The position numbers were made by a program, and so were the translations under genes. DNA of 64,000 nt from an uncultured Leptospiraceae bacterium (GTDB taxonomy: Bacteria > Spirochaetota > UBA4802 > UB4802). This document shows, piece after piece, positions 1 to 64,000 of this stretch. Positions within the stretch are counted from its first letter, which is position 1. Each line of letters begins with the position of its first letter. The stretch spans positions 6,014 to 70,013 of the forward strand of contig CAZAOK010000004.1 in the NCBI GenBank assembly GCA_964486725.1. The letters are read 5' to 3'. The notes under the pieces are model-generated. The model was not told where the DNA came from, searched no databases, and worked only from the letters and a program-made list of their open reading frames with translations.

Positions 1-530
1 CTTCGGGAAAATTATAAGTTTCCGGAAAAAGGTACCCTTCCGCCGAGGGGGCATGTATACCAATGGATCTAAGGTAATTTTTATCAAAAGCGTAATATAG
101 AAATGAATCCTCACTGGTTATTCCATTAGATTCCAGCCGATCAGCAATCTGGTACAGGTTAAATCCTTCGGGGATGGTAACCCGTTGCACCATCACATGT
201 CCCCGTGTGATACGGCGTAGTATATCAAGTGATGACATTCCCCTGTATACCCGGTATTTCCCGGTTTTCACGCTGGTATTTCCTGTTACCCTGGCAAGAA
301 CCAGGAAGAAGCTTTCACTGGTAATAAGGTTTCGAGATTTCAGCATTTCGGCTGTTTCACGAAGCGTGGTTCCCCTGTCAATTTTGATTATTTCATCAGG
401 CATAAAGCCGGGGGAACTGTTAAAGTACCATGTGATGCCTAAAAGTATTACTCCGCACATAATGACCAGTAAGCCCAATGTCAGGATGTGCCTGAATTTA
501 AATCTTGATTTGTTGTTCATACATGTCCTT
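1..530 (-). CDS. mltG: Endolytic murein transglycosylase MltG/YceG family (3' part truncated by window edge)
   Basis: Minus-strand ORF absent from the track because it runs off the window edge. Translation MNNKSRFKFRHILTLGLLVIMCGV..IKIDRGTTLRETAEMLKSRNLI..YRVYRGMSSLDILRRITRGHV shows an N-terminal TM anchor plus YceG-like motifs. ATG at 530-528. Confidence 0.65.
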
Positions 531-697
531 TTTTATCAAATTAATTGTCGAGTATGAATAATCTACTGAACAGCAAACGGGATTATTTGTCAATTCCATA
601 TGATATATTTATTTGTTGACTTCCTGTAAAAGAAGACGTATGAAGTGAGTTAATGTGACAGAATACGCATAATATTATCTGCAATGATAATGGTGAT

Positions 698-2692
698 ATG
701 AAGAGAAAGAGAACAATTTATACTGTTGGAATATTCCTGGTTGTGATCCTGGTTTTGCTGCTTTCTGTTCCGGTTTTTTCAAAGAACGCCATATACCATA
801 ACAAGAAGGGATGGGAGCATCTTGAAAAAGGAGAAATGTATTCTGCAATTATTTCCTTTCAAAGCGCCCTGCAGCAGAATCCCCGTTATAAAGAATCACT
901 GACTGGACTTGCCGAGTCGTACCTGGAAACCGGTGGTTATGAAGAGGCAATCTCGTTATACGAGCGGGTGTTGCGTCTCTACGAAAACGATGAAAAAGCC
1001 ATGCTTGGTATGGGCAGGGCGCTTACGGGGATCGGCAGGTATAGAGAGGCAATCAGGATTTATGAGAAACTTAACAAAATGTCATTTGAGAACAACGAAT
1101 CACGTTACGGAATGGCATATCTCTACTTCAGAATGAATAAAATGCTCTGGTCAAATCGTCTTCTCGAGAGGGTACTGACGGCAAACCCCTTTCATTATGA
1201 TTCACTTCTTCTCATGGCAGAGATGAAGAAGAGGGAAGGCCGTTTTGATGAGGCCATAAACTATATTGAGAAGGCAATCGACTCGCGAAGCGAGTATCCC
1301 CGGGGTTATGTGGAGTACGGAAACCTTCTTTTTGCCAAATATGCACATACGGGTAACAGTGATTATGTAGCTCAGGCTATTGATGAATTCAAGAAAGCCC
1401 TCAGCATAAGTCCGAATAACATCGAGGCGAACAGGTTTCTTGGATATATTTCGTATCATTCAGACGACTTTGAGGGAGCTGTGTCTTATTACGACAGGGT
1501 TGTTGAATTATATCCGAAGATGAGTATCCCGCATTACAATCTTGCCCTTGCTCATGAAAAGATGAACAACAGGGAAGAGGCTCTTTCAGAGTACTCAAAG
1601 GCGGTAGAGCAACAGTCTTTAAACAGCCTGGTTTATGAGAAGCGTTCGCAATTTCTGGTTCTGGAAAATTTCAAGACGGGGCACCCACTGCGTGTAAAGC
1701 TTGCCGGGGAGGAGCATGACACTGCCCATAATTTTCGAAAGAAAAACTTTCCCGAGCATTCACTCTTGCATTTAAGAAAATCACTTTTCCTCAACCCCAT
1801 GGCAACAGAACCCCGCCAGGAGCTTGCCGACTCCTACCTGGTACGGGATTATTATCGTTTTTACGTTGATCAGCTGAAAAAACTGCACACCATGAATAAT
1901 TCAACTGAATCCCGTGACAGGCTGAATGTAGCCATTATAAAGCGCCGTGACCGCCTGTATAACAGGATGGGTTACGCGCAGGAAGCACCGGAAAGAGACG
2001 TTCCCCGTGTAATGCTGCTTGATCTGGAAAGTGTTAAAGGAATCCCTCCCTATCCAGATGGTGGCAGTGTTATTTCAAATAGCATAAATTATGCCTTCTC
2101 CCAGTTTGGAAGGTACAAAAATATTTCAACAAGAAAGAGAATACGTATAAATGAACAACTGCAAGGCGGTAAACAGCCAATTGATGCTATACTCAGGGAT
2201 ATCCAGGGGTTGATGAAAGGAGATAAGGTACCTGAATTTGATTATCTCCTTTATGGTAATTACGAGGTATCCGGTAATTTTATACGTGCCGGTATATCCG
2301 TAATGAACCTGAAAACCGGTGTGGTTATTGCGAACCTGCAGGCCGAAGACCAGGGTAAACAGGCCCTGTCTGGTATATCATTGCGACTTGCCCGAAAACT
2401 GTATGAAACAATCCCATACCAGGGAAGAATCCTTGCCTACGAGGAAGACTCGGTACTGGTCAACCTGGGAAGTTATGATGGGGTATCACCTGGCGATCTT
2501 CTTGTCAGCTATATACCGGTAACAGATTCCGCAAAACCGGAAAAGACTTCACAGAAGCTGGTGTTTAAGGTAAACGAAGTAGATACGCTGCTTTCACTGG
2601 CCAACCCGGTAAGAAATGATGACCTTGATCGGGTATCAAAAAACGAGGCCGTATATCCCGTGGAAAAAAGGCGTGCGAAATTAATTGAATAG
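698..2692 (+). CDS. TPR-repeat protein with N-terminal signal/TM anchor and a ~300 aa C-terminal region of unknown function
   Basis: 664-aa ORF with a hydrophobic N-terminus and multiple 34-aa TPR-like repeats (A..Y....G.Y..A......AL). The C-terminal half has no recognisable motif. Confidence 0.55.
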   Translation: MKRKRTIYTVGIFLVVILVLLLSVPVFSKNAIYHNKKGWEHLEKGEMYSAIISFQSALQQNPRYKESLTGLAESYLETGGYEEAISLYERVLRLYENDEKAMLGMGRALTGIGRYREAIRIYEKLNKMSFENNESRYGMAYLYFRMNKMLWSNRLLERVLTANPFHYDSLLLMAEMKKREGRFDEAINYIEKAIDSRSEYPRGYVEYGNLLFAKYAHTGNSDYVAQAIDEFKKALSISPNNIEANRFLGYISYHSDDFEGAVSYYDRVVELYPKMSIPHYNLALAHEKMNNREEALSEYSKAVEQQSLNSLVYEKRSQFLVLENFKTGHPLRVKLAGEEHDTAHNFRKKNFPEHSLLHLRKSLFLNPMATEPRQELADSYLVRDYYRFYVDQLKKLHTMNNSTESRDRLNVAIIKRRDRLYNRMGYAQEAPERDVPRVMLLDLESVKGIPPYPDGGSVISNSINYAFSQFGRYKNISTRKRIRINEQLQGGKQPIDAILRDIQGLMKGDKVPEFDYLLYGNYEVSGNFIRAGISVMNLKTGVVIANLQAEDQGKQALSGISLRLARKLYETIPYQGRILAYEEDSVLVNLGSYDGVSPGDLLVSYIPVTDSAKPEKTSQKLVFKVNEVDTLLSLANPVRNDDLDRVSKNEAVYPVEKRRAKLIE

Positions 2693-2704
2693 ATAATGCC
2701 GGGA

Positions 2705-3871
2705 TTACTTCTTCATCTTACCAGTGATATAATCTATGATAATAGCAAGGGCCCCGTCACCACTTACATTTGACGCGGTACCAAACGAATCCTGGGCCAT
2801 ATGAAGACTCAAGATAAGACCTTTCTGGAAATTATTAAACATCAGCATCTCTTCAAGTAGCCCCAGGGCTGTCATTGCCCCACCTCCGGGTATTCCGGGC
2901 GCGGCTATCATTGTAACCGATAATAAAAAGATAAATGGTATATACTGTACAAGCTCAGGGGTGCCTCCCTGCATGGTAAGAATAACCATTGATGAGAGGG
3001 TGATCATTATCATGTCACCCACAAGGTGAATGGTGGCACACAGGGGGATCACAAAATCAATGATATCCTCTGATACATCATTTGATCGTACACTTTCAAT
3101 GGTAACCGGGATAGTGGCGGCTGAAGACTGTGTACCAAAAGCGGTAAGATATGCTGGTATCATGTTTTTTATGAGATTTAATGGATTTCGACGGGTCAGC
3201 ACCCCGGCGATAACATATTCAATGAGTACGATTGAAATTTGAAGACCGATGATAACCACGTATAGTTTGCCAAAGGATGTCAAAATTGGGATTATCTCAC
3301 CTGTCGCGCTGAGTGAGCAGAAAAGTGATGCGATATAAAAGGGAAGCAGCGGAATTATTGCCTTTCGAATTAAAATTTCCACAATATCTTTCAGTTCGTA
3401 AAAAACATTCCTGAAAGTGACAAGAGGTTTTGAGGCAAGAACCAGGCCGAAAACAAAGGCAAGTGCCAGTGCTGTAAAGACGGGCAAAGGTGGTTCAACT
3501 TTCAGTGAAAACAATGGCTCAATGGTCAGGGTTTCAGCCGGGGCAGCAAGATTTCCCACAAGTGATTCAAGGAAAACCGTACCGGTTGAATACGCAACAA
3601 GGCCTCCTATCAGGGTTGATGAAACAGCAAGTAATATTGTAATGATCAGGGTCTTGCCTGCTTTTCCGCCTATATCGATAATGCCGGGAGGAACAAAGCC
3701 GATTATTATCAGGGGAATTATGAACTTGAGAAATGCTCCAAATAATATCTCCGCGGTTTTAATGGTTCTGAGAAGAAAATCCATATTATAATGACTGAGG
3801 GTTATGCCAAGCAGGATGCCTGTAATAATTCCCAGAAACAGCTTGAAGATCAGAGAGTTTTTCAGATTCAT
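2705..3871 (-). CDS. Dicarboxylate/amino acid:cation symporter (DAACS family, GltP/SstT-like)
   Basis: 388-aa polytopic membrane protein. The C-terminal motifs GGAMTALGLLEEM and DSFGTASNVSGDGALAIIID are typical of the sodium:dicarboxylate symporter family. Confidence 0.75.
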   Translation of the reverse strand: MNLKNSLIFKLFLGIITGILLGITLSHYNMDFLLRTIKTAEILFGAFLKFIIPLIIIGFVPPGIIDIGGKAGKTLIITILLAVSSTLIGGLVAYSTGTVFLESLVGNLAAPAETLTIEPLFSLKVEPPLPVFTALALAFVFGLVLASKPLVTFRNVFYELKDIVEILIRKAIIPLLPFYIASLFCSLSATGEIIPILTSFGKLYVVIIGLQISIVLIEYVIAGVLTRRNPLNLIKNMIPAYLTAFGTQSSAATIPVTIESVRSNDVSEDIIDFVIPLCATIHLVGDMIMITLSSMVILTMQGGTPELVQYIPFIFLLSVTMIAAPGIPGGGAMTALGLLEEMLMFNNFQKGLILSLHMAQDSFGTASNVSGDGALAIIIDYITGKMKK

Positions 3872-3949
3872 GAATAATACCTGGTATAGAATAATTTTTG
3901 CAGTCTATATTGGATGTAAAATAGTATATGTCAAACGAATTAAAGGCAT

Positions 3950-3985
3950 AAAAAGACCTGCCGGTAAATGGCAGGTCTTTTGAAT
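3950..3985 (-). terminator. Rho-independent terminator downstream of the symporter operon (minus strand)
   Basis: 12-bp perfect stem aaaagacctgcc / ggcaggtctttt with a 7-nt loop. On the minus strand it is followed by a TTTTTA tract. Confidence 0.45.
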
Positions 3986-4011
3986 TTACAGCATTTTTGT
4001 TGTTCAGTATG

Positions 4012-5775
4012 CTAAATATCCTGAAAACATTTTTTTATGTGATCATCAGAAGGCTTCTGAGTAAAGAATGAAACAACGATAGTGAGAAAAAAGGATACCG
4101 GTAACGCGATAAACATGGGATCAACAATTATCCATGGTTTCCCAAACAGAAAGGGCTTGCCGAATATCAACTGGCTTAAGCCAATTACTGATGATTCTGT
4201 AGCATGAACAAATAAGAGCCAGAACGCACTGGTGACAAAACCTCCCACCATGCCTGTTATAGCAGCAGCCTTCGTTATTTTTTTGAAATACAGTCCCCCA
4301 ATATAGGCGGGAAGAAAGCTTCCAGCACACAGGCCGAAAAATATTGCGGTTCCCCTGGCGATTATTGCCTCACCTTTTACGTATACTTTTGGAAGCAGGT
4401 AGGCCAGCAGTACGCTGATAAGAATTGTCAATCCAATGCCAAGTTTACTGATGAAGACACTTCGCTCTTCAGAGTAATCCTTTCCTTTTTCAATTTGTTC
4501 ATAAAAGTCACGGCCAACGGCAGTTCCCATCGCGTGAAATTGAGAACTGAGGGTAGACATCGCCGCGGCAAGCAGGGTCAGCATGAATAAAACCGCGAAC
4601 CATTTGGGCATAGACTGCTTGATATACTGTGGTATTATGTTTGCCACCTTGCCCCCCGCAGCCACAATGGCAATTGAACCATCAGTGGTTATCTTGTGGG
4701 GTACATCTTTGTGTATGTCAATTGAGTCGCCCACAGATATACCAGAATGATTTTTTCTGAGATTTCTGATATTATCTTTTGTAACCTCAACTACCTTTGA
4801 GCCCGGACAGGTTTCCGCGATGGAGCCCGTTATCTGGCAGAATTCAATTTTGTTCACGTTATTACTGAAGAACACATTTGAAAGTGAACCCGATACAAAC
4901 GCCACGCCGGTCATCAGGAGTATGAATATTCCACCGATCAATACCGCACGGTTCAGTTCCCTGTTGCTTTTAACAGTCATGAACCGTACTACCAGCTGTG
5001 GCTGGGCCAGCACGCCAATACCTACACCCATTACTATGGTTGAGACAAGAACCCACCAGTAATCCGATCCCAGTGTAGGCATCGATGTCCACCCGTTGTG
5101 TCCGCTTGCTACAAAGGAAGCAGGGGGAGACATTGCGGTAAGGGAAGAATGGGCCTCTGTAATACCTCCAAGTGTATAGTAGGTATATACTATCAATATG
5201 GCCATACCCAGAAACATAACTGAACCCTGAAAGGCATCAGTATACATGACCCCCTTCAACCCCCCCATGATCACATAAGTTGCTACGATAAGGGCGAAGA
5301 AGAAAAGTGCTGTGGTGTAATCGATCATGAACTGCTGTTCGATATACTTGGCAGCACCGATTAACACAACACCCGCGTAGAGGGGCATAAAAAGAAATAT
5401 AATAATACCCGCGAATTTTTGTATAAAAGGAGACTGAAACCGTCGTGAAAGAAATTCCGGAAAGGTGTGCGAATCAAGATGATACCCCATAATCCTGGTT
5501 CTCTTGCCGAAAAAGATGAATGCAATAAATATACCAACAAAGATATTTAAGAATGTAAGCCAGAGAATGCCCATGCCGAAAATGCCGGCCGCGCCACCAA
5601 ATCCTATGATTGCCGATGTACTTATAAATGTTGCTCCATACGAAAGCGCCATAACATATGGATGAATATCCCTTCCCGCTAACAGGTAATCAGACGCACC
5701 ATGTGTTTTTCTGTATCCAAGATAGCCAAGTGTTGCGATTACCAGCAGGTATAGTACAACAAGAAATATGGTCAT
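4012..5775 (-). CDS. Sodium:solute symporter family (SSS; PutP/PanF-like) transporter
   Basis: 587-aa polytopic membrane protein. The N-terminus LGYLGYRKT..DYLLAGR and overall topology fit the SSS family. A GGAGG RBS sits upstream, and the gene is preceded by a small accessory ORF. Confidence 0.8.
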   Translation of the reverse strand: MTIFLVVLYLLVIATLGYLGYRKTHGASDYLLAGRDIHPYVMALSYGATFISTSAIIGFGGAAGIFGMGILWLTFLNIFVGIFIAFIFFGKRTRIMGYHLDSHTFPEFLSRRFQSPFIQKFAGIIIFLFMPLYAGVVLIGAAKYIEQQFMIDYTTALFFFALIVATYVIMGGLKGVMYTDAFQGSVMFLGMAILIVYTYYTLGGITEAHSSLTAMSPPASFVASGHNGWTSMPTLGSDYWWVLVSTIVMGVGIGVLAQPQLVVRFMTVKSNRELNRAVLIGGIFILLMTGVAFVSGSLSNVFFSNNVNKIEFCQITGSIAETCPGSKVVEVTKDNIRNLRKNHSGISVGDSIDIHKDVPHKITTDGSIAIVAAGGKVANIIPQYIKQSMPKWFAVLFMLTLLAAAMSTLSSQFHAMGTAVGRDFYEQIEKGKDYSEERSVFISKLGIGLTILISVLLAYLLPKVYVKGEAIIARGTAIFFGLCAGSFLPAYIGGLYFKKITKAAAITGMVGGFVTSAFWLLFVHATESSVIGLSQLIFGKPFLFGKPWIIVDPMFIALPVSFFLTIVVSFFTQKPSDDHIKKCFQDI

Positions 5776-5793
5776 TGCCGTTCCTCCTCCTTA

Positions 5794-5964
5794 TTAAAGT
5801 GATTTTTCTATTTTTATTTCTTCTTCAACCCATTGACGCTGCTCGGAGGTATCCTCCTGCCCGTCACTGTTCCATTTCAAAATCCCGTAGATGACACAGG
5901 TTGCTGCGCTCAATATACAGAGCACGTATACCGCGAATACCCAGAAGTCCCCAAGTCCCAGCAT
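5794..5964 (-). CDS. Small membrane protein, probable SSS-symporter accessory subunit (YhdT/DUF997-like)
   Basis: About 56 aa with two TM segments (MLGLGDFWVFAVYVLCILSAATCVIYGILKW). It lies 18 nt upstream of the SSS symporter start, the arrangement seen for panF/yhdT-type pairs. Confidence 0.45.
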   Translation of the reverse strand: MLGLGDFWVFAVYVLCILSAATCVIYGILKWNSDGQEDTSEQRQWVEEEIKIEKSL

Positions 5965-6110
5965 TTTCGTCCCCCTTGTAAAAAAAATTTTTTTAAACCT
6001 GAACATAATTGTTTAAATATTCACATGTCAAGAACAAATAAAATATTTAAATGCTAAATCGCAATTGCTTACAATTGAGGCCTGTTGAATTATTTATCTC
6101 GGGATGGTAT

Positions 6111-7023
6111 TCATGGTAGCTGTTGTGCCTTCTTCATGTATTCTGATGCCTCAACATCGTTACCCATGAAGGAATGTATATCATGCATCAACAGCAGCGA
6201 TGTTTCACTGTCAGGGTTTATGGAGATGGCTCTTTCAAGGTATCGTAATGCAAGCTCAAGTTTTCTTTTCCTGTTTGTGGTGGGCAGTGTAGTAAAGTAC
6301 AGGTGGGCAAGGGTGACAAGAGATTTTTCGTCGTTGGGCTTTACGTCGATGAGTTTCTCAAGAACTTCTATCGCGTCTACCGGTTTTCCCTGTTGCCTGT
6401 AAAGATTTGATAGTTCATAATACCCCTGCAGGGCGGCCGGGTTCTTTTCAATCGCCTCCCAGTATTTTTCACCGGCCTGGAGGGTGTCCCCTTTTTGCAG
6501 TTTTCGCCTGGCATTACGTATCAGCGGATCACTTAATGGTTTGCCGATATTGTAACTGATGGTAAAGTGCTCTTCGGCCTTTTGAAAATTTTTCTTGAAA
6601 ATGTAGTATCGCACAAGGTTGATATGCGCGGGGATGTACTTCTTATCAATGGCAACCGACTTTTCAAAATGTTGATATGCCTTGTCTATTTCCAGGAAGA
6701 ACCAGTACAGTGAACCAGCCTTATTATGAATGACATGTTGTGTATCATTAATAACCAGTGATTTTCTATAATACTTCAGGGCTTTCTTCTTAATATTATT
6801 TTTCATGTATATCTCGGCAATAAGATTTGCTGCCTGGTAGAGAGAATCGTTTAGCCTTAATGCCCTGGTGAGATTTTCAATAGCAAATTCATACATCTCG
6901 TGATTGTATTCAATTTTTCCCTTCTTGTAATAATATTGCCATGTGTTTGCTGCAAATGCACTATTTGCGCATAAAATAAAAAATATAACGATTGCCAGGG
7001 GTTTTATTATTGACTTTTTCATG
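6111..7023 (-). CDS. Secreted TPR-repeat protein (signal peptide)
   Basis: Starts at MKKSIIKPLAIVIFFILCANSAFA, followed by TPR-like repeats. The track ORF 6111..7184 is longer only because it reads through the antisense of the tRNA-Phe gene. Confidence 0.6.
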
Positions 7024-7052
7024 TCAGATTTTATATGTGTTTTTGTTTTGCT

Positions 7053-7125
7053 GGTCAGGTAGCTCAGTCGGTAGAGCAGGGGACTGAAAATCCCCGTGTC
7101 GGCGGTTCGATTCCGTCCCTGACCA
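7053..7125 (+). tRNA. tRNA-Phe (GAA)
   Basis: GGTCAGGTAGCTCAGTCGGTAGAGCAGGGGACTGAAAATCCCCGTGTCGGCGGTTCGATTCCGTCCCTGACCA gives a full cloverleaf with anticodon loop CTGAAAA. The CCA tail is not encoded. Confidence 0.85.
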
Positions 7126-7244
7126 TTTCCCTTCAGATTTTTTCTACTCACTATACAGTATATAAATAGTATCGGTATAATCATTTTTTTTATCAGTTTA
7201 CTTCTTATTTTTATAACACAATATCTCGAATTCTTGATAGTGTT

Positions 7245-7395
7245 GTTACTAATCAGCTATTATCAGGTTAAAGATCATTTTCAATATAATGAACAGCTAT
7301 AGAGATGGTTCCCCCGCCTTCGGCGGGGGGAACCATCATAATTTTATTCATTTCGCGATAATTGAATCATTTAATAACGACAGTTGAGCAGTTAC
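7245..7395. repeat. Structured intergenic repeat (MITE/REP-like), copy a, more diverged
   Basis: The central hairpin ggttcccccgccttcggcggggggaacc (7307-7334) is flanked by AT-rich arms and imperfect terminal inverted repeats (gttactaatcagct ... cgacagttgagcagttac). It is homologous to the copies at 24.8, 33.2 and 40.2 kb. Confidence 0.55.
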
Positions 7396-7517
7396 AAAGT
7401 TTTAAAAATTCCGTGGTGTTCAAATTTTTGCTTCTTTCTTGACAAAAAACCGCCGGGTACATATTTCTTAAAGCTGTAGATGTGTAACGTGACAAGATCC
7501 TGTAAACGAGGTTCCTT

Positions 7518-8780
7518 ATGATCGATCCAAGGCTGATTCGTGAAAACATTGATACCGTAAAAGACATGGTAAAGAAGAGGAATATGGAAGGGGTGGTGGA
7601 TTTTTCCCGGCTTGAAACCATTGATGAGGAACGTCGATCACTAATTACCAGTGCAGATGAACTTCGAGAACAACGAAATAAATATTCAAAAGAAATTGGA
7701 AATAAAAAGCAAAAAGGCGAAGACGCAACTGAGATGATGGAAGCGGTAAAGGGGGTTTCTGACAGCATAAAGGAGCTTGAAGCCCGCCTTGCCGTGTTGA
7801 ATGATGAATATAACGACATGGTATTGTCCATTCCCAATATGATTGGTGAAGATGTTCCGGCAGGAGTGGATGAATCTGACAACGTGGAAGTGCGAAGCTG
7901 GGGAAGTAAACCCTCATTCGATTTTGAGCCCCTGCCGCATTATGAAATCGGAACAGCCCTTGATATACTGGATTTTGAACGGGGTGTCAAGATTGCCGGT
8001 GCCAGGTTCTATGTGTACAGGGGGCTGGCTGCCCGCCTGGAAAGGGCAATAATAAACTTCATGCTTGACCTGCATACCCGCGAGAACGGGTACGAAGAGG
8101 TGTTTGGGCCTTTCATCGTTAATGATGAAAGTATGACAGGTACCGGTCAGTATCCAAAGTTCATGGATGAGTATTACCGAATTGAGCGGGACGGGCTCTC
8201 GCTGATCCCCACCGCCGAGGTGACATTGACCAACCTTTACCGGGATGAAATATTACCGGGTGATTCACTACCCGTTAATGTTACCATGCAGTCGTCCTGT
8301 TTCAGAAGAGAAGCGGGAGCAGCAGGCCGTGACACCAGGGGGCTTGTTCGTGTTCACCAGTTTCAGAAGGTTGAACTGGTAAAATTTGTAGAACCTGAAA
8401 CATCATTTGATGAGCTCGAAAAACTGGTGGCCCATGCCGAAGAAGTGTTGAAACGTTTAAACCTGCATTACAGGGTGATGCTCCTTTGCAGTGGAGATAC
8501 TTCGGCATCTTCGGCCAGGACATATGACATAGAAGTCTGGATGCCCGGCCTTAACCGTTACCTGGAGATTTCTTCGTGTTCCAATTTTCTTGATTACCAG
8601 GCCCGCCGGGCGAAGATCCGTTACCGTCCCGCCGCAGGCGGCAAGCCGGTGCTTGTGCACACGTTGAATGGATCAGGTCTGGCCGCGGGTAGAACCATGG
8701 CCGCTGTTATGGAAAACTTTCAAAATAAAGACAAAACCTTCGATATCCCCGATGTACTCAAACCTTACATGGGGATGTAA
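7518..8780 (+). CDS. serS: Seryl-tRNA synthetase
   Basis: 420 aa with an N-terminal coiled-coil arm (MIDPRLIRENIDTVKDMVKKRN) and a class II core (FRREAGAAGRDTRGLVRVHQFQKVE, GSGLAAGRTMAA). Confidence 0.95.
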   Translation: MIDPRLIRENIDTVKDMVKKRNMEGVVDFSRLETIDEERRSLITSADELREQRNKYSKEIGNKKQKGEDATEMMEAVKGVSDSIKELEARLAVLNDEYNDMVLSIPNMIGEDVPAGVDESDNVEVRSWGSKPSFDFEPLPHYEIGTALDILDFERGVKIAGARFYVYRGLAARLERAIINFMLDLHTRENGYEEVFGPFIVNDESMTGTGQYPKFMDEYYRIERDGLSLIPTAEVTLTNLYRDEILPGDSLPVNVTMQSSCFRREAGAAGRDTRGLVRVHQFQKVELVKFVEPETSFDELEKLVAHAEEVLKRLNLHYRVMLLCSGDTSASSARTYDIEVWMPGLNRYLEISSCSNFLDYQARRAKIRYRPAAGGKPVLVHTLNGSGLAAGRTMAAVMENFQNKDKTFDIPDVLKPYMGM

Positions 8781-8797
8781 AACTATATGCGATTACG

Positions 8798-9781
8798 TTG
8801 TTAATGATAGTTGTTGACCTTGAAAATATAGATTGGACAGCATTTCGGCAGGTCGTGGCATTGTCCCTGGCAACCGGCCGGGATTGCAGCATCAGGGGAC
8901 TTGGGCAGCTCTTTGACCACATACATAACAGGCGCATGTGGAAAGTACTGAAAAATATTATGGAATTGATCCCGGGTGTTGACGTAATCGAGCGGGATAA
9001 TCAGGTACGTATTATATCCTCCGGTCTGAAGTACGGAATTTATCACGTTGAAACACACAGGTATGCACCTGTGACGGATATTATTCTTACCCTTGCACCT
9101 GCGTTATCAAATTGTGAATTTGTATCAGAACTACACCTGAAAGGTGTTACCCATTCACCGTACTCACATCCGGCCTCATTTTTGAAAACATCACTGAATG
9201 CGCTGATCACGGACGCGGGATACACGGTGGCCAGTTCGCTGAAAAAATTTGGATTTTATGGTTCAGGTGATGGTGAAATTGTCACGAAAATATATCCCAT
9301 GGTGAAGCATGCAAATTTCATTCTCCCCGTATCGTACAACTGGGAGATGGTGAGTGCCCGTGTGTACGTGGCAAAGATAGATACCGCCTTTGCCAGCTAT
9401 CAAAAAGAATACCTGGCAAAAGAACTGCACATTGATGCTAATTCCATATCAATAATGGAAATTGTGAACAGCAGTGGATATGGGAATCACATTGATGTCA
9501 ATATCCGCGGTGGTGATATGGAGATGGTAGAGTCAATGACCATGATGTTATATAACGCTGATGGTGATTTCGTGTTTACTGATGACAGTATGCGTGACAG
9601 CATGAAAGAATTCTGTGCAAGGATTAAGAATATAATCGATGATAAAAAAATACCATATCCTTTGCTTCGTGAAGCTATTCCGTTTATAAAGCTTGCCGGT
9701 TTGGATTGTGATGAGTATAATGATGCAGAAGATACGGGTATGGAGTTAACACGTAGACTGTGCCAACTGTTTTCATTGTAA
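8798..9781 (+). CDS. RNA 3'-terminal phosphate cyclase (RtcA) family protein, divergent
   Basis: Similar to the RtcA N-terminal region: FRQVVALSLATGRDCSIRGL matches [21 protein letters not shown], and LTLAPALSNCEF..HLKGVTHSPYSHPASF matches LQTVLPAL...GGTDNPSAPPADF. Confidence 0.55.
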   Translation: MLMIVVDLENIDWTAFRQVVALSLATGRDCSIRGLGQLFDHIHNRRMWKVLKNIMELIPGVDVIERDNQVRIISSGLKYGIYHVETHRYAPVTDIILTLAPALSNCEFVSELHLKGVTHSPYSHPASFLKTSLNALITDAGYTVASSLKKFGFYGSGDGEIVTKIYPMVKHANFILPVSYNWEMVSARVYVAKIDTAFASYQKEYLAKELHIDANSISIMEIVNSSGYGNHIDVNIRGGDMEMVESMTMMLYNADGDFVFTDDSMRDSMKEFCARIKNIIDDKKIPYPLLREAIPFIKLAGLDCDEYNDAEDTGMELTRRLCQLFSL

Positions 9782-9871
9782 TGTTTAGTAATAATCATGT
9801 GTACATGAATCAAAGACTGAAGTTGAGCGGCCGAAAAACCGCGGTTATTTATTTATACGTGATATGGGGAA

Positions 9872-10003
9872 TTACACAAGGGTAATAATATTTTCAATTT
9901 TTGCGCAGTCTATACAGTATCGTGTACCCCTGGTTTTTCCCTTGCCTGGTACATAATAGTGGTTGAGACTGTTTAGTTGTTTGCCGCATTTTACGCATTT
10001 CAT
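9872..10003 (-). CDS. Small zinc-ribbon protein (43 aa, two CxxC pairs)
   Basis: Minus-strand ORF MKCVKCGKQLNSLNHYYVPGKGKTRGTRYCIDCAKIENIITLV, too short for the track. Its CxxC...CxxC spacing is typical of a zinc ribbon. It sits in a long AT-rich intergenic region. Confidence 0.35.
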   Translation of the reverse strand: MKCVKCGKQLNSLNHYYVPGKGKTRGTRYCIDCAKIENIITLV

Positions 10004-10459
10004 AATTAATACCCTGATGGATTAGTATGATATAATACACTGTTACTATTTTCGGTTTTCATGATTATTTTGTTAATAAAAAAACTGGGTCATTCCGGAT
10101 TATTGGGAATTGAAAATAATTTTTTATAACAATAACCTTTGAAATTGCAATTCACATAATTTTTTAACTGCAGATAAATGGAATTAAGTGAAAAGTGAAA
10201 GGTGAAAAGTTAGTAGTGACGAGTGATCAGTTCACTTCCCACGGTTCACTATTCACTAATCATCCGCGTTAATCTGCGTTTATCGAGCGAAGCGGGCGGT
10301 TTCATGTATTTAAAGCCGTATGATATCATAAGCTTTTCTTTGGGGGACTAATAATTCATATTCATAAAAATAAATTATGATGGTTTTCCCCAAAATTCCG
10401 GAATGAGCCAAAAAATTAGTTTACAATAAGTAACCGGTGATCTATTATCGCCGACTATT

Positions 10460-10798
10460 TTGAACCTGGAGGAGCATGTATTTATGGCCGCAAAGACCAG
10501 TCAATCGTCAATAACTAAAAGATCAAAGAAAAAGACCAATCTTCAGAAGCTGTCAACGACAATGAATAAACTTGCGCATGACGCGGTTGATAAGGAAGTG
10601 GTAAAGAGGTTTAAAACATACATCGATACTTCATCAGAAGATATCAGCAAGGTAAATCTTGACCAGATCCTTAAAAACTCAGAAGACCTGGTGTTAAGCA
10701 GCTATAATGAGAGCCTGCAACCATACATTAAGCATTACCTGTTTATGAAGAAAAGAGAAGAAAAAAAGAAGACAAAAAAAAGTAAGAATATTTTCTAA
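10460..10798 (+). CDS. Hypothetical lysine-rich small protein (possible nucleic-acid-binding)
   Basis: 112-aa ORF with basic K-rich termini (KRSKKKTNLQK; KKREEKKKTKKSKNIF) and no recognisable domain. It lies immediately upstream of moaD-moaE. Confidence 0.35.
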   Translation: MNLEEHVFMAAKTSQSSITKRSKKKTNLQKLSTTMNKLAHDAVDKEVVKRFKTYIDTSSEDISKVNLDQILKNSEDLVLSSYNESLQPYIKHYLFMKKREEKKKTKKSKNIF

Positions 10799-10803
10799 TA
10801 TTT

Positions 10804-11049
10804 ATGAAAATTACTGTCAAAACATTCGCAACCGTAACGGATATCACCGGCTTTTCTACCTCCAGTATCGAGATAACAGGTGGGAAAACTGTAGGATATG
10901 TGTTGAAGTATTTACAGGGTGAATATCCCAGGCTGAAGAAAATACTTGATTCATTACTGGTTGCGGTTAACGAGGAATATGCAGATCATACCCATGAGTT
11001 GAAAGAGGGTGATGTTCTTGCCATTTTTCCTCCCGTGAGCGGCGGGTAG
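10804..11049 (+). CDS. moaD: MoaD/ThiS-family sulfur carrier protein (C-terminal GG)
   Basis: 81-aa beta-grasp protein ending in VSGG. It overlaps the following MoaE gene, with an RBS in between. Confidence 0.8.
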   Translation: MKITVKTFATVTDITGFSTSSIEITGGKTVGYVLKYLQGEYPRLKKILDSLLVAVNEEYADHTHELKEGDVLAIFPPVSGG

Positions 11050-11057
11050 GAGGTAAA

Positions 11058-11474
11058 ATGGTATACTGCAGGTTTCAGGAAGCCCCCCTTGATATCAATG
11101 AAATCACCGGGATGGTTGGAAAAGAATCAGACGGTGCTGTTGTTATATTCACCGGTCAGGCCAGAAATAAAACCGGTGAAAAAGAGGTTACCCACCTTGA
11201 ATACCAGTTGTACCAGGATATGGCAGAAAAAGAACTGAAAAAGATTTTACATGATGCTTCCGCTAAATGGGGTCTAACCGATTGCGTGGTAATTCACAGG
11301 TTTGGTAAAGTATTACCAGGCCAGGTAAGTATAATTATTGGGGTATCCTCACCTCACCGAGATGAAGCATACTCCGCTTCACGGTATATCATTGATACCA
11401 TAAAAAAAACTGTTCCGGTGTGGAAAAAAGAGTTTTACAGGGATGGTTCAAGCTGGATTACAAAAGGTAGCTAG
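11058..11474 (+). CDS. moaE: Molybdopterin synthase catalytic subunit MoaE
   Basis: 138 aa carrying the motifs GAVVIFTG..R, HLEYQLYQDMAE and SPHRDEAY..IDTIKKTVPVWKKE, typical of MoaE. Confidence 0.85.
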   Translation: MVYCRFQEAPLDINEITGMVGKESDGAVVIFTGQARNKTGEKEVTHLEYQLYQDMAEKELKKILHDASAKWGLTDCVVIHRFGKVLPGQVSIIIGVSSPHRDEAYSASRYIIDTIKKTVPVWKKEFYRDGSSWITKGS

Positions 11475-11859
11475 CCTTGCTTTTCAGTACTTCGTTAAGA
11501 ATCGTTTCAGCATTCCTGTTAAAGTGTTCAGCCTGTGTCCGTGAGACGCGAATGCCGTCGTCGTTTTCAAGCATTTCTTTGAATGTCCTGGCGTTGTGCA
11601 ATATATCAACGATATCCAGTTCAGTCCATCCGTTAGGAGAATAATATTCTTCTACCAGTTCAAGTATCTTGTTGTGATCGTCTGAATCCTGACCATCGTC
11701 GATAAGAAGAATCCGCACCGCGTAAAACATGGATAGATATGAATAAACTATGGAATCGTTGTATAGTTCTTTCTCAAGCATAAGGGAAGATATCTTTAGT
11801 TTTTCCCTGCTTTGCTCAACCCTGAAATTCTTTTTCTTTTCAGTATCTACATTCATCAT
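11458..11859 (-). CDS. HEPN-domain-like protein (Rx4H motif)
   Basis: 133-aa alpha-helical ORF with a C-terminal RTQAEHFN (R-x4-H) motif characteristic of HEPN. It overlaps the moaE 3' end by 17 nt in convergent orientation, and no adjacent nucleotidyltransferase partner is seen. Confidence 0.35.
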   Translation of the reverse strand: MMNVDTEKKKNFRVEQSREKLKISSLMLEKELYNDSIVYSYLSMFYAVRILLIDDGQDSDDHNKILELVEEYYSPNGWTELDIVDILHNARTFKEMLENDDGIRVSRTQAEHFNRNAETILNEVLKSKASYLL

Positions 11860-12113
11860 ATCTCAATTATTCCCTGCGTTAATTCTATATTATAAAGTAT
11901 GACCATCGAACAGGAAAATCCATATTATGTTCCATTAATTATTAAAAAAATTAAATATTTAAGAGAACATTATCTATTGAATATCAACTTATGTAAGTCA
12001 GCAAGAACTTTTTTATAATTTCTGCGACTATGACTACGATGCGGTTTTTTACTTGCGCGCAATACCAGCTGTATATTACCATTCATCGCGAATGTGAAAA
12101 GAAGGAGCGACCA

Positions 12114-13730
12114 ATGAACAAAGACTGGCTATGGTGGAAGCACGGTGTAATATACCAGATATATCCCAGGAGTTTTTATGATACCAACAATGACGGCATA
12201 GGTGATATCCCCGGCATTCATGCCAGGCTGGATTATCTTCAGGATCTGGGTATCGATGGTATATGGTTATCACCCATTAACAGGTCGCCCATGTATGATT
12301 TCGGGTATGATATAAGTGATTACAGGGCAATTGATCCCATCTTCGGCAGCAACGAGGATTTCGAGAAATTTATCAGGGAAGCCCGGAAGCGCAACATACA
12401 TGTTCTCATGGACCTGGTGATGAACCATTCATCCCACCTGCACCAGTGGTTCCTGGATTCCAGGTCGTCACGGGACAATCCCAAACGTGACTGGTATATA
12501 TGGCATGATGGCAAAAAGGGGAAGTATCCAAATAACTGGTATGCTTCTTTCGGAGGACGTGCCTGGGAATGGGACGACCTCACCGGACAGTATTACCTGC
12601 ACACATTTCTGAAAGAGCAGCCAGACCTGAACTGGCGAAGTCCACAACTGAAGAAAGCCATGTTCGACGAAATCCGTTACTGGCTTGACCGGGGTGTGGA
12701 CGGGTTTCGCCTGGACGTGGTGAACTGGTTTATCAAGGATGACAAGTTCAGAAATAATCCCTTTGGCATCGGCCCCTATCCGCGGCCATATGATCTGCAG
12801 AAACATATATATGACCGTAACCGGCCCGAGGTACACCACCTGCTTAATGATTTCAGACGCCTGCTGGATTCATATTCAGAAAGGATGTCGGTTGGCGAGG
12901 TGTACGTAGAAAAACCCGGCAACGTGAGGCAGGCAGCCCGCTACCTTGGTAACGGTGATGACGAGCTTCATCTTTCATTTGATTTCACCATGTTATATGC
13001 CAAATGGGGGGCGAAGCACTATAAAAAAAGTGTGGACACCTGGATGTCCCTCATCCCCGAAAAAGGTTGGCCATGCCATGTGCTTGGAAACCACGACCAG
13101 CCAAGAACAATGTCACGGCTGGGGGGGGACGCAGAAGCTGAGAGAAGAAGCAGGGTACTGGCCGCGCTGCTGCTGACCCTGAAGGGTACTCCCTTCATTT
13201 ACTACGGTGATGAGATCGGAATGAAAGACGGTAAAATTAAGCGCGACCAGCTCATGGACCCGGTTGGGAAAAAATACTGGCCCTTCCATCCAGGCAGGGA
13301 TCCCGAACGAACCCCCATGCAATGGGACAGCACCCCCTTCGCAGGGTTCTCTGATAAAAAGCCGTGGCTTCCGGTCAATCCCGATTATAAAATGGTAAAC
13401 GTGAAAAACCAGCAGAATGACCGGGGATCATTGCTGTCATGGTATAAAAAACTGTTGCACCTGAGAAAAAAAAGCATGGTTCTTTCAATGGGTTCATGGG
13501 AGCCGGTACCAGATCCCGGCAGGGATATATACGCCTATTACCGCTCTTACAAGGGGAAAACCAACCTTGTGCTGTTGAACTTTAAAAATAAACCCAGAAG
13601 GGCAATGGTGCGGTATGACGAACCAACACCGTGGAAAGTGCTTCTTTCAACCCACAGGGGGGAAGGGACGGTAATAGCTGAAATGCCACTTCTCGGTGCG
13701 TATGAAGCAACCATAATGGAAAAGATATAA
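12114..13730 (+). CDS. GH13 alpha-glucosidase / oligo-1,6-glucosidase family (alpha-amylase superfamily)
   Basis: Carries the GH13 catalytic regions WWKHGVIYQIYPRSF, GIDGIWLSPI, HVLMDLVMNHSS, GFRLDVVNW, GEVY and FLGNHDQPR. Start chosen at ATG 12114, behind an AAGGAG RBS. Confidence 0.85.
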   Translation: MNKDWLWWKHGVIYQIYPRSFYDTNNDGIGDIPGIHARLDYLQDLGIDGIWLSPINRSPMYDFGYDISDYRAIDPIFGSNEDFEKFIREARKRNIHVLMDLVMNHSSHLHQWFLDSRSSRDNPKRDWYIWHDGKKGKYPNNWYASFGGRAWEWDDLTGQYYLHTFLKEQPDLNWRSPQLKKAMFDEIRYWLDRGVDGFRLDVVNWFIKDDKFRNNPFGIGPYPRPYDLQKHIYDRNRPEVHHLLNDFRRLLDSYSERMSVGEVYVEKPGNVRQAARYLGNGDDELHLSFDFTMLYAKWGAKHYKKSVDTWMSLIPEKGWPCHVLGNHDQPRTMSRLGGDAEAERRSRVLAALLLTLKGTPFIYYGDEIGMKDGKIKRDQLMDPVGKKYWPFHPGRDPERTPMQWDSTPFAGFSDKKPWLPVNPDYKMVNVKNQQNDRGSLLSWYKKLLHLRKKSMVLSMGSWEPVPDPGRDIYAYYRSYKGKTNLVLLNFKNKPRRAMVRYDEPTPWKVLLSTHRGEGTVIAEMPLLGAYEATIMEKI

Positions 13731-13738
13731 AATAACAA

Positions 13739-16165
13739 TCAGGCCCGCAGCATGGTGATGGTAACCCCGTCACCACCTTCACCCTGCTGTCCTGGACGAA
13801 AATCCCTCACGTATGATGAATGCCCCAGGTATTCGCGAATGGCCTTTTTCAGGGCCCCCGTGCCATGGCCATGAATAACCACCGCGGAATAGATACCGTT
13901 GCGTGTCATTTTGTCAAACATGGATTCAGCCTTGTTAATGGCTTCGTCTACCCGAAGTCCCCTCAGATCAACGGTGTTATAGCTTGTCTGCACGGTAACT
14001 GGAATTTCTGAAACAGCCCCTTCATATACGATAGAAGGTTTTTTCTTTTCTTTATCGGTGTCTTTTTTCCCCTGCCTGTGAGGTGGAATCAGCAGTTCTT
14101 CAAAACGGTGCTGAGAGGTGATGGCGTTACCAAGAATCAATTTCGCGGTATTATTCCTGTTGTCAATCTCATCAATGGTACCATAGGTTTCAAGGGGCTG
14201 AATGTATAAGCGGTCACCCTTTTTCGCGTTAGTACCATCAAAGGGTCGAAATGAATCGGAAAGGCCTCTTTTCCTTGATTCAGCCACGTTGCCTTCAATT
14301 TTATGCTGCATATCAATCAGGTCCTGCTGCAGCTGTCCGGCATTTTGAAGGTCGCCATGCTGAAGCTGGGAAATGCGGTCGGCTACACGTTTCCTGTATT
14401 CTTTCAATTCTTCAATGAACGCTATGCCTGTCTCCGCTTTAACCTCTTCAATTTTTCTATTGAGGTCATTTATCTTCCTGGAGTATTTGTCCTTTTCTGA
14501 AGAGAGTTCTTTCTGCAGCATGAGAAGATGTTTCCTGGTTTCATTGATTTCCTGGTCTTTCTGCTGCAGTTGTTCCAAAAGTGATTCTACCGAAAGGGTT
14601 CTGCTGTCAAGAAGCTCTTTTGAACGATCCAGCACGTTATTCTGCAGTTTATACAGCCTGGCAATCTCAAGGGCGTAGCTTACCCCCGGCAGGCCGATAT
14701 TCACCTGGTAGGTGGGGCGCAGAGAATTCACGTCAAAAGCCACCGACGCGTTTTGAAATCTTGAATCGCGGGACGCGAGCTCTTTCAATTCGGTGTAATG
14801 AGTGGTGGTTACCACCCGTGCGCCAGTGTCGGCCATGGCCTCAAGTACTGCCTGGGCCAGTGCAGCCCCCTGCCTGGGGTCGGTGCCCACAATTATTTCA
14901 TCAATTAGCACCAGGGAGTCTTCGGTGGCATTTTGAAGCATGTCACGGATAATCACTATCTGGCCTGAAAAGGTGGATAATGACTGTGAAAGGTTCTGAT
15001 CATCACCGATATCCGCGTAGATACGGCTGAATATGCCAATCCTTGAATCGGGGCTGGCGGGGATAAGAAGACCGTATGCGGTCATCAGTGTCAACAGGCC
15101 AATGGTTTTCAAAAGAACCGTTTTACCCCCGGTATTTACCCCTGAAATAATGAGACAATTGTAATCATCCCCCAGGGAAATATCACCCGGCACCACATCA
15201 TCAGGCTGGGTGAGGGCCAGCATGGGATGCCTTGCCCTGATGAGATGAACATGTGGGGTATCCGTAATAACCGGCATGGAGGCCTTCATGCGGGCTCCCA
15301 GCCGGGCAGCGGCACTGAGAAAGTCAATATATGACAGTACCCCCTGGTTCTGACGAAGCTCTTCAGCGTGGTCTGCCACCTGCGCGGTCAGCACCTGCAA
15401 AATTCTCTCCAGTTCTCTCTGGTATTCTACACGCCTGAGAACCAGCTGGTTGTTGATATCGGCAATAGATTCGGGTTCAAGGTAGAGGGTGGCACCGGTA
15501 GACGAGGTGTCATGAACCGTACCCCTGATGCGGTTTCTCATTGAAGCCTTAACCAGCACAACGTAGCGATCGTTTCTGAGAGAATGAACTTTTTCCTGAA
15601 GCACCTGGGCAAGATCAGGTGAATTTAGCATGCCCCCCAGCTTTTTCTCGATATCCTTACGTAGTGAAAAGATACTTTGCTGTATCTTTTTCAATGCTGG
15701 AAAATAATTTTCATTTAACTCTTCCTGATCATTGATGGCTTTTGTAAGGGTATCCCGTAGATCAGGCAGGGGATAAAGATTATTTTTTTCATCTTTTAAA
15801 GATGGGATTTCTTCTTCATGTTCTTTTATGAATTCAATTGAACGGTGCGCTGCCAGCACTGATTTTTTTACCGTGGCAAGCTCTTCAACAGTTAACCTGC
15901 CCGAGCGTTCTGATCTTGAGAGAAACACAAGAATATCCCCAAGACCTCCAAGGTCAAAAGCCATTCCCTTGAGAAACAGTTCCATCAACTGGTGCAGCTT
16001 GGTCATCTGCGTGCGAACCCCGTCGATTGACAGGGGATGCAGGTTGTCAACGTATTCTTTTCCCGGATCGGTTGCGCAATGGGCGCGCAGCCTTGAGATA
16101 ATAGAATCCCATTCCAGTACCTTGAATAACTTTTCAGAATAAGTATATGATGGTTCGGTTTCCAT
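13739..16165 (-). CDS. mutS2: Endonuclease MutS2 (MutS domain plus C-terminal Smr)
   Basis: 808 aa with a Walker A GVNTGGKTVLLKT, a MutS ATPase core and a C-terminal Smr domain (VDLRGLRVDEA..VVIHGHGTGALK). Confidence 0.9.
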   Translation of the reverse strand: METEPSYTYSEKLFKVLEWDSIISRLRAHCATDPGKEYVDNLHPLSIDGVRTQMTKLHQLMELFLKGMAFDLGGLGDILVFLSRSERSGRLTVEELATVKKSVLAAHRSIEFIKEHEEEIPSLKDEKNNLYPLPDLRDTLTKAINDQEELNENYFPALKKIQQSIFSLRKDIEKKLGGMLNSPDLAQVLQEKVHSLRNDRYVVLVKASMRNRIRGTVHDTSSTGATLYLEPESIADINNQLVLRRVEYQRELERILQVLTAQVADHAEELRQNQGVLSYIDFLSAAARLGARMKASMPVITDTPHVHLIRARHPMLALTQPDDVVPGDISLGDDYNCLIISGVNTGGKTVLLKTIGLLTLMTAYGLLIPASPDSRIGIFSRIYADIGDDQNLSQSLSTFSGQIVIIRDMLQNATEDSLVLIDEIIVGTDPRQGAALAQAVLEAMADTGARVVTTTHYTELKELASRDSRFQNASVAFDVNSLRPTYQVNIGLPGVSYALEIARLYKLQNNVLDRSKELLDSRTLSVESLLEQLQQKDQEINETRKHLLMLQKELSSEKDKYSRKINDLNRKIEEVKAETGIAFIEELKEYRKRVADRISQLQHGDLQNAGQLQQDLIDMQHKIEGNVAESRKRGLSDSFRPFDGTNAKKGDRLYIQPLETYGTIDEIDNRNNTAKLILGNAITSQHRFEELLIPPHRQGKKDTDKEKKKPSIVYEGAVSEIPVTVQTSYNTVDLRGLRVDEAINKAESMFDKMTRNGIYSAVVIHGHGTGALKKAIREYLGHSSYVRDFRPGQQGEGGDGVTITMLRA

Positions 16166-16210
16166 GGTGTTGAGAACTCTACATGTATAAAATTTAACTA
16201 CAGGGATGGT

Positions 16211-17131
16211 TTATCCTGACAATGAATATTGTAAAGCGTTTTCCAGGTGGGGAAACCTGAACTGGAATCCTTCCTCTGTCAATCGTGATGGCACAACCCT
16301 TGCACTGGACAGAAGCAGTTCGTCCGCCATCTCTCCCGGGAGCGTTCGAAATAAAAATCCAGGAAGATGAAACCATGAAGGCCGACCCATCACCTTCCCC
16401 AGTGTTTTGAAGAATTCCCGTGATCGAAGCTGCTCCGGGGCTGCCAGGTTGTAGGCACCTGAAGATTTTTTACTTTCCATCAGCCAGCATATGGCTTTAA
16501 TCTCGTCCTCGAGGTGAATCCACGGCATCCACTGTGTACCGCTGCCAACATGACCACCCACGAAAAAATTGAAGGGGAGGGTGACAAGTGAAAGGAACCC
16601 GCCGCTGGAAGCCAGGACAAGGGAGGTACGGATGATAACATGGCGAACTCCCATGTCTTTTACAGGGGCTGTTGTTGATTCCCATTCAATAGCCAGATCT
16701 GAAAGAAAACCGTTGCCAGGGTCACAATCCTCGGTAAGTTCAGTATCACCACGTGAGCCGTAATATCCTGATGCGGAGCCCTGTATCAAAACTTCAGGTT
16801 TGTTCTTGGAATTTCTGACTGCCTCAAAAACCGCGTTACCCGCGTTAATCCTGCTATCGCGTATCTTCTCTTTTTTTGACGCAGTCCATCCCGGGCCTGC
16901 TATGGATTCACCTGCCAGGTTGATAATGGCAAAAGCTCCATCCACGTATTGCCCCCAGCCTGTGGATGTTTTCCCATCCCAGGTTACGTAAGAGATGGAT
17001 GAAGTTCCGTTATTCTTTTTGCCTGGATTCCTGGTGAGTATTACAATCTCATATCCTTTTTTCGCCAGCAGGCCTGTGAGATGTGACCCAATGAATCCTG
17101 TTCCCCCTGTTATAATAACTTTTTTGCTCAT
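16211..17131 (-). CDS. TIGR01777/YfcH-family NAD-dependent epimerase/dehydratase (SDR, DUF1731 C-terminus)
   Basis: Has the N-terminal Rossmann motif KVIITGGTGFIGSHL. Its 306-aa length and C-terminal region match the YfcH-like family. Confidence 0.8.
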   Translation of the reverse strand: MSKKVIITGGTGFIGSHLTGLLAKKGYEIVILTRNPGKKNNGTSSISYVTWDGKTSTGWGQYVDGAFAIINLAGESIAGPGWTASKKEKIRDSRINAGNAVFEAVRNSKNKPEVLIQGSASGYYGSRGDTELTEDCDPGNGFLSDLAIEWESTTAPVKDMGVRHVIIRTSLVLASSGGFLSLVTLPFNFFVGGHVGSGTQWMPWIHLEDEIKAICWLMESKKSSGAYNLAAPEQLRSREFFKTLGKVMGRPSWFHLPGFLFRTLPGEMADELLLSSARVVPSRLTEEGFQFRFPHLENALQYSLSG

Positions 17132-17133
17132 AA

Positions 17134-17421
17134 TCAGGTTTCTCCTTTATCTATCTTGAGTTCAATTTCGGTTGCTCCCCAGTTGCTGCCCGCGTCTTTA
17201 AATGATTTTACCATTGGTAATGCGGCAAGCTTCTGGTGAACTGTTTGTTTCAACACCGATTTTCCTTTTCCATGTATTATTATCACCGGCGTAATGCCCT
17301 TTTTCACAGCATTGTGGATGAATTCCTCCACAATTGCTTTCGCGTCACGGGGATGAAACATGTGAAGATCTATTATGTCACCCAGTTCAATTTCTACCGG
17401 GTCGCTGATGTCATCATTCAT
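17134..17421 (-). CDS. Stand-alone Smr domain protein
   Basis: The motif LDLHMFHPRDA..VIIIHGKGKSVLKQ matches the Smr pattern (DLHG..A...V.IIHGKG.G.L). The start is probably the internal ATG at 17421, since the upstream track start has no RBS. Confidence 0.6.
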   Translation of the reverse strand: MNDDISDPVEIELGDIIDLHMFHPRDAKAIVEEFIHNAVKKGITPVIIIHGKGKSVLKQTVHQKLAALPMVKSFKDAGSNWGATEIELKIDKGET

Positions 17422-17532
17422 AGTGCACCAGGTTTCCTTTTTTAAATTGATTAAAAGTACAGGGCATTCATCACCATGATGATACACTGATTAAGGGGAT
17501 GCTTCAACAATTATATATAACTTGTTTTGATG

Positions 17533-18504
17533 TTACCAGACGAAAAGAAGGGGATTGATCACCTTGCCGTGATGATACAGTGTAAAATGAAGGTGAGGGC
17601 CTGTAGATCTTCCGGTTGAGCCGATCCTGCCGATGATGGTAGAGGTTTCCACCTTGTCTCCTTTCTCAACCAGTATTTTGCTGCAATGACCATAAAGGCT
17701 TTCATATCCATCGTTATGCTGAATCATGATTGTATACCCGTAGCCATCTCGCCATCCGCAGAAGTTCACAATACCTTTTCGTACCGGACGAATTGGTGTG
17801 CCATACCGGGCGTTAATATCAATCCCATTATGGAAACGAATACCATGATATATTGGATCAACCCTGTCCCCGTAAAGGGAGGTATAAAATCCACGAACAG
17901 GCTTCCTGAACGTGCGTCGCACGGAGTACAGTTTTTCAAGAGAATCGTTTACGATAACCGGAACAGCTTTTTTAAAAAACACAAACCGGATATCATCAAG
18001 GCTGAATAGTTCAAAAAAATGTGGAAGGTACTCTCCTGATACTTTTCGGTGTGCTTCAAGCTTTTTTGACATTCGCCACGGGTCGATTATTGAGTCGCAG
18101 GCCAGAAGAACCCCGTCTTCATGGGGCACCACGATGGTTATCCCCTGGCTGGCGGTTAACGTGGTTAAAAAGGGATTTGCCGCAATCAGGGTTTCCAAGC
18201 TTATTCTGCTCCTGCGGGCAACATCCCAGAATGATTCGCCCTGCCGCATGGTATGAAAGGTGATCTTTACGCCGGGATCATGTGGATAGGATTTAAGAAT
18301 TTCGATATACCTGTCAGAATCAGTAAATAATGGAAATCCTTCTTTAAGTTCATACCATTCATCGTTGGCAACAACCCTGTTTTTGCAAAAAGCATAGATG
18401 ATGTTGCCAATAATGAAAACTGTAATGGTAAGTATTGATAATGCCTTCATGATCTTTTGAAGCTGCCATATATGGTAATTTGTTATAGGAATCCAGCGAA
18501 ACAT
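17533..18504 (-). CDS. M23 family metallopeptidase (membrane-anchored)
   Basis: Has an N-terminal TM and a C-terminal HNGIDINARYGTPIRPV..GYGYTIMIQHNDGYESLYGHC..GSTGRSTGPHLHF LytM/M23 signature. Its start codon overlaps the proC stop by 1 nt. Confidence 0.85.
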   Translation of the reverse strand: MFRWIPITNYHIWQLQKIMKALSILTITVFIIGNIIYAFCKNRVVANDEWYELKEGFPLFTDSDRYIEILKSYPHDPGVKITFHTMRQGESFWDVARRSRISLETLIAANPFLTTLTASQGITIVVPHEDGVLLACDSIIDPWRMSKKLEAHRKVSGEYLPHFFELFSLDDIRFVFFKKAVPVIVNDSLEKLYSVRRTFRKPVRGFYTSLYGDRVDPIYHGIRFHNGIDINARYGTPIRPVRKGIVNFCGWRDGYGYTIMIQHNDGYESLYGHCSKILVEKGDKVETSTIIGRIGSTGRSTGPHLHFTLYHHGKVINPLLFVW

Positions 18505-19319
18505 TACCTGGCCCCCAGTTGCCTGGATTTAATTGTGGCAGACTCAATGGCCCTCATCACGGTACCGGAAAAACCGGCGTCTTCAAGTTCGAAAACACCT
18601 TCAATAGTGGTACCTCCCGGTGAAGTGACTTTACCCCGTAGCACAATGGGGTCATCGCCGGTTTCAAGTACCATCTTCGCCGCCCCGTATACCGTCTGGG
18701 CTGCCAGGGTCAGGGCATTGCTTCTGGGAATACCCATGCGAACAGCACCATCTGCCATGGCATTGATCATGGTAAACACGTAGGCAGGACCGCTGCCGGA
18801 TACACCGGTAACCGCGTCCATCATCTTTTCAGGAAGTATGAGCACTTTTCCCAGAACGCTGAATATTGCGTGGGCCACGTTGATAGATTTTTCATCCATC
18901 TCGGCGTTAGGCGAAAGAACAAGCATTCCTTCGCCGACCAGTGATGGGGTATTGGGCATGCATCTGAGTATCTTGTGTTTTTTATTAAGGGAAGACTCGA
19001 TAACAGCATTTGAAATACCTGCAGCGACAGAAATGAGCACGGTATGGGGTTTGAGTACATCTTTGAGTTCGGTGGTGACCCCGGTTATCATGTCAGGTTT
19101 GACCGCAAGTATAATATAGTCACATTTACCGGTCATTTCTGCAAGGGTGGTAACAGGCTGTATCCCTGATGCCGCTAACCGGGTGGTCTTCTCTTCGTCG
19201 ATATCAAAGCCAAAGATATTATCACCGGGCATGTTTTTTAAAAGTCCTTTCACAATGGCAAATCCCATATTGCCAAGCCCTATACAACCAACAGTAATTG
19301 ATTTCAGGGATTGTGTCAT
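18504..19319 (-). CDS. proC: Pyrroline-5-carboxylate reductase
   Basis: 271 aa with ITVGCIGLGNMGFAIVKGL at the N-terminus and the ProC dimerisation domain (GSGPAYVF..VTSPGGTT). Confidence 0.9.
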   Translation of the reverse strand: MTQSLKSITVGCIGLGNMGFAIVKGLLKNMPGDNIFGFDIDEEKTTRLAASGIQPVTTLAEMTGKCDYIILAVKPDMITGVTTELKDVLKPHTVLISVAAGISNAVIESSLNKKHKILRCMPNTPSLVGEGMLVLSPNAEMDEKSINVAHAIFSVLGKVLILPEKMMDAVTGVSGSGPAYVFTMINAMADGAVRMGIPRSNALTLAAQTVYGAAKMVLETGDDPIVLRGKVTSPGGTTIEGVFELEDAGFSGTVMRAIESATIKSRQLGAR

Positions 19320-20002
19320 GTATAACTCCTTGTTCCGAAAATGGAGCTGCCAATACGAACCATGGTTGCCCCTTCTTCCACGGCAATCAGGTAATCGTTA
19401 GACATGCCCATGGAAAGGTCTTTTAATTGCATTTCAGTTTTTTTATTTATTTCGTCCCGCAACTCTCTCAGTTGTCTGAATGCCCGCCTGATACTGTCAT
19501 GATTGTCGGTATTTGGACCGATGGTCATTAATCCCTTCAGCGAAAGATTCTCAAGGGGAAATATCTGTCTGCACAGGGCTTCAGTCTCTACAGGTGACAC
19601 GCCAAACTTTGACGATTCACCCGAAGTATTTACCTGGACAAGTATATCCATAGTTCTTCCCGCTTTTTTTGCCTCTTCATTTAACTTTTGAGCAGTACTG
19701 AACTTGTCTATTGAATGAACACAGTCAAATAACCGAACGGCGTATTTAGCCTTGTTTGATTGCAGGTGACCAACAAGGTGTACACTGAAATTACCCCTGA
19801 GTGCCGGTATCTTGTTTCGGGCTTCCTGTATTTTGTTCTCTCCCAGGAGGGTAATTCCGTTGTCTATGGCATCTTGCACAATATCTGCCGAAAATGTTTT
19901 GCAGACAGCGATTATCGATATGTCACCAGGATTCCTGTTGGAAGAAACGGCAGTATCTTCGATCTTCTGCTTTACATATGCATAATTATCGCTGATGCCC
20001 AT
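19316..20002 (-). CDS. yggS: YggS-family PLP-binding homeostasis protein
   Basis: 228 aa containing IAVCKTF, GENKIQEA and HLVGHLQSNKAK. It overlaps the proC start by 4 nt (ATGA). Confidence 0.85.
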   Translation of the reverse strand: MGISDNYAYVKQKIEDTAVSSNRNPGDISIIAVCKTFSADIVQDAIDNGITLLGENKIQEARNKIPALRGNFSVHLVGHLQSNKAKYAVRLFDCVHSIDKFSTAQKLNEEAKKAGRTMDILVQVNTSGESSKFGVSPVETEALCRQIFPLENLSLKGLMTIGPNTDNHDSIRRAFRQLRELRDEINKKTEMQLKDLSMGMSNDYLIAVEEGATMVRIGSSIFGTRSYT

Positions 20003-20162
20003 TATATCGCAGTACCCCTGAAATACGTGTCGTAAGATTAGAAAAGGAATCCGCCAGTGTTGTGTAAGACATGTTCTATATACTTCAAATAAGTCAATTC
20101 AGATTTTACCAGGTTGTCCCTGTCAGTCAAGGATTTCTATATCACCTGTGCAAGTACTAATG

Positions 20163-20234
20163 AGCGGGTGACCGGGGTCGAACCGGCGACGTTCAGCTTG
20201 GGAAGCTGACATTCTACCACTGAATTACACCCGC
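20163..20234 (-). tRNA. tRNA-Gly (CCC)
   Basis: Reverse complement GCGGGTGTAATTCAGTGGTAGAATGTCAGCTTCCCAAGCTGAACGTCGCCGGTTCGACCCCGGTCACCCGCT folds as a cloverleaf with anticodon loop TTCCCAA. Confidence 0.8.
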
Positions 20235-20426
20235 CCGAATAAAGCACTATGATGGGATGGTGTTATATATTTTTCAAGTTTTTTTTATGGATCGGAATAG
20301 TCATGAACAAATAAAAAAATATTTGCAATACTATCGGCTATAATATACTATACCTGATGTCATGCGGCAAATGGGTTGCATGTATGCCGGGTTTTCTGAA
20401 CGAATAAAGAATTACAGGTAGGAATT

Positions 20427-21146
20427 ATGATGAAAAAAATATTATCTTCACGGTACTTGTCATCGATGTTTCTTGTAATTATACTGATGATTGCAACAGG
20501 GACCTTGAACCTTTCAGGACAGTATCAGACCTCATCTTTTATACAGCAAAAGATTACATCCCAACGGCTTCGTTTTATGCCTGTTCCTGATGATTTTCGG
20601 AACTATTTCATACTACAGTCCCTGGGAGAAAACACAACAATAATCATTGGTGATTTTACCGGCATAGAAAAAGTTGTTTCTATGATCAGCGACGATGACA
20701 ATGATGATGAACCAGATGAAATTCTTGAATATTATCCTGAACAAAAGAAAACAACAAAACCGCTCAAACCAGCTACGTCTTTCTATAAGTCATTCAAAGA
20801 GATGAAACAGGAAATCATCAACGGAAATATATTCAAAATGAGCTATTCATATAAAATGAATTCAATTGGCCTGCTTGTAAAAAAGCTGAAAGCAGGGCGG
20901 GATATATTTCGTCATGGGCATGGATACAACGTGAAGGTGTATGACCCGGATGCTGGTACAACCATAATGGCTGAGTATTTCTTCGGGAAAAAAGATGGCC
21001 GGTACGATCTTATATTTTCAACCAAGCACTACAAGCTGTATAAAACAAAAATATCACCCCCGGTTCATTTCTCAGTATACTGTCGAAACAGCAATGATCC
21101 CCTCGTTGCTGAAACTGTTGAACGATTATTAAAGTTGGTAAGATAG
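20427..21146 (+). CDS. Hypothetical secreted protein (signal peptide, acidic DDDNDDEPDE stretch)
   Basis: 239 aa with an N-terminal signal/TM (MFLVIILMIATGTL) and no recognisable domain. An RBS is present. Confidence 0.4.
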   Translation: MMKKILSSRYLSSMFLVIILMIATGTLNLSGQYQTSSFIQQKITSQRLRFMPVPDDFRNYFILQSLGENTTIIIGDFTGIEKVVSMISDDDNDDEPDEILEYYPEQKKTTKPLKPATSFYKSFKEMKQEIINGNIFKMSYSYKMNSIGLLVKKLKAGRDIFRHGHGYNVKVYDPDAGTTIMAEYFFGKKDGRYDLIFSTKHYKLYKTKISPPVHFSVYCRNSNDPLVAETVERLLKLVR

Positions 21147-21162
21147 ATTTAGTATGCCAGTA

Positions 21163-21199
21163 ATAAAAAAATCCCGGAACTGTTACCGGGATTTTTTTA
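21163..21199. terminator. Bidirectional Rho-independent terminator
   Basis: aaaaaaatcccgg-aactgtta-ccgggattttttt has a 7-bp GC-containing stem flanked by A- and T-tracts. It lies between convergent genes. Confidence 0.6.
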
Positions 21200-21257
21200 T
21201 AATGTTTAAACATTGCTGCCTTCAATATATTACAAATAGTGATAAAACATGCAGAAC

Positions 21258-21794
21258 TTACTTTTGCTCTCTTCTTTTCAGTTCATCAACCATTTCTGTA
21301 AAATGTGTATAAAAATCTTTCAATTCATCATTTTTACGAAGTGGCCGTGGGTCAGGAAGTGTTCCATTGATAATATCCTGCATATAATTTCTCATTACAT
21401 ATATTGGCCCGGCAATTTTGTGGGTTTTCCTTATTAAAACAATATATAGTACTAATCCCTGTAACAGGATAAACGCGATCAGGATGATGAGTAATGTGTT
21501 GTTTGTTTTAATAATACCCCTGATGGTGTTTAAGTTGGCGAAATGATCATTTGAAATATTCTTAATCGCAATTTTCTGGCTGGTACCTTCATATGATTGC
21601 GAGTAAGCGGTGAGGGCTTGTACTATATTATCCTGAATTTCCACTACATGAGATAATCTCGTATTATTCATGGTAATGTTTACCCCGATGGCACCAATGA
21701 CAATGGCGATAACGATAAATACGATACCGATAACAGAAAAGGTTGTTTTAAGCTGAAATTTTTTGTCTACTATATACTGTTTTCTTTGTCTCAT
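21258..21794 (-). CDS. Membrane protein: TM - ~70 aa extracytoplasmic loop - TM - HAMP-like domain, no output domain
   Basis: 178 aa with two TM helices. Its cytoplasmic tail HKIAGPIYVMRNYMQDIINGTL..DELKDFYTHFTEMVDELKRRE fits the HAMP consensus (P-I..G-L..DE-L..F..M...L). An AAGGAG RBS is present. Confidence 0.4.
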   Translation of the reverse strand: MRQRKQYIVDKKFQLKTTFSVIGIVFIVIAIVIGAIGVNITMNNTRLSHVVEIQDNIVQALTAYSQSYEGTSQKIAIKNISNDHFANLNTIRGIIKTNNTLLIILIAFILLQGLVLYIVLIRKTHKIAGPIYVMRNYMQDIINGTLPDPRPLRKNDELKDFYTHFTEMVDELKRREQK

Positions 21795-21897
21795 TTCGCT
21801 GCTCCTTGCTGATTTATACTTAACAGTTCGGCATATAGTCTATATAATAAAATTATAATGTCAATCTATTTTGCAGGAAATCCTGTAATAAGAATAA

Positions 21898-22491
21898 CTA
21901 TATCCAATCGATTATTCCTGTCTCCAGTGTCATCTTCCAGAACAGCCGAAGGGGAAACCCGATAACGTTGGAATATGATCCATTGATTTCCCTGATAATT
22001 ATATCTCCATGATCCTGTATAGCGTATGATCCTGCTTTATCCCTGTAGTGGATAAGGGAGAGGTACTTTTCAATTCTACTGTGATCAAGAGGGTTGAAAA
22101 TAACATCGGTTGATTCTGAACCGGTGATTCTGCGGATGTCCCCCATATGCCTGAAGGCGAGGGTAACGCCGGAAATAACTTTATGGGTTTTCCCTGAAAG
22201 TTGTGTCAACATTTGTATGGCATCATCATGTCCTGAGGGTTTTCCAAGTATTTCATTTTCGATAGATACAATAGTATCAGAGGTTATAAGTAAGGCCTTC
22301 TCTTTGTTGCAGGCGAGAACTTTATCAATAGACATGCTTTTTTGTAGTGCCAGACGTGTGACATGCTCCCTTGGAGATTCACCGGGCAGAATTGATTCGT
22401 CAATATGTGGACTAATTACGGTAATATCCTGAAAGAACATGGATAGTATTTCTAACCTGCGGGGAGATGATGAGCCAAGGAGTATTTTCAT
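21898..22491 (-). CDS. maf: Maf-like nucleoside triphosphate pyrophosphatase
   Basis: 197 aa with LGSSSPRR..L, ITSDTIV and SYSNVIGFPL motifs. Confidence 0.85.
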   Translation of the reverse strand: MKILLGSSSPRRLEILSMFFQDITVISPHIDESILPGESPREHVTRLALQKSMSIDKVLACNKEKALLITSDTIVSIENEILGKPSGHDDAIQMLTQLSGKTHKVISGVTLAFRHMGDIRRITGSESTDVIFNPLDHSRIEKYLSLIHYRDKAGSYAIQDHGDIIIREINGSYSNVIGFPLRLFWKMTLETGIIDWI

Positions 22492-22498
22492 GGATATT

Positions 22499-24541
22499 TT
22501 ATTTCAGCACAACCTTTTCGTTTAACTTGTATACTTCCGTAATGTTTTTTAAGTTTTTCAGCCTGGAAATGATATCATTCAGATGTTCAACACTCTTGAC
22601 TTCGAGAACAAATTTAAACAACGCGTTGTCTTTTGCCATCACCTGTGCTTCTGCCTTTAGTATATTGGTTTTTGACATACCAATTTCGTCTGCAACGTCT
22701 TTAAGCAGGTTGGGCCTGTCGAAACCATGTACTGCCAGTTTAACAGGATATGTGCTTTCTGAGCCTTCCCACAATACGTTTATAAATCGTTCACTTTGAG
22801 TTTTGAGTTTTTGAATTGAAGGGCAAGTTTTTTTGTGTATGGTTATTCCCCGTCCCCTGGTAATGAAGCCGATAACATCATCTCCGGGGATAGGCTGACA
22901 ACACTGCGAGAGACGTATCATAACATTGGAGGTACCTTCTATACTTACACCTGCATCTTTTTTGCTGGTAAAATTCTTTATCTTGATCATCTCCTGTTCG
23001 GGTATGGTTACCTCGGCTGTTTTCTGGATCTGATCTTTCTTTTCCTTCTGTTCGCCTTCATGTTCGTCATCCCTGTGTGTCTCGGTGTTTTTTCTAAGCC
23101 AGTTTCGTATCTTGTACCTTGCATTAGATGATTTAACAAATTTCAACCATGCCTGTGAGGGGTGCCCTTTCTTGCTTGTCATGATCTCCACGATATCGCC
23201 GCTATTGAGCTCGGTTTTCAGGGGAACCATGTTATTGTTAACCTTGGCGCCTATGCAGTGATTTCCCACCTCTGTATGTATCATATAGGCGAAATCAACA
23301 GGGGTTGCACCTTTGGCAAGTTTTACTATTTTACCCCGGGGAGTAAATACAAAGATCTCATCTTCATATAAATCCATCTTGAGCTCTTTCATGAACTCGC
23401 GGGTGTCCTTGACTTCTTTTTGCCATTTGTTGATATCCTGAAGAATTGTAAGATTCTTGTATTCGTTCGTTATCCTGGCAGGCCCCTCCTTGTAAAGCCA
23501 GTGGGCGGCGATTCCCATCTCGGCGGTAGCATGCATTTCCCAGGTCCGAATCTGTATTTCCAGTGGATGTCCCCCCGGACCTACGACGCTGGTATGCAGC
23601 GACTGGTACATGTTTGACTTGGGTACCGCGATGTAATCCTTGAAGCGGCCGGTAATTGGTGTCCAGAGGGTGTGAATGATACCAAGTATTCCGTAACAGT
23701 CCCTGATCTCATCGGTAATTATGCGTATTGCCCGCAGGTCGAAGATATCATCGAAGGTTTTACCCTGGTAATGTATTTTCCGGTATATTGAATAATAGTG
23801 CTTAACCCTGCCGTTTATCTGGGCGTTTATATTCATCTCCGCAAGATGCTTTTGAATGGTATCCCGAATATCATCGATGTAGGTCTCGATTTCATTGTGT
23901 CGCTGTTTTACGTTTTGAGCAATTTTTTCAAATTCATCGGCGTGCAGCACCATGAAGGCAAGGTCTTCAAGTTCTGAACGTACCTGGGACATCCCAAGCC
24001 GGCCTGCCATGGGGGCGTAGATATCACGCACCTCTTCTGCGATCCTTCGCTGCTTATGGGGTGGGTGAAACATTATAGTGCGCATATTGTGAAGCTTGTC
24101 AGCAAGCTTAACGATAATTACTCTTACGTCTTTTATAGTAGCAAGAAGCATCTTTCTCAGGCTGTGCGCCTGCTCCTGGTGCCTTGTTCTTTTTTTCAAT
24201 GACGATATTTTCGTGACACCGTCAACAAGTTGTGTTACTTCATCTCCGAACAGGCTGGACAATTCTTTCAGTGAGATTTCAGTATCCTCAACTACGTCGT
24301 GCAGCAAGGCAGCGGCAATAGTAATAGTATCCATTTTGAGGTTTGCAAGAATTATCGCCACTTCAAGTGGATGGATAATGAATGGTTCTCCTGAAAGACG
24401 TTCCTGGTTACGGTGGGCATTGTAGGCATAATCATAGGCTTTCCGCACAAGATCAACATCCGCGTCCGCATCATTGGCGTGTATAATCTGGATAAGAGTG
24501 TCCAGGTCCCTGCTTTTTATTTTAAAATCAATCTGTGGCAT
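22499..24541 (-). CDS. Bifunctional (p)ppGpp synthetase/hydrolase RelA/SpoT family
   Basis: 680 aa comprising an HD hydrolase domain (AALLHDVVEDT), a synthetase domain (YQSLHTSVVGPGG..EIQIRT), TGS and a C-terminal ACT-like region. Confidence 0.9.
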   Translation of the reverse strand: MPQIDFKIKSRDLDTLIQIIHANDADADVDLVRKAYDYAYNAHRNQERLSGEPFIIHPLEVAIILANLKMDTITIAAALLHDVVEDTEISLKELSSLFGDEVTQLVDGVTKISSLKKRTRHQEQAHSLRKMLLATIKDVRVIIVKLADKLHNMRTIMFHPPHKQRRIAEEVRDIYAPMAGRLGMSQVRSELEDLAFMVLHADEFEKIAQNVKQRHNEIETYIDDIRDTIQKHLAEMNINAQINGRVKHYYSIYRKIHYQGKTFDDIFDLRAIRIITDEIRDCYGILGIIHTLWTPITGRFKDYIAVPKSNMYQSLHTSVVGPGGHPLEIQIRTWEMHATAEMGIAAHWLYKEGPARITNEYKNLTILQDINKWQKEVKDTREFMKELKMDLYEDEIFVFTPRGKIVKLAKGATPVDFAYMIHTEVGNHCIGAKVNNNMVPLKTELNSGDIVEIMTSKKGHPSQAWLKFVKSSNARYKIRNWLRKNTETHRDDEHEGEQKEKKDQIQKTAEVTIPEQEMIKIKNFTSKKDAGVSIEGTSNVMIRLSQCCQPIPGDDVIGFITRGRGITIHKKTCPSIQKLKTQSERFINVLWEGSESTYPVKLAVHGFDRPNLLKDVADEIGMSKTNILKAEAQVMAKDNALFKFVLEVKSVEHLNDIISRLKNLKNITEVYKLNEKVVLK

Positions 24542-24660
24542 ATCACCTGCATTTCATATACAAAGTTTTTGTTCTAATATAATAAAATATTATTAGTTTT
24601 TCCATATAAAATTACCATATACAGTGTAGAAATCAAGCTTCATGTTGTCATTTCTTTTTT

Positions 24661-24986
24661 CTCACCACAGGGGCACTGAGAAACAGAGAGTCGCGTTTAT
24701 AGCCCTGTAAGGATTACCACAGAGACGCCAAGTACGCTAAGTTCGCAAAGAAGAAGATGTTTATAAATATTTTGTAATTACTCAGCTGTCATGATTAAAA
24801 GTTTCAATTATCGTAAAATGAATAATAATATTATGGCTCCCCCGCCGAAGGCGGGGGGAGATGATCAATATTTTAGTCATAGCTGAGTAGTAACGGTTAT
24901 TGTTATAAAAATTATTTTCAATTCCCAATAATCCGGAAAGAGTGAATAAAAAAATTACCTCTGTTTATCTGTGCCCCTGCAGTGAA
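24661..24986. repeat. Composite intergenic unit bounded by ~30-bp imperfect inverted repeats and containing repeat copy b plus a 44-nt shared segment
   Basis: The left repeat ctcaccacaggggcactgagaaacagagag (24661-24690) is the imperfect reverse complement of cctctgtttatctgtgcccctgcagtgaa (24958-24986), with about 22 of 30 positions matching. Inside, segment 24895-24938 is the reverse complement of 10094-10136. Confidence 0.4.
24774..24894. repeat. Structured intergenic repeat (MITE/REP-like), copy b
   Basis: Arms gtaattactcagctgtcatg and tcatagctgagtagtaac flank the central hairpin ctcccccgccgaaggcggggggag (24837-24860). Confidence 0.6.
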
Positions 24987-25074
24987 ATTTTTTTACTTAA
25001 GCATAAATGACATAATCCGATGTATTAATTAATCGATAGTTAGTAACACTCCTATTATTACATTTACCGGGTTT

Positions 25075-25118
25075 AAGGCTTTTGCAGACGGCACTCCTGC
25101 AAAAGCCTTACATTTTTT
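25075..25118 (+). terminator. Orphan intrinsic-terminator-like hairpin upstream of tsaC
   Basis: aaggcttttgcag-acggcactc-ctgcaaaagcctt is a 13-bp perfect stem followed by acatttttt on the plus strand. No plus-strand CDS lies upstream of it, only the repeat unit. Confidence 0.4.
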
Positions 25119-25217
25119 CTTGAATTTTTATGTCTCTTCATTGCTGCTGTATTTTATTTTTATTGAAGATGGATTGATAATATGTGTAACAATTTAACTG
25201 TCGTGATATCATAATGG

Positions 25218-25838
25218 GTGCGTGTAATGATATTTGTTGTTAATGAACAAAATCCGCAAAAGCGCTTTATACAGAAAGCCAGTGATATTCTGAAAGAGGG
25301 TGGGGTAATAATCTATCCTACGGATACCGTGTACGCGTATGGTTGTGATATTCAGGACAAACGCGCTATTGAAAAAATTTACCGTTTAAAAAAGATACAC
25401 AGAAATAAACCACTGAGTTTTATATTTTCGGATATATCAGAAATGCACCAGTATGTTCGTAATGTTTCTGATAAAGCTTTTAAAATAATGAGGAAGACTC
25501 TGCCGGGTCCGTATACATACATTTTTAAGGCTTCAAAGCTGGTTCCAAGAATTGCCATCACCAACCAGAAGACCATTGGCGTGAGGATTCCTGCGAGCAA
25601 TATCGCGCTTGAACTTGAGAGAACGCTTGGACGACCAATAATGTCAGCAAGTGTGAATACGTCATCCGGTGATTACATGGTAGATCCGGATGAACTTGAA
25701 AAGCAGTTTCGAAACGAAGTTGACCTGGTATTGAGTGTTGGTCCGCAAAAATCAGAAGTATCCACCATGGTTGACTTTTCACAGGGAGATGTTACAATAC
25801 TGAGGAAAGGAAAAGGCGAACTCTTTTTTCTGGAGTAG
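25218..25838 (+). CDS. tsaC: L-threonylcarbamoyladenylate synthase TsaC/YrdC family
   Basis: 206 aa with GGVIIYPTDTVYAYGCD..AIEKIYRLK and a YrdC fold. The start may be GTG 25218 or ATG 25227. Confidence 0.85.
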   Translation: MRVMIFVVNEQNPQKRFIQKASDILKEGGVIIYPTDTVYAYGCDIQDKRAIEKIYRLKKIHRNKPLSFIFSDISEMHQYVRNVSDKAFKIMRKTLPGPYTYIFKASKLVPRIAITNQKTIGVRIPASNIALELERTLGRPIMSASVNTSSGDYMVDPDELEKQFRNEVDLVLSVGPQKSEVSTMVDFSQGDVTILRKGKGELFFLE

Positions 25839-25849
25839 GAGGATAAAAG

Positions 25850-26176
25850 ATGTCAGACGCAGTGATCCAGTTTTTGAAAAATCTTTTGGCAATTGCAATC
25901 TATATAGGCCTTGGTGCGATAGTATCATGGATTTTCTATACATTGAAGCGACGAGATCTTTTTGGTGGATACATCGGTGGTATGGTGGTAGGGGTCGTGG
26001 GTGCTCTCATTGGTGGATTTGTCCTTGATAAGCTTCTACTGGATATCGTTATTAGAATATTACAGTTTCTTGTATATGAAACAGGAGTTAATATAATCGC
26101 CGGGTTTATTGGTGGATATATAGCGGTATATATAATGAATAAGCTTAACCATGACAAGGAAAGAAAGCGTTACTGA
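25850..26176 (+). CDS. GlsB/YeaQ/YmgE-family stress membrane protein
   Basis: 108 aa with glycine-zipper TM helices (GGYIGGMVVGVVGALIGGFV). A strong AGGAGG RBS is present. Confidence 0.6.
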   Translation: MSDAVIQFLKNLLAIAIYIGLGAIVSWIFYTLKRRDLFGGYIGGMVVGVVGALIGGFVLDKLLLDIVIRILQFLVYETGVNIIAGFIGGYIAVYIMNKLNHDKERKRY

Positions 26177-27828
26177 AATCCTGCCTTTATGGATTCACGG
26201 ATGTCAATCTCCACGTTGGATAAATGTTTTTCTACTTGACCGTATGAAGCAAAGGGCCGCTTAAGAACGATATCCGAGGCTGTTGTTTTGCTGATGCCCG
26301 GTATTATCTCCAGTGCTTTTTTAGGTAGAAGGTTAATAACAATTGGATGAGGAAGCCCGGTAAGGGAGCGCTCGCGCTGGCCGGTGATTATTACGCTTAG
26401 AAACTCTTTTAGTTTTACCGGAAGGGGAATGCGTATAGCTATGGCATAACTTTTCAGCTGTCGTCCCAGGGAATGATCATGATGGCGTTCTTCTATTCTT
26501 ACATCACGCAGAATTGTTCCTGTGGGATATATCCGTTGCAGCATGGTGTGGTCAATATCCTCGCGTATTTTCTGACGGTAATAATCATACCTGTTGCGTA
26601 TCTTAGTGGATATATGATGACCGTCGGCTGCTGCAGGCGTTCCGGGAAAAGGTAATATGCTGCGTATGTTAATACGTTTCAAAAGCAGTCCTTCATCCAA
26701 AATTTCTTTCAGGTAATTATAGTTTATTTTAAAAGTTTCAGCTGTTTCGCCGGGAAGTCCATGTATGAGATTAATTCCAGGAAGTAAGGTATATTGTCCC
26801 CCCGTTTTAAATCCGCCACTCTCGTTAATAAGACGTACCACCTCCTTTACCTGCTCACCCGGTAATTTTAAATTGTTCTTTTTTATTACGGTCGTGTCAA
26901 AAGATTCAACACCCAGGGGCAGCGTATCATCAGGGGTAACCGCATGTGCTATGGCTTCGATAATTTGCGAGGATTCACGGGGATAATGAAAAATGGTGCC
27001 TGGATTGGCATTATCCACGTTTAGTATTTTTATCTGGCCAGCCTCTTTTCGGGATTGTAGTTCTTTAAAAAGGCTGGCAACCAGGCTAACCTCCGGTTTG
27101 GGAAAACCGAAGGTAAATTCATTCATGGTTGACTTATAGGCAATTATGTCGGCCTGCCTTCCGATTCTGAAGCGGGATATGCCCATTTTAATAAGGGTAT
27201 CAACCTCTGTCAGTATTGACAACTGGTTGCGGTATTGCACGTCGCAGCTGTGTATGCTTTCTGAGCAGAATGAGCAATGGGATCTTCTGGGACATCCTCG
27301 ATAGGTTTCGATCTCACATACGAGATGTGGAAAATCCGGGTGTTGGGTCACCATGTGAGCCCCGTACGCTGCCCATCGGTTTAGTTCTTCGTACGTTCTA
27401 TTGCCGTATCCTTTTGAACCACGGGCATACTCATAGGCGAATTTTTCAATGTCGTTTGTACATAAATGAACCTTTTTTAAAATTACATCATCCAGTGTAT
27501 ACGCTACCAGGCCGCCAATAGCAAATTCCAGGTGCGAATTGTTTTGCAGTATGGTATTGATTTCTGATACGGTGCCAATCCTGTAACCAAGGTATTTTCC
27601 CGGTACCGCGGCACCGCCGATCAGTAAAACCATCCTGTATTCATTTTTAATAATGTAGTGACTGCCACGGATCATGTCTATGGTTACATAATCTATGTGG
27701 ACCGGATCAATCCCCGCGTCAACCAACGCGCCATAAATATACCTGGGATAAGGAGAAAGAAAGGGGGGGACACCAAAGCAGGCCGGCTCATCAACGTAAC
27801 AATCCAGTATAAGATATCCCCCACTCAT
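26170..27828 (-). CDS. Radical SAM superfamily protein with N-terminal accessory domain and C-terminal helix-hairpin-helix
   Basis: 552 aa. The cysteine cluster YRGCPRRSHCSFC (Cx5Cx2C) lies in a TIM-barrel-like core (GISRFRIGRQ, ILNVDNANPG, GVESFDT). The C-terminus LTGLPHPIVINLLPKKALEIIPGISKTTASDIV is HhH-like. It is the last gene of a 3-gene minus-strand operon. Confidence 0.65.
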   Translation of the reverse strand: MSGGYLILDCYVDEPACFGVPPFLSPYPRYIYGALVDAGIDPVHIDYVTIDMIRGSHYIIKNEYRMVLLIGGAAVPGKYLGYRIGTVSEINTILQNNSHLEFAIGGLVAYTLDDVILKKVHLCTNDIEKFAYEYARGSKGYGNRTYEELNRWAAYGAHMVTQHPDFPHLVCEIETYRGCPRRSHCSFCSESIHSCDVQYRNQLSILTEVDTLIKMGISRFRIGRQADIIAYKSTMNEFTFGFPKPEVSLVASLFKELQSRKEAGQIKILNVDNANPGTIFHYPRESSQIIEAIAHAVTPDDTLPLGVESFDTTVIKKNNLKLPGEQVKEVVRLINESGGFKTGGQYTLLPGINLIHGLPGETAETFKINYNYLKEILDEGLLLKRINIRSILPFPGTPAAADGHHISTKIRNRYDYYRQKIREDIDHTMLQRIYPTGTILRDVRIEERHHDHSLGRQLKSYAIAIRIPLPVKLKEFLSVIITGQRERSLTGLPHPIVINLLPKKALEIIPGISKTTASDIVLKRPFASYGQVEKHLSNVEIDIRESIKAGFQ

Positions 27829-27829
27829 A

Positions 27830-28411
27830 TTACAGTGTTCTCAGCCGGGAGATTAGTTGTTCAAGATTGCCATTTACATTGCGCTGAAGTTTTTCTTCTA
27901 TAAAATATATCATCCTGCTGTTTAAGAGTATTCGTTCCCGTCGTTCCGGGCTGGTTCCGTATCGATTAAGCAGGTCATTAACGCGCTGATCAACGGTGAC
28001 AATTGTATGATGCATCACCCGTTTATCAGCGTAATATACAATTTCACGTTCTTCAACCGGCCCTTCCGGGTTGAAATTAGTAAAAAAAACGTGTTCGCCT
28101 ACAATGTAGGCAATTTCCGGCATGTCAAGATTTCGAAGGAGTTCTGCCCCGGTTTTGTCATGGGGTTCACCAGTAGAAAGTCCCCGTGTTTTGGTGATAT
28201 CATGCAGAAGGGATGCGGCAAGAAGCAGGTCACGGTTTACGGGATTCTCGTCATTCAGGTTATCAGCTATTGCCAGTGCAACGTTCATAACCTGGCGTGA
28301 GTGTTCAACGATGTTGGGAAGCATCCTGAACTCATTCATCAGGTGATAGCATTCTTTTTCGTCTGGTATTTTTGGATAATTTTTATTCATGAAATAAACC
28401 GGTAACGGCAT
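27830..28411 (-). CDS. HD-domain phosphohydrolase (YqeK-like)
   Basis: 193 aa with HSRQVMNVALAIA..LLLAASLLHDITKT, i.e. HD motif H..D. Its size and motifs resemble the YqeK/HDIG family. It sits 2 nt from the radical SAM gene. Confidence 0.6.
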   Translation of the reverse strand: MPLPVYFMNKNYPKIPDEKECYHLMNEFRMLPNIVEHSRQVMNVALAIADNLNDENPVNRDLLLAASLLHDITKTRGLSTGEPHDKTGAELLRNLDMPEIAYIVGEHVFFTNFNPEGPVEEREIVYYADKRVMHHTIVTVDQRVNDLLNRYGTSPERRERILLNSRMIYFIEEKLQRNVNGNLEQLISRLRTL

Positions 28412-28420
28412 TATTTTTTA

Positions 28421-29614
28421 TCAGTTAAAATAATCGAAAACCATGCCAAAATCAAGGTTGCCGATCTTCCGGCTCTTGTATTTCTCGTAAATACTTCGCC
28501 TGCCGTTTTCAAGGGCCTCGGGTTTTATACCGTATTTAATTGAGAGGGATGCCTCTATGAAGGCGGCAAGATCATCACAACCTTTCAGCATTATGCCATC
28601 GAGGGGATTCCATTTATCATGATTATACGTTGTGTTCATTTTTTCAACGGGTATATCATATTCTATGATTCCGTCACGCATTATCTTGTTGGTAAATTCA
28701 TTTTCAGTAAAATAACGGATCTCTGAATGCCAGCTTTCGGGTATAAGTGGGTAAATTTTTTCTTCCGCCTGGATCTTTTCGTATTCTTTTATGATATCAT
28801 CAAGTCCTTCAACTGATCTTTTAAGTGGTGAGACAATATCACGGGTGAGAACCTCGGGGAGGTCGTGAAAAAGCGAGGCGAAGAAATTATTGTATATCCT
28901 CTGCCTGGTGAATCCTGCTTCCATTGAACAGAAATAACTCAGTATTGCAACTATCAGCATATGACCAAGCACGGAGGTATGGGGTATCCTCGGGGTCTGC
29001 GCCCAGCGTTGTTGCAGGCGTAACTGGCCGCAAAGATTTATGAAACCTGAGATGTCCCTGTGCAGTAAAATTTTCTGAACTCCAACAAGGTCGTTGTGTT
29101 TTTCAATCTGGGCTTCTATCTCACCTTTTGTTTTGTCAATATCCTGCATGAACGAATTGCCGGGGTATATTAACCTGAATTCCCAGTTGGTGGCAAGATA
29201 ATGGGCTGCCCGAAGAATTCTTTTTTCAACAACCGAGTAATTCTCGTTAAAAAAATATTCCTCGAACTTGTCACTGAATTCACCTGCAATGGTATTGATA
29301 TCCCCCTGGAGTTCCTGCAGCACCCAGCGGTTCAGTTCATTTCCCTTTTCTTTCATGATTTTATGAAAAACCGGCGGCTTGATGTCGGTTACCACTACCC
29401 GGTGAAGAAATTCAATTATTCCGCCTTCAATGAGTTTTATCCAGTTAAATACATGGCTGCCTGATTCTGATTCATACCTGGCGATCACGTAGGCGATGAT
29501 CATTTTATGAGCCTGCTTGTCAAGTTCTGTAAGCTCTGCTGGCCGAAGATGATCATTCCATCGCTGAATGCTGGCCGCCTGATGTATCCACTCTATTGCA
29601 CCCTTGCTGAACAT
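28421..29614 (-). CDS. Tandem YfbR-like HD-domain protein (5'-deoxynucleotidase-like; first repeat degenerate)
   Basis: The C-terminal half (LQQRWAQTPRIPHTSVLGHMLIVAIL..ASLFHDLPEVLTRDIVSPLKR) resembles YfbR (INRWPLMRN..EHSLQVAMVAHALA..HDASEVLTGDLPTPVK). The N-terminal half repeats the pattern (ASIQRWNDHLRPAELTELDKQAHKMIIAYVIA) but lacks the His. Start chosen at ATG 29614 (GGAGG RBS); the track ORF extends to 29785. Confidence 0.55.
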   Translation of the reverse strand: MFSKGAIEWIHQAASIQRWNDHLRPAELTELDKQAHKMIIAYVIARYESESGSHVFNWIKLIEGGIIEFLHRVVVTDIKPPVFHKIMKEKGNELNRWVLQELQGDINTIAGEFSDKFEEYFFNENYSVVEKRILRAAHYLATNWEFRLIYPGNSFMQDIDKTKGEIEAQIEKHNDLVGVQKILLHRDISGFINLCGQLRLQQRWAQTPRIPHTSVLGHMLIVAILSYFCSMEAGFTRQRIYNNFFASLFHDLPEVLTRDIVSPLKRSVEGLDDIIKEYEKIQAEEKIYPLIPESWHSEIRYFTENEFTNKIMRDGIIEYDIPVEKMNTTYNHDKWNPLDGIMLKGCDDLAAFIEASLSIKYGIKPEALENGRRSIYEKYKSRKIGNLDFGMVFDYFN

Positions 29615-29813
29615 CCATGCCTCCATTATGATCATGTACACTGGTAAACAGTCTACATACCACCCTCCAGATGTCAGTAACATTTTTTCATTTGCCAGTG
29701 AACATAGCGACTTCGCGGTGATCCTGAAGAGTAATCGGTGCTGATAAAATAATACTTGCAACAGGGCAATATATATATGCATCATAATGAAAAATTAATT
29801 ACAAGGAGTGGGC

Positions 29814-30317
29814 ATGAGTTTGAAAAGAATTGATGCTGCTGACATTACTGATAATCCATTCTCCCTTATCGGTGAGGACTGGATGCTGATAACCTCCGGT
29901 ACGTTAGATTCTCATAACATGATGACAGCGTCATGGGGAGGACTGGGGATACTCTGGCATAAACCGGTAAGCTTTATATTTATCCGGCCCCAGCGGCATA
30001 CTTTTAACTTCGTGGAAAGTAACGACGTGTATACCCTGAATTTTTTTAACGAGAAGCACCGGGAGGTGCTGAAATATTGCGGAAGCCGTTCAGGACGGGA
30101 TGTAAATAAAACCAGGGAAACCGGCCTGACCCCCATGGAGTCAGAAAACGGCTGTGTGTATTTCGAAGAATCCCGGCTGGTGATAGAATGCCGAACCATA
30201 TACTACCAGGACATAGATCCCGCGCATTTCCTGTCACCGGATATTGAGAAATTATATAATAATGACTATCACAGGATGTACGTTGGTGAAGTGATACAGT
30301 GCCTTTCAACGGGGTAA
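29814..30317 (+). CDS. Flavin reductase-like domain protein (FMN-binding split barrel)
   Basis: About 167 aa with LITSGTLDSHNMMTASWGGLG and FIFIRPQRHTFNFVESND, typical of flavin reductase-like proteins. ATG 29814 is preceded by an AAGGAG RBS. Confidence 0.65.
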   Translation: MSLKRIDAADITDNPFSLIGEDWMLITSGTLDSHNMMTASWGGLGILWHKPVSFIFIRPQRHTFNFVESNDVYTLNFFNEKHREVLKYCGSRSGRDVNKTRETGLTPMESENGCVYFEESRLVIECRTIYYQDIDPAHFLSPDIEKLYNNDYHRMYVGEVIQCLSTG

Positions 30318-30406
30318 TACTATGAGTCAACTTCTTCACCGGGGTGGTGTGCCGGCAACAGCCAGAATGCATGGAGATGGAAATGGCCACTGAACCCCGC
30401 AAGTAC

Positions 30407-30853
30407 ATGCTCCTGGGGATAGGAAGCCGTTTAAACAGGGACGACAGCGCCGGAAGCATTATTGCCGAAGAGTTCAGAAGCCCTCAATGGGTGGTGGTGG
30501 ACGGGGGGCAGATGCCCGAGAACTATACCGGTGTGGTAAAGAGAGAGGCTCCCGATGTGCTTGTAATCATCGATGCCGCGGGAATGAAACTGGAACCCGG
30601 GGAATTCAGGAGAATTTCACTGGATACCCTTGCAAGATCCCATCTTTTTAACACCCATGCCGCGCCGCCCGCCCTGTTTATCTCTTACCTGCAGTCATTC
30701 GTAAACGAAATATACTTTATCGGAATACAGCCACAGGATACCAGTCCAGGTGAAAGCCTCAGTGAGGCAGTCAGGGAGGGAATAGAAAATATCAAGAAAA
30801 TTCTGCAGGCTGGAAAAATCCGCTCAATACCCGAACTTAAATCCCTTCCGTGA
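30407..30853 (+). CDS. Hydrogenase maturation protease (HycI/HyaD family)
   Basis: MLLGIGSRLNRDDSAGSIIAEEF..DGG..DVLVIIDAAGMKLEPGEF matches the conserved LGIGN..DD.G and D..VDA pattern of Ni-Fe hydrogenase C-terminal endopeptidases. The start is uncertain, between 30344 and 30407. Confidence 0.6.
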   Translation: MLLGIGSRLNRDDSAGSIIAEEFRSPQWVVVDGGQMPENYTGVVKREAPDVLVIIDAAGMKLEPGEFRRISLDTLARSHLFNTHAAPPALFISYLQSFVNEIYFIGIQPQDTSPGESLSEAVREGIENIKKILQAGKIRSIPELKSLP

Positions 30854-30874
30854 TCCAATTGTTCCTGTGGCGGG

Positions 30875-33088
30875 TTATTTCTCATCCCGCATTTGAGGGA
30901 AGAACACCTCAACCATATCGGCATGGGATGAGGCGGTAAAAAGCTTTTCCCGGTTTTCTTCGTTCATTATGAATTTAGAAATCTCAGAGAGCGTGTTTAT
31001 GTGCTCGTTGGGCTTGTTACGAGGACTTAACACCATAAAAACCAGGTGAACCTCATCGTTGTTTATCTTCGAAATAACCCTGCGGGTTGTTTTCGCTACC
31101 ATGACGATGGATTCGTCCAGCTTCTCTGAGTAGCCATGGGGCAGGGCGATGTTAAAACCGATAAGACTGGAATACTCGTTCTCAATATCCATCATGTGCT
31201 TGTGAATGCTGGCAGTCTCCAGGTCGGGATAATCATTTCTCAATATATTCAGAAGTTCTTCAATTACATCGGACATTGAGCGGGCCGATGTAATTGTAAT
31301 CCATTCAGGTTTAATGTGCAGGTCAACGCTGACGGTAAAAGGCTGATAAATAAGAAATATGCATGGACCTTTGGCATCTTCCGGGAGAAATGGATGTATA
31401 CTGTCATCTATTCTGCTCATCAAGACCCTCTCTGGATGATTGATAGACTCGGCATTACCTTGTCCCTGCATAAAAGAGATATCCCTGTTTTCCACACTCA
31501 TCTTTATTACTCTACCAAGTGGCAGGCTTGTCCAGACAGGGGTTCCCGATAATACTGTTTCAGAGGTTTGTTCATCCTCTGGAAGAGACAACTGTCGCCA
31601 CTGGTAAAGGTTGGGGTTTCTTAACTTTTTACTCCAACGCTGACATATGAGTTCGTTCAGTTCTTCGTTTTCAGTTATTGCAAGCACATTCCCAATTCCA
31701 AAAAGTTCGGGTGTATTGTCGGGGTTAACTGTTATGGCATTATCCGAAATGGCAACAAATCCGTTTCTGCGGGCAACAGCTGCCAATCTTATGTTTGTGT
31801 CTATCAAGGTGACTGGCCGTCCCTGGTCCTGTATAAAGTTTGCCACGATGCGTCCCAGCTTATGCGCTCCAACGATTAGCCAGCCTGTTGGCTCAGGCTC
31901 GTGAACCTTTAAAAGCCTGGCTACCCATTTTGCTGAGAATCCCTGTAGAATAACTGTACCGCTAATTACGGCGTAGGTAAATGCTTCTAAAAACTCAGCC
32001 TGTTGTGAGTAATTACCGTTTGAAGATGCTTTCAGATTTAATGCGAACAGTGAAGCCATAGAGGCCGCAACGATACCCCGTGGCGCAATCCAGCTCAGGA
32101 AGAGTTTATCCCTGAAGGTAAAGTTTTTGCTGCCCAGTGTGCTGATAAAAATATTCAGGGGACGAACAACAATCATGACCAGGATAACGGCAACCAGGAT
32201 TTTTATCAGGTATTCTCCCCTGTATGTTTCGATGGCCAGGTTGGCGGCAAGCAATACGAAAAGCAGCCCGATGAGCAGTTCAATGAGCTGGGCCTTGTAA
32301 ACCTTTATCCTGTCAATTTGCGGAGTATCAGAGGTCCCGATAACAAAACCTGCAATAACCACACTCAGAAGACCACTTTCTAGTACCAGCATATCAGAAA
32401 GGGTGTATATGCCAAGGGCGGCGGCCAACACGAAAATATTCAGATTTTCTTCGGGTATCCAGTTTTTTCTTATAATACGGGCAATAATTAATCCACAGAC
32501 AACCCCGATGGCAATCCCTGAAGAGAACCGTGACAAAAATAGCAGAATAGCATCATGACCGATAATCCACTCATAACACAGCAGAGCAATAAAGACGCCG
32601 ATAGGATCGATAAGAACCCCTTCCCAGTGAAGAAAATTGTTTAATTTCTGATGCACCCCAACTCTCTTCAGAAGTGGACCGATAACAGTGGGCCCAGTTA
32701 CAATAACCAGGCTGCCAGCTAAAATGGATAGGGCCCAGGGGTATCCCATAACGTACTTAACAACAACCGCGGTGCAAAGCCAGGTTATTACCACCCCCCT
32801 TGTCAGTACAGCTCGTATTTCCGATGAAACCTGGCGGTAGCCTTTCAGGTCAAGTGTTAAGCCCCCCTCGAAAAGTATGAGGGCAACCGATATCTGTATT
32901 ATGGCTTCAAGGCCTTCACCAAGAAGTGCAGGATCTATTATGTTAAGCCGGTAGGCACCGGGTCCAACCGCTATACCACCAATCAAGAGAATTACGATTG
33001 GTGAAATTTTCATTCTTTTGGCGATAGTAACAAACAGAATTCCAAAAAACAGGGCAAGGCCAAATGTTGTAATAAGCTGATGTGTCAT
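30875..33088 (-). CDS. CPA1 Na+/H+ antiporter fused to RCK (TrkA-N) and PTS EIIA(Ntr)-type regulatory domains
   Basis: 737 aa with about 12 TM segments (NhaP-like). It also has a Rossmann RCK segment (LIVGAHKLGRIVANFI..GRPVTLID) and a C-terminal EIIA type 2 domain with an ALPHG phosphorylation-loop motif. Confidence 0.8.
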   Translation of the reverse strand: MTHQLITTFGLALFFGILFVTIAKRMKISPIVILLIGGIAVGPGAYRLNIIDPALLGEGLEAIIQISVALILFEGGLTLDLKGYRQVSSEIRAVLTRGVVITWLCTAVVVKYVMGYPWALSILAGSLVIVTGPTVIGPLLKRVGVHQKLNNFLHWEGVLIDPIGVFIALLCYEWIIGHDAILLFLSRFSSGIAIGVVCGLIIARIIRKNWIPEENLNIFVLAAALGIYTLSDMLVLESGLLSVVIAGFVIGTSDTPQIDRIKVYKAQLIELLIGLLFVLLAANLAIETYRGEYLIKILVAVILVMIVVRPLNIFISTLGSKNFTFRDKLFLSWIAPRGIVAASMASLFALNLKASSNGNYSQQAEFLEAFTYAVISGTVILQGFSAKWVARLLKVHEPEPTGWLIVGAHKLGRIVANFIQDQGRPVTLIDTNIRLAAVARRNGFVAISDNAITVNPDNTPELFGIGNVLAITENEELNELICQRWSKKLRNPNLYQWRQLSLPEDEQTSETVLSGTPVWTSLPLGRVIKMSVENRDISFMQGQGNAESINHPERVLMSRIDDSIHPFLPEDAKGPCIFLIYQPFTVSVDLHIKPEWITITSARSMSDVIEELLNILRNDYPDLETASIHKHMMDIENEYSSLIGFNIALPHGYSEKLDESIVMVAKTTRRVISKINNDEVHLVFMVLSPRNKPNEHINTLSEISKFIMNEENREKLFTASSHADMVEVFFPQMRDEK

Positions 33089-33182
33089 AGAATAACCCGT
33101 GAAATTTTTTTAACTCGAGTTCATTATATCTTATTCAATTTGAATTGTGTCAATATTTATACTTTTAAGTTACAAGAAAAGT

Positions 33183-33334
33183 AGTAACTACTCACCTATG
33201 ACTAAAATATTGATTATATACTTCATAATGAAAAGGAATTTGAGCATCTTCCCCCGCCTTCGGCGGGGGAAGATGCAGGATTATTATTCATTTTGCATAA
33301 TTTGTAATTATTCAGCATGACAGTTGAGTAGTTA
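33183..33334. repeat. Structured intergenic repeat (MITE/REP-like), copy c (inverted orientation)
   Basis: gtaactactcacctatgactaaaatattgat, then hairpin gcatcttcccccgccttcggcgggggaagatgc (33243-33275), then cattttgcataatttgtaattattcagcatgacagttgagtagttac. It is close to the reverse complement of copy d. Confidence 0.6.
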
Positions 33335-33419
33335 CGAAAAGTATTGGAATGAATAAAAAAATAGAAACATTGTAAATTGGTATTGTTGTTGACGAAAGGT
33401 GGTAAATATGAATGAATAA

Positions 33420-35024
33420 ATGGGCGTATTAATAATTACGTGCGTGGGCGGTGTCATGTTATTTGAAAAACTTAAACACTTCTTTCTTTCATCATATGAA
33501 GATAGTACATTTGTACATTATCAAAAAGCAAAAGTTATGATGTGGTTTGAGATAGTATTAATCTTTCTTACTTCGTTATCGGTTATCAGCACGAATCTTT
33601 TCTCTCCACACGTGGCTACCCTGCAGTACAACCTGAGTATGAGCATTGTTATAGGATCCTTTGTTGTGTGTATCTTCATCCTGAAAACCGGCTGGTATAA
33701 AACAACCGCCTACGTTGCCATACTGTTCCCCCTTGTTCTTATTCTGTACCTGGCGTTACTGGTTCCCACCCAGGCAGGAAAATATATATACATGTTGTAT
33801 TTACTTGTGTTCATTGTTATGGCCGCCCTCTTTGGTACCAGGATAACGGTATGGATTATAACGGGTATTGTTATTGCATGCGGAACCACTGTTGTGCTGA
33901 ATTCTCATGGAATAATAGCAGATAATGTCATGGTAACCACCATTACTCATTTTGCTATCATATCATTTATGATTTGTATTCTCAGTTACCTAATCGTGAA
34001 TATAATGATGCAGGCAATAGCCAGCATGGAGAGAAAACAGGAATTTTTAAACAGGGAGCATAATAAGAAAAAGGATGTAATACGGGAAATTGACAAGGTA
34101 GCGCAATCATTGAGCCAGTACTCACGAACGATGACAGAAAGCTCAAGAAAATTCGCCGATAATGCCCAGTCGCAGGCTTCCAGCATTGAAGAAATTACAT
34201 CCACCCTTGAGGAAGTAGCCGCAAGCGCTGAATCGTCTGTACAAATGACTGACGCGCAAAAGAGCAGAACGGAGAATCTCATGGAAGATCTTCAGCAGAT
34301 GCATCAACTTGTTTCAGACAGCAGTAATAATATCGAAAATGCCCAGGTGCAGCAGGAAGGTTTAAATGCCAGAATAGGGGTAGCCCGGGACGAAGTTTCA
34401 AAAAGCCTCGAATCCATGAAATTTGCACTTGATAGCAGTAAAAAGGTGTCTGAGGCTACTAACCTTATCATTGACGTGTCAGATCAGATTAATCTTTTAT
34501 CACTTAACGCGTCAATTGAAGCAGCCAGGGCGGGCGAATCCGGCAAAGGCTTTGCGGTAGTTGCCGAAGAGATTGGCAAGCTTGCTGAAAAAACCCAGAC
34601 AATAACAAAAGAAATTACTTCACTGGTCGATAGAACCGATCATGAATTGTATGAGACTGGAAGATCCATGGAAAACGTAAGTGATACTGCGGTACATATT
34701 GAGAAACTTTCTGTTGATTTCGGACACTTGTTTGTGAAGGTAAAGGAGTTGATTGAACGCGACCTTGGTATAAATAGCGAGTTACAAAAAAGCGCAGAAA
34801 ATGTCCTAAGTGGGGCTGACGAGGTGAAGGTGTCAATCAACGAGTTGAAGAATGCAATTGATGAAATTACCAGTTCAGTGTCTATTATCAATGATTCCAC
34901 TCAGCAGCTGGCATCAGGGTCTGATGAATTATCTGAATTTGCTGTCTCCCTGCTGGATACAACAAACACTTTGGGAAAGATTCTTACAGATGATGATTAT
35001 AATAATGATAAAGGGACATTTTAA
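33420..35024 (+). CDS. Methyl-accepting chemotaxis protein with multi-TM N-terminal domain
   Basis: 534 aa with about 6 N-terminal TM helices and a C-terminal MCP signalling domain ([33 protein letters not shown]). The exact start is uncertain. Confidence 0.8.
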
Positions 35025-35260
35025 CCATAAAAAATGATTGAATGAATAAAGCAGCTATAATATGTTACCGTTAGACCTTTTATATGGTTTCAGATTACAA
35101 TTTTTATATAAATGTGTTTCCTGAATATATATACATGATTTAGTAAAAAAAGTGTTCAGATTTATAAATCAGGTCGAATATATTCTTTTAATACGCAATA
35201 ATATAGAAATAAAAAAAGTATGACCGGTTGGATAATTAATCTCAGTTCAGGATTGTTTCT

Positions 35261-35728
35261 ATGAAAAATTATAATGACATCATAATCCAGTTTATGAAAA
35301 GTAAAGCAGACAGGATGGAAAAAGAGCTTTCCATACCGGGAACCTGGTATTTTAACGAGGGTGACCGTAAGGATATTTTAAGCTGGAATAACGAAGAAGC
35401 CCTACGGGTGTGGAAACGAATTAAGGAAAATATTCAAAAGCACGGTTGTTCAGGGCTCAGGTACGAGCTTTGCCCCTTCTGTCACAAAAATGGTTACGAA
35501 CATAAGGGATGTTACAAAGCATTAAAGAATCCCATTTGTGTGAAATGCGGTTATGGTAGCCGCCATGGACTCTGTATCAGTGACGAAGAAGGTGAAAGTG
35601 AATACAGAAAAATTCTTCAAGCATTTGATGATACCAGAATGAGCATGTATAAGTTTTTTTCAAATGATTATTATAAACATCTTGTTAAAAAACTTGAATT
35701 AAGTTTGAACGAAAACGTATGTGCGTAA
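35261..35728 (+). CDS. Hypothetical Cys-rich protein (putative zinc-binding)
   Basis: 155 aa containing CSGLRYELCPFCHKNGYEHKGCYKALKNPICVKCGYGSRHGLC. No known family is recognised. Confidence 0.4.
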   Translation: MKNYNDIIIQFMKSKADRMEKELSIPGTWYFNEGDRKDILSWNNEEALRVWKRIKENIQKHGCSGLRYELCPFCHKNGYEHKGCYKALKNPICVKCGYGSRHGLCISDEEGESEYRKILQAFDDTRMSMYKFFSNDYYKHLVKKLELSLNENVCA

Positions 35729-35732
35729 ATAC

Positions 35733-35775
35733 ACGTATTTGGGATACACTAAGTAATATCCCAAATACGTGCCAT
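35733..35775. terminator. Perfect 15-bp palindrome (hairpin) immediately after the stop codon
   Basis: cacgtatttgggata-cactaagtaa-tatcccaaatacgtg starts 5 nt after the 35261..35728 stop. No strong T-tract follows, so it may be a bidirectional terminator or an operator. Confidence 0.4.
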
Positions 35776-36089
35776 ATTCTAACACCTTTCTTACTCATAA
35801 CTCATGAAATTTCTCAAGCTGAACAGGTGTTTACCCAACTCCTTGTTGTTGCTTACAAACTCCTGATATATATGTTCGTGGTTTCTGAAGTAATTGCAAT
35901 CAGCATTCAGGCAAAATGTTTGTATTTCATATTTCCTTTTCATGGTACCCTCCTTTACAAGAATAATACAAATGATCATTTGATCAAAATGCTTTATAGA
36001 TACAGTATATAGTGAAATTGTTGAAAAGTCAACAAAGGGTCACTTATAATACATATACGGGTGATAGTTGAAGTCAGGGTTAAATAATA

Positions 36090-36680
36090 TTATCCCTTGA
36101 AAAGGGATATGATGTATTTCATAACATTCAATGTGTCCATTGGAACTGGGTCAATAGATTCAAACAGGCCTGTGGAAAGAACAATCATTTGGGCAATTCT
36201 CGCGGTAAATTCAGCGTCAAAGTCTGATTTTCTTCTATTGGGGATGTCAGATCGGGCATCATCAATAATATTTTGATATAACTCCAGGTGTTGTCTTATA
36301 AACTGGCGCAGACGAATCATTATTTTTTCTTCTTCGTACGCGTACATAACGAGGTTTATAAAGATACGTATAGTGCTTGTGTCAAGAATAAACCTTTCAA
36401 TACCATACATTGCTGAAATGCTTGCTTTCTCTTTTGATTCAAGATTCCCTTTTAATACCTGCAGGTGATCATATTGGATGTCGTTAAATATGTATTCCAT
36501 AAGCTCAAGGTACATCTCTTCTTTTGTTGGAAAATAATGTAGAAGTCCACCTTTGGAGAAACCCGCTTCATCTGCAACATCCTGTACAGTGATTCGCGAG
36601 TAGACATCCTGTTGCAAACATTGTTTAAGTGCATCCAGGATTATAATCTTTTTCTTTCTGATCTTTTCCTGTTTATCCAT
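36090..36680 (-). CDS. TetR/AcrR family transcriptional regulator
   Basis: The N-terminal HTH ITVQDVADEAGFSKGGLLHYFPTKEEMY is the TetR signature, followed by a helical ligand-binding domain. Confidence 0.85.
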   Translation of the reverse strand: MDKQEKIRKKKIIILDALKQCLQQDVYSRITVQDVADEAGFSKGGLLHYFPTKEEMYLELMEYIFNDIQYDHLQVLKGNLESKEKASISAMYGIERFILDTSTIRIFINLVMYAYEEEKIMIRLRQFIRQHLELYQNIIDDARSDIPNRRKSDFDAEFTARIAQMIVLSTGLFESIDPVPMDTLNVMKYIISLFKG

Positions 36681-36971
36681 TTTGAACCTTTTATATTTAT
36701 AATATTACATACGGATAATAGGGGAGTTCAAAGTATTACCATTTCAGGTTTGCAGGGTAAATAAAGGGTGTTGGTAATACGTTTAGTAATCCGCAAAAAT
36801 TGTTATATTTTTAAATATAACTCCCAACGCAGTTGGTCAAGCTTTTTTCATTTTAAACACGAAGGATTTCAGGGTATAAATTAAGTGTAAAGAACTGGAA
36901 CCTCGAAACCGAAAAACTATATATAAATGTATATATTCGTTCAATTTACTTGTTTCCATGGAATAGCAGGT

Positions 36972-38792
36972 TTGAGAACAATAAAAAGAACAGCAGTAAC
37001 TATTCTGATATTTTTAGCTTGTGTGGCGGTATTACCCTTATCACATGCTCAATTCCTGCTGGATAATGGTGATGGCCCCGTTATCCAGCCCAAAAATGAA
37101 AAAAAATCGAAGGGACTTCCGTCCCATGTAGTGCGTAATATAGTGGCATCGTCTGTGCCAGATGTTGAAGGTGCCATAAAAATTTCATGGGATATCCACC
37201 CTGATTCAAGCAATACCTTTATAGTGGGGAGAACTGCAATACTGCCCACCACTAAGGAAAAAGCTTTATCCGCAACATCAATAAAAGTTATTCCACCCGG
37301 TGCGGAGCCAGTAGTCATAGATTCAAATTTACCTCCCGGTCAGTATTACTATGTGGTTCTTGCCAGGGAGAAGATTCAATCTGGCGATATTGAGCTTTAC
37401 CCCGACGTAAACTATACTGGTGAACCGGTGGTTATAGCAAGTAATTATGGGGAGAAACAGGTTCAGGGTTATCCTGAACAGGTTACCCTTATACATGCCA
37501 GGTTGATAAATAAAACACAGGTTCTTCTTACATGGAAAGGTTTAAACAGGGATAATATCAAATATAATATTTACAGGGATACAAAACCACTTAATACTCC
37601 GCAAAGTATTAAAAACGCGAAGAAAATTGCAAGTATTCAGGGTTCCAGGGAAAGCTATATCGACAGGGATCTTGAGGGTACAGGCAATTATTATTACGCA
37701 ATAACGACAAGTGATATGACCGGCAATGAGGATTTACAGCTCATCCCGGATCAGAGTTACCTGACAACAGGTGTACAAGTAATTGTCAAGAGTGATGTGA
37801 CAGTTAAGAACATAGAATCCCGCATGCAGGATAACGGCACGGTACAGGTTACCTGGGACAGGGCAGGGGTGAACGCACAGGAGCTTCTCCTGTACAGGTA
37901 TGAAGAACCCATTCGAAACGCTGAAAGGCTGGCTCTTTCAGATTCACTGGGCACTGTTGATGCGAAATATAATGAATATTTAGACAAAAATCCTCCCCCC
38001 GGCCAGCATTATTATGCAGTCCTGACCAAGTTAGCTGATGGATCAATTGATACAACCCTTCACAGTGGACAGAATTATACCACTACCCCGGTAAAACTGG
38101 GAGAACCCATTGAGATTACACGAATAAATGCTTCACAAGAGAAGAATGGTGTTTCAATAACCTGGCGGTACAGGGGTTCTTCCCGAAGCAAGTATTACAA
38201 ACTGTATCGCACAAACAAGATACCATCTTCGCCAGTGGAAATAAAAGATACCTACCTGGTGGATATTGTTAACGTAACAGAAGAGTCTTATCTCGATACA
38301 GGTATTAGGCCGGGAGAGTATTATTATGTGATAGTCCCCGAAGATTTTGAGAGTGATCCCGATTTAACACTGGTTAAAGATGTGAACATTACAGCAAAGC
38401 CTGTTACTATTGAAAAGACTGTAAAGAAAGTTGAGCAAAAGAAAAAGAAGAAAACACGGGAAAAAGTGATACCTGAAGAAAAAGAACCGGAGCGTATTAC
38501 TCCTCTTCCCGGAAAAGAGTTCCAAGCGGTTACCAGGGATTTAGACAATATTATTCATTCAACCTTTGATAAGGGGTACTACAGGACCGCGATAAAATCA
38601 TTACAGAAGGTTATTGATGTATCCGATAATGACTATGAAGCAGCAAAGGCTAAATTATTTACCGGTCGATCATATATTGAATTAAAACAATACAGGAAAG
38701 GGATTGATTACCTTATGCAGAAAGATGTTTTAAAACATTTTCCAGAAGATGCCCTGTTCTGGAGGGACTATGCCATTCAGAGAGTTCGGTAA
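36972..38792 (+). CDS. Secreted protein with repeated FN3-like beta-sandwich modules
   Basis: Has a signal peptide (RTIKRTAVTILIFLACVAVLPLSHA) with a probable TTG start at 36972. At least four ~90-aa repeats share W..(G/L)...YN(I/L)YR..P and QYYYV/NYYYA/HYYAV motifs, and the C-terminus is TPR-like. Confidence 0.5.
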   Translation: MRTIKRTAVTILIFLACVAVLPLSHAQFLLDNGDGPVIQPKNEKKSKGLPSHVVRNIVASSVPDVEGAIKISWDIHPDSSNTFIVGRTAILPTTKEKALSATSIKVIPPGAEPVVIDSNLPPGQYYYVVLAREKIQSGDIELYPDVNYTGEPVVIASNYGEKQVQGYPEQVTLIHARLINKTQVLLTWKGLNRDNIKYNIYRDTKPLNTPQSIKNAKKIASIQGSRESYIDRDLEGTGNYYYAITTSDMTGNEDLQLIPDQSYLTTGVQVIVKSDVTVKNIESRMQDNGTVQVTWDRAGVNAQELLLYRYEEPIRNAERLALSDSLGTVDAKYNEYLDKNPPPGQHYYAVLTKLADGSIDTTLHSGQNYTTTPVKLGEPIEITRINASQEKNGVSITWRYRGSSRSKYYKLYRTNKIPSSPVEIKDTYLVDIVNVTEESYLDTGIRPGEYYYVIVPEDFESDPDLTLVKDVNITAKPVTIEKTVKKVEQKKKKKTREKVIPEEKEPERITPLPGKEFQAVTRDLDNIIHSTFDKGYYRTAIKSLQKVIDVSDNDYEAAKAKLFTGRSYIELKQYRKGIDYLMQKDVLKHFPEDALFWRDYAIQRVR

Positions 38793-38842
38793 AATTATAT
38801 CGTGGAACACTGTTATCACACAAATGATTGAGGAGCTTATTA

Positions 38843-40078
38843 ATGAAGACTAAAACTATTACAGGGGTAATACTAATAGTATTCGGTCTGGGTTTATTTA
38901 TATACTATGACCAGTATATACAGCCTGAGAGGGAAGCATCAAAGCTCCTTGTCGAAGCAAAAATGATATATGAACGTGGTAACAGGGAAGCAGTAAATGA
39001 TGCTATAAATCTTTTCACAAAAATTATCGCCCGTTATCCTGAAACGGGCATGGTAGGTGAAGCGTACTATTATATCGGGCAATGTTATGAAAAACTTGGT
39101 TTGAAGAGACTTGCATACCTGAAATATGTATACGTTCTTAAAAACAACCGTGAGCAGCTGTCAAAGTCAATGCAAAGAGATATTATTGTACGATTGGCAC
39201 ATATAAATGTTTTGAAAAAAAATTCTGAAGAAGCAATCCACCAGATGTATAGCCTTCTTAATACTTCCTCAAACAAGGAGTTCAGAAGCAGGGTATATTC
39301 CGAGCTTGGGCATACATTTCTAAAGACGGGTGAGTTTAGCAAGGCCCGGCGAATGTTTGAGATTGCTCTACGTGAACACGGCAGTAATGAGGATGCGATA
39401 CTTGGCAGGGCACGCTCATTAAAACATCTTGGCCAGGCAACAAAAGCCTATGACAACTATGACTATTTTCTTAAATACTATGGTGGAATAAGTCAATATG
39501 CTGATGATGTAAGGAGCTCATACAGGGATCAGGCTTACCAGAGCGGTCTTCATGCCTTTCGAAAGGGACAGTACTGGAAAGGAATATCCTTTTTCCAAAG
39601 GGTGCTTACACATTTTCCCGGTCACAAGAGGAGCGAGAATGCACTTTACTGGACGGGTGAATGCTATTTCGCATTGAAAAAATTTGACAGGGCTATAGGG
39701 TATTTCAACAGGACCTTAACTAATAATTTCTACCATAAAGATCAGGACGCGCAGATAAAAAAAGGATACTCATATTTTATGAGCAAGCGATTCGATCTTG
39801 CTGCCAGGGAATTTCAGAAATATTTAAGATATTATCCCAGGGGGAAATACGTATCTGTTGCCCGTGAGTGGAATAAGATGAGTACAAAAGAACTTCAATA
39901 CAGGATACAGCGGAGCAGTCCGTCTGGTGATGTGAAGAAGGAAGAATCATTTCCAGGTGATGAAAATGTTGATGAAAACCTGGATGATGAGCTTGATCTT
40001 CAGGAAGATGAAGAAGTTGCCGCTACTGATCAGACTATATATAGAAAAATAGAACGGGTGAATGTAGCAGAGCTTTAA
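38843..40078 (+). CDS. Membrane-anchored TPR-repeat protein with acidic C-terminal tail
   Basis: Has an N-terminal TM (GVILIVFGLGLFIYY), several TPR-like repeats and a DE-rich tail. ATG 38843 is preceded by a GAGGAG RBS. Confidence 0.55.
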   Translation: MKTKTITGVILIVFGLGLFIYYDQYIQPEREASKLLVEAKMIYERGNREAVNDAINLFTKIIARYPETGMVGEAYYYIGQCYEKLGLKRLAYLKYVYVLKNNREQLSKSMQRDIIVRLAHINVLKKNSEEAIHQMYSLLNTSSNKEFRSRVYSELGHTFLKTGEFSKARRMFEIALREHGSNEDAILGRARSLKHLGQATKAYDNYDYFLKYYGGISQYADDVRSSYRDQAYQSGLHAFRKGQYWKGISFFQRVLTHFPGHKRSENALYWTGECYFALKKFDRAIGYFNRTLTNNFYHKDQDAQIKKGYSYFMSKRFDLAAREFQKYLRYYPRGKYVSVAREWNKMSTKELQYRIQRSSPSGDVKKEESFPGDENVDENLDDELDLQEDEEVAATDQTIYRKIERVNVAEL

Positions 40079-40150
40079 GATTCGGGCTTAAGATAATAAT
40101 ACAAGATGGTCACCTCGGAAAGGTGGCCATACTTTTATATTATGAAAAAA

Positions 40151-40299
40151 CGTAATTACTCAGCTGTCATGCTGAATAATTACAAATTATGCTAAAATGA
40201 ATAATCCTGCATCTCCCCCGCCGAAGGCGGGGGGAGATGCTCAAATTCATTTTCATTATGAAGTAAATGATCAATATTTTAGTCATAGCTGAGTAGTCA
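40151..40299. repeat. Structured intergenic repeat (MITE/REP-like), copy d (most complete)
   Basis: gtaattactcagctgtcatgctgaataattac forms its own hairpin arm. It is followed by the central hairpin gcatctcccccgccgaaggcggggggagatgc (40208-40239) and the right arm atcaatattttagtcatagctgagtagtcac. Confidence 0.6.
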
Positions 40300-40443
40300 C
40301 GAAAAAACGATGAATTTTAATCATTGACAACAACAAAGTTCATGTTGTAACAGTGAGTTATAATTGAAAATCAGATGACCCGCTTGATGAGAGCAATAAT
40401 AAGTTTTAATCAAACATCAGTATAAACATGGAGTGTAATTTGT

Positions 40444-41184
40444 ATGTTCAGGGAATATTTTATAAAAAAACAGAAAGAACTCTTAAAAAAACCTAAAACC
40501 ACATCAAAAACTGCTGCAAAAAAAGGAACCGCGGCATCAAAAAGTAAATCAGCAAAATCAACAACCCCGGTGTCTTATGATTTGAAATATTTTGAAAAGC
40601 TTATGGAAGGATTGTTGCCGCAAAACCTGGTAATAGAAAAAGCTTTGCCCATTGACGCAAGTGGTTATGTGGCAGAGAACCTGGATTATATTATTTATTA
40701 TAATAAATGGCCATCTATCCAGGATATAATGGGGGGACATGTTCCAGCTGAACTGGTATATGCCACATGTCATGTGGAAAATAAATTAACAAAGACATCT
40801 ATTAACAGCATTCTTAATAAAGTAGTTCTGGCAAAAAAGCTGAACAGGTTTACTGAAAATATGAGCCAGGCTTATATGATTCCTGCCTTTGTAATGGTAT
40901 ATGAAAGTACCATAGGTCTTCCGGATATCAAACAAAGTGTTGTAGACTATTATATGGACAAAAGTATAGATTCACTGCTTGAGTTTGATGTGATGTTGAT
41001 TGTCAACAAGGGAATTGTAATAAAAGACTGGCGGGAAAAAAGAAAATTCGTGGCTCTTGAAACAGGTAAAGATTCGCTTATGTGGTTTTTTGTCTTGATG
41101 AATGAATACCTGGAAATTGATGAACAACGGGAAGTAGATCTGCGTAATTACATCCATCAGAAAGAGCGGTATGAAGAGTATTGA
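40444..41184 (+). CDS. Hypothetical protein with lysine-rich N-terminal tail
   Basis: 246 aa. The N-terminal segment KKQKELLKKPKTTSKTAAKKGTAASKSKSAKS resembles histone H1/HU tails, and the rest has no recognisable domain. Confidence 0.4.
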   Translation: MFREYFIKKQKELLKKPKTTSKTAAKKGTAASKSKSAKSTTPVSYDLKYFEKLMEGLLPQNLVIEKALPIDASGYVAENLDYIIYYNKWPSIQDIMGGHVPAELVYATCHVENKLTKTSINSILNKVVLAKKLNRFTENMSQAYMIPAFVMVYESTIGLPDIKQSVVDYYMDKSIDSLLEFDVMLIVNKGIVIKDWREKRKFVALETGKDSLMWFFVLMNEYLEIDEQREVDLRNYIHQKERYEEY

Positions 41185-41307
41185 TGAATGTTGTAGTATT
41201 ATACTTGACATTTTATGAATATTCATTATTAATAATGACACAATACAACTATTATCAATGCGTTTCAGGAGATATATACAGATAATAAATTCGAAAAGGA
41301 GTTCGCC

Positions 41308-42432
41308 TTGAAAACGCAAACAAGAAGAAGTCACGGCGCATTTGCCGTTATACTCAGCGTTGCCATTGTGCTGATGATGGCTGTTCCAAATCTGTATGCT
41401 GCCAAAAAAAAGGATCTCATTCTTGTGCTTGACACATCGTTGAGTATGGCCGGTCACGGGGGAAAAAGTATAATGTCCCGAGTGAAGAAAAGTCTTCCCC
41501 GGTTTATTGATCAGCTTGAAGAGGATGACAGTATAACCTTTATCACGTTTGATACAGATGTAAAGGTGTATCCCCGCATTGTTATTGAAGATGAAAGTAA
41601 CAGGGATGTTATTAAAAAATATATTTCCATGGTAGAGGCAAAAGGAAAGTGGACCTATACCATGCGAATGATTAGAACTGTATTTGCAACAGCGCAAAAA
41701 CTTGAAGACGAATATCCCGACAGGGAAAGGGTTATCGTGGTGCTGACCGACGCGCTTGATGATCCACCGCCATGGCAGGGTGGTGCGCATTTTAATATAA
41801 AAAGTATTGCTGAAAAATATAGCGGGAAAGAATGGTTTATTCATTTTGTCAGCCTTGGAAATCTAAAGCAGAATGAAAAAGTTGCAGAGATCACCAGGCA
41901 GGTAAAAGAGAATGTATCTGAGTATACCAGTCTTGTTGAGACCCGGGAGGATACAGAAAAGGATATTTCAGAAGACCTGACCCGCGAAATGACCACAATG
42001 ATTGAGGACAAAAGAGAAAGTGACAGGATGTTTTTTACACGTCCATGGTTTATCGCGATACTGGTCGTTTTGTTTGTTCTGGTTATAATATATTTTCTTA
42101 AAAAACTTGCCGAACTAAAAGTACGGGGAAAGCTTGAATACTGGAATAATGAGCTTCTTGAGCCATACATTGAAGAGTTCAATCTTACGACAACCAATAG
42201 CAAGTCAGTTTTTATCGGCAGGGGAGTAGGTAATCACCTTAACATCAGGGACTTTGATGTCCGTAAACCTGTAGTTATTTCAGCCGATCGGGAAAGTGGA
42301 GAAGTTAAATGTACCGTGTCTATGACTGGAGAAGAGTCAATAGAGTTTAAGAACAGGAAACCGGGAAAATTTCTGCAGGATGGCGATATTTTTAAAGTTG
42401 CCAATTATACATTTAAGTATTACGAGGAATAA
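41308..42432 (+). CDS. vWA domain - TM helix - FHA-like domain protein
   Basis: Has a signal peptide and a vWA MIDAS motif DTSLSM..T..D (LILVLDTSLSMAGHG). Then come a single TM (WFIAILVVLFVLVIIYFL) and a C-terminal FHA-like region (SVFIGRGVGNHLNIRDFDVRKPVVISADRESGEV). TTG start with an AAAGGAG RBS. Confidence 0.55.
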   Translation: MKTQTRRSHGAFAVILSVAIVLMMAVPNLYAAKKKDLILVLDTSLSMAGHGGKSIMSRVKKSLPRFIDQLEEDDSITFITFDTDVKVYPRIVIEDESNRDVIKKYISMVEAKGKWTYTMRMIRTVFATAQKLEDEYPDRERVIVVLTDALDDPPPWQGGAHFNIKSIAEKYSGKEWFIHFVSLGNLKQNEKVAEITRQVKENVSEYTSLVETREDTEKDISEDLTREMTTMIEDKRESDRMFFTRPWFIAILVVLFVLVIIYFLKKLAELKVRGKLEYWNNELLEPYIEEFNLTTTNSKSVFIGRGVGNHLNIRDFDVRKPVVISADRESGEVKCTVSMTGEESIEFKNRKPGKFLQDGDIFKVANYTFKYYEE

Positions 42433-42649
42433 TACGGGTACAATTTTAAAAATTTATTATATGTGTCAAATAAAGCCTTGACATTATACACTTGACTGTT
42501 AGCATCTATTTGTTTACAATGCAGGTAATAATATATGCATAACCTTCGGCGATAATCTGGCAATAATTATTTCCATAATACAGTTCGCCGCGGATAATCA
42601 TATAAAAACTCAAAATAAGATGATAAGTATTTGATAAGGAGGTCTATAC

Positions 42650-44596
42650 ATGTCAATAGCCCAATTTCCAAAAAGCCCCAATAAGGTTCACCCTTCAGAG
42701 CCGAGCGCTGTCGGGTCGAGAAATTCACTTGCCCAGGAAGGTCGTGATAAAGTTGCTGAGGCGAAGCTGGTTCTGGATGAAACTGTAGACAAGGTGCTTA
42801 ATAATATGGAGAATAAGCTCCCCGAGGAGGTTTTAAAAAACCTTGATGTTATGGGTGGCTTAAAGGAAAAACTCTACAATTATGTGAACCAGACGTATGT
42901 AAACATGTTCAATCGTTATACTGTTACGATGGAAGATGAGTTCGTAAAGAAGGTCAGGGATTTTACCGACCGTGAAGAAGCGAAAGGTCTTGCCCGGTAT
43001 ACGCCACGTGAAATTACGGAACTCCTTGATAAGGTTGGTGGAGCTGATAAGTTTAATACAGGTGAAGTTGAAAAATCCATGGTAAACATGTATGGTCATC
43101 TTCAGGGGCATATTCAGCGCGGTATGAACGATCTTGAAAATGAAACCAATGCAATTTTACGACAGAAGACAGATGTAGGTGCATTCATAAGAGGTGAAAA
43201 CGCATATTCGATAATAAAATGCGTTTTCAAAGATAATTCACTGAAACCCAAGTTTGTTAACGATGTGAAACTTTCAATCAACATACTTGACAGTGAGTTG
43301 ATCAGCCCCATCTATCATTACCAGGTTACCGTTGAGTCTCTTCTTAAAGATGCAATTCAGAAGCACATTCACGATTTGATCGATAAGCAGATCGAATCGC
43401 TTAAAGAAGAGCTTATGGATCAGGGTAAAAGTGAGCTTTCCGGTTCAGAAATTATGTTCGAAAAGGTCAAAAGGATCGAGAACTTCACAGATGATGAAAA
43501 AGAAGATGAGAAGTCAAAACGATACACTATTTTGGCTAAAAAGTTCCTTGATAAAATTGAAGGTCTCCGTGCAGAGATTGATATTGACGAATATGATCCG
43601 CTTAATGTTCGTGAAAATATCAAGTACATCATTGATGAAGAAAATATCAGGAACAGGGGATACAATACCGCTATCAATGCGATCACCTCAATTCTTGATA
43701 CCAGTAAGCTTGGCTACCAGGTTTGTGATAACATGAAAAATGCCAGGATCTGTAATATCCGTGAGTATGAAGAACTTGATTCATCAATTCTTCCCGATGA
43801 GCGCTATCAGATTCGCCTTGCATACTACGATCAGAACCAGTTAAGAGAAGAAAAGAAAGAATATGATCGCCAGATGGATGCCTTTACCCGTGAGATACTC
43901 AGAGCATGGGATGTTGTTCACGCTCATTATGAATCCAAGAAGCGTTTCAGGTCACTCAGGGATTTTGATGACCTGGCAAACAGGCTTATGAGCCGTGATT
44001 GGAGACGAACCAAGCGTGAAGAAGACATGGATCCGAACAGTGTATTGTGGAATGAAATTGGTGAACTCTATAATGAGAATACCTTCGTAGAGAAGAATAA
44101 CAGAACATACGAAGACAGGATCATGAATCTAAAAAATAAGATGAGATACCTCACCAATCGATTGCAGGAAATGCACGGATATCAGAACCCCATAGAGCGT
44201 GTTATTCTTGATGAACGACTTAACTTTATTGAAAGAAGGTTTAACGAGTTCACATACAAGATTAATCCTCACCACATTCAGCCTGGCTTGATTCTTGATG
44301 TTGATATAACAACAATCAAGAGAAAGCAGTATATGCTGAAGGGTATGGCTAATGTGCTTAATGAATTCCTGTACGGTATATCTAAGGGATTCCAGGATGC
44401 TGCCTTCGCAACATTTAAGAGAAGAAGGTCTACAGTAAGAACTGATATCGACCAGTCTTTTTCAACAGAAGAGACAAAGGAAGATATTTTTGAGGCAGCA
44501 TACAAGGCAAGTGCCGGTGAATCAGATGTGAAGGGATCTGTGAATCTTTCACCTAAAGGAAAATCAAAAAAGAGTTCTGGTTTAAAAGAACTGTAA
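42650..44596 (+). CDS. Large hypothetical alpha-helical/coiled-coil protein (648 aa)
   Basis: Strong AAGGAGG RBS. The protein is charged and helix-rich with no recognisable catalytic motif. The gene has its own terminator. Confidence 0.45.
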   Translation: MSIAQFPKSPNKVHPSEPSAVGSRNSLAQEGRDKVAEAKLVLDETVDKVLNNMENKLPEEVLKNLDVMGGLKEKLYNYVNQTYVNMFNRYTVTMEDEFVKKVRDFTDREEAKGLARYTPREITELLDKVGGADKFNTGEVEKSMVNMYGHLQGHIQRGMNDLENETNAILRQKTDVGAFIRGENAYSIIKCVFKDNSLKPKFVNDVKLSINILDSELISPIYHYQVTVESLLKDAIQKHIHDLIDKQIESLKEELMDQGKSELSGSEIMFEKVKRIENFTDDEKEDEKSKRYTILAKKFLDKIEGLRAEIDIDEYDPLNVRENIKYIIDEENIRNRGYNTAINAITSILDTSKLGYQVCDNMKNARICNIREYEELDSSILPDERYQIRLAYYDQNQLREEKKEYDRQMDAFTREILRAWDVVHAHYESKKRFRSLRDFDDLANRLMSRDWRRTKREEDMDPNSVLWNEIGELYNENTFVEKNNRTYEDRIMNLKNKMRYLTNRLQEMHGYQNPIERVILDERLNFIERRFNEFTYKINPHHIQPGLILDVDITTIKRKQYMLKGMANVLNEFLYGISKGFQDAAFATFKRRRSTVRTDIDQSFSTEETKEDIFEAAYKASAGESDVKGSVNLSPKGKSKKSSGLKEL

Positions 44597-44621
44597 AATA
44601 ACAGTCCCATATTTAAGTAAT

Positions 44622-44650
44622 AAAAGGATGGCAAAAGCCATCCTTTTATT
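44622..44650 (+). terminator. Rho-independent terminator
   Basis: ggatggc-aaaa-gccatcc stem followed by TTTTATT. Confidence 0.6.
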
Positions 44651-44664
44651 ATATGGCAAAAGAC

Positions 44665-44693
44665 TTGCAATTAACAAAGTAATATTATATAAT
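44665..44693 (+). promoter_or_regulatory. Sigma70-like promoter (-35 TTGCAA, 17-nt spacer, -10 TATAAT)
   Basis: ttgcaa-ttaacaaagtaatatta-tataat lies about 70 nt upstream of the 44762 ATG. Confidence 0.35.
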
Positions 44694-44761
44694 GCGTTCA
44701 AATAAAGTTCCTTTTATTTTCATTGAGTAACATATATATTCCACTTGAGAGGTATTATATT

Positions 44762-45664
44762 ATGGAAACCACGTACTATTCTCTTGCCACTAAATCGAAT
44801 TTCAATAAGGCATTAAATCATTTTTTTAAAGTTAACGAAGTCGTTGAGGAAGTAGAATCGGGTCAAAATTTTGCTGATGTGATAAATTCATTGCTTTACG
44901 ATGATGAAATCGAATCAGACCAGATACTTCCAATAATTGGAGCTGTTATCAGGGATAAGTACAAGTATTCATATGATTCATTCCATGTTCCTTCTTCCAT
45001 AAATGATTTCAGTAAGATAGCGGCAGAAACAGAAAAATGGACAGCTGTAGATTTATTTACTGTATATTTTAATGCAAGCAACGAGGTATTTCTTATCAAC
45101 CCAAAGAATTCTCAACACTGGGAACGAGTTCGAGAATTATCAAAGGATCAATTAATCATATTATATGCAAAATATTTAAAGGATGAAGAAAATACTAATA
45201 TTGAAAAAGAAGCAATTAATGCAGTTGAAGAGATGATAGCGGGAAGGGATGTTTTTATCAACAAGGAATTTGTCGATGAAACAGTGATACCGAAGACTAC
45301 ACAGAAAAAAGAAAAGCCTGTATCAGAAGGTAAACGGCAGATGACACCCAAGTATTCGATAACTGTAACAAACGAATTATTTCATAACGGGAATGTGGAA
45401 GCATGGAAAAAAATAATTGAAAGCTTTGAGACTTCCCATCCTGACCTGGAAGTGCATATCTATCATGAAGGTGAAAAGATCAATGACATTAATTCGCTAT
45501 TCAAGTGGGGCAAGGTGAAGCATGGAGATCCAATATTCTTCCAGGTGGTGGGGGAAAATATTAAGAATGTTTCAAAGCTGCAAAAATACTTATACGAAGG
45601 TGCAAGCCAGAGATTTGAGCAATTCCTTAAAATTGGTGTGGGTAAAGTTTTAAACCTGTTCTAA
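44762..45664 (+). CDS. Hypothetical protein (300 aa)
   Basis: ATG 44762 is preceded by a GAGAGG RBS. No recognisable domain. The stop is 39 nt upstream of ppdK. Confidence 0.4.
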   Translation: METTYYSLATKSNFNKALNHFFKVNEVVEEVESGQNFADVINSLLYDDEIESDQILPIIGAVIRDKYKYSYDSFHVPSSINDFSKIAAETEKWTAVDLFTVYFNASNEVFLINPKNSQHWERVRELSKDQLIILYAKYLKDEENTNIEKEAINAVEEMIAGRDVFINKEFVDETVIPKTTQKKEKPVSEGKRQMTPKYSITVTNELFHNGNVEAWKKIIESFETSHPDLEVHIYHEGEKINDINSLFKWGKVKHGDPIFFQVVGENIKNVSKLQKYLYEGASQRFEQFLKIGVGKVLNLF

Positions 45665-45702
45665 TAGAATAATATATATTCTTTCTAAGGAGATGAGTAT
45701 TT

Positions 45703-48309
45703 ATGGAAAATATAGTATATTTTAACAAGGACTTTAAAGGATACGACGAAAAGCAGGTCAAAAGTGTTGGTATTCGCGGAAAGAGAGCCGTGGATCTTGC
45801 AGCCATGGGATTACCTATTGCACCTGGTTTCTTAATCGATTCAGAATTAACACTTAAGCTTCCAAAGGTTAATGTTAAACAGGTATTAAAGACATTCATC
45901 GATAAAATCGAAAAAGACACAAAAAAGGGCTACGGTGATCCGGAAAAACCGCTGCTTCTTAAAGTAGTTTTAAGTTCTGATTTAAACATACCATTCTTCC
46001 CATCGATTCATAATATAGGATTGAATGATGAAGTTGTGGAAGGATTCGCAAAATTTACAGATGAAGCATTTGCATGGGGAGAATATCGTTTTCTCCTTCG
46101 AAGCATGGCAATAAAAATATATGGTATAGATGAAGAGGAAATTAATAAACTGGAAGGAAAACTTCCCAAAAAGCCGAAAGCTGAAGATTATAAGGCAGTA
46201 GTGCAAAAATACAAAAAGTTTCTTGGTGACAAGTTTAGTGAAGATGTGTATGATCAACTTGGTCTTATTTTAAAGGGTGCGGCTTCCAGGTATTGTGACT
46301 CTGACATCGATGTTGATAATAGCCTGTCAATAATGGTGCAGGTTATGGTTTACGGAAATTTTGGTGAAAACTCATACGCGGGAAATTATTTCACCCGTAA
46401 TATAATTGATGGTGATCCGAAGATACAGGGTGAATTTCTGCAAAACGAATTTGATGTAGACAGGGGAAAACCCAGGGATATCGATAAGATTGATAAAAAA
46501 TATTATGACAAACTTTCAGACCTGGCCAGAAAGATTGAAGATAATTTTAAAGAGATAAGAAATGTTAAATTTACCATTGAAGAAGGCGATTTTTGGCTTA
46601 TTGAACAAAGAGATGTAGATGAAAAATCCACTCAGTCTCATATAAAAACTCTTCTTGATCTGAATAATAGAAAAGTTATTACTGAAACATATCTTGTTGA
46701 CGCGATCAAACCAAGCCAACTCAATGAATTGCTCCACCCAATTATTGATCCAAGAACGACTAAAAATGTAAAAACGATTAAAGGCGGTATAGCCGGTTCA
46801 ACCGGTGCAGCGATTGGCCGTGTTTATTTTACCACAAACAGGTTGTTAGAGGAATATAAACGGGCTATTATGCATGGTGGGGATACTAATTTGATCCTGG
46901 TTATGCCAGCTACTTACGCTGAAGACGTGAAAGCTATTGAGGTTGCTCAGGGTGTTATATCAACGGAAGGTGGTTTCTCATCTCACGCGCCGGTTGTAGC
47001 AAGAAGCCTTGGGAAAGTGGCGATGGTGCAGCCAGAAATGAAAATAAGAAATAACACGTTTACCCTTGGGGGCAAGACAGTGAAGGAAGGGGATTACATA
47101 TCCATAAATGTTCCCTATTATGAACCCCCAACGTTGTACCTGGGTAAGGTGGGATTGATCGAACCTGATTTCAAAAAGAACGGCTTGCTTGATTTTCTCA
47201 ATATCTGTGAAAAATTTATCGAAGATTTTAACGTAAGGGCTAATGCCGACCAGGCACGTGACGCGAAAGTGGCCGGTGAATTTCATGCTGATGGTATCGG
47301 ACTTTGTAGAACAGAGCATATGTTCTTCAATGAAAAAAGAATTATGAAATTCAGGGAGATGATTCTTTCAGAAAATGAGAAAGAACGAAGAAAAGCACTT
47401 GAAGCGTTGAGGCCAATGCAGCGTTCTGATTTTTACGAGCTGTTTAAAATAATGAAAGGGCATCCTGTAACAATTCGATTACTGGATGCGCCACTTCACG
47501 AGTTCCTGCCTCGTACCGAGGGTAGTATGAAAGAATTTATAAAGTACATGCAGGAAAAGAAAAAAGGATTAACAGCAGCCGAGATTCGCACAAGATGTGA
47601 TGAACTGGGTGAGATGAACCCTATGCTGGGTCACAGGGGATGCAGGGTTGCAGTTACATATCCGGAAATATATGAAATGCAATGCAGGGCAATTTTTGAA
47701 GCAGCATGCATGTTGAAGAAAGAAGGTATAGAGGTTATACCTGAAATCATGATACCCATAGTTATGAGCGATACGGAGATCAAGTTCCTGAAAAATGGCA
47801 AAAAGATTGAAGGTAAAACTGTAAAAGGGATTCGTGATATTAAGGATGAAGTTATTGACGAATATGGTATTGATGAACTGGATTATAAAGTTGGTACAAT
47901 GATCGAATTGCCGGCAGCAGCTGTTGGAGCGGGAAATATCGCGCAGCATGCCGAGTTTTTCAGTTTTGGTACAAATGACCTTACACAGACGACCTATGGA
48001 ATATCGCGGGATGATATTAATTCATTTTTCCCAAGCTACTCATTGTATGACCTGATTAAGCACAATCCTTTCAAGGTTCTTGGTGAAGAGGTTAAAGAGC
48101 TTATAGAGTTAGCGTCACTTCGTGGACGTTTAACAAGACCAAATATTAAAATGGGATTATGTGGAGAGCATGGTGCGGATCCCGAAAATATTGAGTTTTG
48201 TATGGAAGTTGGGCTTAATTATGTGTCCTGTTCTCCATACTCAATCCCCCTGTCAAAGCTCGCGGTGGCACAAATTAACATTAAGAAGTTGCAAACTGAA
48301 GAAGAATAA
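45703..48309 (+). CDS. ppdK: Pyruvate, phosphate dikinase
   Basis: 868 aa with a PEP-utilising mobile domain (GGFSSHAPVVARSLGK) and a C-terminal TIM-barrel carrying the GIGLCRTEHMFF signature plus GTNDLTQ. The N-terminal ATP-grasp region is divergent. Confidence 0.85.
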   Translation: MENIVYFNKDFKGYDEKQVKSVGIRGKRAVDLAAMGLPIAPGFLIDSELTLKLPKVNVKQVLKTFIDKIEKDTKKGYGDPEKPLLLKVVLSSDLNIPFFPSIHNIGLNDEVVEGFAKFTDEAFAWGEYRFLLRSMAIKIYGIDEEEINKLEGKLPKKPKAEDYKAVVQKYKKFLGDKFSEDVYDQLGLILKGAASRYCDSDIDVDNSLSIMVQVMVYGNFGENSYAGNYFTRNIIDGDPKIQGEFLQNEFDVDRGKPRDIDKIDKKYYDKLSDLARKIEDNFKEIRNVKFTIEEGDFWLIEQRDVDEKSTQSHIKTLLDLNNRKVITETYLVDAIKPSQLNELLHPIIDPRTTKNVKTIKGGIAGSTGAAIGRVYFTTNRLLEEYKRAIMHGGDTNLILVMPATYAEDVKAIEVAQGVISTEGGFSSHAPVVARSLGKVAMVQPEMKIRNNTFTLGGKTVKEGDYISINVPYYEPPTLYLGKVGLIEPDFKKNGLLDFLNICEKFIEDFNVRANADQARDAKVAGEFHADGIGLCRTEHMFFNEKRIMKFREMILSENEKERRKALEALRPMQRSDFYELFKIMKGHPVTIRLLDAPLHEFLPRTEGSMKEFIKYMQEKKKGLTAAEIRTRCDELGEMNPMLGHRGCRVAVTYPEIYEMQCRAIFEAACMLKKEGIEVIPEIMIPIVMSDTEIKFLKNGKKIEGKTVKGIRDIKDEVIDEYGIDELDYKVGTMIELPAAAVGAGNIAQHAEFFSFGTNDLTQTTYGISRDDINSFFPSYSLYDLIKHNPFKVLGEEVKELIELASLRGRLTRPNIKMGLCGEHGADPENIEFCMEVGLNYVSCSPYSIPLSKLAVAQINIKKLQTEEE

Positions 48310-48332
48310 CAAGATAAATAAAGAAATTAATT

Positions 48333-48369
48333 ATGCCCCACTGGATGTAAAATCGGTGGGGCATTTTTA
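48333..48369 (+). terminator. Rho-independent terminator after ppdK
   Basis: atgccccac-tggatgtaaaatcg-gtggggcat followed by TTTTTAT. Confidence 0.6.
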
Positions 48370-48501
48370 TGATATGAACATTAGCGTATGACGTGCAGTG
48401 AACATAATTATTGTTATGTGATAATTAAATATTTATGTAAAAACAAGTTGCAAATAAAGCATACCATAATATGTTATGTTCAAAAACGAGGGAGAGGTAT
48501 T

Positions 48502-49698
48502 ATGAGCCGAAAGAAAATTGTCATTGTTTCGGGGTGCAGAACTCCGATTGGAAGTTTTGGTCAAAGCCTGAAAGATGTAAGGGCTTACAAGCTTGCATCA
48601 CTGGTCATGAACGAAGCTTTAAACAGGGCTGGTGTAGAGGCAGATATGCTGGATGATGTGATTTTCGGTGATTGTATTCAAACGTCTGATGAGGTTAATA
48701 CCGCCAGGACTGCAGCGCTGGATGCAGGAATCCCGGTGGAGGTTCCCGCTACCACAATTCAGAGACAATGTGCTTCAGGTATGCAGGCTGTAATATTTGC
48801 TTCACAACAGATTCTTTCCGGTGACTCTGAAATTGTACTCGCAGGTGGTGTTGAGTCAATGAGCAACGCACCTTATGTGTTAAAGAAGGCAAGGTGGGGT
48901 GCGAGATTGCAACATGACGAGATGACAGATGTTATGTGGGAACTTCTTCATTCGGGAAGTCGACTGGTGGGTGAACCAATTATCATGGGCCAAACAGCTG
49001 AGAACCTGGCTGAAAAATATTCAATTAGCAGGGAAGAGCAAGACCAGGTAGCGTATGAAAGTAATAAAAAAGCAATTTCCGCAATTGATGAAGGAAAATT
49101 CAAAGACGAGATTGTACCGGTTGAAATAAAAACACGAAAAGGAACAGTAATATTTGATACTGATGAACATCCTAAAAGAGATGTTTCCATGGAGAATCTT
49201 CAGGGTTTGAAACCAGTATTCAAAAAAGACGGTACCGTAACAGCAGGAAATTCATCAGGTCTTAATGATGGTGCAGCAGCAGTATTGGTCACATCTGAAG
49301 AAAAAGCAAAGGAGAAGGGGCTCAAGCCCATGGTATCAATTATAGCAAACACTATAGCGGGGGTAGAGCCTGAATTAATGGGATATGGCCCCGTACCCGC
49401 TGTAAAAAAATTGCTGGATAAAACAGGATTAACATTGAAGGACATAGGTTTAATTGAGCTTAATGAAGCTTTCGCGGCACAATACCTGGCATGTGAGAAA
49501 GGACTGGATCTTGATCGCAGCATAGTAAATGTAAATGGATCAGGAATTGCCCTTGGCCATCCGGTTGGTTGCACAGGCACAAGAATAATGGTATCACTAA
49601 TAAATGAAATGAAAAGAAGGGATATTCAATACGGGATAGCAACACTGTGCGTGGGTGGTGGAATGGGAGCCGCGGTGCTTCTTGAAAATATAAATTAA
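48502..49698 (+). CDS. Acetyl-CoA C-acetyltransferase (thiolase II)
   Basis: 398 aa starting at ATG 48502 behind a GGGAGAGG RBS. Carries VIVSGCRTPIGSFG, the active-site Cys region QRQCASGMQA, and the C-terminal GSGIALGHPVGCTG and CVGGGMG motifs. Confidence 0.9.
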   Translation: MSRKKIVIVSGCRTPIGSFGQSLKDVRAYKLASLVMNEALNRAGVEADMLDDVIFGDCIQTSDEVNTARTAALDAGIPVEVPATTIQRQCASGMQAVIFASQQILSGDSEIVLAGGVESMSNAPYVLKKARWGARLQHDEMTDVMWELLHSGSRLVGEPIIMGQTAENLAEKYSISREEQDQVAYESNKKAISAIDEGKFKDEIVPVEIKTRKGTVIFDTDEHPKRDVSMENLQGLKPVFKKDGTVTAGNSSGLNDGAAAVLVTSEEKAKEKGLKPMVSIIANTIAGVEPELMGYGPVPAVKKLLDKTGLTLKDIGLIELNEAFAAQYLACEKGLDLDRSIVNVNGSGIALGHPVGCTGTRIMVSLINEMKRRDIQYGIATLCVGGGMGAAVLLENIN

Positions 49699-49746
49699 TT
49701 ATATCAACTATATGCCATCCAGCATTGCAGACAGGGTGGTATATAG

Positions 49747-50478
49747 TTAGTTTTTACCGCATACTTTACAACCGGTCTTTTTCTTAAGCTTAAACGAATC
49801 AAACTTCATTGTTATTCCGTCCCAGAAAAGAATCTTTCCTTTTAACGGTGTGGGGATTCCCAGGATAAATTTTATTGTTTCGGCTGCCTGTAATGAACCA
49901 ATTACACCAGCAGTGGCCCCATGTATTGGAATTTTATGTCTTTCATGTTTTGCAGGAAGAAAACATGAAAGACATGCTGTTTCAGGAGGATCCAAAAGTG
50001 ATACCTGTCCTGAGAAACCCGAGACTCCACCATGAATCAATGGTTTAGATAGCTGAACTGATGCTTTATTTAGATCATGGCGTGAAGGAAAATTGTCAAG
50101 GCAGTCGATAATAATATCAGAATTAGCAGTTAGAGTGGCAGCATTTCCGGATTTAATTTTTTCCCTGATTATGTTAATTTTTACATGGTGATTGATTGAA
50201 CTAAGAGTTGCATAGGCAGAATCTGCCTTGTTTAGTCCAATTCTCTTCTCGTTATGAATTATCTGCCGGTTGAGATTGGAAATATCAACAATATCGTTGT
50301 CGCAAATTGTAATAGTTCCCACTCCTGCCGCTGCCAGGTACATGGCCACCGGACTGGCTAATCCACCCCCACCTGCGATAAATACATGGGAATTGGAAAG
50401 CTTTTCCTGTCCTTTTATACCCCATTCTTCTATTATAATTTGTCTGTTATAACGTTGTAATTCGTCACTGGAAAACAT
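49747..50478 (-). CDS. ThiF/MoeB/HesA-family E1-like adenylyltransferase
   Basis: 243 aa with LQRYNRQI..W, a nucleotide-binding VFIAGGGGLASPVAMYLAAAGVG, and a C-terminal CLSC...CKVC zinc motif. Confidence 0.8.
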   Translation of the reverse strand: MFSSDELQRYNRQIIIEEWGIKGQEKLSNSHVFIAGGGGLASPVAMYLAAAGVGTITICDNDIVDISNLNRQIIHNEKRIGLNKADSAYATLSSINHHVKINIIREKIKSGNAATLTANSDIIIDCLDNFPSRHDLNKASVQLSKPLIHGGVSGFSGQVSLLDPPETACLSCFLPAKHERHKIPIHGATAGVIGSLQAAETIKFILGIPTPLKGKILFWDGITMKFDSFKLKKKTGCKVCGKN

Positions 50479-50612
50479 TCGGCTATGTCCTCATACTTTA
50501 TAATTAGCTATAATAGCATATCGGTATTAAATAATGCAACGGATAAATATTGAAAAATTATAGACAATATATTATATTATAAAAAGATAGAAGAAAACTA
50601 CAGGAGTTAAAA

Positions 50613-50828
50613 ATGGCTGATAAAATTAAAAGAGACATGACTTTTGGAGAGTTAATACAGCAATTTCCAGATGCAGCACCGGTGCTTGCTGATTATGGAT
50701 TGCACTGTATCGGGTGTCATATCGCTGTAATTGAAACGGTTGAGCAGGGAGCCAGGGCGCATGGGTTAAGCGATGATCAGATAGATAAAATGATTGATGA
50801 GATGAATTCGAAAGCTGCTGCGGTATAA
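50613..50828 (+). CDS. DUF1858 domain protein (hybrid-cluster-protein-associated redox disulfide family)
   Basis: 71 aa; MTFGELIQQFPDAAPVLADYGLHCIGCHIA matches the DUF1858 signature, including the CxxC. Confidence 0.6.
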   Translation: MADKIKRDMTFGELIQQFPDAAPVLADYGLHCIGCHIAVIETVEQGARAHGLSDDQIDKMIDEMNSKAAAV

Positions 50829-50851
50829 AATTCTATTAAAATCTATCATAT

Positions 50852-50880
50852 AAATAGTTACCTTTAAAAGGTAACTATTT
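50852..50880. terminator. Bidirectional hairpin terminator
   Basis: aaatagttacc-tttaaa-aggtaactattt, an 11-bp perfect stem, lies between the DUF1858 gene and the minus-strand tRNAs. Confidence 0.45.
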
Positions 50881-50889
50881 ATTATTATG

Positions 50890-50971
50890 TGGTGAGGGGT
50901 GGATTCGAACCACCGAAGGCTGCGCCGACAGATTTACAGTCTGTTCCCTTTGGCCACTCGGGAACCTCACC
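50890..50971 (-). tRNA. tRNA-Tyr (GTA), long variable arm
   Basis: Reverse complement GGTGAGGTTCCCGAGTGGCCAAAGGGAACAGACTGTAAATCTGTCGGCGCAGCCTTCGGTGGTTCGAATCCACCCCTCACCA has anticodon loop CTGTAAA. Confidence 0.85.
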
Positions 50972-50980
50972 ATGTACAGT

Positions 50981-51053
50981 AGCTGGCGAGAGGAATTGAA
51001 CCCCCAACAAGCTGATTACAAATCAGCTGCTCTACCGATTGAGCTACGCCAGC
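50981..51053 (-). tRNA. tRNA-Thr (TGT)
   Basis: Reverse complement GCTGGCGTAGCTCAATCGGTAGAGCAGCTGATTTGTAATCAGCTTGTTGGGGGTTCAATTCCTCTCGCCAGCT has anticodon loop TTTGTAA. The T-stem needs two G-U pairs. Confidence 0.7.
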
Positions 51054-51337
51054 GAAGATGTGATATCCTTCATAAAGAATCTCAGGGTGCTGTCAATAAT
51101 TTTTTTCATAACGTTATTTAAAATATGAATTTATGTCAGAATTATTTCATATACACAAGGTTTCTATTGATATTGATGTGAACAATTTGCATAAGTTGCA
51201 TTATCAATAAATAATATGTTATTGACATTTTATTATTCTAAATGATTTTATGATGATATGATAGTGATTGTGTACAATCAGGTTACTTAACATGCATTTC
51301 ATAATAATTTCTGAGGTATCGAAGTAAGGTTATTTTA

Positions 51338-52705
51338 ATGAGAAATATGTCTACAGTTGTTGTAATTATATTCATGCTTTCAATGATTCCATCAGCAGCA
51401 GAGCAATTGGGCAGAAAGGTGACCCTGGATGAATGTATAAAGATAGCACTTGATAACCATCCTGATATTCAAAAAGCAGCTGAAAGTCATAAAAAAGCAA
51501 TGGCTGATCTGGGTGTATCACGGGCAGTGAACAGGGTGCAGCTCAATGGTGAAGTAAAAACAATTGAAATATTGAGGGAAGATGCTTCTTCCAGTGAACT
51601 GAATATACCCGGTACTGATACTTTAATTGGATTATTTGCCGGTGTTACCGCTACCTATCACTTAATTGATCCCAAAAGTTCAAAAATTGAAGACGCAAAA
51701 AAACTGGCAGTGGATGCTGCACGGATAAAGATGCGATCAACCAGGGACAATGTTATACTCAATGTAAAAAAAGCATATTACGGCTACATGTTTGCCAGGC
51801 AGAACGAAAGTATGCGATCACGATTACTAGAAAAATTTAAATCGAAGCTGGATACTGCACGGATTTTACATAAGAACGGTCAACGTCCAATACTTGATGT
51901 CAGCAAGGCAAATGTTGATTACGGTAATGCCAGGCTGGCGTATCTCAAATCCAGAAATAATACAATGGTAATGAAAAATGAGCTTTTGTCTTCAATGGGA
52001 CTTGTAGAAGAAAATATCCAGATAATTCCTGAATTTACAACTGACTCGGTAGATTTACCGGGTATAAATTATTCTTTAAGTGAATTAATTACACTGGGCG
52101 ATACCTATTCATCTGATATGCAGTTAGCACGAATAAACAAGAAGCTGACAAAAATACAGATTGAAGTAGAGCGTGCTTCACGGATACCGGTAGTTGATAT
52201 ACTTGCTTCACTTGGTTTTGAGAACAGGGCAATTATGGAAACTAATAAATACATGGACAATATGCAGGGATCAAACTGGGAACCGACTGCCCATTTTGGC
52301 CTGAAGGCGAGCATACCAATCTATCAAGGCGGGGCAATTGATTCCAGGATTGATGGCGCAGTAGCGGATTACAACCAGACCCTTTATTCTGAACGTGGAA
52401 TAAAAATACATATGCATTCACTCATAAGAAATTATGTGAATACAATCAATGAATTACAGAAACAGATTGAAATTCTCGAACTGTCACAGGATAACGCGGA
52501 AAAACATTTGCAACTTGCATCTAAAAGTTATGAAAATGGGGTGGGTACGCAATTGGATCTGGAAGACGCGGAGCTTGCGGTACTGAATGCGCAGTTAAAT
52601 TTTATTCAGACGAAAAGTGATTATTATATCACACTTGCGAAACTCGCGAATATTATTGGGGTTGATGAAGATTATATTAGTGGTAATAAGGAAAATAAAA
52701 AATGA
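51338..52705 (+). CDS. TolC-like outer membrane efflux protein (OEP family)
   Basis: 455 aa with a signal peptide and two OEP-like helical repeats. It is the first gene of an operon with a membrane-fusion protein and a MacB-type ABC transporter. Confidence 0.7.
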   Translation: MRNMSTVVVIIFMLSMIPSAAEQLGRKVTLDECIKIALDNHPDIQKAAESHKKAMADLGVSRAVNRVQLNGEVKTIEILREDASSSELNIPGTDTLIGLFAGVTATYHLIDPKSSKIEDAKKLAVDAARIKMRSTRDNVILNVKKAYYGYMFARQNESMRSRLLEKFKSKLDTARILHKNGQRPILDVSKANVDYGNARLAYLKSRNNTMVMKNELLSSMGLVEENIQIIPEFTTDSVDLPGINYSLSELITLGDTYSSDMQLARINKKLTKIQIEVERASRIPVVDILASLGFENRAIMETNKYMDNMQGSNWEPTAHFGLKASIPIYQGGAIDSRIDGAVADYNQTLYSERGIKIHMHSLIRNYVNTINELQKQIEILELSQDNAEKHLQLASKSYENGVGTQLDLEDAELAVLNAQLNFIQTKSDYYITLAKLANIIGVDEDYISGNKENKK

Positions 52706-53826
52706 CCAGGAAAAGAAAGATAATAATAATATCTGCTGCAATACTTGCATTTTTTATTATTATAGTGTTATGGGCCAGGGGTTGCAAACAGACCCTTAAC
52801 CTTGTGTATGAATATGACAAGGTTTCAATGGGACCGGTTGAAAAGACAATATCGGTGACCGGAACAATTGATCTGCTTGAATCAGTGAGGATATTGAGTA
52901 ATGTAGATGGTATTGTGCAAAAAGTATATGTGGATTATAATCAGAACATCAAAAAGGGCCAGATGATGGCAAAAATTGATGCAGGGGATTTAAATTTACG
53001 GCTGCAGAAAACAAAAAAGCAGCTTGAAAAAGCACAACTGGATCTACTTGGAATTAAAAAGGAATATGAAGGTAAGAAATCACTTTTCAAAGAAAATCTT
53101 ATATCTGAAAATGCCCTGCAACTTGGGGAACTGGAATACAAAAAGGCACTTACAACGGTTAAGCAGATTGAACTCGATTATCAGAGCCTGCGTGAGCAAC
53201 AAAATTCAACCAGGGTATACTCTCCAATTTACGGGATGGTCATGTCAAAAGAAATTGAAGAAGGATATCCAATTGGGGTAAACAAACTCATGTTTACCAT
53301 TGCGAGAACATTAAAAAAGATGAAACTTGTAATAAGCATAGATGAATCAGATATCGGTTATATGAAAAAAGGTCAACGGGTAACATTTAACGTAAGCGCA
53401 TATCCTGACAAAAAATTTGATGGAAAAATTGACCAGGTTCGTTTTAACCCGATTAATAAAGGCGGGGTAATTTCATATGAATCAGTTGTAATCTGTAACA
53501 ATAGCGATCTTTTGTTGAAACCAGGTATGACGGCAACGGCAACAGTACTGGTTGAGGAAAAGAAAAAAGTATTACGGGTTGCCAATGATGCTTTTGTTGT
53601 ATCCCCGGTTGATGTAGATGTGCCTGCCGGGAAAAAGTTTATCTGGAAAAAGAAAGACGTGGCTCTTGGGGATTTGCCTGTTGAGCATGTTGAAGTGAAG
53701 ACGGGACTTGTTGGTGATTTTTACACGGAAATTACATCGAAGAATATTAAAAAAGGTGATAAAGTACTGGTAAGGTTGAGAAAGAAAGTAGATGTCAAGG
53801 ACGAAATCGACCAATATGGCAAATAA
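52702..53826 (+). CDS. HlyD/MacA-family periplasmic adaptor (membrane fusion protein)
   Basis: Has an N-terminal TM, a coiled-coil hairpin and beta-barrel/MP domains. It overlaps the TolC-like stop by 4 nt. Confidence 0.8.
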   Translation: MTRKRKIIIISAAILAFFIIIVLWARGCKQTLNLVYEYDKVSMGPVEKTISVTGTIDLLESVRILSNVDGIVQKVYVDYNQNIKKGQMMAKIDAGDLNLRLQKTKKQLEKAQLDLLGIKKEYEGKKSLFKENLISENALQLGELEYKKALTTVKQIELDYQSLREQQNSTRVYSPIYGMVMSKEIEEGYPIGVNKLMFTIARTLKKMKLVISIDESDIGYMKKGQRVTFNVSAYPDKKFDGKIDQVRFNPINKGGVISYESVVICNNSDLLLKPGMTATATVLVEEKKKVLRVANDAFVVSPVDVDVPAGKKFIWKKKDVALGDLPVEHVEVKTGLVGDFYTEITSKNIKKGDKVLVRLRKKVDVKDEIDQYGK

Positions 53827-54544
53827 TCTCATAGAAATTACAGACCTGTACAAGATATATCCTATCAGCGAAGAAATCAGTGTCCATGCCCTTCAGGGAG
53901 TTTCACTGTCCATTCAAAGAGGGGAGTTCGTATCAATAATGGGTGCCTCCGGATCAGGAAAGTCCACCTTCATGAATATCCTTGGATTTCTTGATACGCC
54001 AACTACCGGACGATATGTTCTTGATGGTATTGATGGAAGCACATTGAATTATGACGAGAAGGCAGAAATTCGTAATCGTAAAATCGGCTTTGTGTTTCAG
54101 GGGTTTAACCTGCTTTCCCGGACATCGGCTATTGAGAATGTGGAACTTCCACTTTTATATATGGGTGGGATTACAACCAGGGAAATGCAGGATAAAGCCC
54201 GAAAATACCTTGGTATGATCGGCCTTGCCGGCAGGGAACATCATCACCCCAGTGAATTGTCTGGTGGGGAGCAGCAAAGGGTTGCCATCGCCAGGGCCCT
54301 GGTGAATGAACCGGCTATAATTTTTGCGGATGAGCCAACAGGAAATCTTGATACAAAAAATACAGAAGATATAATGAACCTCTTTACCAGCCTGAATAAT
54401 GACCTGGGAATAACTATCATTCTTGTTACCCATGAGCCTGAAGTGGCAGGGTACACAAAGAGGAAGGTTATTTTCAGGGATGGTCATATTATTGATGACT
54501 CACCAGTAAAAAAAAGAAAAAAGGCTGGTATGAAAAAAAGGTAA
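53816..54544 (+). CDS. MacB/LolD-type ABC transporter ATP-binding protein
   Basis: Has a Walker A GASGSGKST, the signature LSGGEQQRVAIARAL and a Walker B IIFADEPTGNLD. Its start overlaps the adaptor gene stop. Confidence 0.9.
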   Translation: MANNLIEITDLYKIYPISEEISVHALQGVSLSIQRGEFVSIMGASGSGKSTFMNILGFLDTPTTGRYVLDGIDGSTLNYDEKAEIRNRKIGFVFQGFNLLSRTSAIENVELPLLYMGGITTREMQDKARKYLGMIGLAGREHHHPSELSGGEQQRVAIARALVNEPAIIFADEPTGNLDTKNTEDIMNLFTSLNNDLGITIILVTHEPEVAGYTKRKVIFRDGHIIDDSPVKKRKKAGMKKR

Positions 54545-54545
54545 G

Positions 54546-55730
54546 TTGATGAATTTTAAAAATCTGTTCGTAACAGCCCTGCGCGCGTTGAATCGTAATA
54601 AAATGAGATCCGCATTAACAAGTATTGGCATTATAATAGGTGTTTCTTCGGTTATAATGATGATAGGTATAGGCAATAGTGCCAGGATTGCTGTAAGAGA
54701 GAAAATATTTACCTATGGTGCCAACGCAATGTCGGTATATGACTCAAAAAAACCTTTGACCTTGCGTGATGTAGAGAATATTGATCGGCTATTTCCCCAG
54801 ATACGATATATAAGTCCTTTTGTGTATAAGTCATATATATTAACAAAGGGGGGCGGCCAGTTCGTTTACAGCAGGCTTTACGGTGTGAATAATGATTTTT
54901 TTAAAATAAAATCATGGCCCCTGATGAATGGCAGATATTTTACCGAAAGGGAGATAGCAGCAAGCGAGAAGGTCGTTATTATTGGTAATACTGTGAGGAC
55001 TGAACTTTTCGGACACACAAATCCGGTAGGTGAGGTTGTAAATGTGAACGGACTCCCATTCAAGATAGTTGGGTCTTTAACTGAAATGGGCCAGGCACTT
55101 TCAGGCAGAGATTTTGATAATGTATTGATTGTGCCACATACAACCGCAGCAATGAAAATTATGGGGAAACGAACATTTGACGAAATATACGTGTCCACAT
55201 ATTCGGAAACAGAAATTGATGAGACCGTTGGAAAGTTAAAAGAATATTTCAGGCGTACCCATGCTATTCCCCCGGGTAAAATGAACGATTTCAAGATAAA
55301 GACCAGTAAGGAAAAACTGCAGATGGTAAAGTATATTTCTAATACACTTTCAATATTACTTGCCGGTATTGCATCTATTTCTCTTTTCGTTGGTGGTGTT
55401 GGTATAATGAATATCATGCTCGTTTCGGTCAGCGAGAGAACCAGGGAAATCGGTATTCGAATGGCTATAGGTGCAAAGAGACGTGATATCCTAACCCAGT
55501 TCCTTATTGAATCTGTTACATTAAGTGGCGCGGGTGGAATAGTTGGAATGCTTCTCGGTCTTGGAGTGTATTACCTGATAATATTTTTTGTAGATTGGCC
55601 TTTTATTTTTTCTTTCTTTTCAATAATCGTGGCCTTCTTCTTCTCATGTGCGGTTGGGATATTCTTTGGCTATTATCCCGCACGTAAAGCTGCTGATCTT
55701 AAACCAATTGAAGCATTACGTTACGAATAA
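54546..55730 (+). CDS. ABC transporter permease (MacB/FtsX family)
   Basis: 394 aa with an N-terminal TM, a periplasmic MacB-PCD-like domain and a C-terminal FtsX 3-TM bundle (REIGIRMAIGA). Confidence 0.85.
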   Translation: MMNFKNLFVTALRALNRNKMRSALTSIGIIIGVSSVIMMIGIGNSARIAVREKIFTYGANAMSVYDSKKPLTLRDVENIDRLFPQIRYISPFVYKSYILTKGGGQFVYSRLYGVNNDFFKIKSWPLMNGRYFTEREIAASEKVVIIGNTVRTELFGHTNPVGEVVNVNGLPFKIVGSLTEMGQALSGRDFDNVLIVPHTTAAMKIMGKRTFDEIYVSTYSETEIDETVGKLKEYFRRTHAIPPGKMNDFKIKTSKEKLQMVKYISNTLSILLAGIASISLFVGGVGIMNIMLVSVSERTREIGIRMAIGAKRRDILTQFLIESVTLSGAGGIVGMLLGLGVYYLIIFFVDWPFIFSFFSIIVAFFFSCAVGIFFGYYPARKAADLKPIEALRYE

Positions 55731-55928
55731 CCTTTCCAATTAAAAATGTAATTACATCTTTTTTTATTTTCTCTATTAAGACATAATATTACCTGTACCG
55801 ATATAAGTAACAGGTAATATGAATATTAAAAATATATATGTTATGTCATATCTTTGTAAACCCCCGGTGTATTCTTAGTGTAATAATGTTGTATCAGGAG
55901 GTATTACCATGACTATCTATTTCATAAG

Positions 55929-56837
55929 TTGAGGAGAATTGAATTGAAGGATATAGTGGCTATTAAAAGGTTTAAACGGTTCTTACAGATTGAAAAAGGA
56001 TTGTCCCCTAATTCAATCTATTCTTATACTTACGATCTGAAAAAATTTACTGATTTTCTTGCCAATAAGAACAAGAATATTCTCTCGGCAACACAGGATG
56101 ATGTTCAGCAATTTCTAAAATATGAAAAAACAAAAAAACACAATTCATCCAGAACGCTGGCACGTTCCCTGGCCGCGATAAGGCAATTTTATAATTTTCT
56201 CTCTGATACTTATGGGGATGTGAATAACCCAACTCACAAGATCGAAACACCACATGTTGAGAAAACACTACCTGATTTTTTATCAGCAGAAGAAGTTAAT
56301 AAGCTTTTTAATTCGATTTCTGAAAATGACGTATATCAATTAAGAGACAAGGCGATTTTTGAACTACTATATTCATGCGGGTTAAGAATAACCGAGGCGG
56401 TTGAACTCAAAATCGGAAATATCGATTTTGAGAACAGGTTGTTGAAAGTTACAGGGAAAGGAAGTAAAGAAAGAATTGTGCCAATGGGAAATGAAGCAAA
56501 GAGATTGCTGTACAAGTATATACATGAATCAAGACCGGTAATACTGGGTGATCGCAACAGTGAATACCTCTTTGTTAGTAAAAAAGGTGGCATGATAAAC
56601 AGAAAATCTGTGTGGAGACTGTTGAAGGGATACGTCGATCAGACCCAAATCAATAAAAATATCACCCCACATACGTTGCGGCATTCATTCGCGACACATC
56701 TTCTTGAAAGGGGTGCTGATCTGAGATCTGTACAGGTACTTCTCGGGCATGTTGATATTTCAACTACACAGGTATATACTCACATGGCACGTAAACAACT
56801 TCAGGAAATCCATAAGAAATTTCATCCAAAAGGGTAG
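55929..56837 (+). CDS. xerD: Tyrosine recombinase XerC/XerD family
   Basis: Has an N-terminal SAM-like domain and catalytic-domain motifs R..E..L (GLRITEAVELK), HTLRHSFATHLLERGADLRSVQVLLGH and the nucleophile region TQVYTH. The start is TTG at 55929 or 55944, the latter with a GAGGAG RBS. Confidence 0.85.
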   Translation: MRRIELKDIVAIKRFKRFLQIEKGLSPNSIYSYTYDLKKFTDFLANKNKNILSATQDDVQQFLKYEKTKKHNSSRTLARSLAAIRQFYNFLSDTYGDVNNPTHKIETPHVEKTLPDFLSAEEVNKLFNSISENDVYQLRDKAIFELLYSCGLRITEAVELKIGNIDFENRLLKVTGKGSKERIVPMGNEAKRLLYKYIHESRPVILGDRNSEYLFVSKKGGMINRKSVWRLLKGYVDQTQINKNITPHTLRHSFATHLLERGADLRSVQVLLGHVDISTTQVYTHMARKQLQEIHKKFHPKG

Positions 56838-56842
56838 ATGTT

Positions 56843-58060
56843 TTGAAGCGTTTAGTAATAAAAAAACACATGTTTGTAAAAGAAGTATTGTTATTCCTGG
56901 TTTTTGTGTTAATTATAGGATGCGCTCCCTCAAGTGAATACCTTCTTAAAAAAAACAGAAAGATGGGTAATGATACGGATTATGTAAAAGTTCTTTTACA
57001 AAAGACTAACAGCAGAATTACCATTACTTCACGATCACGAGTAAAAATTACATCTTTAAGTAATAACAGCATAAAATATAATGGACATGGTAAAAAATTT
57101 ATTTTCATCCCTGAAAAAATTAAAGAGCCAGTGTTAATAGAATCATGGGGATCCTTTCTCCAAATTGATGATAAAGAATACAGGGGGATGATTGAGCTTC
57201 ATAATGTTATGGGAAAACTGTGTGTTATAAATGTAATAAGGATGTATGAATACCTGTATGGAGTTCTACCCGGTGAGATAATGACAGGATGGCCTGATGA
57301 GACACTGAAGGCACAGGCTGTTGCCGCAAGAACATACGCCTATCACCATATCCATAAAAATAAAAATAATCTTTATGATCTGGATGCTACTACAAAATTC
57401 CAGGTTTATAAGGGTAAGTCGATTGAAGATCCAAAAACCAACAGGGCCGTGGATGATACGTGTGGTGAAATCGCAGTTTATAAGAATAAGCCAATTGTCG
57501 CGTTCTTTCATTCAACTTGTGGTGGGTATACTGTTGATGACAACCTGGTATGGAATGGTGATGACATGGAATACCTGCGTTCTGTAAAATGTCCATATTG
57601 CAAAGGGTCACCCTCGTATGAATGGAAAGAAATACTTACCCGCTACGAAATGATTGAATCTCTCAAAAAAAAATATTCTGGAATCGGACAGATTACCGGC
57701 ATTACTTTCATACGTAAAGACAGAAGGGTAGTGAAAGTGGTAATTAAGCATACAAATGGTATTATTAGAATTTCCGGTAATAATTTCCGGTTACTATTTC
57801 CCGCGAAAAAAATAAAAAGCCTTTACTTTCATGCAAGAAAAAAACCTGATGGTCTGGAGTTACATGGATATGGATGGGGTCATGGAGTTGGTTTGTGTCA
57901 ATGGGGAGCCAGGGGGATGGCGAATCACGGTAAGAATTATGAAAATATTCTGAAATTCTATTATCGGGGTATTAAAATAATAAATATTAACAGATTGAAA
58001 ACGAATGGAGTCAGGCGGAAATATCAATCAGCTGCGGCTGTGAGCTCACCGAATTCATAA
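56843..58060 (+). CDS. SpoIID/LytB-domain protein
   Basis: Has a signal/lipobox-like N-terminus (LIIGCAP) and SpoIID motifs (LPGEIMTGWPDETLKAQAVAARTYA..FHSTCGGYT). Confidence 0.8.
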   Translation: MKRLVIKKHMFVKEVLLFLVFVLIIGCAPSSEYLLKKNRKMGNDTDYVKVLLQKTNSRITITSRSRVKITSLSNNSIKYNGHGKKFIFIPEKIKEPVLIESWGSFLQIDDKEYRGMIELHNVMGKLCVINVIRMYEYLYGVLPGEIMTGWPDETLKAQAVAARTYAYHHIHKNKNNLYDLDATTKFQVYKGKSIEDPKTNRAVDDTCGEIAVYKNKPIVAFFHSTCGGYTVDDNLVWNGDDMEYLRSVKCPYCKGSPSYEWKEILTRYEMIESLKKKYSGIGQITGITFIRKDRRVVKVVIKHTNGIIRISGNNFRLLFPAKKIKSLYFHARKKPDGLELHGYGWGHGVGLCQWGARGMANHGKNYENILKFYYRGIKIININRLKTNGVRRKYQSAAAVSSPNS

Positions 58061-58081
58061 ATATTTTCCAGCAAACTGCAA

Positions 58082-59125
58082 ATGACTGATCGTAGAGAAT
58101 ATGAACTAAAGGATTTTATCTTTGACCTTCCTGATAACTTGATTGCCCAGCATCCTGAGACTGAACGGGATACATCCAGGCTTTTTGTTGTTCAGAAAAA
58201 TTCACACACATTTATACACAAAAGATTTACAGATCTGCATGAATTCATAGCCCCGGGTGATGTTATGGTTATGAATAATGTAAAAGTTATCCCCGCGAGA
58301 ATATATACAAAAAGAATATCCGGTGGTACGGTTGAAATTATTCTTACGAGAAAACTTACCAGTACACGCTGGCATATCGTGTGCAACCGAACAAAACGAA
58401 TCCAGCCTGGGGAGATATTGTATGCAAAAGAAAACCAGGAAATCCAGTTTAATGTATTGGAAAAATCCGGGGGGATATTGCTGGTAGAAAGCAACATGGA
58501 ATTGAACGAAGCGGTTCTTTTATCTATCGGGAACATGCCATTGCCACCCTATATACAAAGAAAACCTGAAGAAGTTGATTATACACAATACCAGACTGTG
58601 TATGCAAGTGAACCCGGGGCTGCAGCGTCTCCAACTGCCGGTCTGCATTTTACTGAGAGTTTGATTACAGATCTTAAGAACAGGGGTGTGGATATAGTAT
58701 TTCTGACACTATACGTATCCTGGGGTACATTTCAACCTGTGAGATCAGAAAACATCTCCAGTCATCATATGCATACTGAATCATACGTCCTTCCTCCACA
58801 GGCGGCTTCAATTATCAACAGCGCACGTAAAGAAAACAGGCGGATAATTGCGGTGGGTACTACGTCACTACGGGTATTGGAAGCAACGTATGAAAATGGG
58901 AAAAATTATCCAGGAAAAGGGGAAACTGATATCTTTATATATCCTCCTTACGATGTACAATCCGCTGATGCCTTGATCACAAATTTCCATACTCCCGGTT
59001 CAACGCTGCTGATGCTGGTTTCGGCATTCGGCGGATATGATACTATGATGTCGGCGTATAAAAAAGCAATAGAAATGGAGTATCGTTTTTTTTCATATGG
59101 TGACGCTATGCTGATAATTTCATGA
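58082..59125 (+). CDS. queA: S-adenosylmethionine:tRNA ribosyltransferase-isomerase
   Basis: 347 aa with the motifs LPDNLIAQHP, VMNNVKVIPARI, LPPYI and AAPTAGLHFT. Confidence 0.9.
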   Translation: MTDRREYELKDFIFDLPDNLIAQHPETERDTSRLFVVQKNSHTFIHKRFTDLHEFIAPGDVMVMNNVKVIPARIYTKRISGGTVEIILTRKLTSTRWHIVCNRTKRIQPGEILYAKENQEIQFNVLEKSGGILLVESNMELNEAVLLSIGNMPLPPYIQRKPEEVDYTQYQTVYASEPGAAASPTAGLHFTESLITDLKNRGVDIVFLTLYVSWGTFQPVRSENISSHHMHTESYVLPPQAASIINSARKENRRIIAVGTTSLRVLEATYENGKNYPGKGETDIFIYPPYDVQSADALITNFHTPGSTLLMLVSAFGGYDTMMSAYKKAIEMEYRFFSYGDAMLIIS

Positions 59126-59138
59126 AGGGGGGTATAAA

Positions 59139-59954
59139 ATGGTTGTAAGTGAACTTTTCAATTTTCTAAACAAAAAGTTTCCACCATTGATACAGGAAGA
59201 GTATGACAATTCAGGGAAACAAATCGCTTTTTCAGAAGAAAAGATTACTGGAGTATTACTGGCTCTTGACGTAAGTGATGGAGTTATCATGGAGGCAATG
59301 GAGAAAGATTGCAACGTGATAATTACTCATCACCCAGTTTTTTTTAAGCCCCTTAAGAATATTGACGACGAAGATGTCCTTTCCAAATTGGTACTTAACA
59401 TGATAGAAAGACGAATTAGCCTGTATTCAGCTCATACGCCGCTTGATAAAATATATTATGACAAACTGGCTGAAAAATTGGGTGTTAATATCATTGATAT
59501 TATATACAGGGATGATGGTAATACGCCTGCAGGTTCAGATGAACTGGGATATGGTGTCTATGGCACTTACACACAGGCCATACCCGCTGAAAACTGGTTA
59601 AAACAGGTAAAAAAAATTCTGAACCTGGATTATATAACTTTTGGCGGAGATGAACGTAGAAATGTTAAGAAAGTAGCATTGCTTAATGGGGCCGGGGGGA
59701 GAAAAATTCCTGCAATCACTAAAAAGTATGATGTGGACTGCATTGTCACAGGTGATGTGGGGTATCATGAAATGAAATACGCCATGGATGCAGGTGTGAT
59801 GGTTGTTGATGCCGGTCATTATGGAACTGAAAAGATTTTACTGGATTTTTTGTTAACAGATATTCAAGACTACTTGACAAAAACAATTCAGGATAGTGAA
59901 GTACAGGTGTCAATTGCCAATAGTGAAAGCAATCCCTTCAAAGTGACCAGGTGA
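59139..59954 (+). CDS. Nif3-family dinuclear metal centre protein (YqfO/YbgI-like)
   Basis: 271 aa with NSGKQI..VIITHHP and a C-terminal DVGYHE..DAGH motif set. Confidence 0.85.
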   Translation: MVVSELFNFLNKKFPPLIQEEYDNSGKQIAFSEEKITGVLLALDVSDGVIMEAMEKDCNVIITHHPVFFKPLKNIDDEDVLSKLVLNMIERRISLYSAHTPLDKIYYDKLAEKLGVNIIDIIYRDDGNTPAGSDELGYGVYGTYTQAIPAENWLKQVKKILNLDYITFGGDERRNVKKVALLNGAGGRKIPAITKKYDVDCIVTGDVGYHEMKYAMDAGVMVVDAGHYGTEKILLDFLLTDIQDYLTKTIQDSEVQVSIANSESNPFKVTR

Positions 59955-59955
59955 A

Positions 59956-60660
59956 ATGAATACAGATATAAAAAAAATGATAGACTTACAGCATCTTTGG
60001 GACCAGGTGCTTGATGCGCGTAATACAGTGGAACGCGCAAAAAAATCCATACTGCACTGGGAACGGAATGTCACAGAACTGAAGGATAATGTAAAGACCT
60101 TAGAAAAAGAGCTTCAGGCTGTCAGGGCTGATTCGAATTTGAGTGAGCTTGAACTGGGAGATATTGAGCAAAAAATCAGAAATCTCGATGAAAGAAGAAC
60201 TCAGCTCAAAACGCAAAGAGAAGTCGAAGCCCTTGATCATGAACTGAATAAAAACAAAAATGAAAAAGATATTCTTGAAGAAAAGATAATCAATTCAATG
60301 GAATTGATTGAAAGTCTTGAAAAAGAACTTTCCCTCAAAAACAGTCAACTTGCTGATGCACGGGCACAGGCCAATGATGATATCGAAATGTTGAAGCAAA
60401 AAATTGTATCAGCTAATGAAGATGAAAATAATAAAAAGTCCCAATTTGATGAAGGAATAAACGAAATATCTCCTGAATACAGGTCAAGATTTCTTAAATT
60501 AACCGGTTCGGAACATGGAAAAGCAATTGTTCCTATAAAAGGTGAAATATGCCAGGGATGTAACTTCCAGGTTCCTGTCTCCATCGTCATGGAGCTTGGA
60601 GAAAATGAAAAACCGGTTATTTGCACCAATTGTGGAAGATACATATATAGAAGCCAATGA
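59956..60660 (+). CDS. Coiled-coil C4 zinc-ribbon protein (COG1579/DUF164 type)
   Basis: Has a long coiled-coil followed by C-terminal CQGCNFQVP...CTNCGRYIY. It is the typical downstream neighbour of nif3. Confidence 0.6.
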   Translation: MNTDIKKMIDLQHLWDQVLDARNTVERAKKSILHWERNVTELKDNVKTLEKELQAVRADSNLSELELGDIEQKIRNLDERRTQLKTQREVEALDHELNKNKNEKDILEEKIINSMELIESLEKELSLKNSQLADARAQANDDIEMLKQKIVSANEDENNKKSQFDEGINEISPEYRSRFLKLTGSEHGKAIVPIKGEICQGCNFQVPVSIVMELGENEKPVICTNCGRYIYRSQ

Positions 60661-60705
60661 GGATAACACTGATACACAATATCGCAGGAGAAGAACAGGA
60701 AATTT

Positions 60706-61380
60706 ATGATTTTAAGTATTGATAAATTATTACAATTACTTGCCGAGGGTAAAAGTATCGGGAAAATTGCCGAACTTGCTGATACTAATGAAGAGGAAGT
60801 GATACACATTTTAAATGATGCTCGACAAACACTCAATAAGTATGATCGTGCTAAATCCAGAAAGAAAGTTATTATTAAAAAATCTGATAATGATACAAAT
60901 TTAAACGGAAGGGGAAAACAAGATGCGTTGTCAGCAGATATTTTCGAAGGTGCAGAATTAAACGCGGTACCCTGGGAATCCACCCTGACAATATATACAG
61001 ACGGAGCATCCCGGGGAAATCCCGGTCCATCCGGGATAGGTGTTGTTATTTATGATAAAGATGACAGGCAGGTAGGGAAGGTGGCATCATACCTTGGCCA
61101 TGCTACTAATAACCAGGCCGAGTATAAGGCAATAATCAGGGCGCTGAAGATTGCCATATACTTCAAAACTAAAGTATTAAAAATTCGAACCGATTCTGAG
61201 CTTATCGTGAAGCAGGTGAAGGGTGAATACAAGGTTTCAAATAAAAATATTGTGCAATTATATGAAGAGGTACAGCGATTGAAAAAGCAGATCAATAATT
61301 GTAAAATTGAACATGTTACCCGAAACTTGAACGATAAAGCTGATTACCTTGCGAAAAAGGCTTCTCAATCTATAACATAG
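60706..61380 (+). CDS. rnhA: Ribonuclease HI with ~95-aa N-terminal HTH-like extension
   Basis: The C-terminal 130 aa is RNase H (IYTDGASRGNPGPSGIGVVI, NNQAEYKAIIRAL, RTDSELIVKQ, DKADYLAKKA). The N-terminal LLAEGKSIGKIAELADTNEEEVIHILNDARQTL resembles a LuxR/sigma-region-4 HTH. Confidence 0.8.
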   Translation: MILSIDKLLQLLAEGKSIGKIAELADTNEEEVIHILNDARQTLNKYDRAKSRKKVIIKKSDNDTNLNGRGKQDALSADIFEGAELNAVPWESTLTIYTDGASRGNPGPSGIGVVIYDKDDRQVGKVASYLGHATNNQAEYKAIIRALKIAIYFKTKVLKIRTDSELIVKQVKGEYKVSNKNIVQLYEEVQRLKKQINNCKIEHVTRNLNDKADYLAKKASQSIT

Positions 61381-61433
61381 AATTGTAGTATATATTATTT
61401 GGTTCTCAAATACCATAATTAATGTGACATAAC

Positions 61434-63521
61434 ATGAAAGAAAACTGGCATTTTGTACAAATTGATAATCATGCTGCAGACAGGCTTCGCGCTGAACTTG
61501 ATATTGATGAATTTATCGCGCATCTACTGTGCGCGCGTGGCATTGTTAATGCTGATGATGCCATGGATTTTCTGAATCCACGATTGAGTAATTTGCATAG
61601 CCCGTATCTACTGCGTGATATGGAACTGGCAGTTGCAAGAATCAGGCAAGTTGTCGACAATAGTGAGCTGGTAGGAATTTATTCTGATTCAGATCTTGAT
61701 GGATTAACATCTCTTTCACTCATGGTGACTCTCTTTGACAGGTTGCAGGTGAAGAGTATATACCGGTATCCGGTTGATGATGAAAAGTATGGTTTATCCA
61801 TGGATGTTGTTGAACACTTTGCGGCGCAGAATATCAGTTTGCTCATAACCCTGGATTCGGGAATACGTGATATTGATGAGATCGAATATGCCCGCTCATT
61901 GGGCATCGATGTTATTGTATGCGATCATCATCAACCAGATAACGTGATACCGGATGCAATTGTCGTTAACCCATGCAGGAATGATTGTACGTATCCCTTT
62001 AGTGATCTGGCAGGAGTAGGTGTTACCTTTAAATTGTGCCAGGCTGTAGTGTTGAGTTATTCCAGTAATTATAACATTCCACATGTGCTATTGTGTGAAG
62101 ATAACAAAAGGCTGACTGCTGCTGTAGTTGTCAGGGGTGTTACTGAAAAGGAATGGTTGGGGATTGATATTGATGAATTATTAAAGCATCTTGAAGAAAG
62201 GTTTGAAAAGACTCGGTTTTTTTATTTTGATATTGAAGAAACTATTGTGGAAAAGATAAAAAATAAATTTAAAGAAAATGAGATATTTGATATCAAAAAC
62301 CTGCAACCCCTGATTACTTCTAGAAATAAAAACCTTCACGTAGACAAGATGTTGAGTACAGGCACTGATGGTATACCACTAAGAGGGTCAAAGATCAAGC
62401 GAATAGAACAGTTTGTCAAAGAAATTCAACTTATAAATTCTGAAAAGATTACTGCGTATATAAAAGAATCACTTCCGCTGGTGGCACTTGGAACTATCGC
62501 GGATTTAATGCCTCTCAATGATGAAAACAGAATACTTGTTAAGCAGGGATTGTGGAATTTCGATAGCCTCTCTCATGGTGGAATGAAAATGCTTGTGAAA
62601 GACATAAATAAAATGGTCTCTTCAAAAGTTATTGGCTGGGATATTGCCCCACTTCTAAATACACCAGGTCGATTTGGCAAAACAAAATTAACAGCAGATT
62701 TCCTGATTTCGAGGGATGATGCAGCGATTCAGGACAACCTGCGGACAATAAAACAGTTAAACGAATATCGTAAAGAAGTAATTCACGACCTTTTTTCGAA
62801 TCTTATACATGAAATTGAAAAGGGTAGTATAAATTCTAAAGGCAAAATCGTATATGTTGAGTCGGAAAAATGTCCTGAAGGATTAACTGGTTTACTGGCA
62901 AACAGGATTGCTGATCACCTGCATAAACCGGTTATTGTTGTTTCCATTAATCATGATACAGGTATTGTAAAAGGATCAGGACGGACCAGTGGTAATTTTG
63001 ATTTTTTTTCAATAGTTGAACCTTTCAGAAATTGTTTTTTAAAGATTGGAGGTCACGCTCAGGCATTTGGTTTCAGTGGTGAGAAGGAGACAATACGAAG
63101 AATAATGAGTGATATTGAATCAAGTGTACCGGTTGATCTAACTCCCAAAGAGCTTTGGCAGATAGATTGTGAAATACCGATAAAGGAAGTAAACTTTAAA
63201 ACTATAGATAAACTTGCAGCCTTTGAACCATTTGGTGTACAGAATCAACCATTTGTGTTTCTCTCCAGAAATTGTGTGGTGAATGATGTCAAAATAATAG
63301 GGAAAAACAGAAAACATATAAAATGTCACTTTAAAAACGCCACGTCGATTGATGCAGTCGGATGGAATATGGCTGAATTGATTGACATGAGTACAATTTC
63401 TAACAGCCTGGTTGATATTTTGTATAATATAGAAATTAATGAATATAATGGATCTGTCAGTCCCCAGATCGTATTGCGTGAAATGCATGTGCTGGAAAGT
63501 GAAGTTTGTAAAAAACATTGA
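61434..63521 (+). CDS. recJ: Single-stranded-DNA-specific exonuclease RecJ (DHH/DHHA1)
   Basis: DHH motifs GIYSDSDLDGLTS, LLITLDSGI and VIVCDHHQP are followed by a DHHA1 region (GGHAQAFGFS) and a C-terminal OB-like domain. An insertion lies between DHH and DHHA1. Confidence 0.8.
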   Translation: MKENWHFVQIDNHAADRLRAELDIDEFIAHLLCARGIVNADDAMDFLNPRLSNLHSPYLLRDMELAVARIRQVVDNSELVGIYSDSDLDGLTSLSLMVTLFDRLQVKSIYRYPVDDEKYGLSMDVVEHFAAQNISLLITLDSGIRDIDEIEYARSLGIDVIVCDHHQPDNVIPDAIVVNPCRNDCTYPFSDLAGVGVTFKLCQAVVLSYSSNYNIPHVLLCEDNKRLTAAVVVRGVTEKEWLGIDIDELLKHLEERFEKTRFFYFDIEETIVEKIKNKFKENEIFDIKNLQPLITSRNKNLHVDKMLSTGTDGIPLRGSKIKRIEQFVKEIQLINSEKITAYIKESLPLVALGTIADLMPLNDENRILVKQGLWNFDSLSHGGMKMLVKDINKMVSSKVIGWDIAPLLNTPGRFGKTKLTADFLISRDDAAIQDNLRTIKQLNEYRKEVIHDLFSNLIHEIEKGSINSKGKIVYVESEKCPEGLTGLLANRIADHLHKPVIVVSINHDTGIVKGSGRTSGNFDFFSIVEPFRNCFLKIGGHAQAFGFSGEKETIRRIMSDIESSVPVDLTPKELWQIDCEIPIKEVNFKTIDKLAAFEPFGVQNQPFVFLSRNCVVNDVKIIGKNRKHIKCHFKNATSIDAVGWNMAELIDMSTISNSLVDILYNIEINEYNGSVSPQIVLREMHVLESEVCKKH

Positions 63522-63726
63522 TCAGAAAACATAATTACACATATCATGGTTCTCTTAGACTGTATAGAAATTTCAATGATTCTGAATGAACAATAATAAT
63601 AAATTTACAAATCGATTTAATGAAAATTATAATTGACTTGTAACATCAGCAAAATTACCATTTGATGCGTAAGTTGATAATTACCTATTCTGGGATTGTA
63701 GTTAGTAAAATATACCGGGGAAAGAT

Positions 63727-64000
63727 ATGGATATTGATATCAGGGATAAAGATACTACTGTTGAGATCATTATTGACGGTGATATCGAGATGATGTCTAT
63801 AAAGAACTTTAAGCAAAAACTTATGGATGTTGGTCAGAACAGGGATGTTGATATAGATCTTGATCTCTCAAATGTTGATTATATTGATTCATCTGGAGTA
63901 GGTGTATTGATCAGCCTTTTGAAATTGCAGAAGAAAAAAGGCAAACTACTAAACATCAGCAAGGTGAGTCCAAAGGTGTTGAATGTATTAAAGTTGAGTT
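63727..64000 (+). CDS. STAS-domain anti-sigma-factor antagonist (SpoIIAA-like), 3' end beyond window
   Basis: IDLDLSNVDYIDSSGVGVLISLLKLQKKKGKLLNISKVSPKVLNVLKL matches the STAS/anti-anti-sigma pattern (the conserved phosphorylatable Ser in DSSG). Confidence 0.6.
   Translation, partial: MDIDIRDKDTTVEIIIDGDIEMMSIKNFKQKLMDVGQNRDVDIDLDLSNVDYIDSSGVGVLISLLKLQKKKGKLLNISKVSPKVLNVLKLS

Follow-up and report, generated by a model that had tools for sequence, protein, structure and literature searches.

Genomic setting and architecture

The window, that is the whole 64-kb stretch of DNA analysed here, holds four intergenic repeats, referred to below as copies a to d. Copy a lies beside tRNA-Phe and serS, copy b beside relA and Sua5-TsaC, copy c beside NhaP and an MCP gene, and copy d beside a TPR gene and DUF6602. 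The original prediction had named tRNA-Phe/serS, relA/tsaC and the MCP gene among these neighbours and placed all four repeats correctly, save that the ends of copies c and d each move by one base.

7245–7395, minus strand: probable MITE copy a, subfamily 1, 151 nt, left terminal inverted repeat (TIR) at 7395 in the minus-strand reading
7304–7337: central palindrome of copy a, GATGGTTCCCCCGCC-TTC-GGCGGGGGGAACCATC
24774–24894, plus strand: probable MITE copy b, subfamily 1, 121 nt, right arm with an internal deletion of ~30 nt
24837–24860: central palindrome of copy b, CTCCCCCGCC-GAA-GGCGGGGGGAG
33184–33335, minus strand: probable MITE copy c, subfamily 2, 152 nt
33244–33276: central palindrome of copy c, GCATCTTCCCCCGCC-TTC-GGCGGGGGAAGATGC
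40152–40300, plus strand: probable MITE copy d, subfamily 2, 149 nt
40209–40240: central palindrome of copy d, GCATCTCCCCCGCC-GAA-GGCGGGGGGAGATGC

A TIR of about 20 nt, GTAAYTACTCARCTGTCATG, is common to all four copies. Its outermost 14 nt (GTNACTACTCAGCT) form a perfect inverted repeat in every copy, which becomes imperfect from there onward to about 20 nt. Within the arms the block AAAATGAATAAT is conserved in alignments of the copies, and at the centre each copy carries a GC-only core, CCCCCGCC-GAA/TTC-GGCGGGGG, that was matched in none of 100 shuffles of the window, where overall GC is 40.6%. Read on the plus strand, the loop is CTTC at 7.3 and 33.2 kb and GAAG at 24.8 and 40.2 kb. The left arm of copy d is itself a hairpin of 14 bp. 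All of these features, from the inverted repeats and the arm block to the two orientations and the ~40% GC background, had been described beforehand from inspection of the window and were recovered on analysis. Copies c and d are 93% identical to each other, and a profile search of the window with nhmmer returned exactly copies a to d and no fifth. With lengths of 121–152 nt the repeats are too short to encode a transposase; they are short and non-coding, as MITEs are.

The genes on either side of copies b and c are transcribed divergently, whilst copies a and d are found downstream of same-strand genes, and the orientation of the copies relative to their neighbours is inconsistent. Copy d is flanked by the terminator of the TPR gene (40106–40130) and by a conserved TTGACA (40324–40329), whilst copy b is nested within other repeat or mobile-element debris. 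Placement between a terminator and the following promoter looks like the pattern expected for tolerated insertions. The proposal that the copies mark recombination-prone or regulatory boundaries is only loosely true, in that copy b sits in mobile-element debris and copies fall between a terminator and the next promoter. The window also holds a second MITE family, whose ends match ISL3 ends (GGCTCATTCCGG...).

Target-site duplications and empty sites

The flanks of the repeats were compared with one another and with the corresponding sites in related genomes, giving the following features.

33176–33183: left target-site duplication (TSD) of copy c, GAAAAGTA, perfect 8 bp
33336–33343: right TSD of copy c, GAAAAGTA, perfect 8 bp
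40144–40151: left TSD of copy d, GAAAAAAC, perfect 8 bp
40301–40308: right TSD of copy d, GAAAAAAC, perfect 8 bp
7237–7244 and 7396–7403: degenerate TSD of copy a, ATAGTGTT against AAAGTTTT, 6/8
9812–9814: site empty in the window and occupied in the relative L013 (2201–2352; = L008), ~89–90% identical

The search for duplications suggested by the original prediction was therefore rewarded at copies c, d and, in degenerate form, a, with none at copy b (3/8 match). Beyond the window, 8/8 duplications flank L005_7k and L012 in relatives, and 7/8 duplications flank L013m and L017; at the decayed copy L005_3k the flanks hold no duplication. In Chloroflexota, the identical 20-nt TIR and 8-bp duplications enclose unrelated cores, with 8/8 matches at L014 (CGGTACGA) and L001 (TAAATATG). 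Coincidence between A/T-rich flanks is an unlikely source of these duplications, since six independent 8/8 matches occur over three core types. The recurrence of the same TIR and the same duplication length around unrelated cores indicates that the TIR plus the stagger is the functional unit.

Comparison with relatives shows the same sites without the element. Site c is empty in L019–L021, and L037 likewise lacks the element. L019, at ~86% DNA identity, has only one GAAAAGTA, its sequence being ...ATGAAAAGTAATG... at the position of GAAAAGTA[c]GAAAAGTA in the window; its BLAST segments at this site overlap by precisely 8 nt, which is the TSD of copy c. L020, L021 and L034 have no element at site d, and the entire block 24666–24958, with copy b inside it, is missing from L036, a relative of ~90% identity. 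Conversely, the copy that L013 and L008 carry at the window's ~9813 site is a 152-nt member of subfamily 2 with the duplication AAACGATT/AAAAGATT, and at site a L013 has a different copy (4781–4858), of subfamily 2 and with its centre deleted. Gene order is unchanged in relatives without the element. The family has been active since the window organism split from relatives at 85–90% DNA identity.

Dispersed, intergenic, imperfectly palindromic units of ~120–150 nt might also be REP/BIME-type palindromes spread by a RAYT, an IS200-like tyrosine transposase, or integron attC-like sites. REPs are short palindromes (~20–40 nt) without terminal inverted repeats or target duplications, whilst attC sites recombine without duplications, stand in cassette arrays beside an integrase and have GTTRRRY/RYYYAAC cores. 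The present elements, by contrast, have 20-nt TIRs and 8-bp duplications, are solitary and lie beside housekeeping genes, and their ends read GTAAC/GTTAC then TAC, a misfit to GTTRRRY. An origin of either type is extremely improbable.

Copies in other genomes

In addition to the four copies in 64 kb, at least 12 further distinct copies are dispersed in related MAGs and metagenome contigs. Scans for the exact 20-nt TIR gave 10 loci in 185,579 species genomes and eight in JGI metagenomes, which proved to be MITE copies, truncated copies or solitary matches. One of them, L007, is a truncated left arm adjoining a gene end; another, L006 (Desulfocapsa), lacks a right end that can be recognised and is possibly a chance match. 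The MAG contigs L008 and L010 terminate within the element, as would be expected if the repeat is present in multiple copies, and the elements account for broken contigs in MAGs of the lineage.

Folding and the central hairpin

The original prediction left room for a dispersed sRNA or a terminator module as well as for a mobile element. The structure of the copies bears on both. Were they structured RNA genes or cis-acting modules (an sRNA or a regulatory hairpin), they would be conserved for a functional RNA fold, and the fold is indeed very stable, with a foldback over the whole element length (z = -4.7 to -8.7) and a GC-rich central stem of 10–16 bp. The outer part of this stem differs between the subfamilies yet stays complementary, with six pairs changed on both sides. 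Its covariation score was matched in 0 of 500 shuffles, albeit with a signal derived from only about three lineages. In the central helix 97% of cells are paired, far above slid controls, and in the TIR helix 97.5%.

Against an RNA function, however, both strands fold equally well, and the loop flips between GAA and TTC among copies in the same element orientation. It is GAA in all window copies and TTC in all copies of one relative, in both subfamilies. Such inversion fits a DNA palindrome, because the palindrome is left unchanged whereas an RNA loop would differ on any one strand. Older copies have lost the GC stem without compensation (L005_3k, L015 and L017), and others lack the entire centre (L003, 66 nt; L013p, 78 nt; L009; L015). 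The inconsistent orientation relative to adjacent genes, the presence or absence of copies between close relatives and the target duplications also weigh against this reading. A search of the whole window at Rfam gathering thresholds returned only four tRNAs, and permissive searches with copies a and d gave best scores of 11.8–20.6 bits against thresholds of 34–114, which is noise. A structured RNA is highly improbable on this evidence. The stem covariation, read here as a property of a DNA palindrome, could instead reflect selection for some hairpin function. A strong internal hairpin is present in every core type.

The central hairpin might alternatively be a portable bidirectional intrinsic terminator or insulator, with copies persisting because they terminate transcription at gene boundaries. 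A GC-rich stem of this length in intergenic DNA would suit such a role, as would the position of copies a and d downstream of same-strand genes, and effects on transcript ends have been reported for certain other bacterial MITEs. Yet in a consensus scan none of the four central hairpins was terminator-like on either strand, the stem being followed by no T-run. Copies b and c separate divergent genes, where nothing needs termination; directly before copy d, the upstream gene already has a canonical terminator of its own; and relatives without the element keep the same gene order. Dedicated terminators are thus very unlikely. The sRNA and terminator readings both go unsupported, since no T-tract follows any copy and Rfam holds no match.

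Proposed insertion and mobilisation

The four repeats are very probably copies of a MITE with recent insertion activity in the intergenic DNA of an uncultured spirochaete lineage. The original suggestion of a MITE-like non-autonomous element is firmly upheld by the TIRs, the 8-bp TSDs, the empty sites in relatives and the deletion derivatives. A DDE-type transposase encoded elsewhere would bind the ~20-nt TIRs (GTAAYTACTCARCTGTCATG) and insert the element at a target site cleaved with an 8-bp stagger, the repair of which would yield the direct duplication of 8 bp. Insertions would be kept where they are harmless, in intergenic and mostly A/T-rich DNA, such tolerated gaps probably including those from a terminator to the next promoter and those between divergent promoters. 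The GC-only centre would be the apex of the whole-length foldback, a feature of the DNA and not an RNA gene. Its palindromy may be maintained through arm-to-arm correction, by template switching or cruciform processing, and the centre may also persist as a stable hairpin limiting read-through into or out of the element.

No autonomous element with these TIRs was found among the 10 genome and eight metagenome exact-TIR loci, viral contigs, plasmids and phages, and mobilisation in trans is therefore an inference. IS elements are often missing from MAGs. In viral contigs a 17-nt TIR pattern had nine matches, all without the following TIR bases or an inverted partner and thus due to chance. Plasmids and phages were searched by BLASTN with two queries, the TIR plus 17 nt and the full copy d, and gave nothing or chance 23-nt matches. 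With the Chloroflexota-type MITE as query, plasmids gave only a short palindrome, ATTCCCGC...GCGGGAAT, which is not an IS and which recurs in many copies in replicons of Neisseria and Azospirillum.

An ISL3 transposase lies beside the orthologous MCP gene in the relative L019, and ISL3 was considered as the mobiliser because it also makes 8-bp duplications. It was rejected, since its ends (GGCTCATTCCGG...) give no match to the TIR at up to 5 mismatches. IS66 elements have inverted repeats of 20–30 bp beginning GTAAGCG and generate 8-bp direct repeats (PMC11946415). As GTAA termini with 8-bp duplications are the quoted hallmark of IS66, an IS66-like enzyme may serve, with low confidence, as a first guess at the mobiliser. 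The element termini read GTAAYTA against GTAAGCG, with only GTAA in common; the inverted repeat length of ~20 nt fits, and the elements do have 8-bp direct repeats. A literature search for the combination of MITE, IS66 and 8 bp found none.

That the identical TIR occurs in Chloroflexota is a hint that the transposase has spread horizontally. A more speculative and rather unlikely proposal is that GTAAYTACTCARCTGTCATG and the 8-bp stagger form the recognition unit of an uncatalogued transposase lineage that spans Spirochaetota and Chloroflexota, serves at least three unrelated hairpin-bearing cores and has autonomous copies that public genomes contain rarely or not at all. In that case, the internal hairpin could be a requirement for transposition and not a passenger, and the uniform loop orientation would reflect a replicative or master-copy process.

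Relation to known systems

The family appears to be new and its kind is well known; it is neither a new RNA gene nor a regulatory signal. The earlier remark that it was not recognised as a described family is consistent with the Rfam results and with a full-text literature search for the TIR sequence, which found no paper, and the family thus appears undescribed, albeit of an ordinary kind. Nothing here alters existing knowledge of how MITEs work. What the window offers is a clean, recently active MITE, with filled and empty sites explicit between genomes 85–90% identical, which can serve both to mark strains and as bait in the search for the mobilising transposase. Annotation should treat the loci as mobile-element repeats to be masked, rather than enter them as sRNAs, terminators or regulatory motifs.

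A number of parallels can be drawn with the Correia elements (CREE/NEMIS) of Neisseria. These too are non-coding, intergenic elements of ~100–155 nt with TIRs, dispersed in both orientations; they fold into a hairpin over their whole length, fall into size classes with and without internal deletions, and are not known to have a cognate transposase. They differ in duplicating TA rather than 8 bp, in having TIRs of 26 nt and unrelated sequence, in the lack of a GC-only central palindrome, and in belonging to a different phylum. ERIC/IRU and RUP/BOX elements are likewise intergenic imperfect palindromes of ~100–130 nt, with size variants arising from internal deletions or insertions. Their sequences are unrelated, however, and whilst target duplications and mobility are poorly documented for ERIC, duplications and empty sites are explicit in the present family. 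ISL3, which is present in the lineage, also makes 8-bp duplications but has GG... ends. The likeness to IS66 resides in the GTAA start, the inverted repeats of ~20–30 bp and the 8-bp direct repeats on insertion (PMC11946415); the ends nevertheless diverge from its signature after GTAA, and neither an IS66-type transposase nor a full-length element with these ends was found. Finally, the family belongs to the same class of elements as those of a prokaryote-wide MITE catalogue, in which Leptospirales is among the MITE-richest orders, the reported median being 154 per genome, ~90% of them intergenic (PMC11602168); the nearest MAGs place the present host in Leptospiraceae.

Architecture and genomic position of the repeat family

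The four intergenic repeats are copies of a real, recently active MITE family, one of the readings offered by the original prediction, and all the hallmarks of a MITE that could be tested are present. Reading each stretch and aligning the copies in a common orientation bore out the single architecture claimed for them, along with all the neighbouring genes that had been named. The coordinates first given for copies a and b were right, whilst those for c and d were each shifted by one base.

Copies of the repeat in the window, with refined ends
7245-7395, minus strand: copy a, subfamily 1; beside tRNA-Phe (7052-7126) and serS
24774-24894, plus strand: copy b, subfamily 1; beside a RelA/SpoT gene and a Sua5/YrdC-family gene
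33184-33335, minus strand: copy c, subfamily 2; beside genes for an NhaP-type antiporter and an MCP
40152-40300, plus strand: copy d, subfamily 2; beside genes for a TPR protein and a DUF6602 protein

From its left end, GTAAYTRCTCARCTGTCRTK, the aligned element runs through an A/T-rich arm holding an invariant AAATGAATAA block to a GC-only palindrome, CCCCCGCC-GAA-GGCGGGGG, and on through a second A/T-rich arm to the right end, CATAGCTGAGTAGTNAC, the inverted complement of the left. The GC core occurred in none of 100 dinucleotide-preserving shuffles of the window (GC content 40.6%), and a profile made from the four copies found no fifth copy in the window. The left arm of subfamily 2 (40152-40183 and 33304-33335) holds a second, inverted copy of the terminal inverted repeat (TIR), GTAATTACTCAGC-TGTCAT-GCTGAATAATTAC, giving a 14-bp hairpin and three TIR-like sequences per element.

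The block 3' of copy d that had been called uncharacterised (40444-42432) codes for the DUF6602 protein and then for a protein with a von Willebrand factor A domain. This pair keeps the same order in two relatives, L020 and L021, with a CfpA_C-domain protein next in L020, and has no link to the MITE.

Target-site duplications and empty sites

Examination of the copy ends revealed the target-site duplications that transposition had been expected to leave: perfect 8-bp direct repeats flank copy c (33176-33183 and 33336-33343, GAAAAGTA, 8/8) and copy d (40144-40151 and 40301-40308, GAAAAAAC, 8/8). Copy a is flanked by a decayed repeat (6/8) and copy b by none (3/8). Among copies in relatives, L005_7k (AATATTTT) and L012 (ATTTATAA) have 8/8 duplications, and L013m and L017 have 7/8 each. 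The spirochaete targets are mostly A/T-rich: GAAAAGTA, GAAAAAAC, AATATTTT, ATTTATAA, AAAMGATT and GTTTRTTT.

Syntenic contigs of relatives were retrieved via homologues of the flanking proteins. At site c the window has the form ...CAAGAAAAGTA[152 nt]GAAAAGTATTGGAATG..., and the corresponding stretch of L019 (GCA_018399855.1, DNA ~86% identical), which is without the element, is ...GGGCACATGAAAAGTAATGAAATG...; BLAST aligns L019 in two segments whose overlap is precisely the 8 duplicated bases. Copy c is also missing in the more distant L020, L021 and L037. Site d is empty in L020, L021 and L034, which keep a terminator hairpin upstream and TTGACA downstream, and at site b L036 (~90% identical) lacks the entire block 24666-24958, b included. 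The reverse case is found in L013/L008 (89-90% identical, syntenic with window 257-12339), which has an extra copy of 152 nt in the gap separating the RTC-domain gene (8798-9781) from the following gene; the window site at ~9812-9814 is empty. These differences indicate that the family has moved since the genomes diverged.

The tRNA-Phe/serS site is occupied in both the window and the ~90% identical L013, at positions matching within 0-1 nt. The window has a 151-nt subfamily 1 element with the hairpin (7245-7395), whilst L013 has a 78-nt subfamily 2 element without it (4781-4858); the flanks are ~95% identical and the elements ~65%. This could reflect independent insertions at a hot spot, or replacement through recombination between dispersed copies.

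Copies in related genomes

Full-length, deleted and truncated copies were found in relatives by exact match to the 20-nt left end, using one genome per species plus metagenomes. The species genomes yielded 10 loci, 7 of them in two MAGs titled 'uncultured Leptospiraceae bacterium' (CAZVRB01 and CAYFSO01), and the metagenomes 8 further loci. MAG contigs L008 and L010 break off inside the element, as expected at multi-copy repeats.

Copies in other genomes and metagenomes, by contig
Full-length: L002; L005 (two); L012 (= L010); L013; L017
Internally deleted, GC centre gone: L003, 66 nt; L013 4781-4858, 78 nt; L009; L015
Truncated: L007; L011; L018

The central palindrome

Each copy is predicted to fold as one long foldback, TIR on TIR and arm on arm, with the GC stem at the apex (MFE -35 to -59 kcal/mol, z = -4.7 to -8.7, the strands about equal). 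An alignment of 11 copies (window a-d, L002, L012, L013, L015, L017 and L005) shows almost no variation in the inner GC pairs of the central stem, whereas the outer 5-6 pairs are lineage-specific yet complementary: GATGGTT/AACCATC in subfamily 1, GCATCT/AGATGC in subfamily 2 and ACAGTT/ACCTGT in L005_7k. In all, 6 pairs are changed on both sides; the covariation score was reached in 0/500 shuffles and was 3- to 7-fold lower in slid controls. This represents only ~3 independent events.

The evidence argues that the palindrome is a property of the DNA rather than of an RNA. Folding is symmetric between the strands; in both subfamilies some copies have the 3-nt centre inverted (GAA versus TTC) when read in one element orientation; and older copies are broken without compensation or have lost the centre. 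Uncompensated G-to-A breaks lie in the GC stems of L005_3k, L015 and L017, and between copy a and L012 the entire asymmetric stem is inverted (C6/G5 versus C5/G6). The alternative of a dispersed sRNA is not borne out, there being no Rfam match for the element, a fold alike on both strands and a loop inverted among copies. Nor does a terminator module fit: 0/4 central hairpins were terminator-like in a consensus scan, since no T-run follows the stem. The genes on either side of b, and likewise of c, are divergent, and d directly follows a canonical terminator (40106-40130).

The centre is GAA in 4/4 window copies and TTC in all CAZVRB/Ga0102938 and Ga0272443 copies, whichever the subfamily. In these small numbers, loop orientation is uniform per genome and different between genomes across both subfamilies, which hints at concerted change or at separate master copies per genome.

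A second MITE and the mosaic around copy b

An unrelated 323-bp MITE lies at 10087-10409, with ISL3-type ends (GGGTCATTCCGGATTATTGGGAA / GGCTCATTCCGGAATTTTGGGGAA) and an 8-bp duplication (AAAAAACT/AAAAAATT). It is missing in syntenic L013, where a single AAAAAATT stands. L019 has a complete ISL3 element (2758-3972, transposase of 404 aa) with near-identical ends.

Copy b sits inside a mosaic of other repeats (24655-24773 and 24895-24985), its right end touching the inner side of a 50-nt ISL3-type end fragment (24895-24945). The whole nest is flanked by inverted 'CACAGGGGCAC.GAGAAACAGAGAG' repeats, and inverted 'TCACCACAGGGGCACTGAGAAACAGAGAG ... CCTCTGTTTATCTGTGCCCCTGCAGTGAAA' repeats bracket copy b. 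At this site L036 has a solitary copy of the right-hand bracketing repeat and nothing more, and L037 has another element, ~400 bp long, whose ends are related (ACCGCAGAGGCGCTAAGGACGCGAAGTTCGCAGAGAG). A segment of the left arm (24709-24770) is found again in L019 (9519-9580). In L018 (1-209), the GTAAC-type MITE, the family of copies a-d, stops after ~39 nt and is followed by ISL3-type MITE interior (L018 1-165 matches window 10387-10227), so the two families interrupt each other in this lineage.

Mobilisation and relation to known elements

In the GTAAC-type family, TIRs and a duplication fixed at 8 bp are accompanied by precise empty sites and deletion derivatives, and close relatives are polymorphic for the insertions. 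On the proposed mechanism, a transposase acting in trans would bind the TIRs and the element would be integrated at an 8-bp staggered cut, with insertions presumably surviving in mostly A/T-rich intergenic targets of spirochaete genomes. Sequence comparison supports TIR plus stagger as the probable functional unit, because Chloroflexota genomes (51-60% GC) carry MITEs in which the identical 20-nt TIR, together with 8-bp duplications, surrounds cores of unrelated sequence.

Chloroflexota MITEs with the same TIR
L014 1314-1450: duplication CGGTACGA, 8/8
L004 5527-5646 (= L016 3390-3509)
L001 5906-6017: duplication TAAATATG, 8/8; 28-bp A/T-rich stem, also with a GAA centre

Within the L004 core, 30-45 nt (GGATTCCCGC...GCGGGAATGAC) match a palindrome that replicons of Neisseria gonorrhoeae and Azospirillum contain in dozens of copies.

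No full-length transposase-bearing element was found among exact-TIR matches in genomes and metagenomes, and viral contigs, plasmids and phages gave chance matches only. The ISL3 element beside the orthologous MCP gene of L019 was rejected as mobiliser, its ends (GGCTCATTCCGG) being unrelated to the TIR. IS66 elements have an 'IR starting with GTAAGCG' and an 8-bp DR (PMC11946415), and the present family resembles them in its GTAA termini, IRs of ~20 nt and 8-bp direct repeats. Of GTAAGCG, however, it has GTAA only, and with this alone in common an IS66 origin of the transposase is a lead that falls short of classification.

The family was originally not recognised as a described one, consistent with our finding no name for it: a full-text literature search for the TIR gave no hits, and none of the sequence collections queried lists the family. 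Loci a-d are fittingly annotated as mobile repeats, not as sRNAs or terminators. Only two aspects are unusual, the sharing of a TIR between different phyla and the missing autonomous partner. The family thus appears to be undescribed but of a well-known kind, the element working like the classic bacterial MITEs Correia, ERIC and RUP. Leptospirales are reported to be one of the orders richest in MITEs, the median genome having 154, ~90% of them intergenic (PMC11602168).

Follow-up and report, generated by a model that had tools for sequence, protein, structure and literature searches.

A probable mosaic of decaying mobile repeats beside a single-copy candidate small RNA gene in the relA/spoT-yrdC intergenic region of an uncultured Spirochaetota bacterium

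The stretch of DNA analysed here (64,000 nucleotides, 64 kb; hereafter, the window) contains a divergent intergenic region of 685 nt, which separates a relA/spoT homologue on the minus strand from a gene of the Sua5/YciO/YrdC family (yrdC/tsaC) on the plus strand. Judged by the homologues of its RelA protein, this organism belongs among uncultured Spirochaetota, and positions 1-19472 of the window are 100% identical to contig JBMCIG010000037.1 of assembly GCA_048616955.1. By means of exact-protein look-ups and one metagenome scan, we assembled the loci of 19 relatives that share the order relA, spacer, RNA and yrdC. Exact look-ups with the RelA of the window and with YrdC read from a GTG start returned no match, and the look-up with YrdC read from an ATG start returned a 2.1-kb Logan contig as its sole match. 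The features of the intergenic region, together with related repeats elsewhere in the window, are listed in Table 1.

Table 1. Genes, repeats and candidate RNA gene at the relA/spoT-yrdC locus, and related repeat copies in the window
Feature	Position	Strand	Remarks
relA/spoT homologue	22499-24541	minus	Pfam domains HD_4, RelA_SpoT, TGS, ACT
Conserved relA/spoT upstream/promoter region	24542-24660	minus	Promoter-like ATGACA-17-TACACT at 24651-24623 (promoter scan)
Left arm, outer inverted repeat	24662-24688	plus	TCACCACAGGGGCACTGAGAAACAGAG; missing from 95% relatives L002 and L125
Unpaired repeat-arm homologue	24714-24751	plus	~85-88% identity to the 41-nt terminal inverted repeat of L003/L004
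E1 copy b	24774-24894	plus	121 nt of a ~150-nt MITE; 30 nt deleted internally
E2, one-ended terminal fragment	24895-24941	minus	Inverted repeat plus subterminal ~30 nt
Right arm, outer inverted repeat	24959-24985	plus	Just upstream of the small-RNA promoter region
Candidate small RNA gene, 103 nt	25016-25118	plus	19 syntenic loci, 11 distinct sequences
Sua5/YciO/YrdC-family gene (yrdC/tsaC)	25227-25838	plus	
E1 copy a	7245-7395	minus	6/8 of duplication matching
E1 copy c	33184-33335	minus	Perfect 8-bp target-site duplication
E1 copy d	40152-40300	plus	Perfect 8-bp target-site duplication
E2, complete	10085-10409	plus	325-nt MITE-like insertion, non-coding; empty in L131/L132

A preliminary description of this locus had reported imperfect inverted repeats at the two ends of a unit spanning 24661-24986, and these repeats are real. 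The arms at 24662-24688 and 24959-24985 are 27 nt long, 85% complementary (4 mismatches in 27) and 270 nt apart, and they form the top local inverted repeat across the whole 64-kb window. More specifically, the degenerate arm core CAGGGGCACWGAKAAACAGAG occurs in the window at these two sites only, with 0 occurrences expected in shuffled sequences, and a second copy of the arms was found neither elsewhere in the 64-kb window nor in ~200 kb of sequence from relatives. The entire outer unit (326 nt, with trivial open reading frames only) folds into nested hairpins (z = -5.1). Between the left arm and the next repeat lies a further arm-like segment, at 24714-24751, that matches the repeat arm of relative L003 (BLAST E = 8e-6) and has no partner arm in the window.

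The same description had placed a small repeat, copy b, inside this unit. Copy b is indeed one of four copies in the window of an element that we term E1, which ends in GTAAYTACTCA...TGAGTAGTYAC and is centred on a CCCCCGCCGAAGGCGGGGG hairpin. The perfect 8-bp duplications of copies c and d are TACTTTTC and GAAAAAAC, respectively, and the site orthologous to copy a is empty in the 84% relatives L131 and L132. Because of these 8-bp duplications and the empty orthologous site, we conclude that E1 is a genuine ~150-nt MITE, one that has terminal inverted repeats, duplicates its target, exists in multiple copies and differs in presence between relatives. Copy b is atypical, with no target-site duplication (AATATTTT versus GGTTATTG in the flanks). 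The element ends by which a candidate mobilising IS could be recognised are GTAAYTACTCA...TGAGTAGTYAC, with an 8-bp duplication, or TGGSTCATTCCGGA. A scan of the genome collection with the central hairpin of E1, YCCCCCGCCGAAGGCGGGGGRA, was unspecific, as most of the matches listed came from Oscillospiraceae, and the only relevant one among them was a related E1-like copy in L058 (Spirochaetae bacterium HGW-Spirochaetae-5). Among the matches listed (L005-L113, e.g., contigs CAXXEO0100000xx), the YCCCCCGCCGAAGGCGGGGGRA hairpin is very abundant in one Oscillospiraceae MAG, with at least dozens of occurrences and several per 8 kb, and in related Ruminococcus MAGs; this distribution suggests either an unrelated hairpin repeat of high copy number or a terminator that is favoured in these genomes. 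In L058, downstream of its E1-like copy (~5440-5540, minus strand), we noted a sequence that we take to resemble a SAM-I (S-box) riboswitch (TTATCAAGAG...GAGGGA...GGCCC...GCAACC...GGTGCTAATTCC).

Directly adjoining copy b is the segment that had been described as 44 nt shared with another unusually long intergenic region, at 10.1 kb. This match was confirmed: read as its reverse complement, 10090-10137 matches 24895-24941 over 45 nt at 97.8%; the shared segment amounts to 45-48 nt, with one indel that falls in a T-run. It is explained by the presence at 24.9 kb of one end of a second element, E2, of which the complete copy occupies 10085-10409. In alignment, L131 and L132 (the 84% relatives) cleanly lack this interval between the orthologous genes. 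The interval carries terminal inverted repeats of 22 nt (86%; 10086-10107 and 10389-10410, TGGGTCATTCCGGATTATTGGG and CCCAAAATTCCGGAATGAGCCA) and sits in an A-run that appears duplicated. E2 accordingly displays the terminal repeats, target duplication and clean empty site of a MITE, and one complete copy and one fragment of it were seen. The fragment at 24.9 kb is inverted and starts right where E1 copy b has its final base, and the local alignment spans E2 positions 6-56 only, the rest of E2 having no counterpart there. A degenerate ctgcagataaa remnant, thought to lie at 10168-10180, proved to be at chance level: when 10085-10409 was aligned locally with 24661-24986 after masking of the shared ~50 nt, the best alignment scored 18-19, compared with 19.2 ± 2.4 for shuffled sequences, and the putative remnant is not collinear with the arm.

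The unusual length of the 10.1-kb intergenic region is due to the 325-nt E2 insertion together with an unannotated gene of 43 aa. The latter is a CxxC...CxxC zinc-ribbon-like open reading frame at 9872-10003 on the minus strand (MKCVKCGKQLNSLNHYYVPGKGKTRGTRYCIDCAKIENIITLV); ~215 nt around it are ~95% identical to the 84% relatives, and a gene call of 43 aa occupies the same place in L132. The interior of E2 consists of a word-repeat hairpin (GTGAAAAGTGAAAGGTGAAAAG ... CACTTCCCACGGTTCACTATTCAC) followed by ATCCGCGTTAATCTGCGTTTATC. Scans of viral contigs yielded three matches to arm 1 of the outer unit, one to the E2 repeat arm and none to the E1 repeat arm, and these matches were dismissed as chance because no similarity extends past the 18-mer.

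Independent assembly of the locus is provided by Logan contig L001, which starts at window position 24912 and agrees with the window in orientation. As the sole independent contig there, it confirms the sequence from 24912 onward only, and the left two-thirds of the unit rest on the window's own assembly. A second contig, L137, spans window positions 7308-10116; both are independent Logan unitigs from the same organism, ending inside E1 or E2. These unitig ends (7308, 10116 and 24912) coincide with repeat edges and are consistent with branching of the assembly graph at E1 and E2. Misassembly is an unlikely cause of the absent duplication at E1 copy b, since the outer flanks of the unit, as distinct from its interior, are collinear with those of all relatives.

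The spacer between relA and the RNA block varies widely among the relatives. It measures 131 nt in L119, L121 and L128, 170-181 nt in L114, L117, L002 and L125, 475 nt in the window and 359-628 nt in several other relatives. Alignment of the relA promoter block to the relatives at 95% and 87% holds as far as ...GTCATTTCTTTTTTCT (24660) and ends there. L002 and L125, which come from two independent assemblies and are the closest relatives (RelA 95%), have only TGTTTCTCTGTGCCCCTGTGGTGA versus the 326 nt of the window. Opposite 24661-24985, these two loci hold TACTATGTTTCTCTGTGCCCCTGTGGTGA alone, corresponding to one arm, without the other 294 nt, and their allele retains both T-runs. The right arm of the window is the positional orthologue of this solo arm and, in L003, of the outermost 16 nt of the right-hand repeat arm. 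The 87% relative (L003/L004) has a different element of 269 nt in its spacer, with 41-nt terminal inverted repeats that are 95% complementary (5603-5643 and 5831-5871 in L003) and whose outer 16 nt resemble the arms of the window. Unrelated inserts were observed at the same spacer position in L003, L120/L124, L122/L129, L123 and L127; that of L127 (6779-7030) is bounded by a 20-nt inverted repeat (90%, AATATAGGGGTTGTCTCAAA), the arms of which are unrelated to those of L003. The spacer inserts of L122 (~5060-5260), L129 and L127, all ~70% relatives, contain hairpin words of the type 'GTCATTGCGAGG...CGACGAAGCAATC', a repeat flavour that is found in many bacterial phyla. In L118 (ERZ6864144), an open reading frame of 368 aa without a Pfam match lies between relA and the small RNA (2782-3888).

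Taken together, the interval described earlier as one composite probably consists of two unrelated adjacent features, namely, a decaying repeat mosaic and a single-copy RNA gene of ~103 nt. We read 24661-24986 as a lineage-specific mosaic of small non-coding mobile repeats that would have been worn by insertions and deletions, rather than as an intact block; the spacer around it tolerates insertions and separates two divergent promoters, that of relA/spoT facing left and that of the small RNA facing right. A larger non-autonomous element with a nested repeat had been proposed for this interval, and part of that proposal stands: compared with the nearest relatives the interval is an indel in the spacer, inverted repeats delimit it, mobile repeats abound in it, and a degraded history of nested MITEs is plausible. 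Several findings speak against an intact block: a solo right arm exists in the 95% relatives, which lack the other 294 nt, the arms have no second copy in the window or in ~200 kb of relatives, E1 copy b lacks a duplication and the '44-nt segment' represents just one end of another element.

The main form of that proposal, in which the 326-nt unit is one intact non-autonomous MITE, with the 27-nt arms as terminal repeats, inserted as a block with the small repeat aboard or later received, appears rather improbable to us. In its favour, the unit is short, does not code for protein and ends in imperfect repeats of 27 nt, as a MITE would; its length nearly equals that of E2, the T-runs that flank it could represent a target duplication comparable to the A-run at E2, and the genome clearly hosts active MITE families. 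However, there is no unambiguous target-site duplication around the unit, as the T-runs are also present in relatives, nor is there a clean empty site, given that the 'empty' allele of L002/L125 still holds one arm and both T-runs. Moreover, the arms are just 85% complementary and occur nowhere else in the sequences searched, and the interior is made up of an unpaired arm of another element, a one-ended E2 fragment and an E1 copy without duplication. That the repeats enclose a promoter segment whose inversion controls relA or the small RNA (a phase-variable 'inverton') can scarcely be credited: inverted repeats of 27 nt at ~270 nt from each other between two divergent genes, as well as a promoter-like TTGGGA-N15/16-TATAAC read by eye in the E2 fragment, would suit it, but active invertons keep near-perfect repeats and those here are mismatched at 4 of 27 positions, the gene tables of the syntenic neighbourhood contain no recombinase gene, the only independent contig matches the window in orientation and close relatives are entirely without one arm.

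Returning to the mosaic, the ancestor shared by the window, L002 and L003 lineages would have had a foldback or MITE-type element, with arms beginning TTCACCRCAGRGGCRC, at this site. On the branch leading to the window, this ancestral element would then have taken in one copy each of E2 and E1, after which transposon-adjacent deletions would have stripped away the bulk of E2, one inner arm and the target duplication of E1. The lineage of L002 and L125 would have lost nearly everything but one arm. Transposon-adjacent deletion is suggested because a preserved element end beside missing DNA, together with a missing duplication, is the footprint expected of it, and a deletion in L002 is preferred to an insertion in the window because of the piece shared with the outgroup L003. 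This is the most likely order of events, drawn as it is from the alleles of three close taxa, and its direction is not proven. The best explanation for the outer unit is that it has no dedicated function and that it pushes the two promoters ~300 nt further apart and adds hairpin-forming DNA.

Bacterial MITEs include the Correia elements of Neisseria, the ERIC/IRU elements of enterobacteria, RUP of S. pneumoniae and Nezha of cyanobacteria. E1 and E2 resemble such elements in several respects: (i) they are 120-330 nt long, non-coding and intergenic, with terminal inverted repeats and target-site duplications; (ii) they are present or absent between close relatives and fold into long hairpins; and (iii) they accumulate in spacers between promoters, commonly as nested and truncated copies. 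General reviews on bacterial MITEs are available (PMC3184786, PMC11602168). E1 and E2 differ from the named families in that their sequences are unrelated to any family testable here, and the outer 326-nt unit differs from MITEs in that it has no unambiguous target duplication and that one of its arms pre-exists in relatives. The arms are not self-complementary and E1 generates 8-bp duplications, so that neither corresponds to REP, BIME or REPIN sequences (20-40-nt self-palindromic units, often GTAG/CGTC-tagged, without target duplication). A closer likeness is to foldback or 'solo-TIR' remnants, i.e., the IS/MITE junkyards left by adjacent deletions: at the junction of E1 copy b and E2 an element end is precise while the duplication and neighbouring DNA are gone, and in L002/L125 a single arm is left, with the events here being read from three alleles only.

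The second feature of the interval is the block at 25016-25118. The hairpin and T-tract reported at its end were confirmed, with a stem of 13 perfect pairs (25075-25087 and 25097-25109), a 9-nt loop, ACA and then T6 at 25113-25118. Likewise, it is correct that no plus-strand gene lies upstream, the sole upstream gene being relA on the opposite strand. The T-tract occurs on the plus strand only and follows the hairpin on one strand in every homologue, and the block has the same position and orientation in 19/19 loci. Its identity to the window is 95% in L003, 84% in L114 and 71% in L133, as compared with 80%, 72% and 65%, respectively, for the coding DNA of yrdC, and the 80 nt on either side are ~50% identical or less, being effectively unalignable. 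Even in relatives with a RelA that is only 68-71% identical, the block is invariant or nearly so. It contains no open reading frame on either strand. In Rfam 15, no family matched the block at the gathering threshold (the window yielded four tRNAs only), and the sub-threshold matches within 24500-25300 were to unrelated eukaryotic or other families, with E values of 0.14 at best.

The block folds with z = -3.9, and its consensus fold is tripartite, with a short helix that closes it, a hairpin in the middle and the terminator. The middle hairpin (helix 2), which has modest support, presents the invariant ACACUCC in its predicted loop and includes one covarying pair (G-C in five sequences, A-U in three). 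This motif lies within ACACUCCUAU at 25046-25055, and a second CACUCC at 25093-25098 straddles the loop of the terminator and the beginning of its 3' arm. The second motif is not conserved in the GC-richer L133, in which terminator pairing is kept via a compensatory G-C to A-U change and an extension of the stem and the loop sequence is changed. Covariation is thin because the sequences are too similar, with double changes in 2 of 29 pairs, a measure that 92 of 500 shuffles equalled. Weak -10-like boxes, read by eye, are located 7-12 nt upstream of UCCGAUG, and the promoter of the block can be recognised only weakly.

We built a covariance model, R1, from an alignment (A7) of 8 of the 11 distinct homologues. 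Searches with R1 of the window, including the 10.1-kb region, and of the other loci recovered only the locus itself and reverse-strand terminator echoes, i.e., no paralogue. The suggestion of an sRNA gene family occupying the long intergenic regions was rejected on this basis: the block is single-copy and lies outside the inverted-repeat unit. The accompanying idea, that an orphan terminator marks the 3' end of a short independent transcript, fared better, as the terminator closes a strongly conserved non-coding block, which is consistent with such a transcript. Being non-coding, conserved beyond neutral expectation and furnished with an intrinsic terminator at its end, the block has the attributes of an sRNA gene. 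Our analysis of sequence and synteny supports a single conserved candidate sRNA gene of ~103 nt, vertically inherited and ending in a Rho-independent terminator; we infer that it is transcribed, and that its transcription is independent of yrdC.

The strongest competing explanation, which we consider unlikely but worth weighing, is that 25016-25118 is a cis-acting 5' leader of yrdC/tsaC (attenuator or riboswitch-like). In every locus, the block directly precedes yrdC in the same orientation, a constant linkage that is also expected of a cis-acting leader, and a terminator inside a leader is a classic expression platform. The terminator-to-start distance is 108 nt in the window and, by estimate, ~70-150 nt across loci. 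Yet this intervening sequence is not conserved between clades (~50% identity) and contains promoter-like -10/-35 boxes close to the yrdC start codon, nothing in the conserved part upstream could be seen to offer an alternative, antiterminator pairing to one or the other half of the 13-bp stem, and no Rfam cis-regulatory family matched. On the grounds that no antiterminator was seen, and of the boxes before yrdC, the conservation of the block, its single copy in the R1 search and the lack of an Rfam match, we prefer an independent small RNA to a yrdC leader with reasonable confidence. That the hairpin block acts instead at the DNA level, as a palindromic operator for a transcription factor on relA/yrdC, is very improbable: the clade does conserve a perfect 13-bp palindrome, and the symmetric changes in L133 would preserve an operator too, but conservation extends ~60 nt upstream of the palindrome as an asymmetric, non-palindromic block, the T-tract follows the palindrome on one strand only in every homologue, and a 13-bp G+C-containing stem followed by a U-tract is a canonical intrinsic terminator.

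As an independent small RNA, the ~103-nt molecule would act as a trans-acting base-pairing regulator, in which the ACACUCC loop, resembling an anti-Shine-Dalgarno sequence, would occlude the ribosome-binding sites of target mRNAs. Pairing of the loop with ribosome-binding sites is the most likely mode of action by analogy, based on its complementarity to AGGAG-type sites and on known C-rich-seed sRNAs. RsaE/RoxS of Firmicutes are trans-acting sRNAs of this kind, in which C-rich seeds pair with Shine-Dalgarno regions. Similar to RsaE/RoxS, the candidate RNA is ~100 nt long, single-copy and syntenically conserved, has its own terminator hairpin and carries a C/U-rich ACACUCC in a predicted loop that is complementary to AGGAG-type ribosome-binding sites. 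In contrast, it matches no Rfam family in sequence or structure, RsaE and RoxS included, it belongs to a different phylum (uncultured Spirochaetota), and its seed is CUCC rather than a CCCC run. Target scans (RNAduplex against start regions, and a search for AGGAGTG near start codons) were crude and gave nothing convincing.

The composite 'element' is, in our view, ordinary genome litter, and it illustrates clearly how units that appear structured can arise in promoter spacers when MITEs insert and neighbouring DNA is deleted. Repeat annotation can go astray at such units, and short-read assemblies can break there. The useful product of the analysis is a new candidate sRNA family with a defined 5' and 3' extent, an alignment (A7) and a model (R1). 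To our knowledge, no regulatory RNAs have been described in this Spirochaetota lineage. The candidate sRNA adjoins the master stringent-response gene and can be tested for directly in existing metatranscriptomes. Tentatively, we suggest that the block may represent an undescribed clade-wide regulatory RNA of uncultured Spirochaetota, with an anti-Shine-Dalgarno-like seed, locked between relA/spoT and the t6A-synthesis gene yrdC/tsaC, and that the spacer before its promoter may be a preferred landing pad where inverted-repeat elements insert time and again, decay and could retune both divergent promoters by lineage.

Follow-up and report, generated by a model that had tools for sequence, protein, structure and literature searches.

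Within the window, a stretch of 64,000 nucleotides from an uncultured Leptospiraceae bacterium, a string of three genes consists of a stand-alone YfbR-like gene and an HD/radical SAM gene pair that is conserved across a Spirochaetota (Leptospirales-like) clade. Judged by its sequence, the radical SAM protein is a member of COG1031, a family that is catalogued but uncharacterised. The pair most likely encodes a housekeeping nucleic-acid (probably RNA) modification enzyme with an accessory phosphohydrolase. We give about an even chance to the overall explanation, namely an independent YfbR-like gene and an HDIG/radical SAM pair that belongs to a nucleic-acid-modifying housekeeping pathway. The features of the locus are listed in Table 1.

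Table 1. Features of the three-gene locus (positions in the window)
Feature	Position	Strand	Basis
Radical SAM protein, COG1031 family, 552 aa	26170..27828	-	ORF; PF04055 34.5 bits; AF2 pLDDT 90.9
N-terminal Rossmann-like accessory domain, residues 1-165	27334..27828	-	strand/helix alternation in AF2 model
Cluster motif C179-x5-C185-x2-C188 (GCPRRSHCSFC)	27265..27294	-	Cys invariant in 42 family members
Radical SAM barrel core, residues ~166-402	26623..27333	-	PF04055 on residues 173-354
C-terminal five-strand beta-barrel, residues ~435-495, S1/TRAM-like OB fold	26344..26526	-	
ComEA-like helix-hairpin-helix (HhH) tail, residues ~497-552	26173..26340	-	family profile vs PDB; Pfam
Small HDIG-type HD phosphohydrolase, 193 aa	27830..28411	-	PF01966 50.2 bits; TIGR00277 44.3 bits (cutoff 27.6)
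Two-lobed YfbR-like/HD_3 protein, 397 aa	28421..29614	-	PF13023, PF12917 on residues 191-372
GGAGG ribosome-binding site	29620..29624	-	read from sequence, 5 nt upstream of ATG 29614

The three adjoining minus-strand genes reported in the initial annotation are present as consecutive open reading frames, the last of which extends over 28421-29785. The ATG at 29785 is the first of that frame; the biologically supported start is at 29614. The latter is preferred because of the GGAGG just upstream of it, and it agrees with the length of the YfbR-like homologues, which are 397-399 aa at 100% coverage. The gap between the YfbR-like gene and the small HD gene is 9 nt, as annotated, or 30 nt if the HD protein starts at Met8 (nt 28390, the NCBI start) and has 186 aa. 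The gap between the small HD gene and the radical SAM gene was counted as 1 nt, not 2 nt.

Conservation of the neighbourhood was assessed at 57 informative Spirochaetota genome loci, each with a radical SAM protein at least 46% identical to the one in the window. The small HD gene was found immediately upstream of the radical SAM gene at all 57. Across the pair-bearing loci, identity goes down to 46% for the radical SAM protein and to about 41% for the HD protein. In relatives the two reading frames abut or often overlap through their stop and start codons, and the pair is probably translationally coupled. The YfbR-like gene is next to the pair at six of the 57 loci, in the closest relatives only, and at four of these six other genes intervene. 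Thus, of the three-gene module proposed initially, the HD and radical SAM genes are co-conserved but the YfbR-like gene is not part of the unit. Both genes of the pair appear to be inherited vertically. With the exception of two assemblies, no contig carries more than a single such locus.

It is conceivable that the adjacency is inherited synteny only and that the members of the pair are independent housekeeping genes working in separate pathways. Each family is indeed common without the other: 21 radical SAM loci of Archaea, Leptospiraceae and Brevinematales (39-43% identity) lack an HD gene in flanks of up to 6 kb on each side, and among 63 metagenomic HD loci the pair occurs in 25 while the radical SAM gene is absent, with no consistent partner, from 38. 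Moreover, HD homologues that are 50-58% identical lie beside unrelated genes in Smithella/Syntrophaceae-type contigs. Since each of the two is found without the other, the HD protein is not an obligate subunit. The gene neighbourhoods of homologues outside the clade were uninformative. What argues against mere synteny is that the pair is kept at every informative locus over a deep divergence, and that the surroundings change, with several different contexts among loci, while the frames stay abutted or overlapping. In addition, the HD proteins linked to the radical SAM gene form mostly pure clades in the tree, apart from the radical-SAM-free ones. Two independent genes are therefore an unlikely, though not a negligible, reading of the pair.

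The radical SAM protein, which had been described as a 552-aa enzyme with a Cx5Cx2C motif, an accessory domain at the N terminus and an HhH at the C terminus, has all of these features, as seen in its PF04055 match, the AF2 model, Pfam and the search of its profile against PDB. C179, C185 and C188 are the sole invariant cysteines among 42 diverse members of the family, over which the first spacing of the motif ranges from 4 to 9 residues. The N-domain bears the family signature D-x-Y-x-D-E-P-x-x-x-G-V-P-P, and its residues D13, P15, P22 and R29 are invariant family-wide. The HhH tail is matched by the ComEA-related protein 2duy when the family profile is searched against PDB (E=4e-5), and Pfam HHH_3, HHH and HHH_5 match homologues of the protein. 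Membership of COG1031 is indicated by full-length homologues at 51-57% identity that bear the JGI/IMG name 'radical SAM superfamily enzyme with C-terminal helix-hairpin-helix motif'. COG1031 members and the protein in the window have four features in common, namely the signature of the N-domain, the cluster motif, the barrel and the HhH tail. The Spirochaetota branch differs from the rest of COG1031 in that it has gained the upstream HDIG partner and two clade-specific residues of the N-domain, C10 and C17, which are conserved within this branch only. COG1031 is an archaeal signature COG, mainly archaeal and also found in Thermotoga; among the archaea it is found in Methanosarcinales.

No curated family assigns a function to the radical SAM protein, all curated models scoring far below cutoff, and the source names of its homologues are generic as regards function ('radical SAM protein'). 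It does not fall into any characterised housekeeping family. TIGR03916, a putative DNA modification/repair radical SAM family, gave no match at E<=0.1. The YgiQ/UPF0313 family was rejected, since TIGR03904 reached 17.7 bits against a cutoff of 462 and covered the cluster motif only (residues 171-215).

From these features, the following activity may be proposed. The single Cx5Cx2C [4Fe-4S] cluster would generate the 5'-deoxyadenosyl radical from SAM. As far as the modelled folds indicate, the enzyme may act on a nucleic-acid substrate gripped by the barrel together with the HhH tail, and RNA would be likelier than DNA. RimO, which has the same scaffold, has a protein substrate. Methylthiolation could not be the reaction. 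The HD enzyme of this clade would belong to the same pathway, where it may cleave a phosphoester of either the substrate or the product, or remove a nucleotide that arises as a by-product.

The small HD protein was initially assigned to the YqeK/Ap4A-hydrolase type. Its place among HD proteins of the HDIG type stands, with a score above the HDIG family cutoff, and H37, H70-D71, H84, H107 and D129 are invariant. By its sequence, it has the complete H..HD..H..H..D ligand set of the two-metal-binding kind, and its AF2 model has a pLDDT of 92.3. This ligand set in an HD fold of about 190 aa is shared with YqeK, and a YqeK-type structure is the top fold neighbour. However, the margin is narrow, and many unrelated HD domains (GppA, GlyRS-beta and HD-GYP among them) score near YqeK in the fold search. 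Identity to YqeK and other small two-metal HD phosphohydrolases (PDB 2o08, 8wmy) is 14-20%. No YqeK model matches the protein at E<=0.1, and only the NadD-YqeK fusion model NF005519 gave a score, 11.9 bits where 315 are required. In sequence the protein comes closest to the HD half of DVU_1551-family NTP transferases, with 118 bits, which is still under the cutoff. YqeK is thus the nearest fold, yet the protein lies outside the YqeK family. The idea that the radical SAM enzyme is paired with dNMP- and Ap4A-degrading enzymes rests on the failed YqeK assignment and on a YfbR-like neighbour that is outside the conserved unit.

The YfbR-like protein had been described as a fused pseudo-dimer whose first copy lacks the catalytic His. 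Its C half is solidly YfbR-like/HD_3 and keeps the HD motif, with 103 bits for PF13023 (gathering 22.5) and 60.2 bits for PF12917 (gathering 25.9), the families of the 5'-deoxynucleotidases YfbR, AF1432 and OxsA. The protein is twice as long as these enzymes and has in addition a putative degenerate N lobe. The N half matches PF12917 weakly but in register (13.2 bits, E=0.071, residues 10-142), and hhalign aligned the two halves in the same register (P=0.056), with E-F in place of the HD dyad and His in place of the last Asp. These weak matches and substitutions make a degenerate YfbR-like first copy plausible, not proven. The protein scores 40.8 bits with the YfbR equivalog NF003009, below the cutoff of 122, and is probably a (deoxy)nucleotide phosphatase. 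The family is widespread, with more than 7,500 matches across phyla; homologues from Nitrospirota, Desulfobacterota, Bacillota and others share 57-66% identity with the protein. In Desulforhabdus the gene lies beside tmk, dUTPase and thyX; a radical SAM gene is absent from its vicinity there, and none was found near it in the other phyla either. The YfbR-like gene is therefore a stand-alone gene that neighbours the pair through local synteny.

The C half also matches OxsA (E=0.0034), and reviews describe OxsB as working with an HD partner. This might suggest a small-molecule system of the OxsA/OxsB kind, in which a free (deoxy)nucleotide is rebuilt by a radical SAM enzyme of the cobalamin type and one or more HD phosphohydrolases trim its phosphates. 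The OxsA-like gene, however, is not co-conserved with the pair and is independent of it in other phyla; its product has no functional link to the radical SAM gene, and the HD protein that is conserved is of the HDIG type, not of the OxsA type. No PF02310 or other B12-binding Pfam domain was detected in the radical SAM protein. Of the cobalamin-type models, TIGR04013 gave 31.9 bits (cutoff 251) and TIGR04014 24.7 bits (cutoff 360); sequence matches to these class B enzymes, notably MgmA (PDB 9ccb; TIGR04014), are limited to the radical SAM core. By analogy with MgmA, the N-domain could bind cobalamin. MgmA lacks the S1/TRAM barrel and the HhH tail. In the radical SAM protein these two parts point to a polymer substrate, and the surroundings of the pair hold no biosynthetic cluster. 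We regard an OxsA/OxsB-like system as improbable.

The structural relatives of the radical SAM protein are found chiefly among methylthiotransferases. A Foldseek search with its model gave MiaB as the best match (E=4.7e-18), followed by an MtaB model, by RimO and by MgmA, and its profile matched MgmA (1.3e-10) and RimO (2.6e-8) in PDB. The N-domain aligns with those of MgmA, RimO and MiaB, and the core ends in a segment, '...INIRS..PFPGTPAA', that by eye resembles methylthiotransferases. The order of N-domain, radical SAM core and C-terminal TRAM barrel is also that of MiaB, MtaB and RimO (PDB 7mjv, 4jc0), to which the HhH tail is an extra. One may speculate that the methylthiotransferase scaffold has a fourth branch that has escaped recognition, COG1031, and that its enzymes use radical chemistry for a non-sulfur tRNA or rRNA modification, perhaps helped by a cofactor bound in the N-domain that bears the signature; this is a long shot. 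A possible reaction is C-methylation of t6A37 to give hn6A. Besides archaea, hn6A has been reported in Thermotoga. It is present in Methanosarcina acetivorans and M. jannaschii, and the origin of its hydroxynorvaline moiety is stated as unknown (PMC10702137). The candidate is drawn from the spread of hn6A set against that of COG1031 (Methanosarcinales, Archaea generally and Thermotoga), and from tsaC/sua5, to which the radical SAM gene is convergent in about half of the Spirochaetota genome loci and in the window. If this fourth branch is real, its pathway would have gained the HDIG protein as a new partner in the Spirochaetota branch.

The same likeness in fold and domain order might indicate a divergent methylthiotransferase, a housekeeping paralogue of MiaB, MtaB or RimO, and TIGR00089 (MiaB/RimO) does align weakly with residues 88-491 (E=2.4e-5). 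However, the scores for TIGR00089, TIGR01578 and TIGR01125 (23.3, 23.6 and 14.0 bits) are far below the cutoffs (251, 315 and 357), in general about tenfold. The motif in MiaB, MtaB and RimO is Cx3Cx2C whereas that of the radical SAM family is Cx(4-9)Cx2C. These enzymes have three conserved N-terminal (UPF0004) cysteines for a sulfur-carrying auxiliary [4Fe-4S] cluster, and the 42 family members have no invariant cysteine in the N-domain. Since it lacks the auxiliary-cluster cysteines, the protein is not regarded as a methylthiotransferase, and a paralogue of this kind is very improbable.

A three-gene nucleotide-signalling or antiviral module, raised in the initial annotation by analogy with viperin, is scarcely credible: a radical SAM gene does lie beside HD hydrolases, and the small HD protein has a weak Cas3-HD match (E=0.0018) that covers the generic HD motif only, but co-conservation does not extend to all three genes, neither viperin nor any defence model is matched by the radical SAM protein, in line with the earlier remark that it is not obviously viperin-like, PADLOC gave no match to it or to the YfbR-like protein, and the synteny is stable, with no mobile-element genes among the recurrent neighbours. 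The favoured role of the pair would be housekeeping rather than defence or signalling. We infer this from the PADLOC result together with the spread of COG1031 in Archaea and Thermotoga and the neighbours of the pair, which are housekeeping genes of the relA, maf, Sua5/TsaC, recO and uvrC type.

The small HD gene and the radical SAM gene form a conserved unit, and the YfbR-like gene is a bystander. Identity of the radical SAM protein to that of the window reaches 46% or more in 58 loci of the genome scan. Of these, 57 have upstream sequence, and in all 57 the small HD gene lies directly upstream of the radical SAM gene on the same strand. In complete-genome examples the overlap between the two is 4-7 nt, and the surroundings of the pair vary (relA-maf-tsaC, recO...uvrC, proS/ETF, acyl-CoA ligase). 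The YfbR-like gene is near the pair in six of these 57 loci only, and in four of the six a DUF6873 gene, sometimes together with a small membrane ORF, intervenes; it is also nearby in four metagenomic loci. The three-gene nucleotide-modification, signalling or antiviral module proposed in the initial annotation is thus reduced to a pair.

The pairing is restricted to one lineage. The 21 loci from archaea, Leptospiraceae and Brevinematales whose radical SAM protein is 39-43% identical all lack an HD gene within their flanks. When a metagenome scan was seeded with the small HD protein, 63 loci had downstream room, and the radical SAM gene was found in 25 of them and not in the other 38, whose neighbours included no consistent partner. 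In a neighbour-joining tree, HD proteins linked to a radical SAM gene and those without one form, for the most part, pure clades of their own. On these sequences the linkage is consistent with one recruitment event and subsequent co-inheritance.

In the window, all three ORFs have many homologues and are therefore real genes. Their description as minus-strand genes, with their coordinates and the cluster motif, was largely correct. The extent 28421-29614 for the YfbR-like gene is right because the ATG at 29614, with GGAGG 5 nt upstream, gives a protein of 397 aa, as in its homologues (397-399 aa, 100% coverage). Of the two intergenic distances reported, 9 nt stands, but the other is 1 nt rather than 2 nt by sequence: the TAA of the small HD gene is at 27830-27832 and, after one base, the radical SAM ATG is at 27828. 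NCBI starts the small HD gene at Met8 (186 aa). The flanking genes matched by Pfam are Maf, RelA/SpoT, Sua5/TsaC, a flavin-reductase-like gene and a HycI-like protease, together with a small membrane protein whose Transgly_assoc match is weak and sub-threshold. The 3' ends of the small membrane gene and the radical SAM gene overlap by 7 nt, and about half of the genome loci from Spirochaetota share the arrangement of tsaC and the membrane gene. Rfam found four tRNAs only across the window, and promoter and terminator signals there were not above shuffled expectation. In the closest relative, an uncultured Leptospiraceae MAG (L006), the gene order is identical and the proteins are 81-99% identical to those of the window. 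Two features of the surroundings, a sodium/proton exchanger with an unusual regulatory fusion and a long gap without ORFs, are included in the table.

Features of the window and of numbered loci (L) from other genomes
Feature	Position	Strand	Remark
Radical SAM ORF	26170-27828	-	552 aa
Small HD ORF	27830-28411	-	193 aa
YfbR-like ORF	28421-29785	-	supported start 29614, 397 aa
Sua5/TsaC (t6A synthesis) and small membrane gene	25218-26176	+	convergent to radical SAM gene
Space between relA/spoT and tsaC	24542-25217		676 nt; no ORF of at least 60 aa, no Rfam match
Na+/H+ exchanger	30875-33088	-	C-terminal PTS EIIA-2 domain fused
SAM hydroxide adenosyltransferase	L001/L023 4631-5404; also L020, L032, L040, L041, L048	same as pair	DUF62; SAM_HAT_N/C
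DUF6873	L007 4680-5408; also L008, L009, L010, L012, L018, L023, L028, L032, L044	same as pair	~240 aa
TrkA_N-DHH-DHHA1 phosphoesterase, then MptE-like gene overlapping family member	L089 3902-7659		Methanocorpusculum
Family-B DNA polymerase (PolB), then family member	L091 3503-7641		Methanopyrus; family member starts 6 nt past PolB gene

The radical SAM protein is a member of COG1031. Its architecture resembles that of MTTases, it lacks ligands for an auxiliary cluster, and the modules at its C-terminus are of the nucleic-acid type. Pfam matched PF04055 alone. No NCBIfam model was near its cutoff, TIGR03916 did not match, and the YgiQ model, which the initial annotation had suggested checking with B12-binding families, touched the cluster motif only and below cutoff. 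The best sub-cutoff matches were TIGR04013 and TIGR04014 (B12-type radical SAM), yet far from cutoff, and TIGR00089 (MiaB/RimO) over residues 88-491; B12 dependence is not supported by the family models. Full-length homologues at 51-57% identity are mostly from Spirochaetota MAGs and are named 'radical SAM protein' by NCBI; JGI gives them the name of COG1031, 'radical SAM superfamily enzyme with C-terminal helix-hairpin-helix motif'. The family comprises 494 clusters at 50% identity in an exhaustive HMMER search, with members all generically named 'radical SAM protein', which gives no functional clue, and more than 590 loci in the genome scan, including Methanosarcinales, Methanoperedens and Methanimicrococcus at ~40% identity; Methanocorpusculum and Methanopyrus also have members. 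COG1031 has been catalogued for more than two decades and is widespread in Archaea and some anaerobic bacteria. To our knowledge, no function has been assigned to it. A 2008 list of archaeal signature COGs includes it as one shared with Thermotoga maritima (PMC2464742). Literature searches for 'COG1031' found nothing beyond one incidental mention, and those for radical SAM together with helix-hairpin-helix or TRAM found nothing.

The AF2 model of the protein (pLDDT 90.9, pTM 0.90) has four parts: a Rossmann-like N-domain (residues 1 to ~165), which corresponds to the N-terminal accessory domain already recognized, the radical SAM barrel, a beta-barrel (439-493) and a helical tail. Foldseek placed MiaB first (E=4.7e-18), followed by an MtaB model, RimO and MgmA. 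Searched with the family profile, the PDB yields a ComEA-related HhH protein (E=4e-5), and Pfam HHH models match homologues, which bears out the C-terminal helix-hairpin-helix that had been read from the sequence. The protein therefore resembles MTTases in its scaffold but differs from them in lacking the auxiliary-cluster cysteines and in the added HhH tail.

In an alignment of 42 diverse family members, D13, P15, P22, R29, G178, C179, C185, C188, N273, V314, G357, L358 and R389 are invariant. No cysteine is invariant except the cluster ligands C179, C185 and C188. The auxiliary-cluster cysteines that define MTTases are not conserved; MTTase identity was rejected, and we consider it highly improbable that the protein is a true MTTase in spite of the shared scaffold. 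The Cx5Cx2C motif had been read correctly and is a trait of the family, in which the first and second cluster cysteines are spaced by 4 to 9 residues. The N-terminal signature of the family is D-(G/C)-Y-x-D-E-P-x-x-x-G-V-P-P-(Y/F). C10 and C17 (window 27778-27801) are invariant or nearly so in the HD-linked branch of Spirochaetota, and the rest of the family has Gly at the former position and Thr, Ala or Ser at the latter; these clade-specific cysteines coincide with the HD partnership. Long family members contain radical SAM and HhH domains only, with no informative fusion. One apparent histidine-kinase fusion was seen, which could reflect a chimera or a gene-calling error.

The small HD protein has a PF01966 match and scores above the cutoff of the HDIG model TIGR00277. 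By sequence it is closest to DVU_1551-family NTP transferases, in their HD half (118 bits, below cutoff); an aTrm56-HD fusion, again in its HD portion, and the archaeal TIGR00295 match more weakly. Its earlier description as YqeK type was fair as to the fold, but no YqeK model in NCBIfam matched, so the family assignment falls. The invariant residues H37, H70-D71, H84, H107 and D129 make up the six ligands characteristic of two-metal HD enzymes.

The 397-aa YfbR-like protein has a clear HD_3/YfbR-like domain in its C half (Pfam), with weak PDB matches to AF1432, YfbR and OxsA. The N half has a YfbR-like match in register but sub-threshold (E=0.071), and the profile-profile match between the halves has P=0.056, with HD changed to EF and the terminal Asp to His. 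Of the fused pseudo-dimer suggested earlier, the C half is clear; from these weak matches, it is plausible that the N half is a degenerate first lobe. The family has more than 7,500 matches across phyla, and the 120 matches listed have 57-66% identity or above. In Desulforhabdus the gene is convergent with tmk, dUTPase and thyX, and in an alphaproteobacterial MAG it lies amid unrelated genes; neither has a radical SAM gene nearby.

It is plausible that the radical SAM protein carries out a 5'-deoxyadenosyl-radical reaction on nucleic acid. The S1/TRAM barrel and kinship with MTTases would favour RNA as the substrate, and DNA may also serve because of the ComEA-like HhH. The small HD protein would be an accessory phosphohydrolase in the Spirochaetota clade, and the vertical pattern and housekeeping synteny argue for a housekeeping role. 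Taken jointly, these three proposals seem to us about evenly poised between true and false. That the adjacency of the pair is pure inherited synteny is rather unlikely. An OxsA/OxsB-like free-nucleotide system is less likely still. COG1031 might also represent a tRNA-modifying branch of the MTTase scaffold whose chemistry does not involve sulfur, e.g. by methylation of t6A to hn6A, which we regard as a long shot. Both Methanosarcina acetivorans and M. jannaschii contain hn6A, whose hydroxynorvaline is described as being of unknown origin, and current opinion prefers direct hydroxynorvaline incorporation (PMC10702137); in the window, as in about half of the genome loci from Spirochaetota, the radical SAM gene is convergent to tsaC. 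A module for defence or signalling, drawn earlier by analogy to viperin, is very improbable, as PADLOC models gave nothing meaningful.

The HDIG hydrolase and this radical SAM protein, which belongs to a long-known orphan family, are a well-defined lineage-specific pairing. What is new, relative to characterised MTTases and class-B radical SAM enzymes and in a family already catalogued, is a scaffold resembling that of MTTases which has lost the sulfur-donating cluster, carries predicted nucleic-acid-binding modules and is locked, in one bacterial clade, to a two-metal-type HD phosphohydrolase. This offers a handle for function assignment: a possible partner is at hand, a class of substrate is suggested, and some hosts are genetically tractable. 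It also corrects the three-gene nucleotide or antiviral picture, with no pointer to defence.

Outside the Spirochaetota clade, no recurrent neighbours were found among the 21 loci at 39-43% identity, nor in Methanocorpusculum, Methanopyrus and two further lineages. In Methanoperedens the radical SAM gene is followed by an HTH protein, an arrangement that is not recurrent, and in a Brevinematales locus the ORF upstream looked penicillin-binding-protein-like by eye. The Brevinematales contig JAGVOW010000036.1 (L076/L077) has two inverted radical SAM regions in mirror-image order, probably an assembly palindrome artefact. Two genes absent from the window lie upstream of the pair elsewhere: that for the DUF6873 protein in about ten loci, and that for SAM hydroxide adenosyltransferase, directly upstream, in six distinct Spirochaetota loci, where a SAM-cleaving enzyme is thereby placed beside a SAM-consuming one.

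Follow-up and report, generated by a model that had tools for sequence, protein, structure and literature searches.

Positions 40444–45664 of the window, the 64,000-nucleotide stretch of DNA analyzed here, belong to a cfpA locus that is conserved and vertically inherited, in a free-living spirochaete of an uncultured 'Leptospiraceae/Spirochaetota' MAG lineage. The locus is divided into two adjacent modules, module A (g1, g2, and cfpA) and module B (g4 and ppdK), and is not a single four-gene system. From synteny and protein folds we infer the functional roles of g1, g2, and g4 as filament anchoring and partnership with the PPDK-like enzyme; we judge this explanation, taken whole, to be somewhat better than an even bet, with a probability of roughly 0.55. 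The ORF list contains four co-directional plus-strand reading frames at 40444–41184 (g1), 41308–42432 (g2), 42650–44596 (cfpA), and 44723–45664 (g4), just where the first-pass annotation had placed them. Its description of a block between a repeat copy and ppdK also holds, with an intergenic repeat at 40151–40301 upstream of g1 and a PPDK-like gene downstream of g4.

The 648-residue protein encoded on the plus strand at 42650–44596, in which no motif or family had at first been recognized, is on sequence grounds CfpA, the spirochaete cytoplasmic filament protein A. Its residues 6–606 align with positions 2–605 of the 605-position NCBIfam profile NF040882 (cfpA_ASD; E 2e-281, 935.1 bits against a cutoff of 500), it is 48% identical to the named CfpA of Treponema primitia ZAS-2 (E 7.5e-171), and its homologues carry the Pfam domain PF27473 (CfpA_C). 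One member of a supposedly uncharacterized block thus falls into a known housekeeping family, an outcome that the first-pass annotation had itself named as counting against its reading. To our knowledge, no protein other than CfpA is known to form the cytoplasmic filament ribbon of spirochaetes. The filaments lie just beneath the cytoplasmic membrane and run parallel to the periplasmic flagella (PMC13398306). Mutants in cfpA display chromosome condensation and filamentation, and CfpA loss in T. denticola leads to division, chromosome, and virulence defects; in 2004, Izard reported unidentified 'bridging and anchoring components' (PMC3398590), for which we found no identification in the literature searched.

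The cfpA gene possesses its own promoter-like site, ribosome binding site, and terminator, the last two of which the first-pass annotation had already noted. Two overlapping sigma-70-like promoter matches lie upstream on the plus strand at 42478–42520 (TTGACA-16-TAGCAT with TG, and TTGACT-17-TACAAT); these putative promoters agree with the consensus at 10 of 12 positions each, a consensus match only. The ribosome binding site AAGGAGG (42636–42642) is read directly from the sequence 7 nt before the ATG. Downstream, an intrinsic terminator at 44607–44660 on the same strand has the core stem AAAAGGAUGGC/GCCAUCCUUUU followed by UAUUAU; RNA folding assigned the hairpin −24.1 kcal/mol (z = −6.44), none of 200 shuffles was as stable, and a U-rich tract comes next.

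The gene order g1–g2–cfpA–g4–ppdK is kept in dozens of Spirochaetota species genomes, and the locus shows CfpA to be widespread among uncultured free-living spirochaetes. The co-occurrence that the first-pass annotation had anticipated is found: g1 and g2 immediately precede cfpA in 64 of 68 loci from related species genomes, and g4 and ppdK are adjacent in 54 of the 61 loci with enough flank. Divergence of the partner proteins tracks that of CfpA (rho 0.59–0.72), and the GC content of the locus genes is ordinary (0.35–0.40 versus 0.41 for the window). Against this conserved synteny, co-divergence, and composition, the notions of an island and of a defence module fail; a genomic or mobile defence island does not agree with presence in 64/68 and 54/61 related species and with the ordinary composition.

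At three loci that lack cfpA (L086–L088), g4 still lies 38 nt ahead of ppdK, and cfpA is present without g4 at others (L002–L006, L033, L035, and L081). The median gap between g4 and ppdK is 38 nt across 65 loci, versus approximately 215 nt on each side of cfpA. Therefore, g4 goes with ppdK rather than with cfpA, and the treatment of four genes as one block does not stand. Within module A, neither g1 nor g2 accompanies cfpA in the Treponema-lineage loci or in the four most divergent loci, and in the latter a large LysM-containing protein is encoded upstream of cfpA instead; g1 and g2 thus cannot be universal CfpA partners. At one locus (L084), g2 is present and g1 is absent. Gaps of about 200 nt separate g1, g2, and cfpA; together with the separate cfpA promoter and terminator, these mean that g1 and g2 need not be co-expressed with cfpA.

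These same observations lend weight to the account that survives best beside our own, namely that the genes are neighbors with no shared function: cfpA would be a structural gene that stands alone, g1 and g2 would form a pair with some unconnected envelope or periplasmic role (for instance, as a Bat-like vWA protein), g4 and ppdK would be a metabolic pair, and their adjacency would reflect slow rearrangement in this lineage. The autonomous cfpA signals, the intergenic gaps, and the lineages that have no g1 and g2 beside cfpA all agree with it, as does the synteny, in the closest clade, of a flanking TPR pair and thiolase gene. However, the TPR pair and thiolase are lost much sooner than g1 and g2, which keep the same position and orientation beside cfpA in 64 of 68 species down to 31–50% identity. 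All long-contig g2 homologues examined adjoin cfpA, and the divergent g2 homologues P0101 and P0034 likewise lie upstream of genes for CfpA_C, TP_0747_N, and PEP-utilizers proteins. In addition, a ribbon beneath the membrane would need just such a protein as g2, which sits in the membrane and presents a protein-binding fold to the cytoplasm. We regard unrelated neighbors as a serious, albeit minority, possibility.

The g2 product is a 374-residue bitopic membrane protein with a TTG start (AAGGAG 7 nt upstream), encoded on the plus strand at 41308–42432. The layout first proposed for it, a secreted vWA/MIDAS domain, one transmembrane helix, and a cytoplasmic FHA-like fold, is upheld. A signal peptide (residues 1–31) is followed by a periplasmic vWA domain with a complete MIDAS (residues 36–200; VWA_2 6.9e-10, VWA 1.8e-9), an acidic linker, a transmembrane helix (residues ~243–265; 42034–42102), and the cytoplasmic domain (residues 268–374; 42109–42429), which has the FHA beta-sandwich fold. 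The two hydrophobic segments, at residues ~7–33 and ~240–272, correspond to the signal peptide and the transmembrane helix. The MIDAS residues D42-T-S-L-S46, T116/T118, and D148 are conserved in 119 family members, with position 46 being Ser in 112 and Thr in 7. The isolated cytoplasmic domain did not match Pfam FHA even at E ≤ 10, and its profile returned only a marginal match to the DgcB FHA domain in the PDB (E 0.07).

Could g2 serve as the sensor in a transmembrane vWA/FHA/Ser-Thr kinase-phosphatase signaling system, its FHA domain reading phosphothreonine marks left by a kinase encoded elsewhere? The FHA fold is genuine and the MIDAS is intact, and the invariant Gly304 is followed by Arg or Lys in 93 of 119 sequences (K58/R35/other). 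Yet the canonical phosphothreonine-binding Ser, His, and Asn are not conserved among those 119 sequences: at positions mapped by profile alignment rather than by superposition, the Ser position varies among K/R/N/S/T/P, His is replaced by Phe (76), Ile (21), or Val (15), and the Asn loop is variable. No kinase or PP2C gene is found in the block or in the annotated neighborhoods of L083 and L084, and the degenerate binding residues would explain the missing kinase and phosphatase. The nearest functional analogues with such degenerate FHA domains, YscD, PrgH, MxiG, and EssC, are structural. The phosphothreonine-signaling interpretation offered by the first-pass annotation is thereby weakened, and we consider it improbable.

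The last gene of the block, g4, encodes a TP_0747-family protein on the plus strand. Its reading frame opens at TTG 44723; the true start is probably ATG 44762 (44762–45664) because homologues are approximately 300 residues long and cover 96% of the query, in agreement with the 300-residue length originally given. An N-terminal alpha/beta domain (residues 1–178) and a disordered linker precede a C-terminal domain (residues ~191–300) of HPr-like fold. Pfam PF27497 (TP_0747_N) is present in 120 of 120 g4 homologues among the matches listed, including a 95%-identical one. The C-terminal domain has the topology of HPr, beta-alpha-beta-beta-alpha-beta-alpha, and the HPr open-faced beta-sandwich fold. 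In the near-invariant motif NELFH208NGNVEAWK (His codon 45383–45385), H208 is invariant (65/65) and is located directly before helix 209–225 and seven residues past strand 1, as in HPr; its correspondence to HPr His15 is drawn from the secondary-structure register and not from residue-level superposition, and g4 reads H-N-G rather than H-x-R. The HPr resemblance is structural only: Foldseek E-values against HPr are 0.05–0.3 and not significant, and PTS-HPr gave no Pfam match at E ≤ 10, no match in a profile-versus-PDB search, and an hhalign probability of 0.1%.

Beyond the coordinates covered by the first-pass annotation, module B continues on the plus strand with an 868-residue PPDK-like PEP-utilizing enzyme (45703–48309) and ends with a terminator-like hairpin at 48333–48364, identified by consensus scan (12-bp stem, seven GC pairs, T-run). 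The protein matches the Pfam families PEP-utilizers_C (1e-69) and PEP-utilizers (1e-10), and PPDK_N weakly; it aligns over residues 11–860 with positions 7–865 of 865 in TIGR01828 (E 1.6e-215), with 717.8 bits falling below the cutoff of 843.45. Were g4 instead a CfpA accessory factor, such as an assembly or bundling protein, its HPr-like fold would be coincidental. The cfpA–g4 adjacency, which spans the present lineage, Leadbettera, and T. pallidum, could be read in this manner, as could the faint HPr matches and the missing sequence similarity. Nevertheless, each gene occurs without the other at the loci named above, and the tight g4–ppdK spacing is set against a terminator and ~216 nt between cfpA and g4; we find an accessory factor very doubtful.

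The g1 gene (plus strand, 40444–41184) encodes a 246-residue protein of the NucC family (PD-(D/E)xK, Pfam DUF6602). The first-pass annotation had described a histone-H1-like lysine tail; a lysine-rich tail is indeed present, with an N-terminal MxxxYF motif, a Lys/Ala/Ser-rich segment (residues ~8–42), 13 Lys and Arg within the first 45 residues, and a lysine-rich composition kept in nearly all of 66 orthologues, but the protein is not simply histone-H1-like, as the NucC-family fold follows. Residues 45–239 match the PADLOC NucC effector model PDLC00745 (E 3.2e-12), DUF6602 scores 30.5 bits (cutoff 27), and PDB matches include the Serratia NucC 7zgv (E 7.7e-7) and 6uxf (E 0.0067). The NucC active site motif IDx30EAK consists of Asp73, Glu104, and Lys106 (bioRxiv 10.1101/694703). 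The catalytic Asp, D81 (codon 40684–40686), is invariant in 66 of 66 g1 orthologues, and the E-x-K is absent across them, with the Glu column occupied by F29/H28/other and the Lys column by V29/C13/I11/E4/other. Neither the block in the window nor the annotated L083 and L084 loci encode a CD-NTase, Cas10, or other cyclase; the conserved neighbors of g1 are TPR proteins, g2, and cfpA. Because the active site Glu and Lys are lost, a cyclase is absent, and the position beside cfpA is fixed, we do not file g1 as a NucC effector; it appears to be a nuclease-dead NucC-like protein, and a NucC/PADLOC match at the cfpA locus is a likely annotation trap that does not denote a defence system. An anti-phage or conflict module, in which a NucC-like effector nuclease g1 and a vWA-FHA sensor g2 were inserted beside the repeat element immediately upstream, would account for the PADLOC and solved NucC structure matches but is highly improbable given the missing E-x-K and cyclase, the fixed core position with CfpA co-divergence and normal GC, and no significant PADLOC matches for g2, cfpA, and g4.

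A model for the locus can be put forward. CfpA would polymerize into the ribbon under the inner membrane, and g2 would span that membrane, with its non-phosphothreonine FHA-fold domain gripping, from the cytoplasm, either the ribbon itself or a protein associated with it, much as the FHA-like domains of YscD, PrgH, and EssC do. On the periplasmic side, the MIDAS vWA domain may bind a ligand and thereby fix the path of the ribbon. A nuclease-dead NucC-like oligomer of g1, bearing its lysine-rich tail, could bind DNA or the filament and tie the nucleoid to the ribbon, which would fit the chromosome condensation that cfpA mutants display. Positioned upstream of cfpA in a large clade, g2 and g1 are testable candidates for ribbon-membrane and ribbon-DNA links. 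In module B, the phospho-histidine domain of the PPDK-like enzyme would engage the invariant His in the HPr-like domain of g4, making g4 a phosphoryl acceptor or a regulatory subunit that tunes the PEP/pyruvate step; as a phosphocarrier, it would form an Enzyme-I-independent, PTS-like phosphorelay from the PEP/pyruvate node to an output via its N-terminal domain. That TP_0747-family proteins are HPr-like phosphocarriers charged by the adjacent PPDK-like enzyme and, independently, that g2 is one of the long-sought 'anchoring components' holding the CfpA ribbon beneath the membrane, opposite the periplasmic flagella, are tentative proposals that we hold to be unlikely as they stand. If true, the relay would have survived even genome reduction in the syphilis agent, T. 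pallidum, whose TP0747 is not mentioned in the literature we searched. In that species, PPDK is thought to make ATP out of PEP, AMP, and diphosphate; a partner of its own would therefore bear on how this pathogen runs its metabolism.

Each component has counterparts among known systems. NucC is a cA3-activated endonuclease effector of CBASS and type III CRISPR; g1 has its PD-(D/E)xK fold across almost the full extent of NucC and keeps the first catalytic Asp as well as the 'PAE' segment before it, but differs in the Phe/His and Val/Cys/Ile that replace the motif Glu and Lys, in the added lysine-rich N-terminal tail, and in a housekeeping position with no cyclase partner. Like g2, YscD/PrgH/MxiG (T3SS) and EssC (T7SS) carry a cytoplasmic FHA fold with degenerate phosphothreonine-binding residues on a single transmembrane helix. 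In g2, however, the order is reversed (periplasmic domain, transmembrane helix, C-terminal FHA), the periplasmic part is vWA/MIDAS rather than ring-building motifs, and the genes around it, in the window block as in the annotated L083 and L084 loci, include none for a secretion system. With HPr and Enzyme I, module B shares the HPr topology and a PEP-utilizing enzyme bearing the phospho-histidine swivel domain of Enzyme I; the invariant His that precedes helix 1 is a putative counterpart of HPr His15. It differs in that g4 possesses no detectable sequence similarity to HPr, no Arg17, and no conserved equivalent of Ser46 (the 'N-S-L-F-K' position is S36/A18/T11), carries a fused 178-residue N-terminal TP_0747_N domain, and has a partner that is PPDK-like.

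A close counterpart of the whole locus is the Treponema cfpA locus, comprising TP0748 (cfpA), TP0747, and TP0746 (ppdK) in T. pallidum, where the CfpA and PPDK genes are both on the reverse strand (PMC3373638), and cfpA in T. denticola. CfpA belongs to the same full-length family (NF040882), and the TP_0747-family and PPDK-like genes follow cfpA in the same order on one strand, as they do in Leadbettera (CfpA_C, then TP_0747_N, then PEP-utilizers); by homology, the expected product is the same, a sub-membrane ribbon parallel to the periplasmic flagella. The host here differs in being an uncultured, free-living, Leptospirales-labeled lineage, and its CfpA is ~48–60% identical to the Treponema-lineage proteins. 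Upstream of cfpA, Leadbettera encodes a 191-residue unknown protein, a DHH protein, and a pallilysin-domain protein on the other strand, whereas NucC-like and vWA-TM-FHA proteins occupy that place here; in T. pallidum, a 224-residue periplasmic vWA protein, TP0750, is encoded two genes away.

The four genes run co-directionally on the plus strand, as the first-pass annotation described: g1 (40444-41184, 246 aa), g2 (41308-42432, 374 aa), g3 (42650-44596, 648 aa) and g4, after which a gene for a PEP-utilising (PPDK-like) enzyme recognized by Pfam continues in the same direction (45703-48309). The mechanical ORF of g4 (44723-45664) opens with TTG; the true start is probably the ATG at 44762, because homologues are ~300 aa long and cover 96% of the query. 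The earlier description of a 300-aa protein thus agrees with the homologue lengths, with the mechanical start as the sole detail corrected. The 648-aa product of g3, previously regarded as lacking any recognizable motif, matches the NCBIfam model for the cytoplasmic filament protein CfpA, NF040882, across its entire length (E 2e-281; 935 bits, cutoff 500 bits), and profile similarity therefore identifies g3 as cfpA. The strong ribosome binding site and dedicated terminator attributed to this gene were both recovered, as AAGGAGG ahead of g3 and as a hairpin of -24.1 kcal/mol (z = -6.4).

Searched exhaustively, 1.84 billion cluster representatives gave 225 clusters related to CfpA, among them the named CfpA of Treponema primitia ZAS-2 (48% identity). 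A PDB sequence search with CfpA yielded no relative at E <= 1, so that solved structures shed no light on the filament protein. [quoted passage not shown] When cfpA is mutated in T. denticola, chromosomes condense, cells become filamentous and virulence is lost (PMC3398590). NCBI records give the name 'cytochrome c oxidase subunit II' to many clear CfpA homologues (P0413, P0421-P0423 and others; ~680 aa, with Pfam CfpA_C, from Treponema and Spirochaetia MAGs), which looks like a propagated misannotation. Full-length CfpA-like proteins (P0393 and P0249, 45-46% identity) also turned up in a MAG that is labelled Deltaproteobacteria and in the assembled genome of a mussel, Potamilus streckersoni, where the protein has 841 aa; CfpA-like proteins outside spirochaetes may reflect mis-binning, contamination or transfer.

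Scanning one genome per GTDB species identified 201 stretches with CfpA relatives, of which the best 80 were fetched with their flanks; these belong to MAGs of uncultured Spirochaetota or 'Leptospirales', with identities of 59-99%, including one locus of the same species as the window (99%). Mapping the window proteins by tblastn revealed the order and orientation g1-g2-cfpA-g4-ppdK nearly everywhere in the fetched loci. Where the flank was long enough, g1 and g2 lie immediately upstream of cfpA in 64/68 loci, and g4 and ppdK immediately downstream in 54/61, so that the genes do co-occur elsewhere. Similarity of the partners to the window proteins drops along with that of CfpA (Spearman rho 0.59-0.72), and partner-gene GC, at 0.35-0.40, is ordinary relative to 0.41 for the window. 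Divergent homologues of g2, recovered independently from long contigs, are positioned directly upstream of CfpA_C/TP_0747_N/PEP-utilizers genes. Taken together, the conserved order, co-divergence, ordinary GC and context of the divergent g2 homologues establish the block as a vertically inherited core locus; the suggestion that it is an island is rejected on the synteny, co-divergence and GC.

The region upstream of the block carries features of its own. Two genes at 36927-40078 encode a 621-aa secreted protein with fn3-like repeats and TPR, and a 416-aa TPR protein that barely passes the YbgF/CpoB model; the pair is co-conserved with the block in the closest clade only (L002-L013, L017, L064, L078), and is inverted in L084, where g1 is absent. 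An intergenic repeat (40151-40301), the 'repeat copy d' of the first-pass annotation, follows the terminator of the TPR gene and precedes g1; it is one of at least three copies in the window of a ~150-nt element with a GC-rich hairpin core, CTCCCCCGCCGAAGGCGGGGGGAG. Further copies, in both orientations and 84-97% identical in pieces, occur at 24770-24908 (plus strand) and 33170-33339 (minus strand), with a partial copy at 10090-10140; the element looks like a REP/MITE-type sequence. A search for direct repeats of at least 60 nt found none, the repeat by g1 being a shorter, gapped element. An inverted repeat pair on opposite strands (7059-7114 and 50992-51047; GTAGCTCAGTCGGTAGAGCAG...) looks, from its sequence, like tRNA genes.

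The four genes had been proposed as one block; instead, the block divides at the cfpA terminator into module A (g1-g2-cfpA) and module B, in which g4 pairs with ppdK. L086-L088 carry a g4 homologue (70% identity) 38 nt ahead of a PPDK-like gene and have no cfpA nearby, and cfpA occurs without g4/ppdK in L002-L006, L033, L035 and L081. The g4-ppdK gap has a median of 38 nt (IQR 24-57), and the median gaps are 184 nt for g1-g2, 213 nt for g2-cfpA and 216 nt for cfpA-g4. Module A is confined to one large clade; module B is deep and also present in Treponema. Leadbettera (formerly Treponema) azotonutricia ZAS-9 encodes, after CfpA, a PF27497 (TP_0747_N) protein and then a PEP-utilising enzyme. PF27497 is carried by all g4 homologues among the matches listed, which places g4 in the TP0747 family. 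The T. pallidum genes TP0746, for pyruvate phosphate dikinase, and TP0748, for CfpA, share the reverse strand (PMC3373638), hence the transcriptional order cfpA-TP0747-ppdK, as in the window; the literature searched does not mention TP0747. Counterparts of g1 and g2 were not detected by tblastn (1e-3) in L070, L077, L079, L080, L081 and L082, comprising Leadbettera, T. primitia and the four most divergent loci. This absence from Treponema, together with the separate expression signals of cfpA, favors the most serious rival explanation, in which these genes are neighbours without functional coupling; we consider that a real possibility, though one well short of even odds.

Other genes flank cfpA in these lineages. 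In L070 (6574-9759) and L079 (7163-9886), the two loci inspected among the four most divergent, a 900-1060-aa membrane protein that has a TM segment and is LysM-like in its C-terminal region sits immediately upstream of cfpA, replacing g1-g2, and may be an alternative, lineage-specific CfpA partner. In T. primitia ZAS-2 (CP001843.1, 2239918-2261879), a CfpA copy lies amid giant Big-domain proteins of 6174 and 1465 aa, with a solute-binding protein after it and without TP_0747 or ppdK; a second CfpA-like protein (P0435, 587 aa) indicates that cfpA is duplicated there, and this paralogous context was set aside as uninformative for synteny. Upstream of the Leadbettera cfpA (5832-9841 of L082), genes on the opposite strand encode a 191-aa unknown, a DHH/DHHA1 protein and a 498-aa protein bearing a Pallilysin domain (PF18663), beside which a TP_0752_M/SPOR protein is encoded on the cfpA strand. 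It follows that the T. pallidum arrangement, with TP0751/TP0752 in the neighbourhood of cfpA, is ancestral for the Treponema lineage. In T. pallidum, TP0750 (WP_010882195) resembles g2 in being a periplasmic vWA protein near cfpA, and the two might be related.

The proposed vWA domain of g2, with its DTSLSM metal site (MIDAS), was borne out by a Pfam vWA match, and the residues of the MIDAS show little or no variation across 119 family members. Of two hydrophobic segments (aa ~7-33 and ~240-272), the N-terminal one resembles a signal peptide in its basic n-region and '...LYA/AKKK', and the vWA domain is therefore predicted to be periplasmic; a Lys/Arg cluster after the second places the C-terminal ~107 residues in the cytoplasm. 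The Pfam FHA model found no match in g2, isolated domain included, even at E <= 10. Profile alignment to the DgcB FHA domain, with column counts, mapped the equivalent residues: of the Gly-Arg pair only the Gly is kept throughout (followed by Lys in 58 sequences, Arg in 35 and another residue in 26), the Ser position that contacts phosphothreonine varies, the canonical His is replaced by Phe/Ile/Val, and the Asn loop is unconserved. Trans-membrane phosphothreonine signalling had been suggested for g2; the vWA/TM/cytoplasmic layout stands, while the phosphothreonine-binding residues do not. Their degeneracy fits with the absence of a kinase or phosphatase gene and makes a phosphothreonine signalling triad unlikely. 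The pattern points to a phospho-independent protein-binding role for the FHA-fold domain, akin to that of secretion-system FHA-like domains.

An AF2 model of g4 (pLDDT 81) comprises two domains joined by a disordered linker. A structure search with the N-terminal domain gave no informative match. In the C-terminal domain, the modeled order of elements (strand 198-201, helix 209-225, strands 229-235 and 238-240, helix 244-250, strand 257-264, helix 270-280) corresponds to HPr topology. The segment N204-K216, NELFHNGNVEAWK, is conserved in 65/65 covering sequences, Leadbettera included, with Ala214 (3 Ser) as the sole varying position. Within it, His208 is modeled directly N-terminal to helix 1, seven residues past strand 1, a position that would correspond to HPr His15 by secondary-structure register rather than superposition. 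Unlike HPr, g4 lacks an Arg17 equivalent, and its Ser46-like position varies in the family (S36/A18/T11). Searches at the sequence level also speak against g4 as a true HPr: a profile of 52 g4 sequences against the PDB returned no HPr and only a spurious RxLR effector match, hhalign to verified E. coli HPr gave a probability of 0.1%, and the isolated domain had no PTS-HPr Pfam match at E <= 10. The PPDK-like protein aligns to TIGR01828 over its full length (E 1.6e-215), with a score of 717.8 bits that falls short of the cutoff of 843. By Pfam, both its mobile phospho-histidine domain and its PEP-binding barrel are retained, and its nucleotide-binding PPDK_N is weakly recognized, as it is faint in L086-L088. 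That g4 is instead a CfpA accessory is rather improbable, since g4 follows ppdK.

A PHROGs search with all four block proteins gave nothing informative, and PADLOC matched g1 only. g1 reaches the Pfam threshold for DUF6602, aligns with PADLOC NucC endonuclease effector models over nearly the whole model length (E 3.2e-12) and matches solved NucC structures (7zgv, E 7.7e-7). The NucC active site is I-D-x30-E-A-K (Asp73, Glu104, Lys106; bioRxiv 10.1101/694703). g1 shares the fold and the Asp, invariant in 66 orthologues, whereas the Glu column holds Phe/His and the Lys column Val/Cys/Ile; the 'HVENK' of the window g1 is lineage-specific and unconserved in the family. The Lys-rich N-terminus noted earlier is evident in the residue composition, and the family retains an MxxxYF N-terminus and a Lys/Ala/Ser-rich tail, most members having 9-16 K+R within the first 45 residues. 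No cyclase gene was found in the window block or in the neighbourhoods of divergent g2 homologues. We read g1 as a probable nuclease-dead NucC derivative, a binding or scaffolding module whose basic tail may bind DNA. Despite the PADLOC match, a defence-system reading of it was rejected on E-x-K loss and core synteny, which leave a defence module highly improbable.

A model for the locus emerges. In module A, CfpA would form a sub-membrane ribbon; g2 would be the transmembrane tether, holding the ribbon, or a protein associated with it, by a cytoplasmic FHA-fold domain and binding an envelope or flagellum-associated ligand through a periplasmic MIDAS site; and g1 would connect the ribbon with DNA. 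According to a title cited in PMC3398590, tomography has reported 'bridging and anchoring components' of the ribbon, for which g1 and g2 would be candidates; as both are clade-specific, other lineages must then use other proteins. In module B, the HPr-like domain of g4 would contact the PPDK phospho-histidine domain, as acceptor or regulator. The identity of cfpA, the conserved arrangement, the two-module split, and the folds and motif states are nearly certain; each functional proposal for the modules is tentative, and to identity, architecture and function combined we assign a probability of roughly 0.55. Two questions, the ribbon anchor and TP0747 function, become directly testable. The locus is of a known kind, the spirochaete cfpA locus, in a new lineage rather than categorically new; previously undescribed are its conserved partners and a fold assignment for the TP0747 family.
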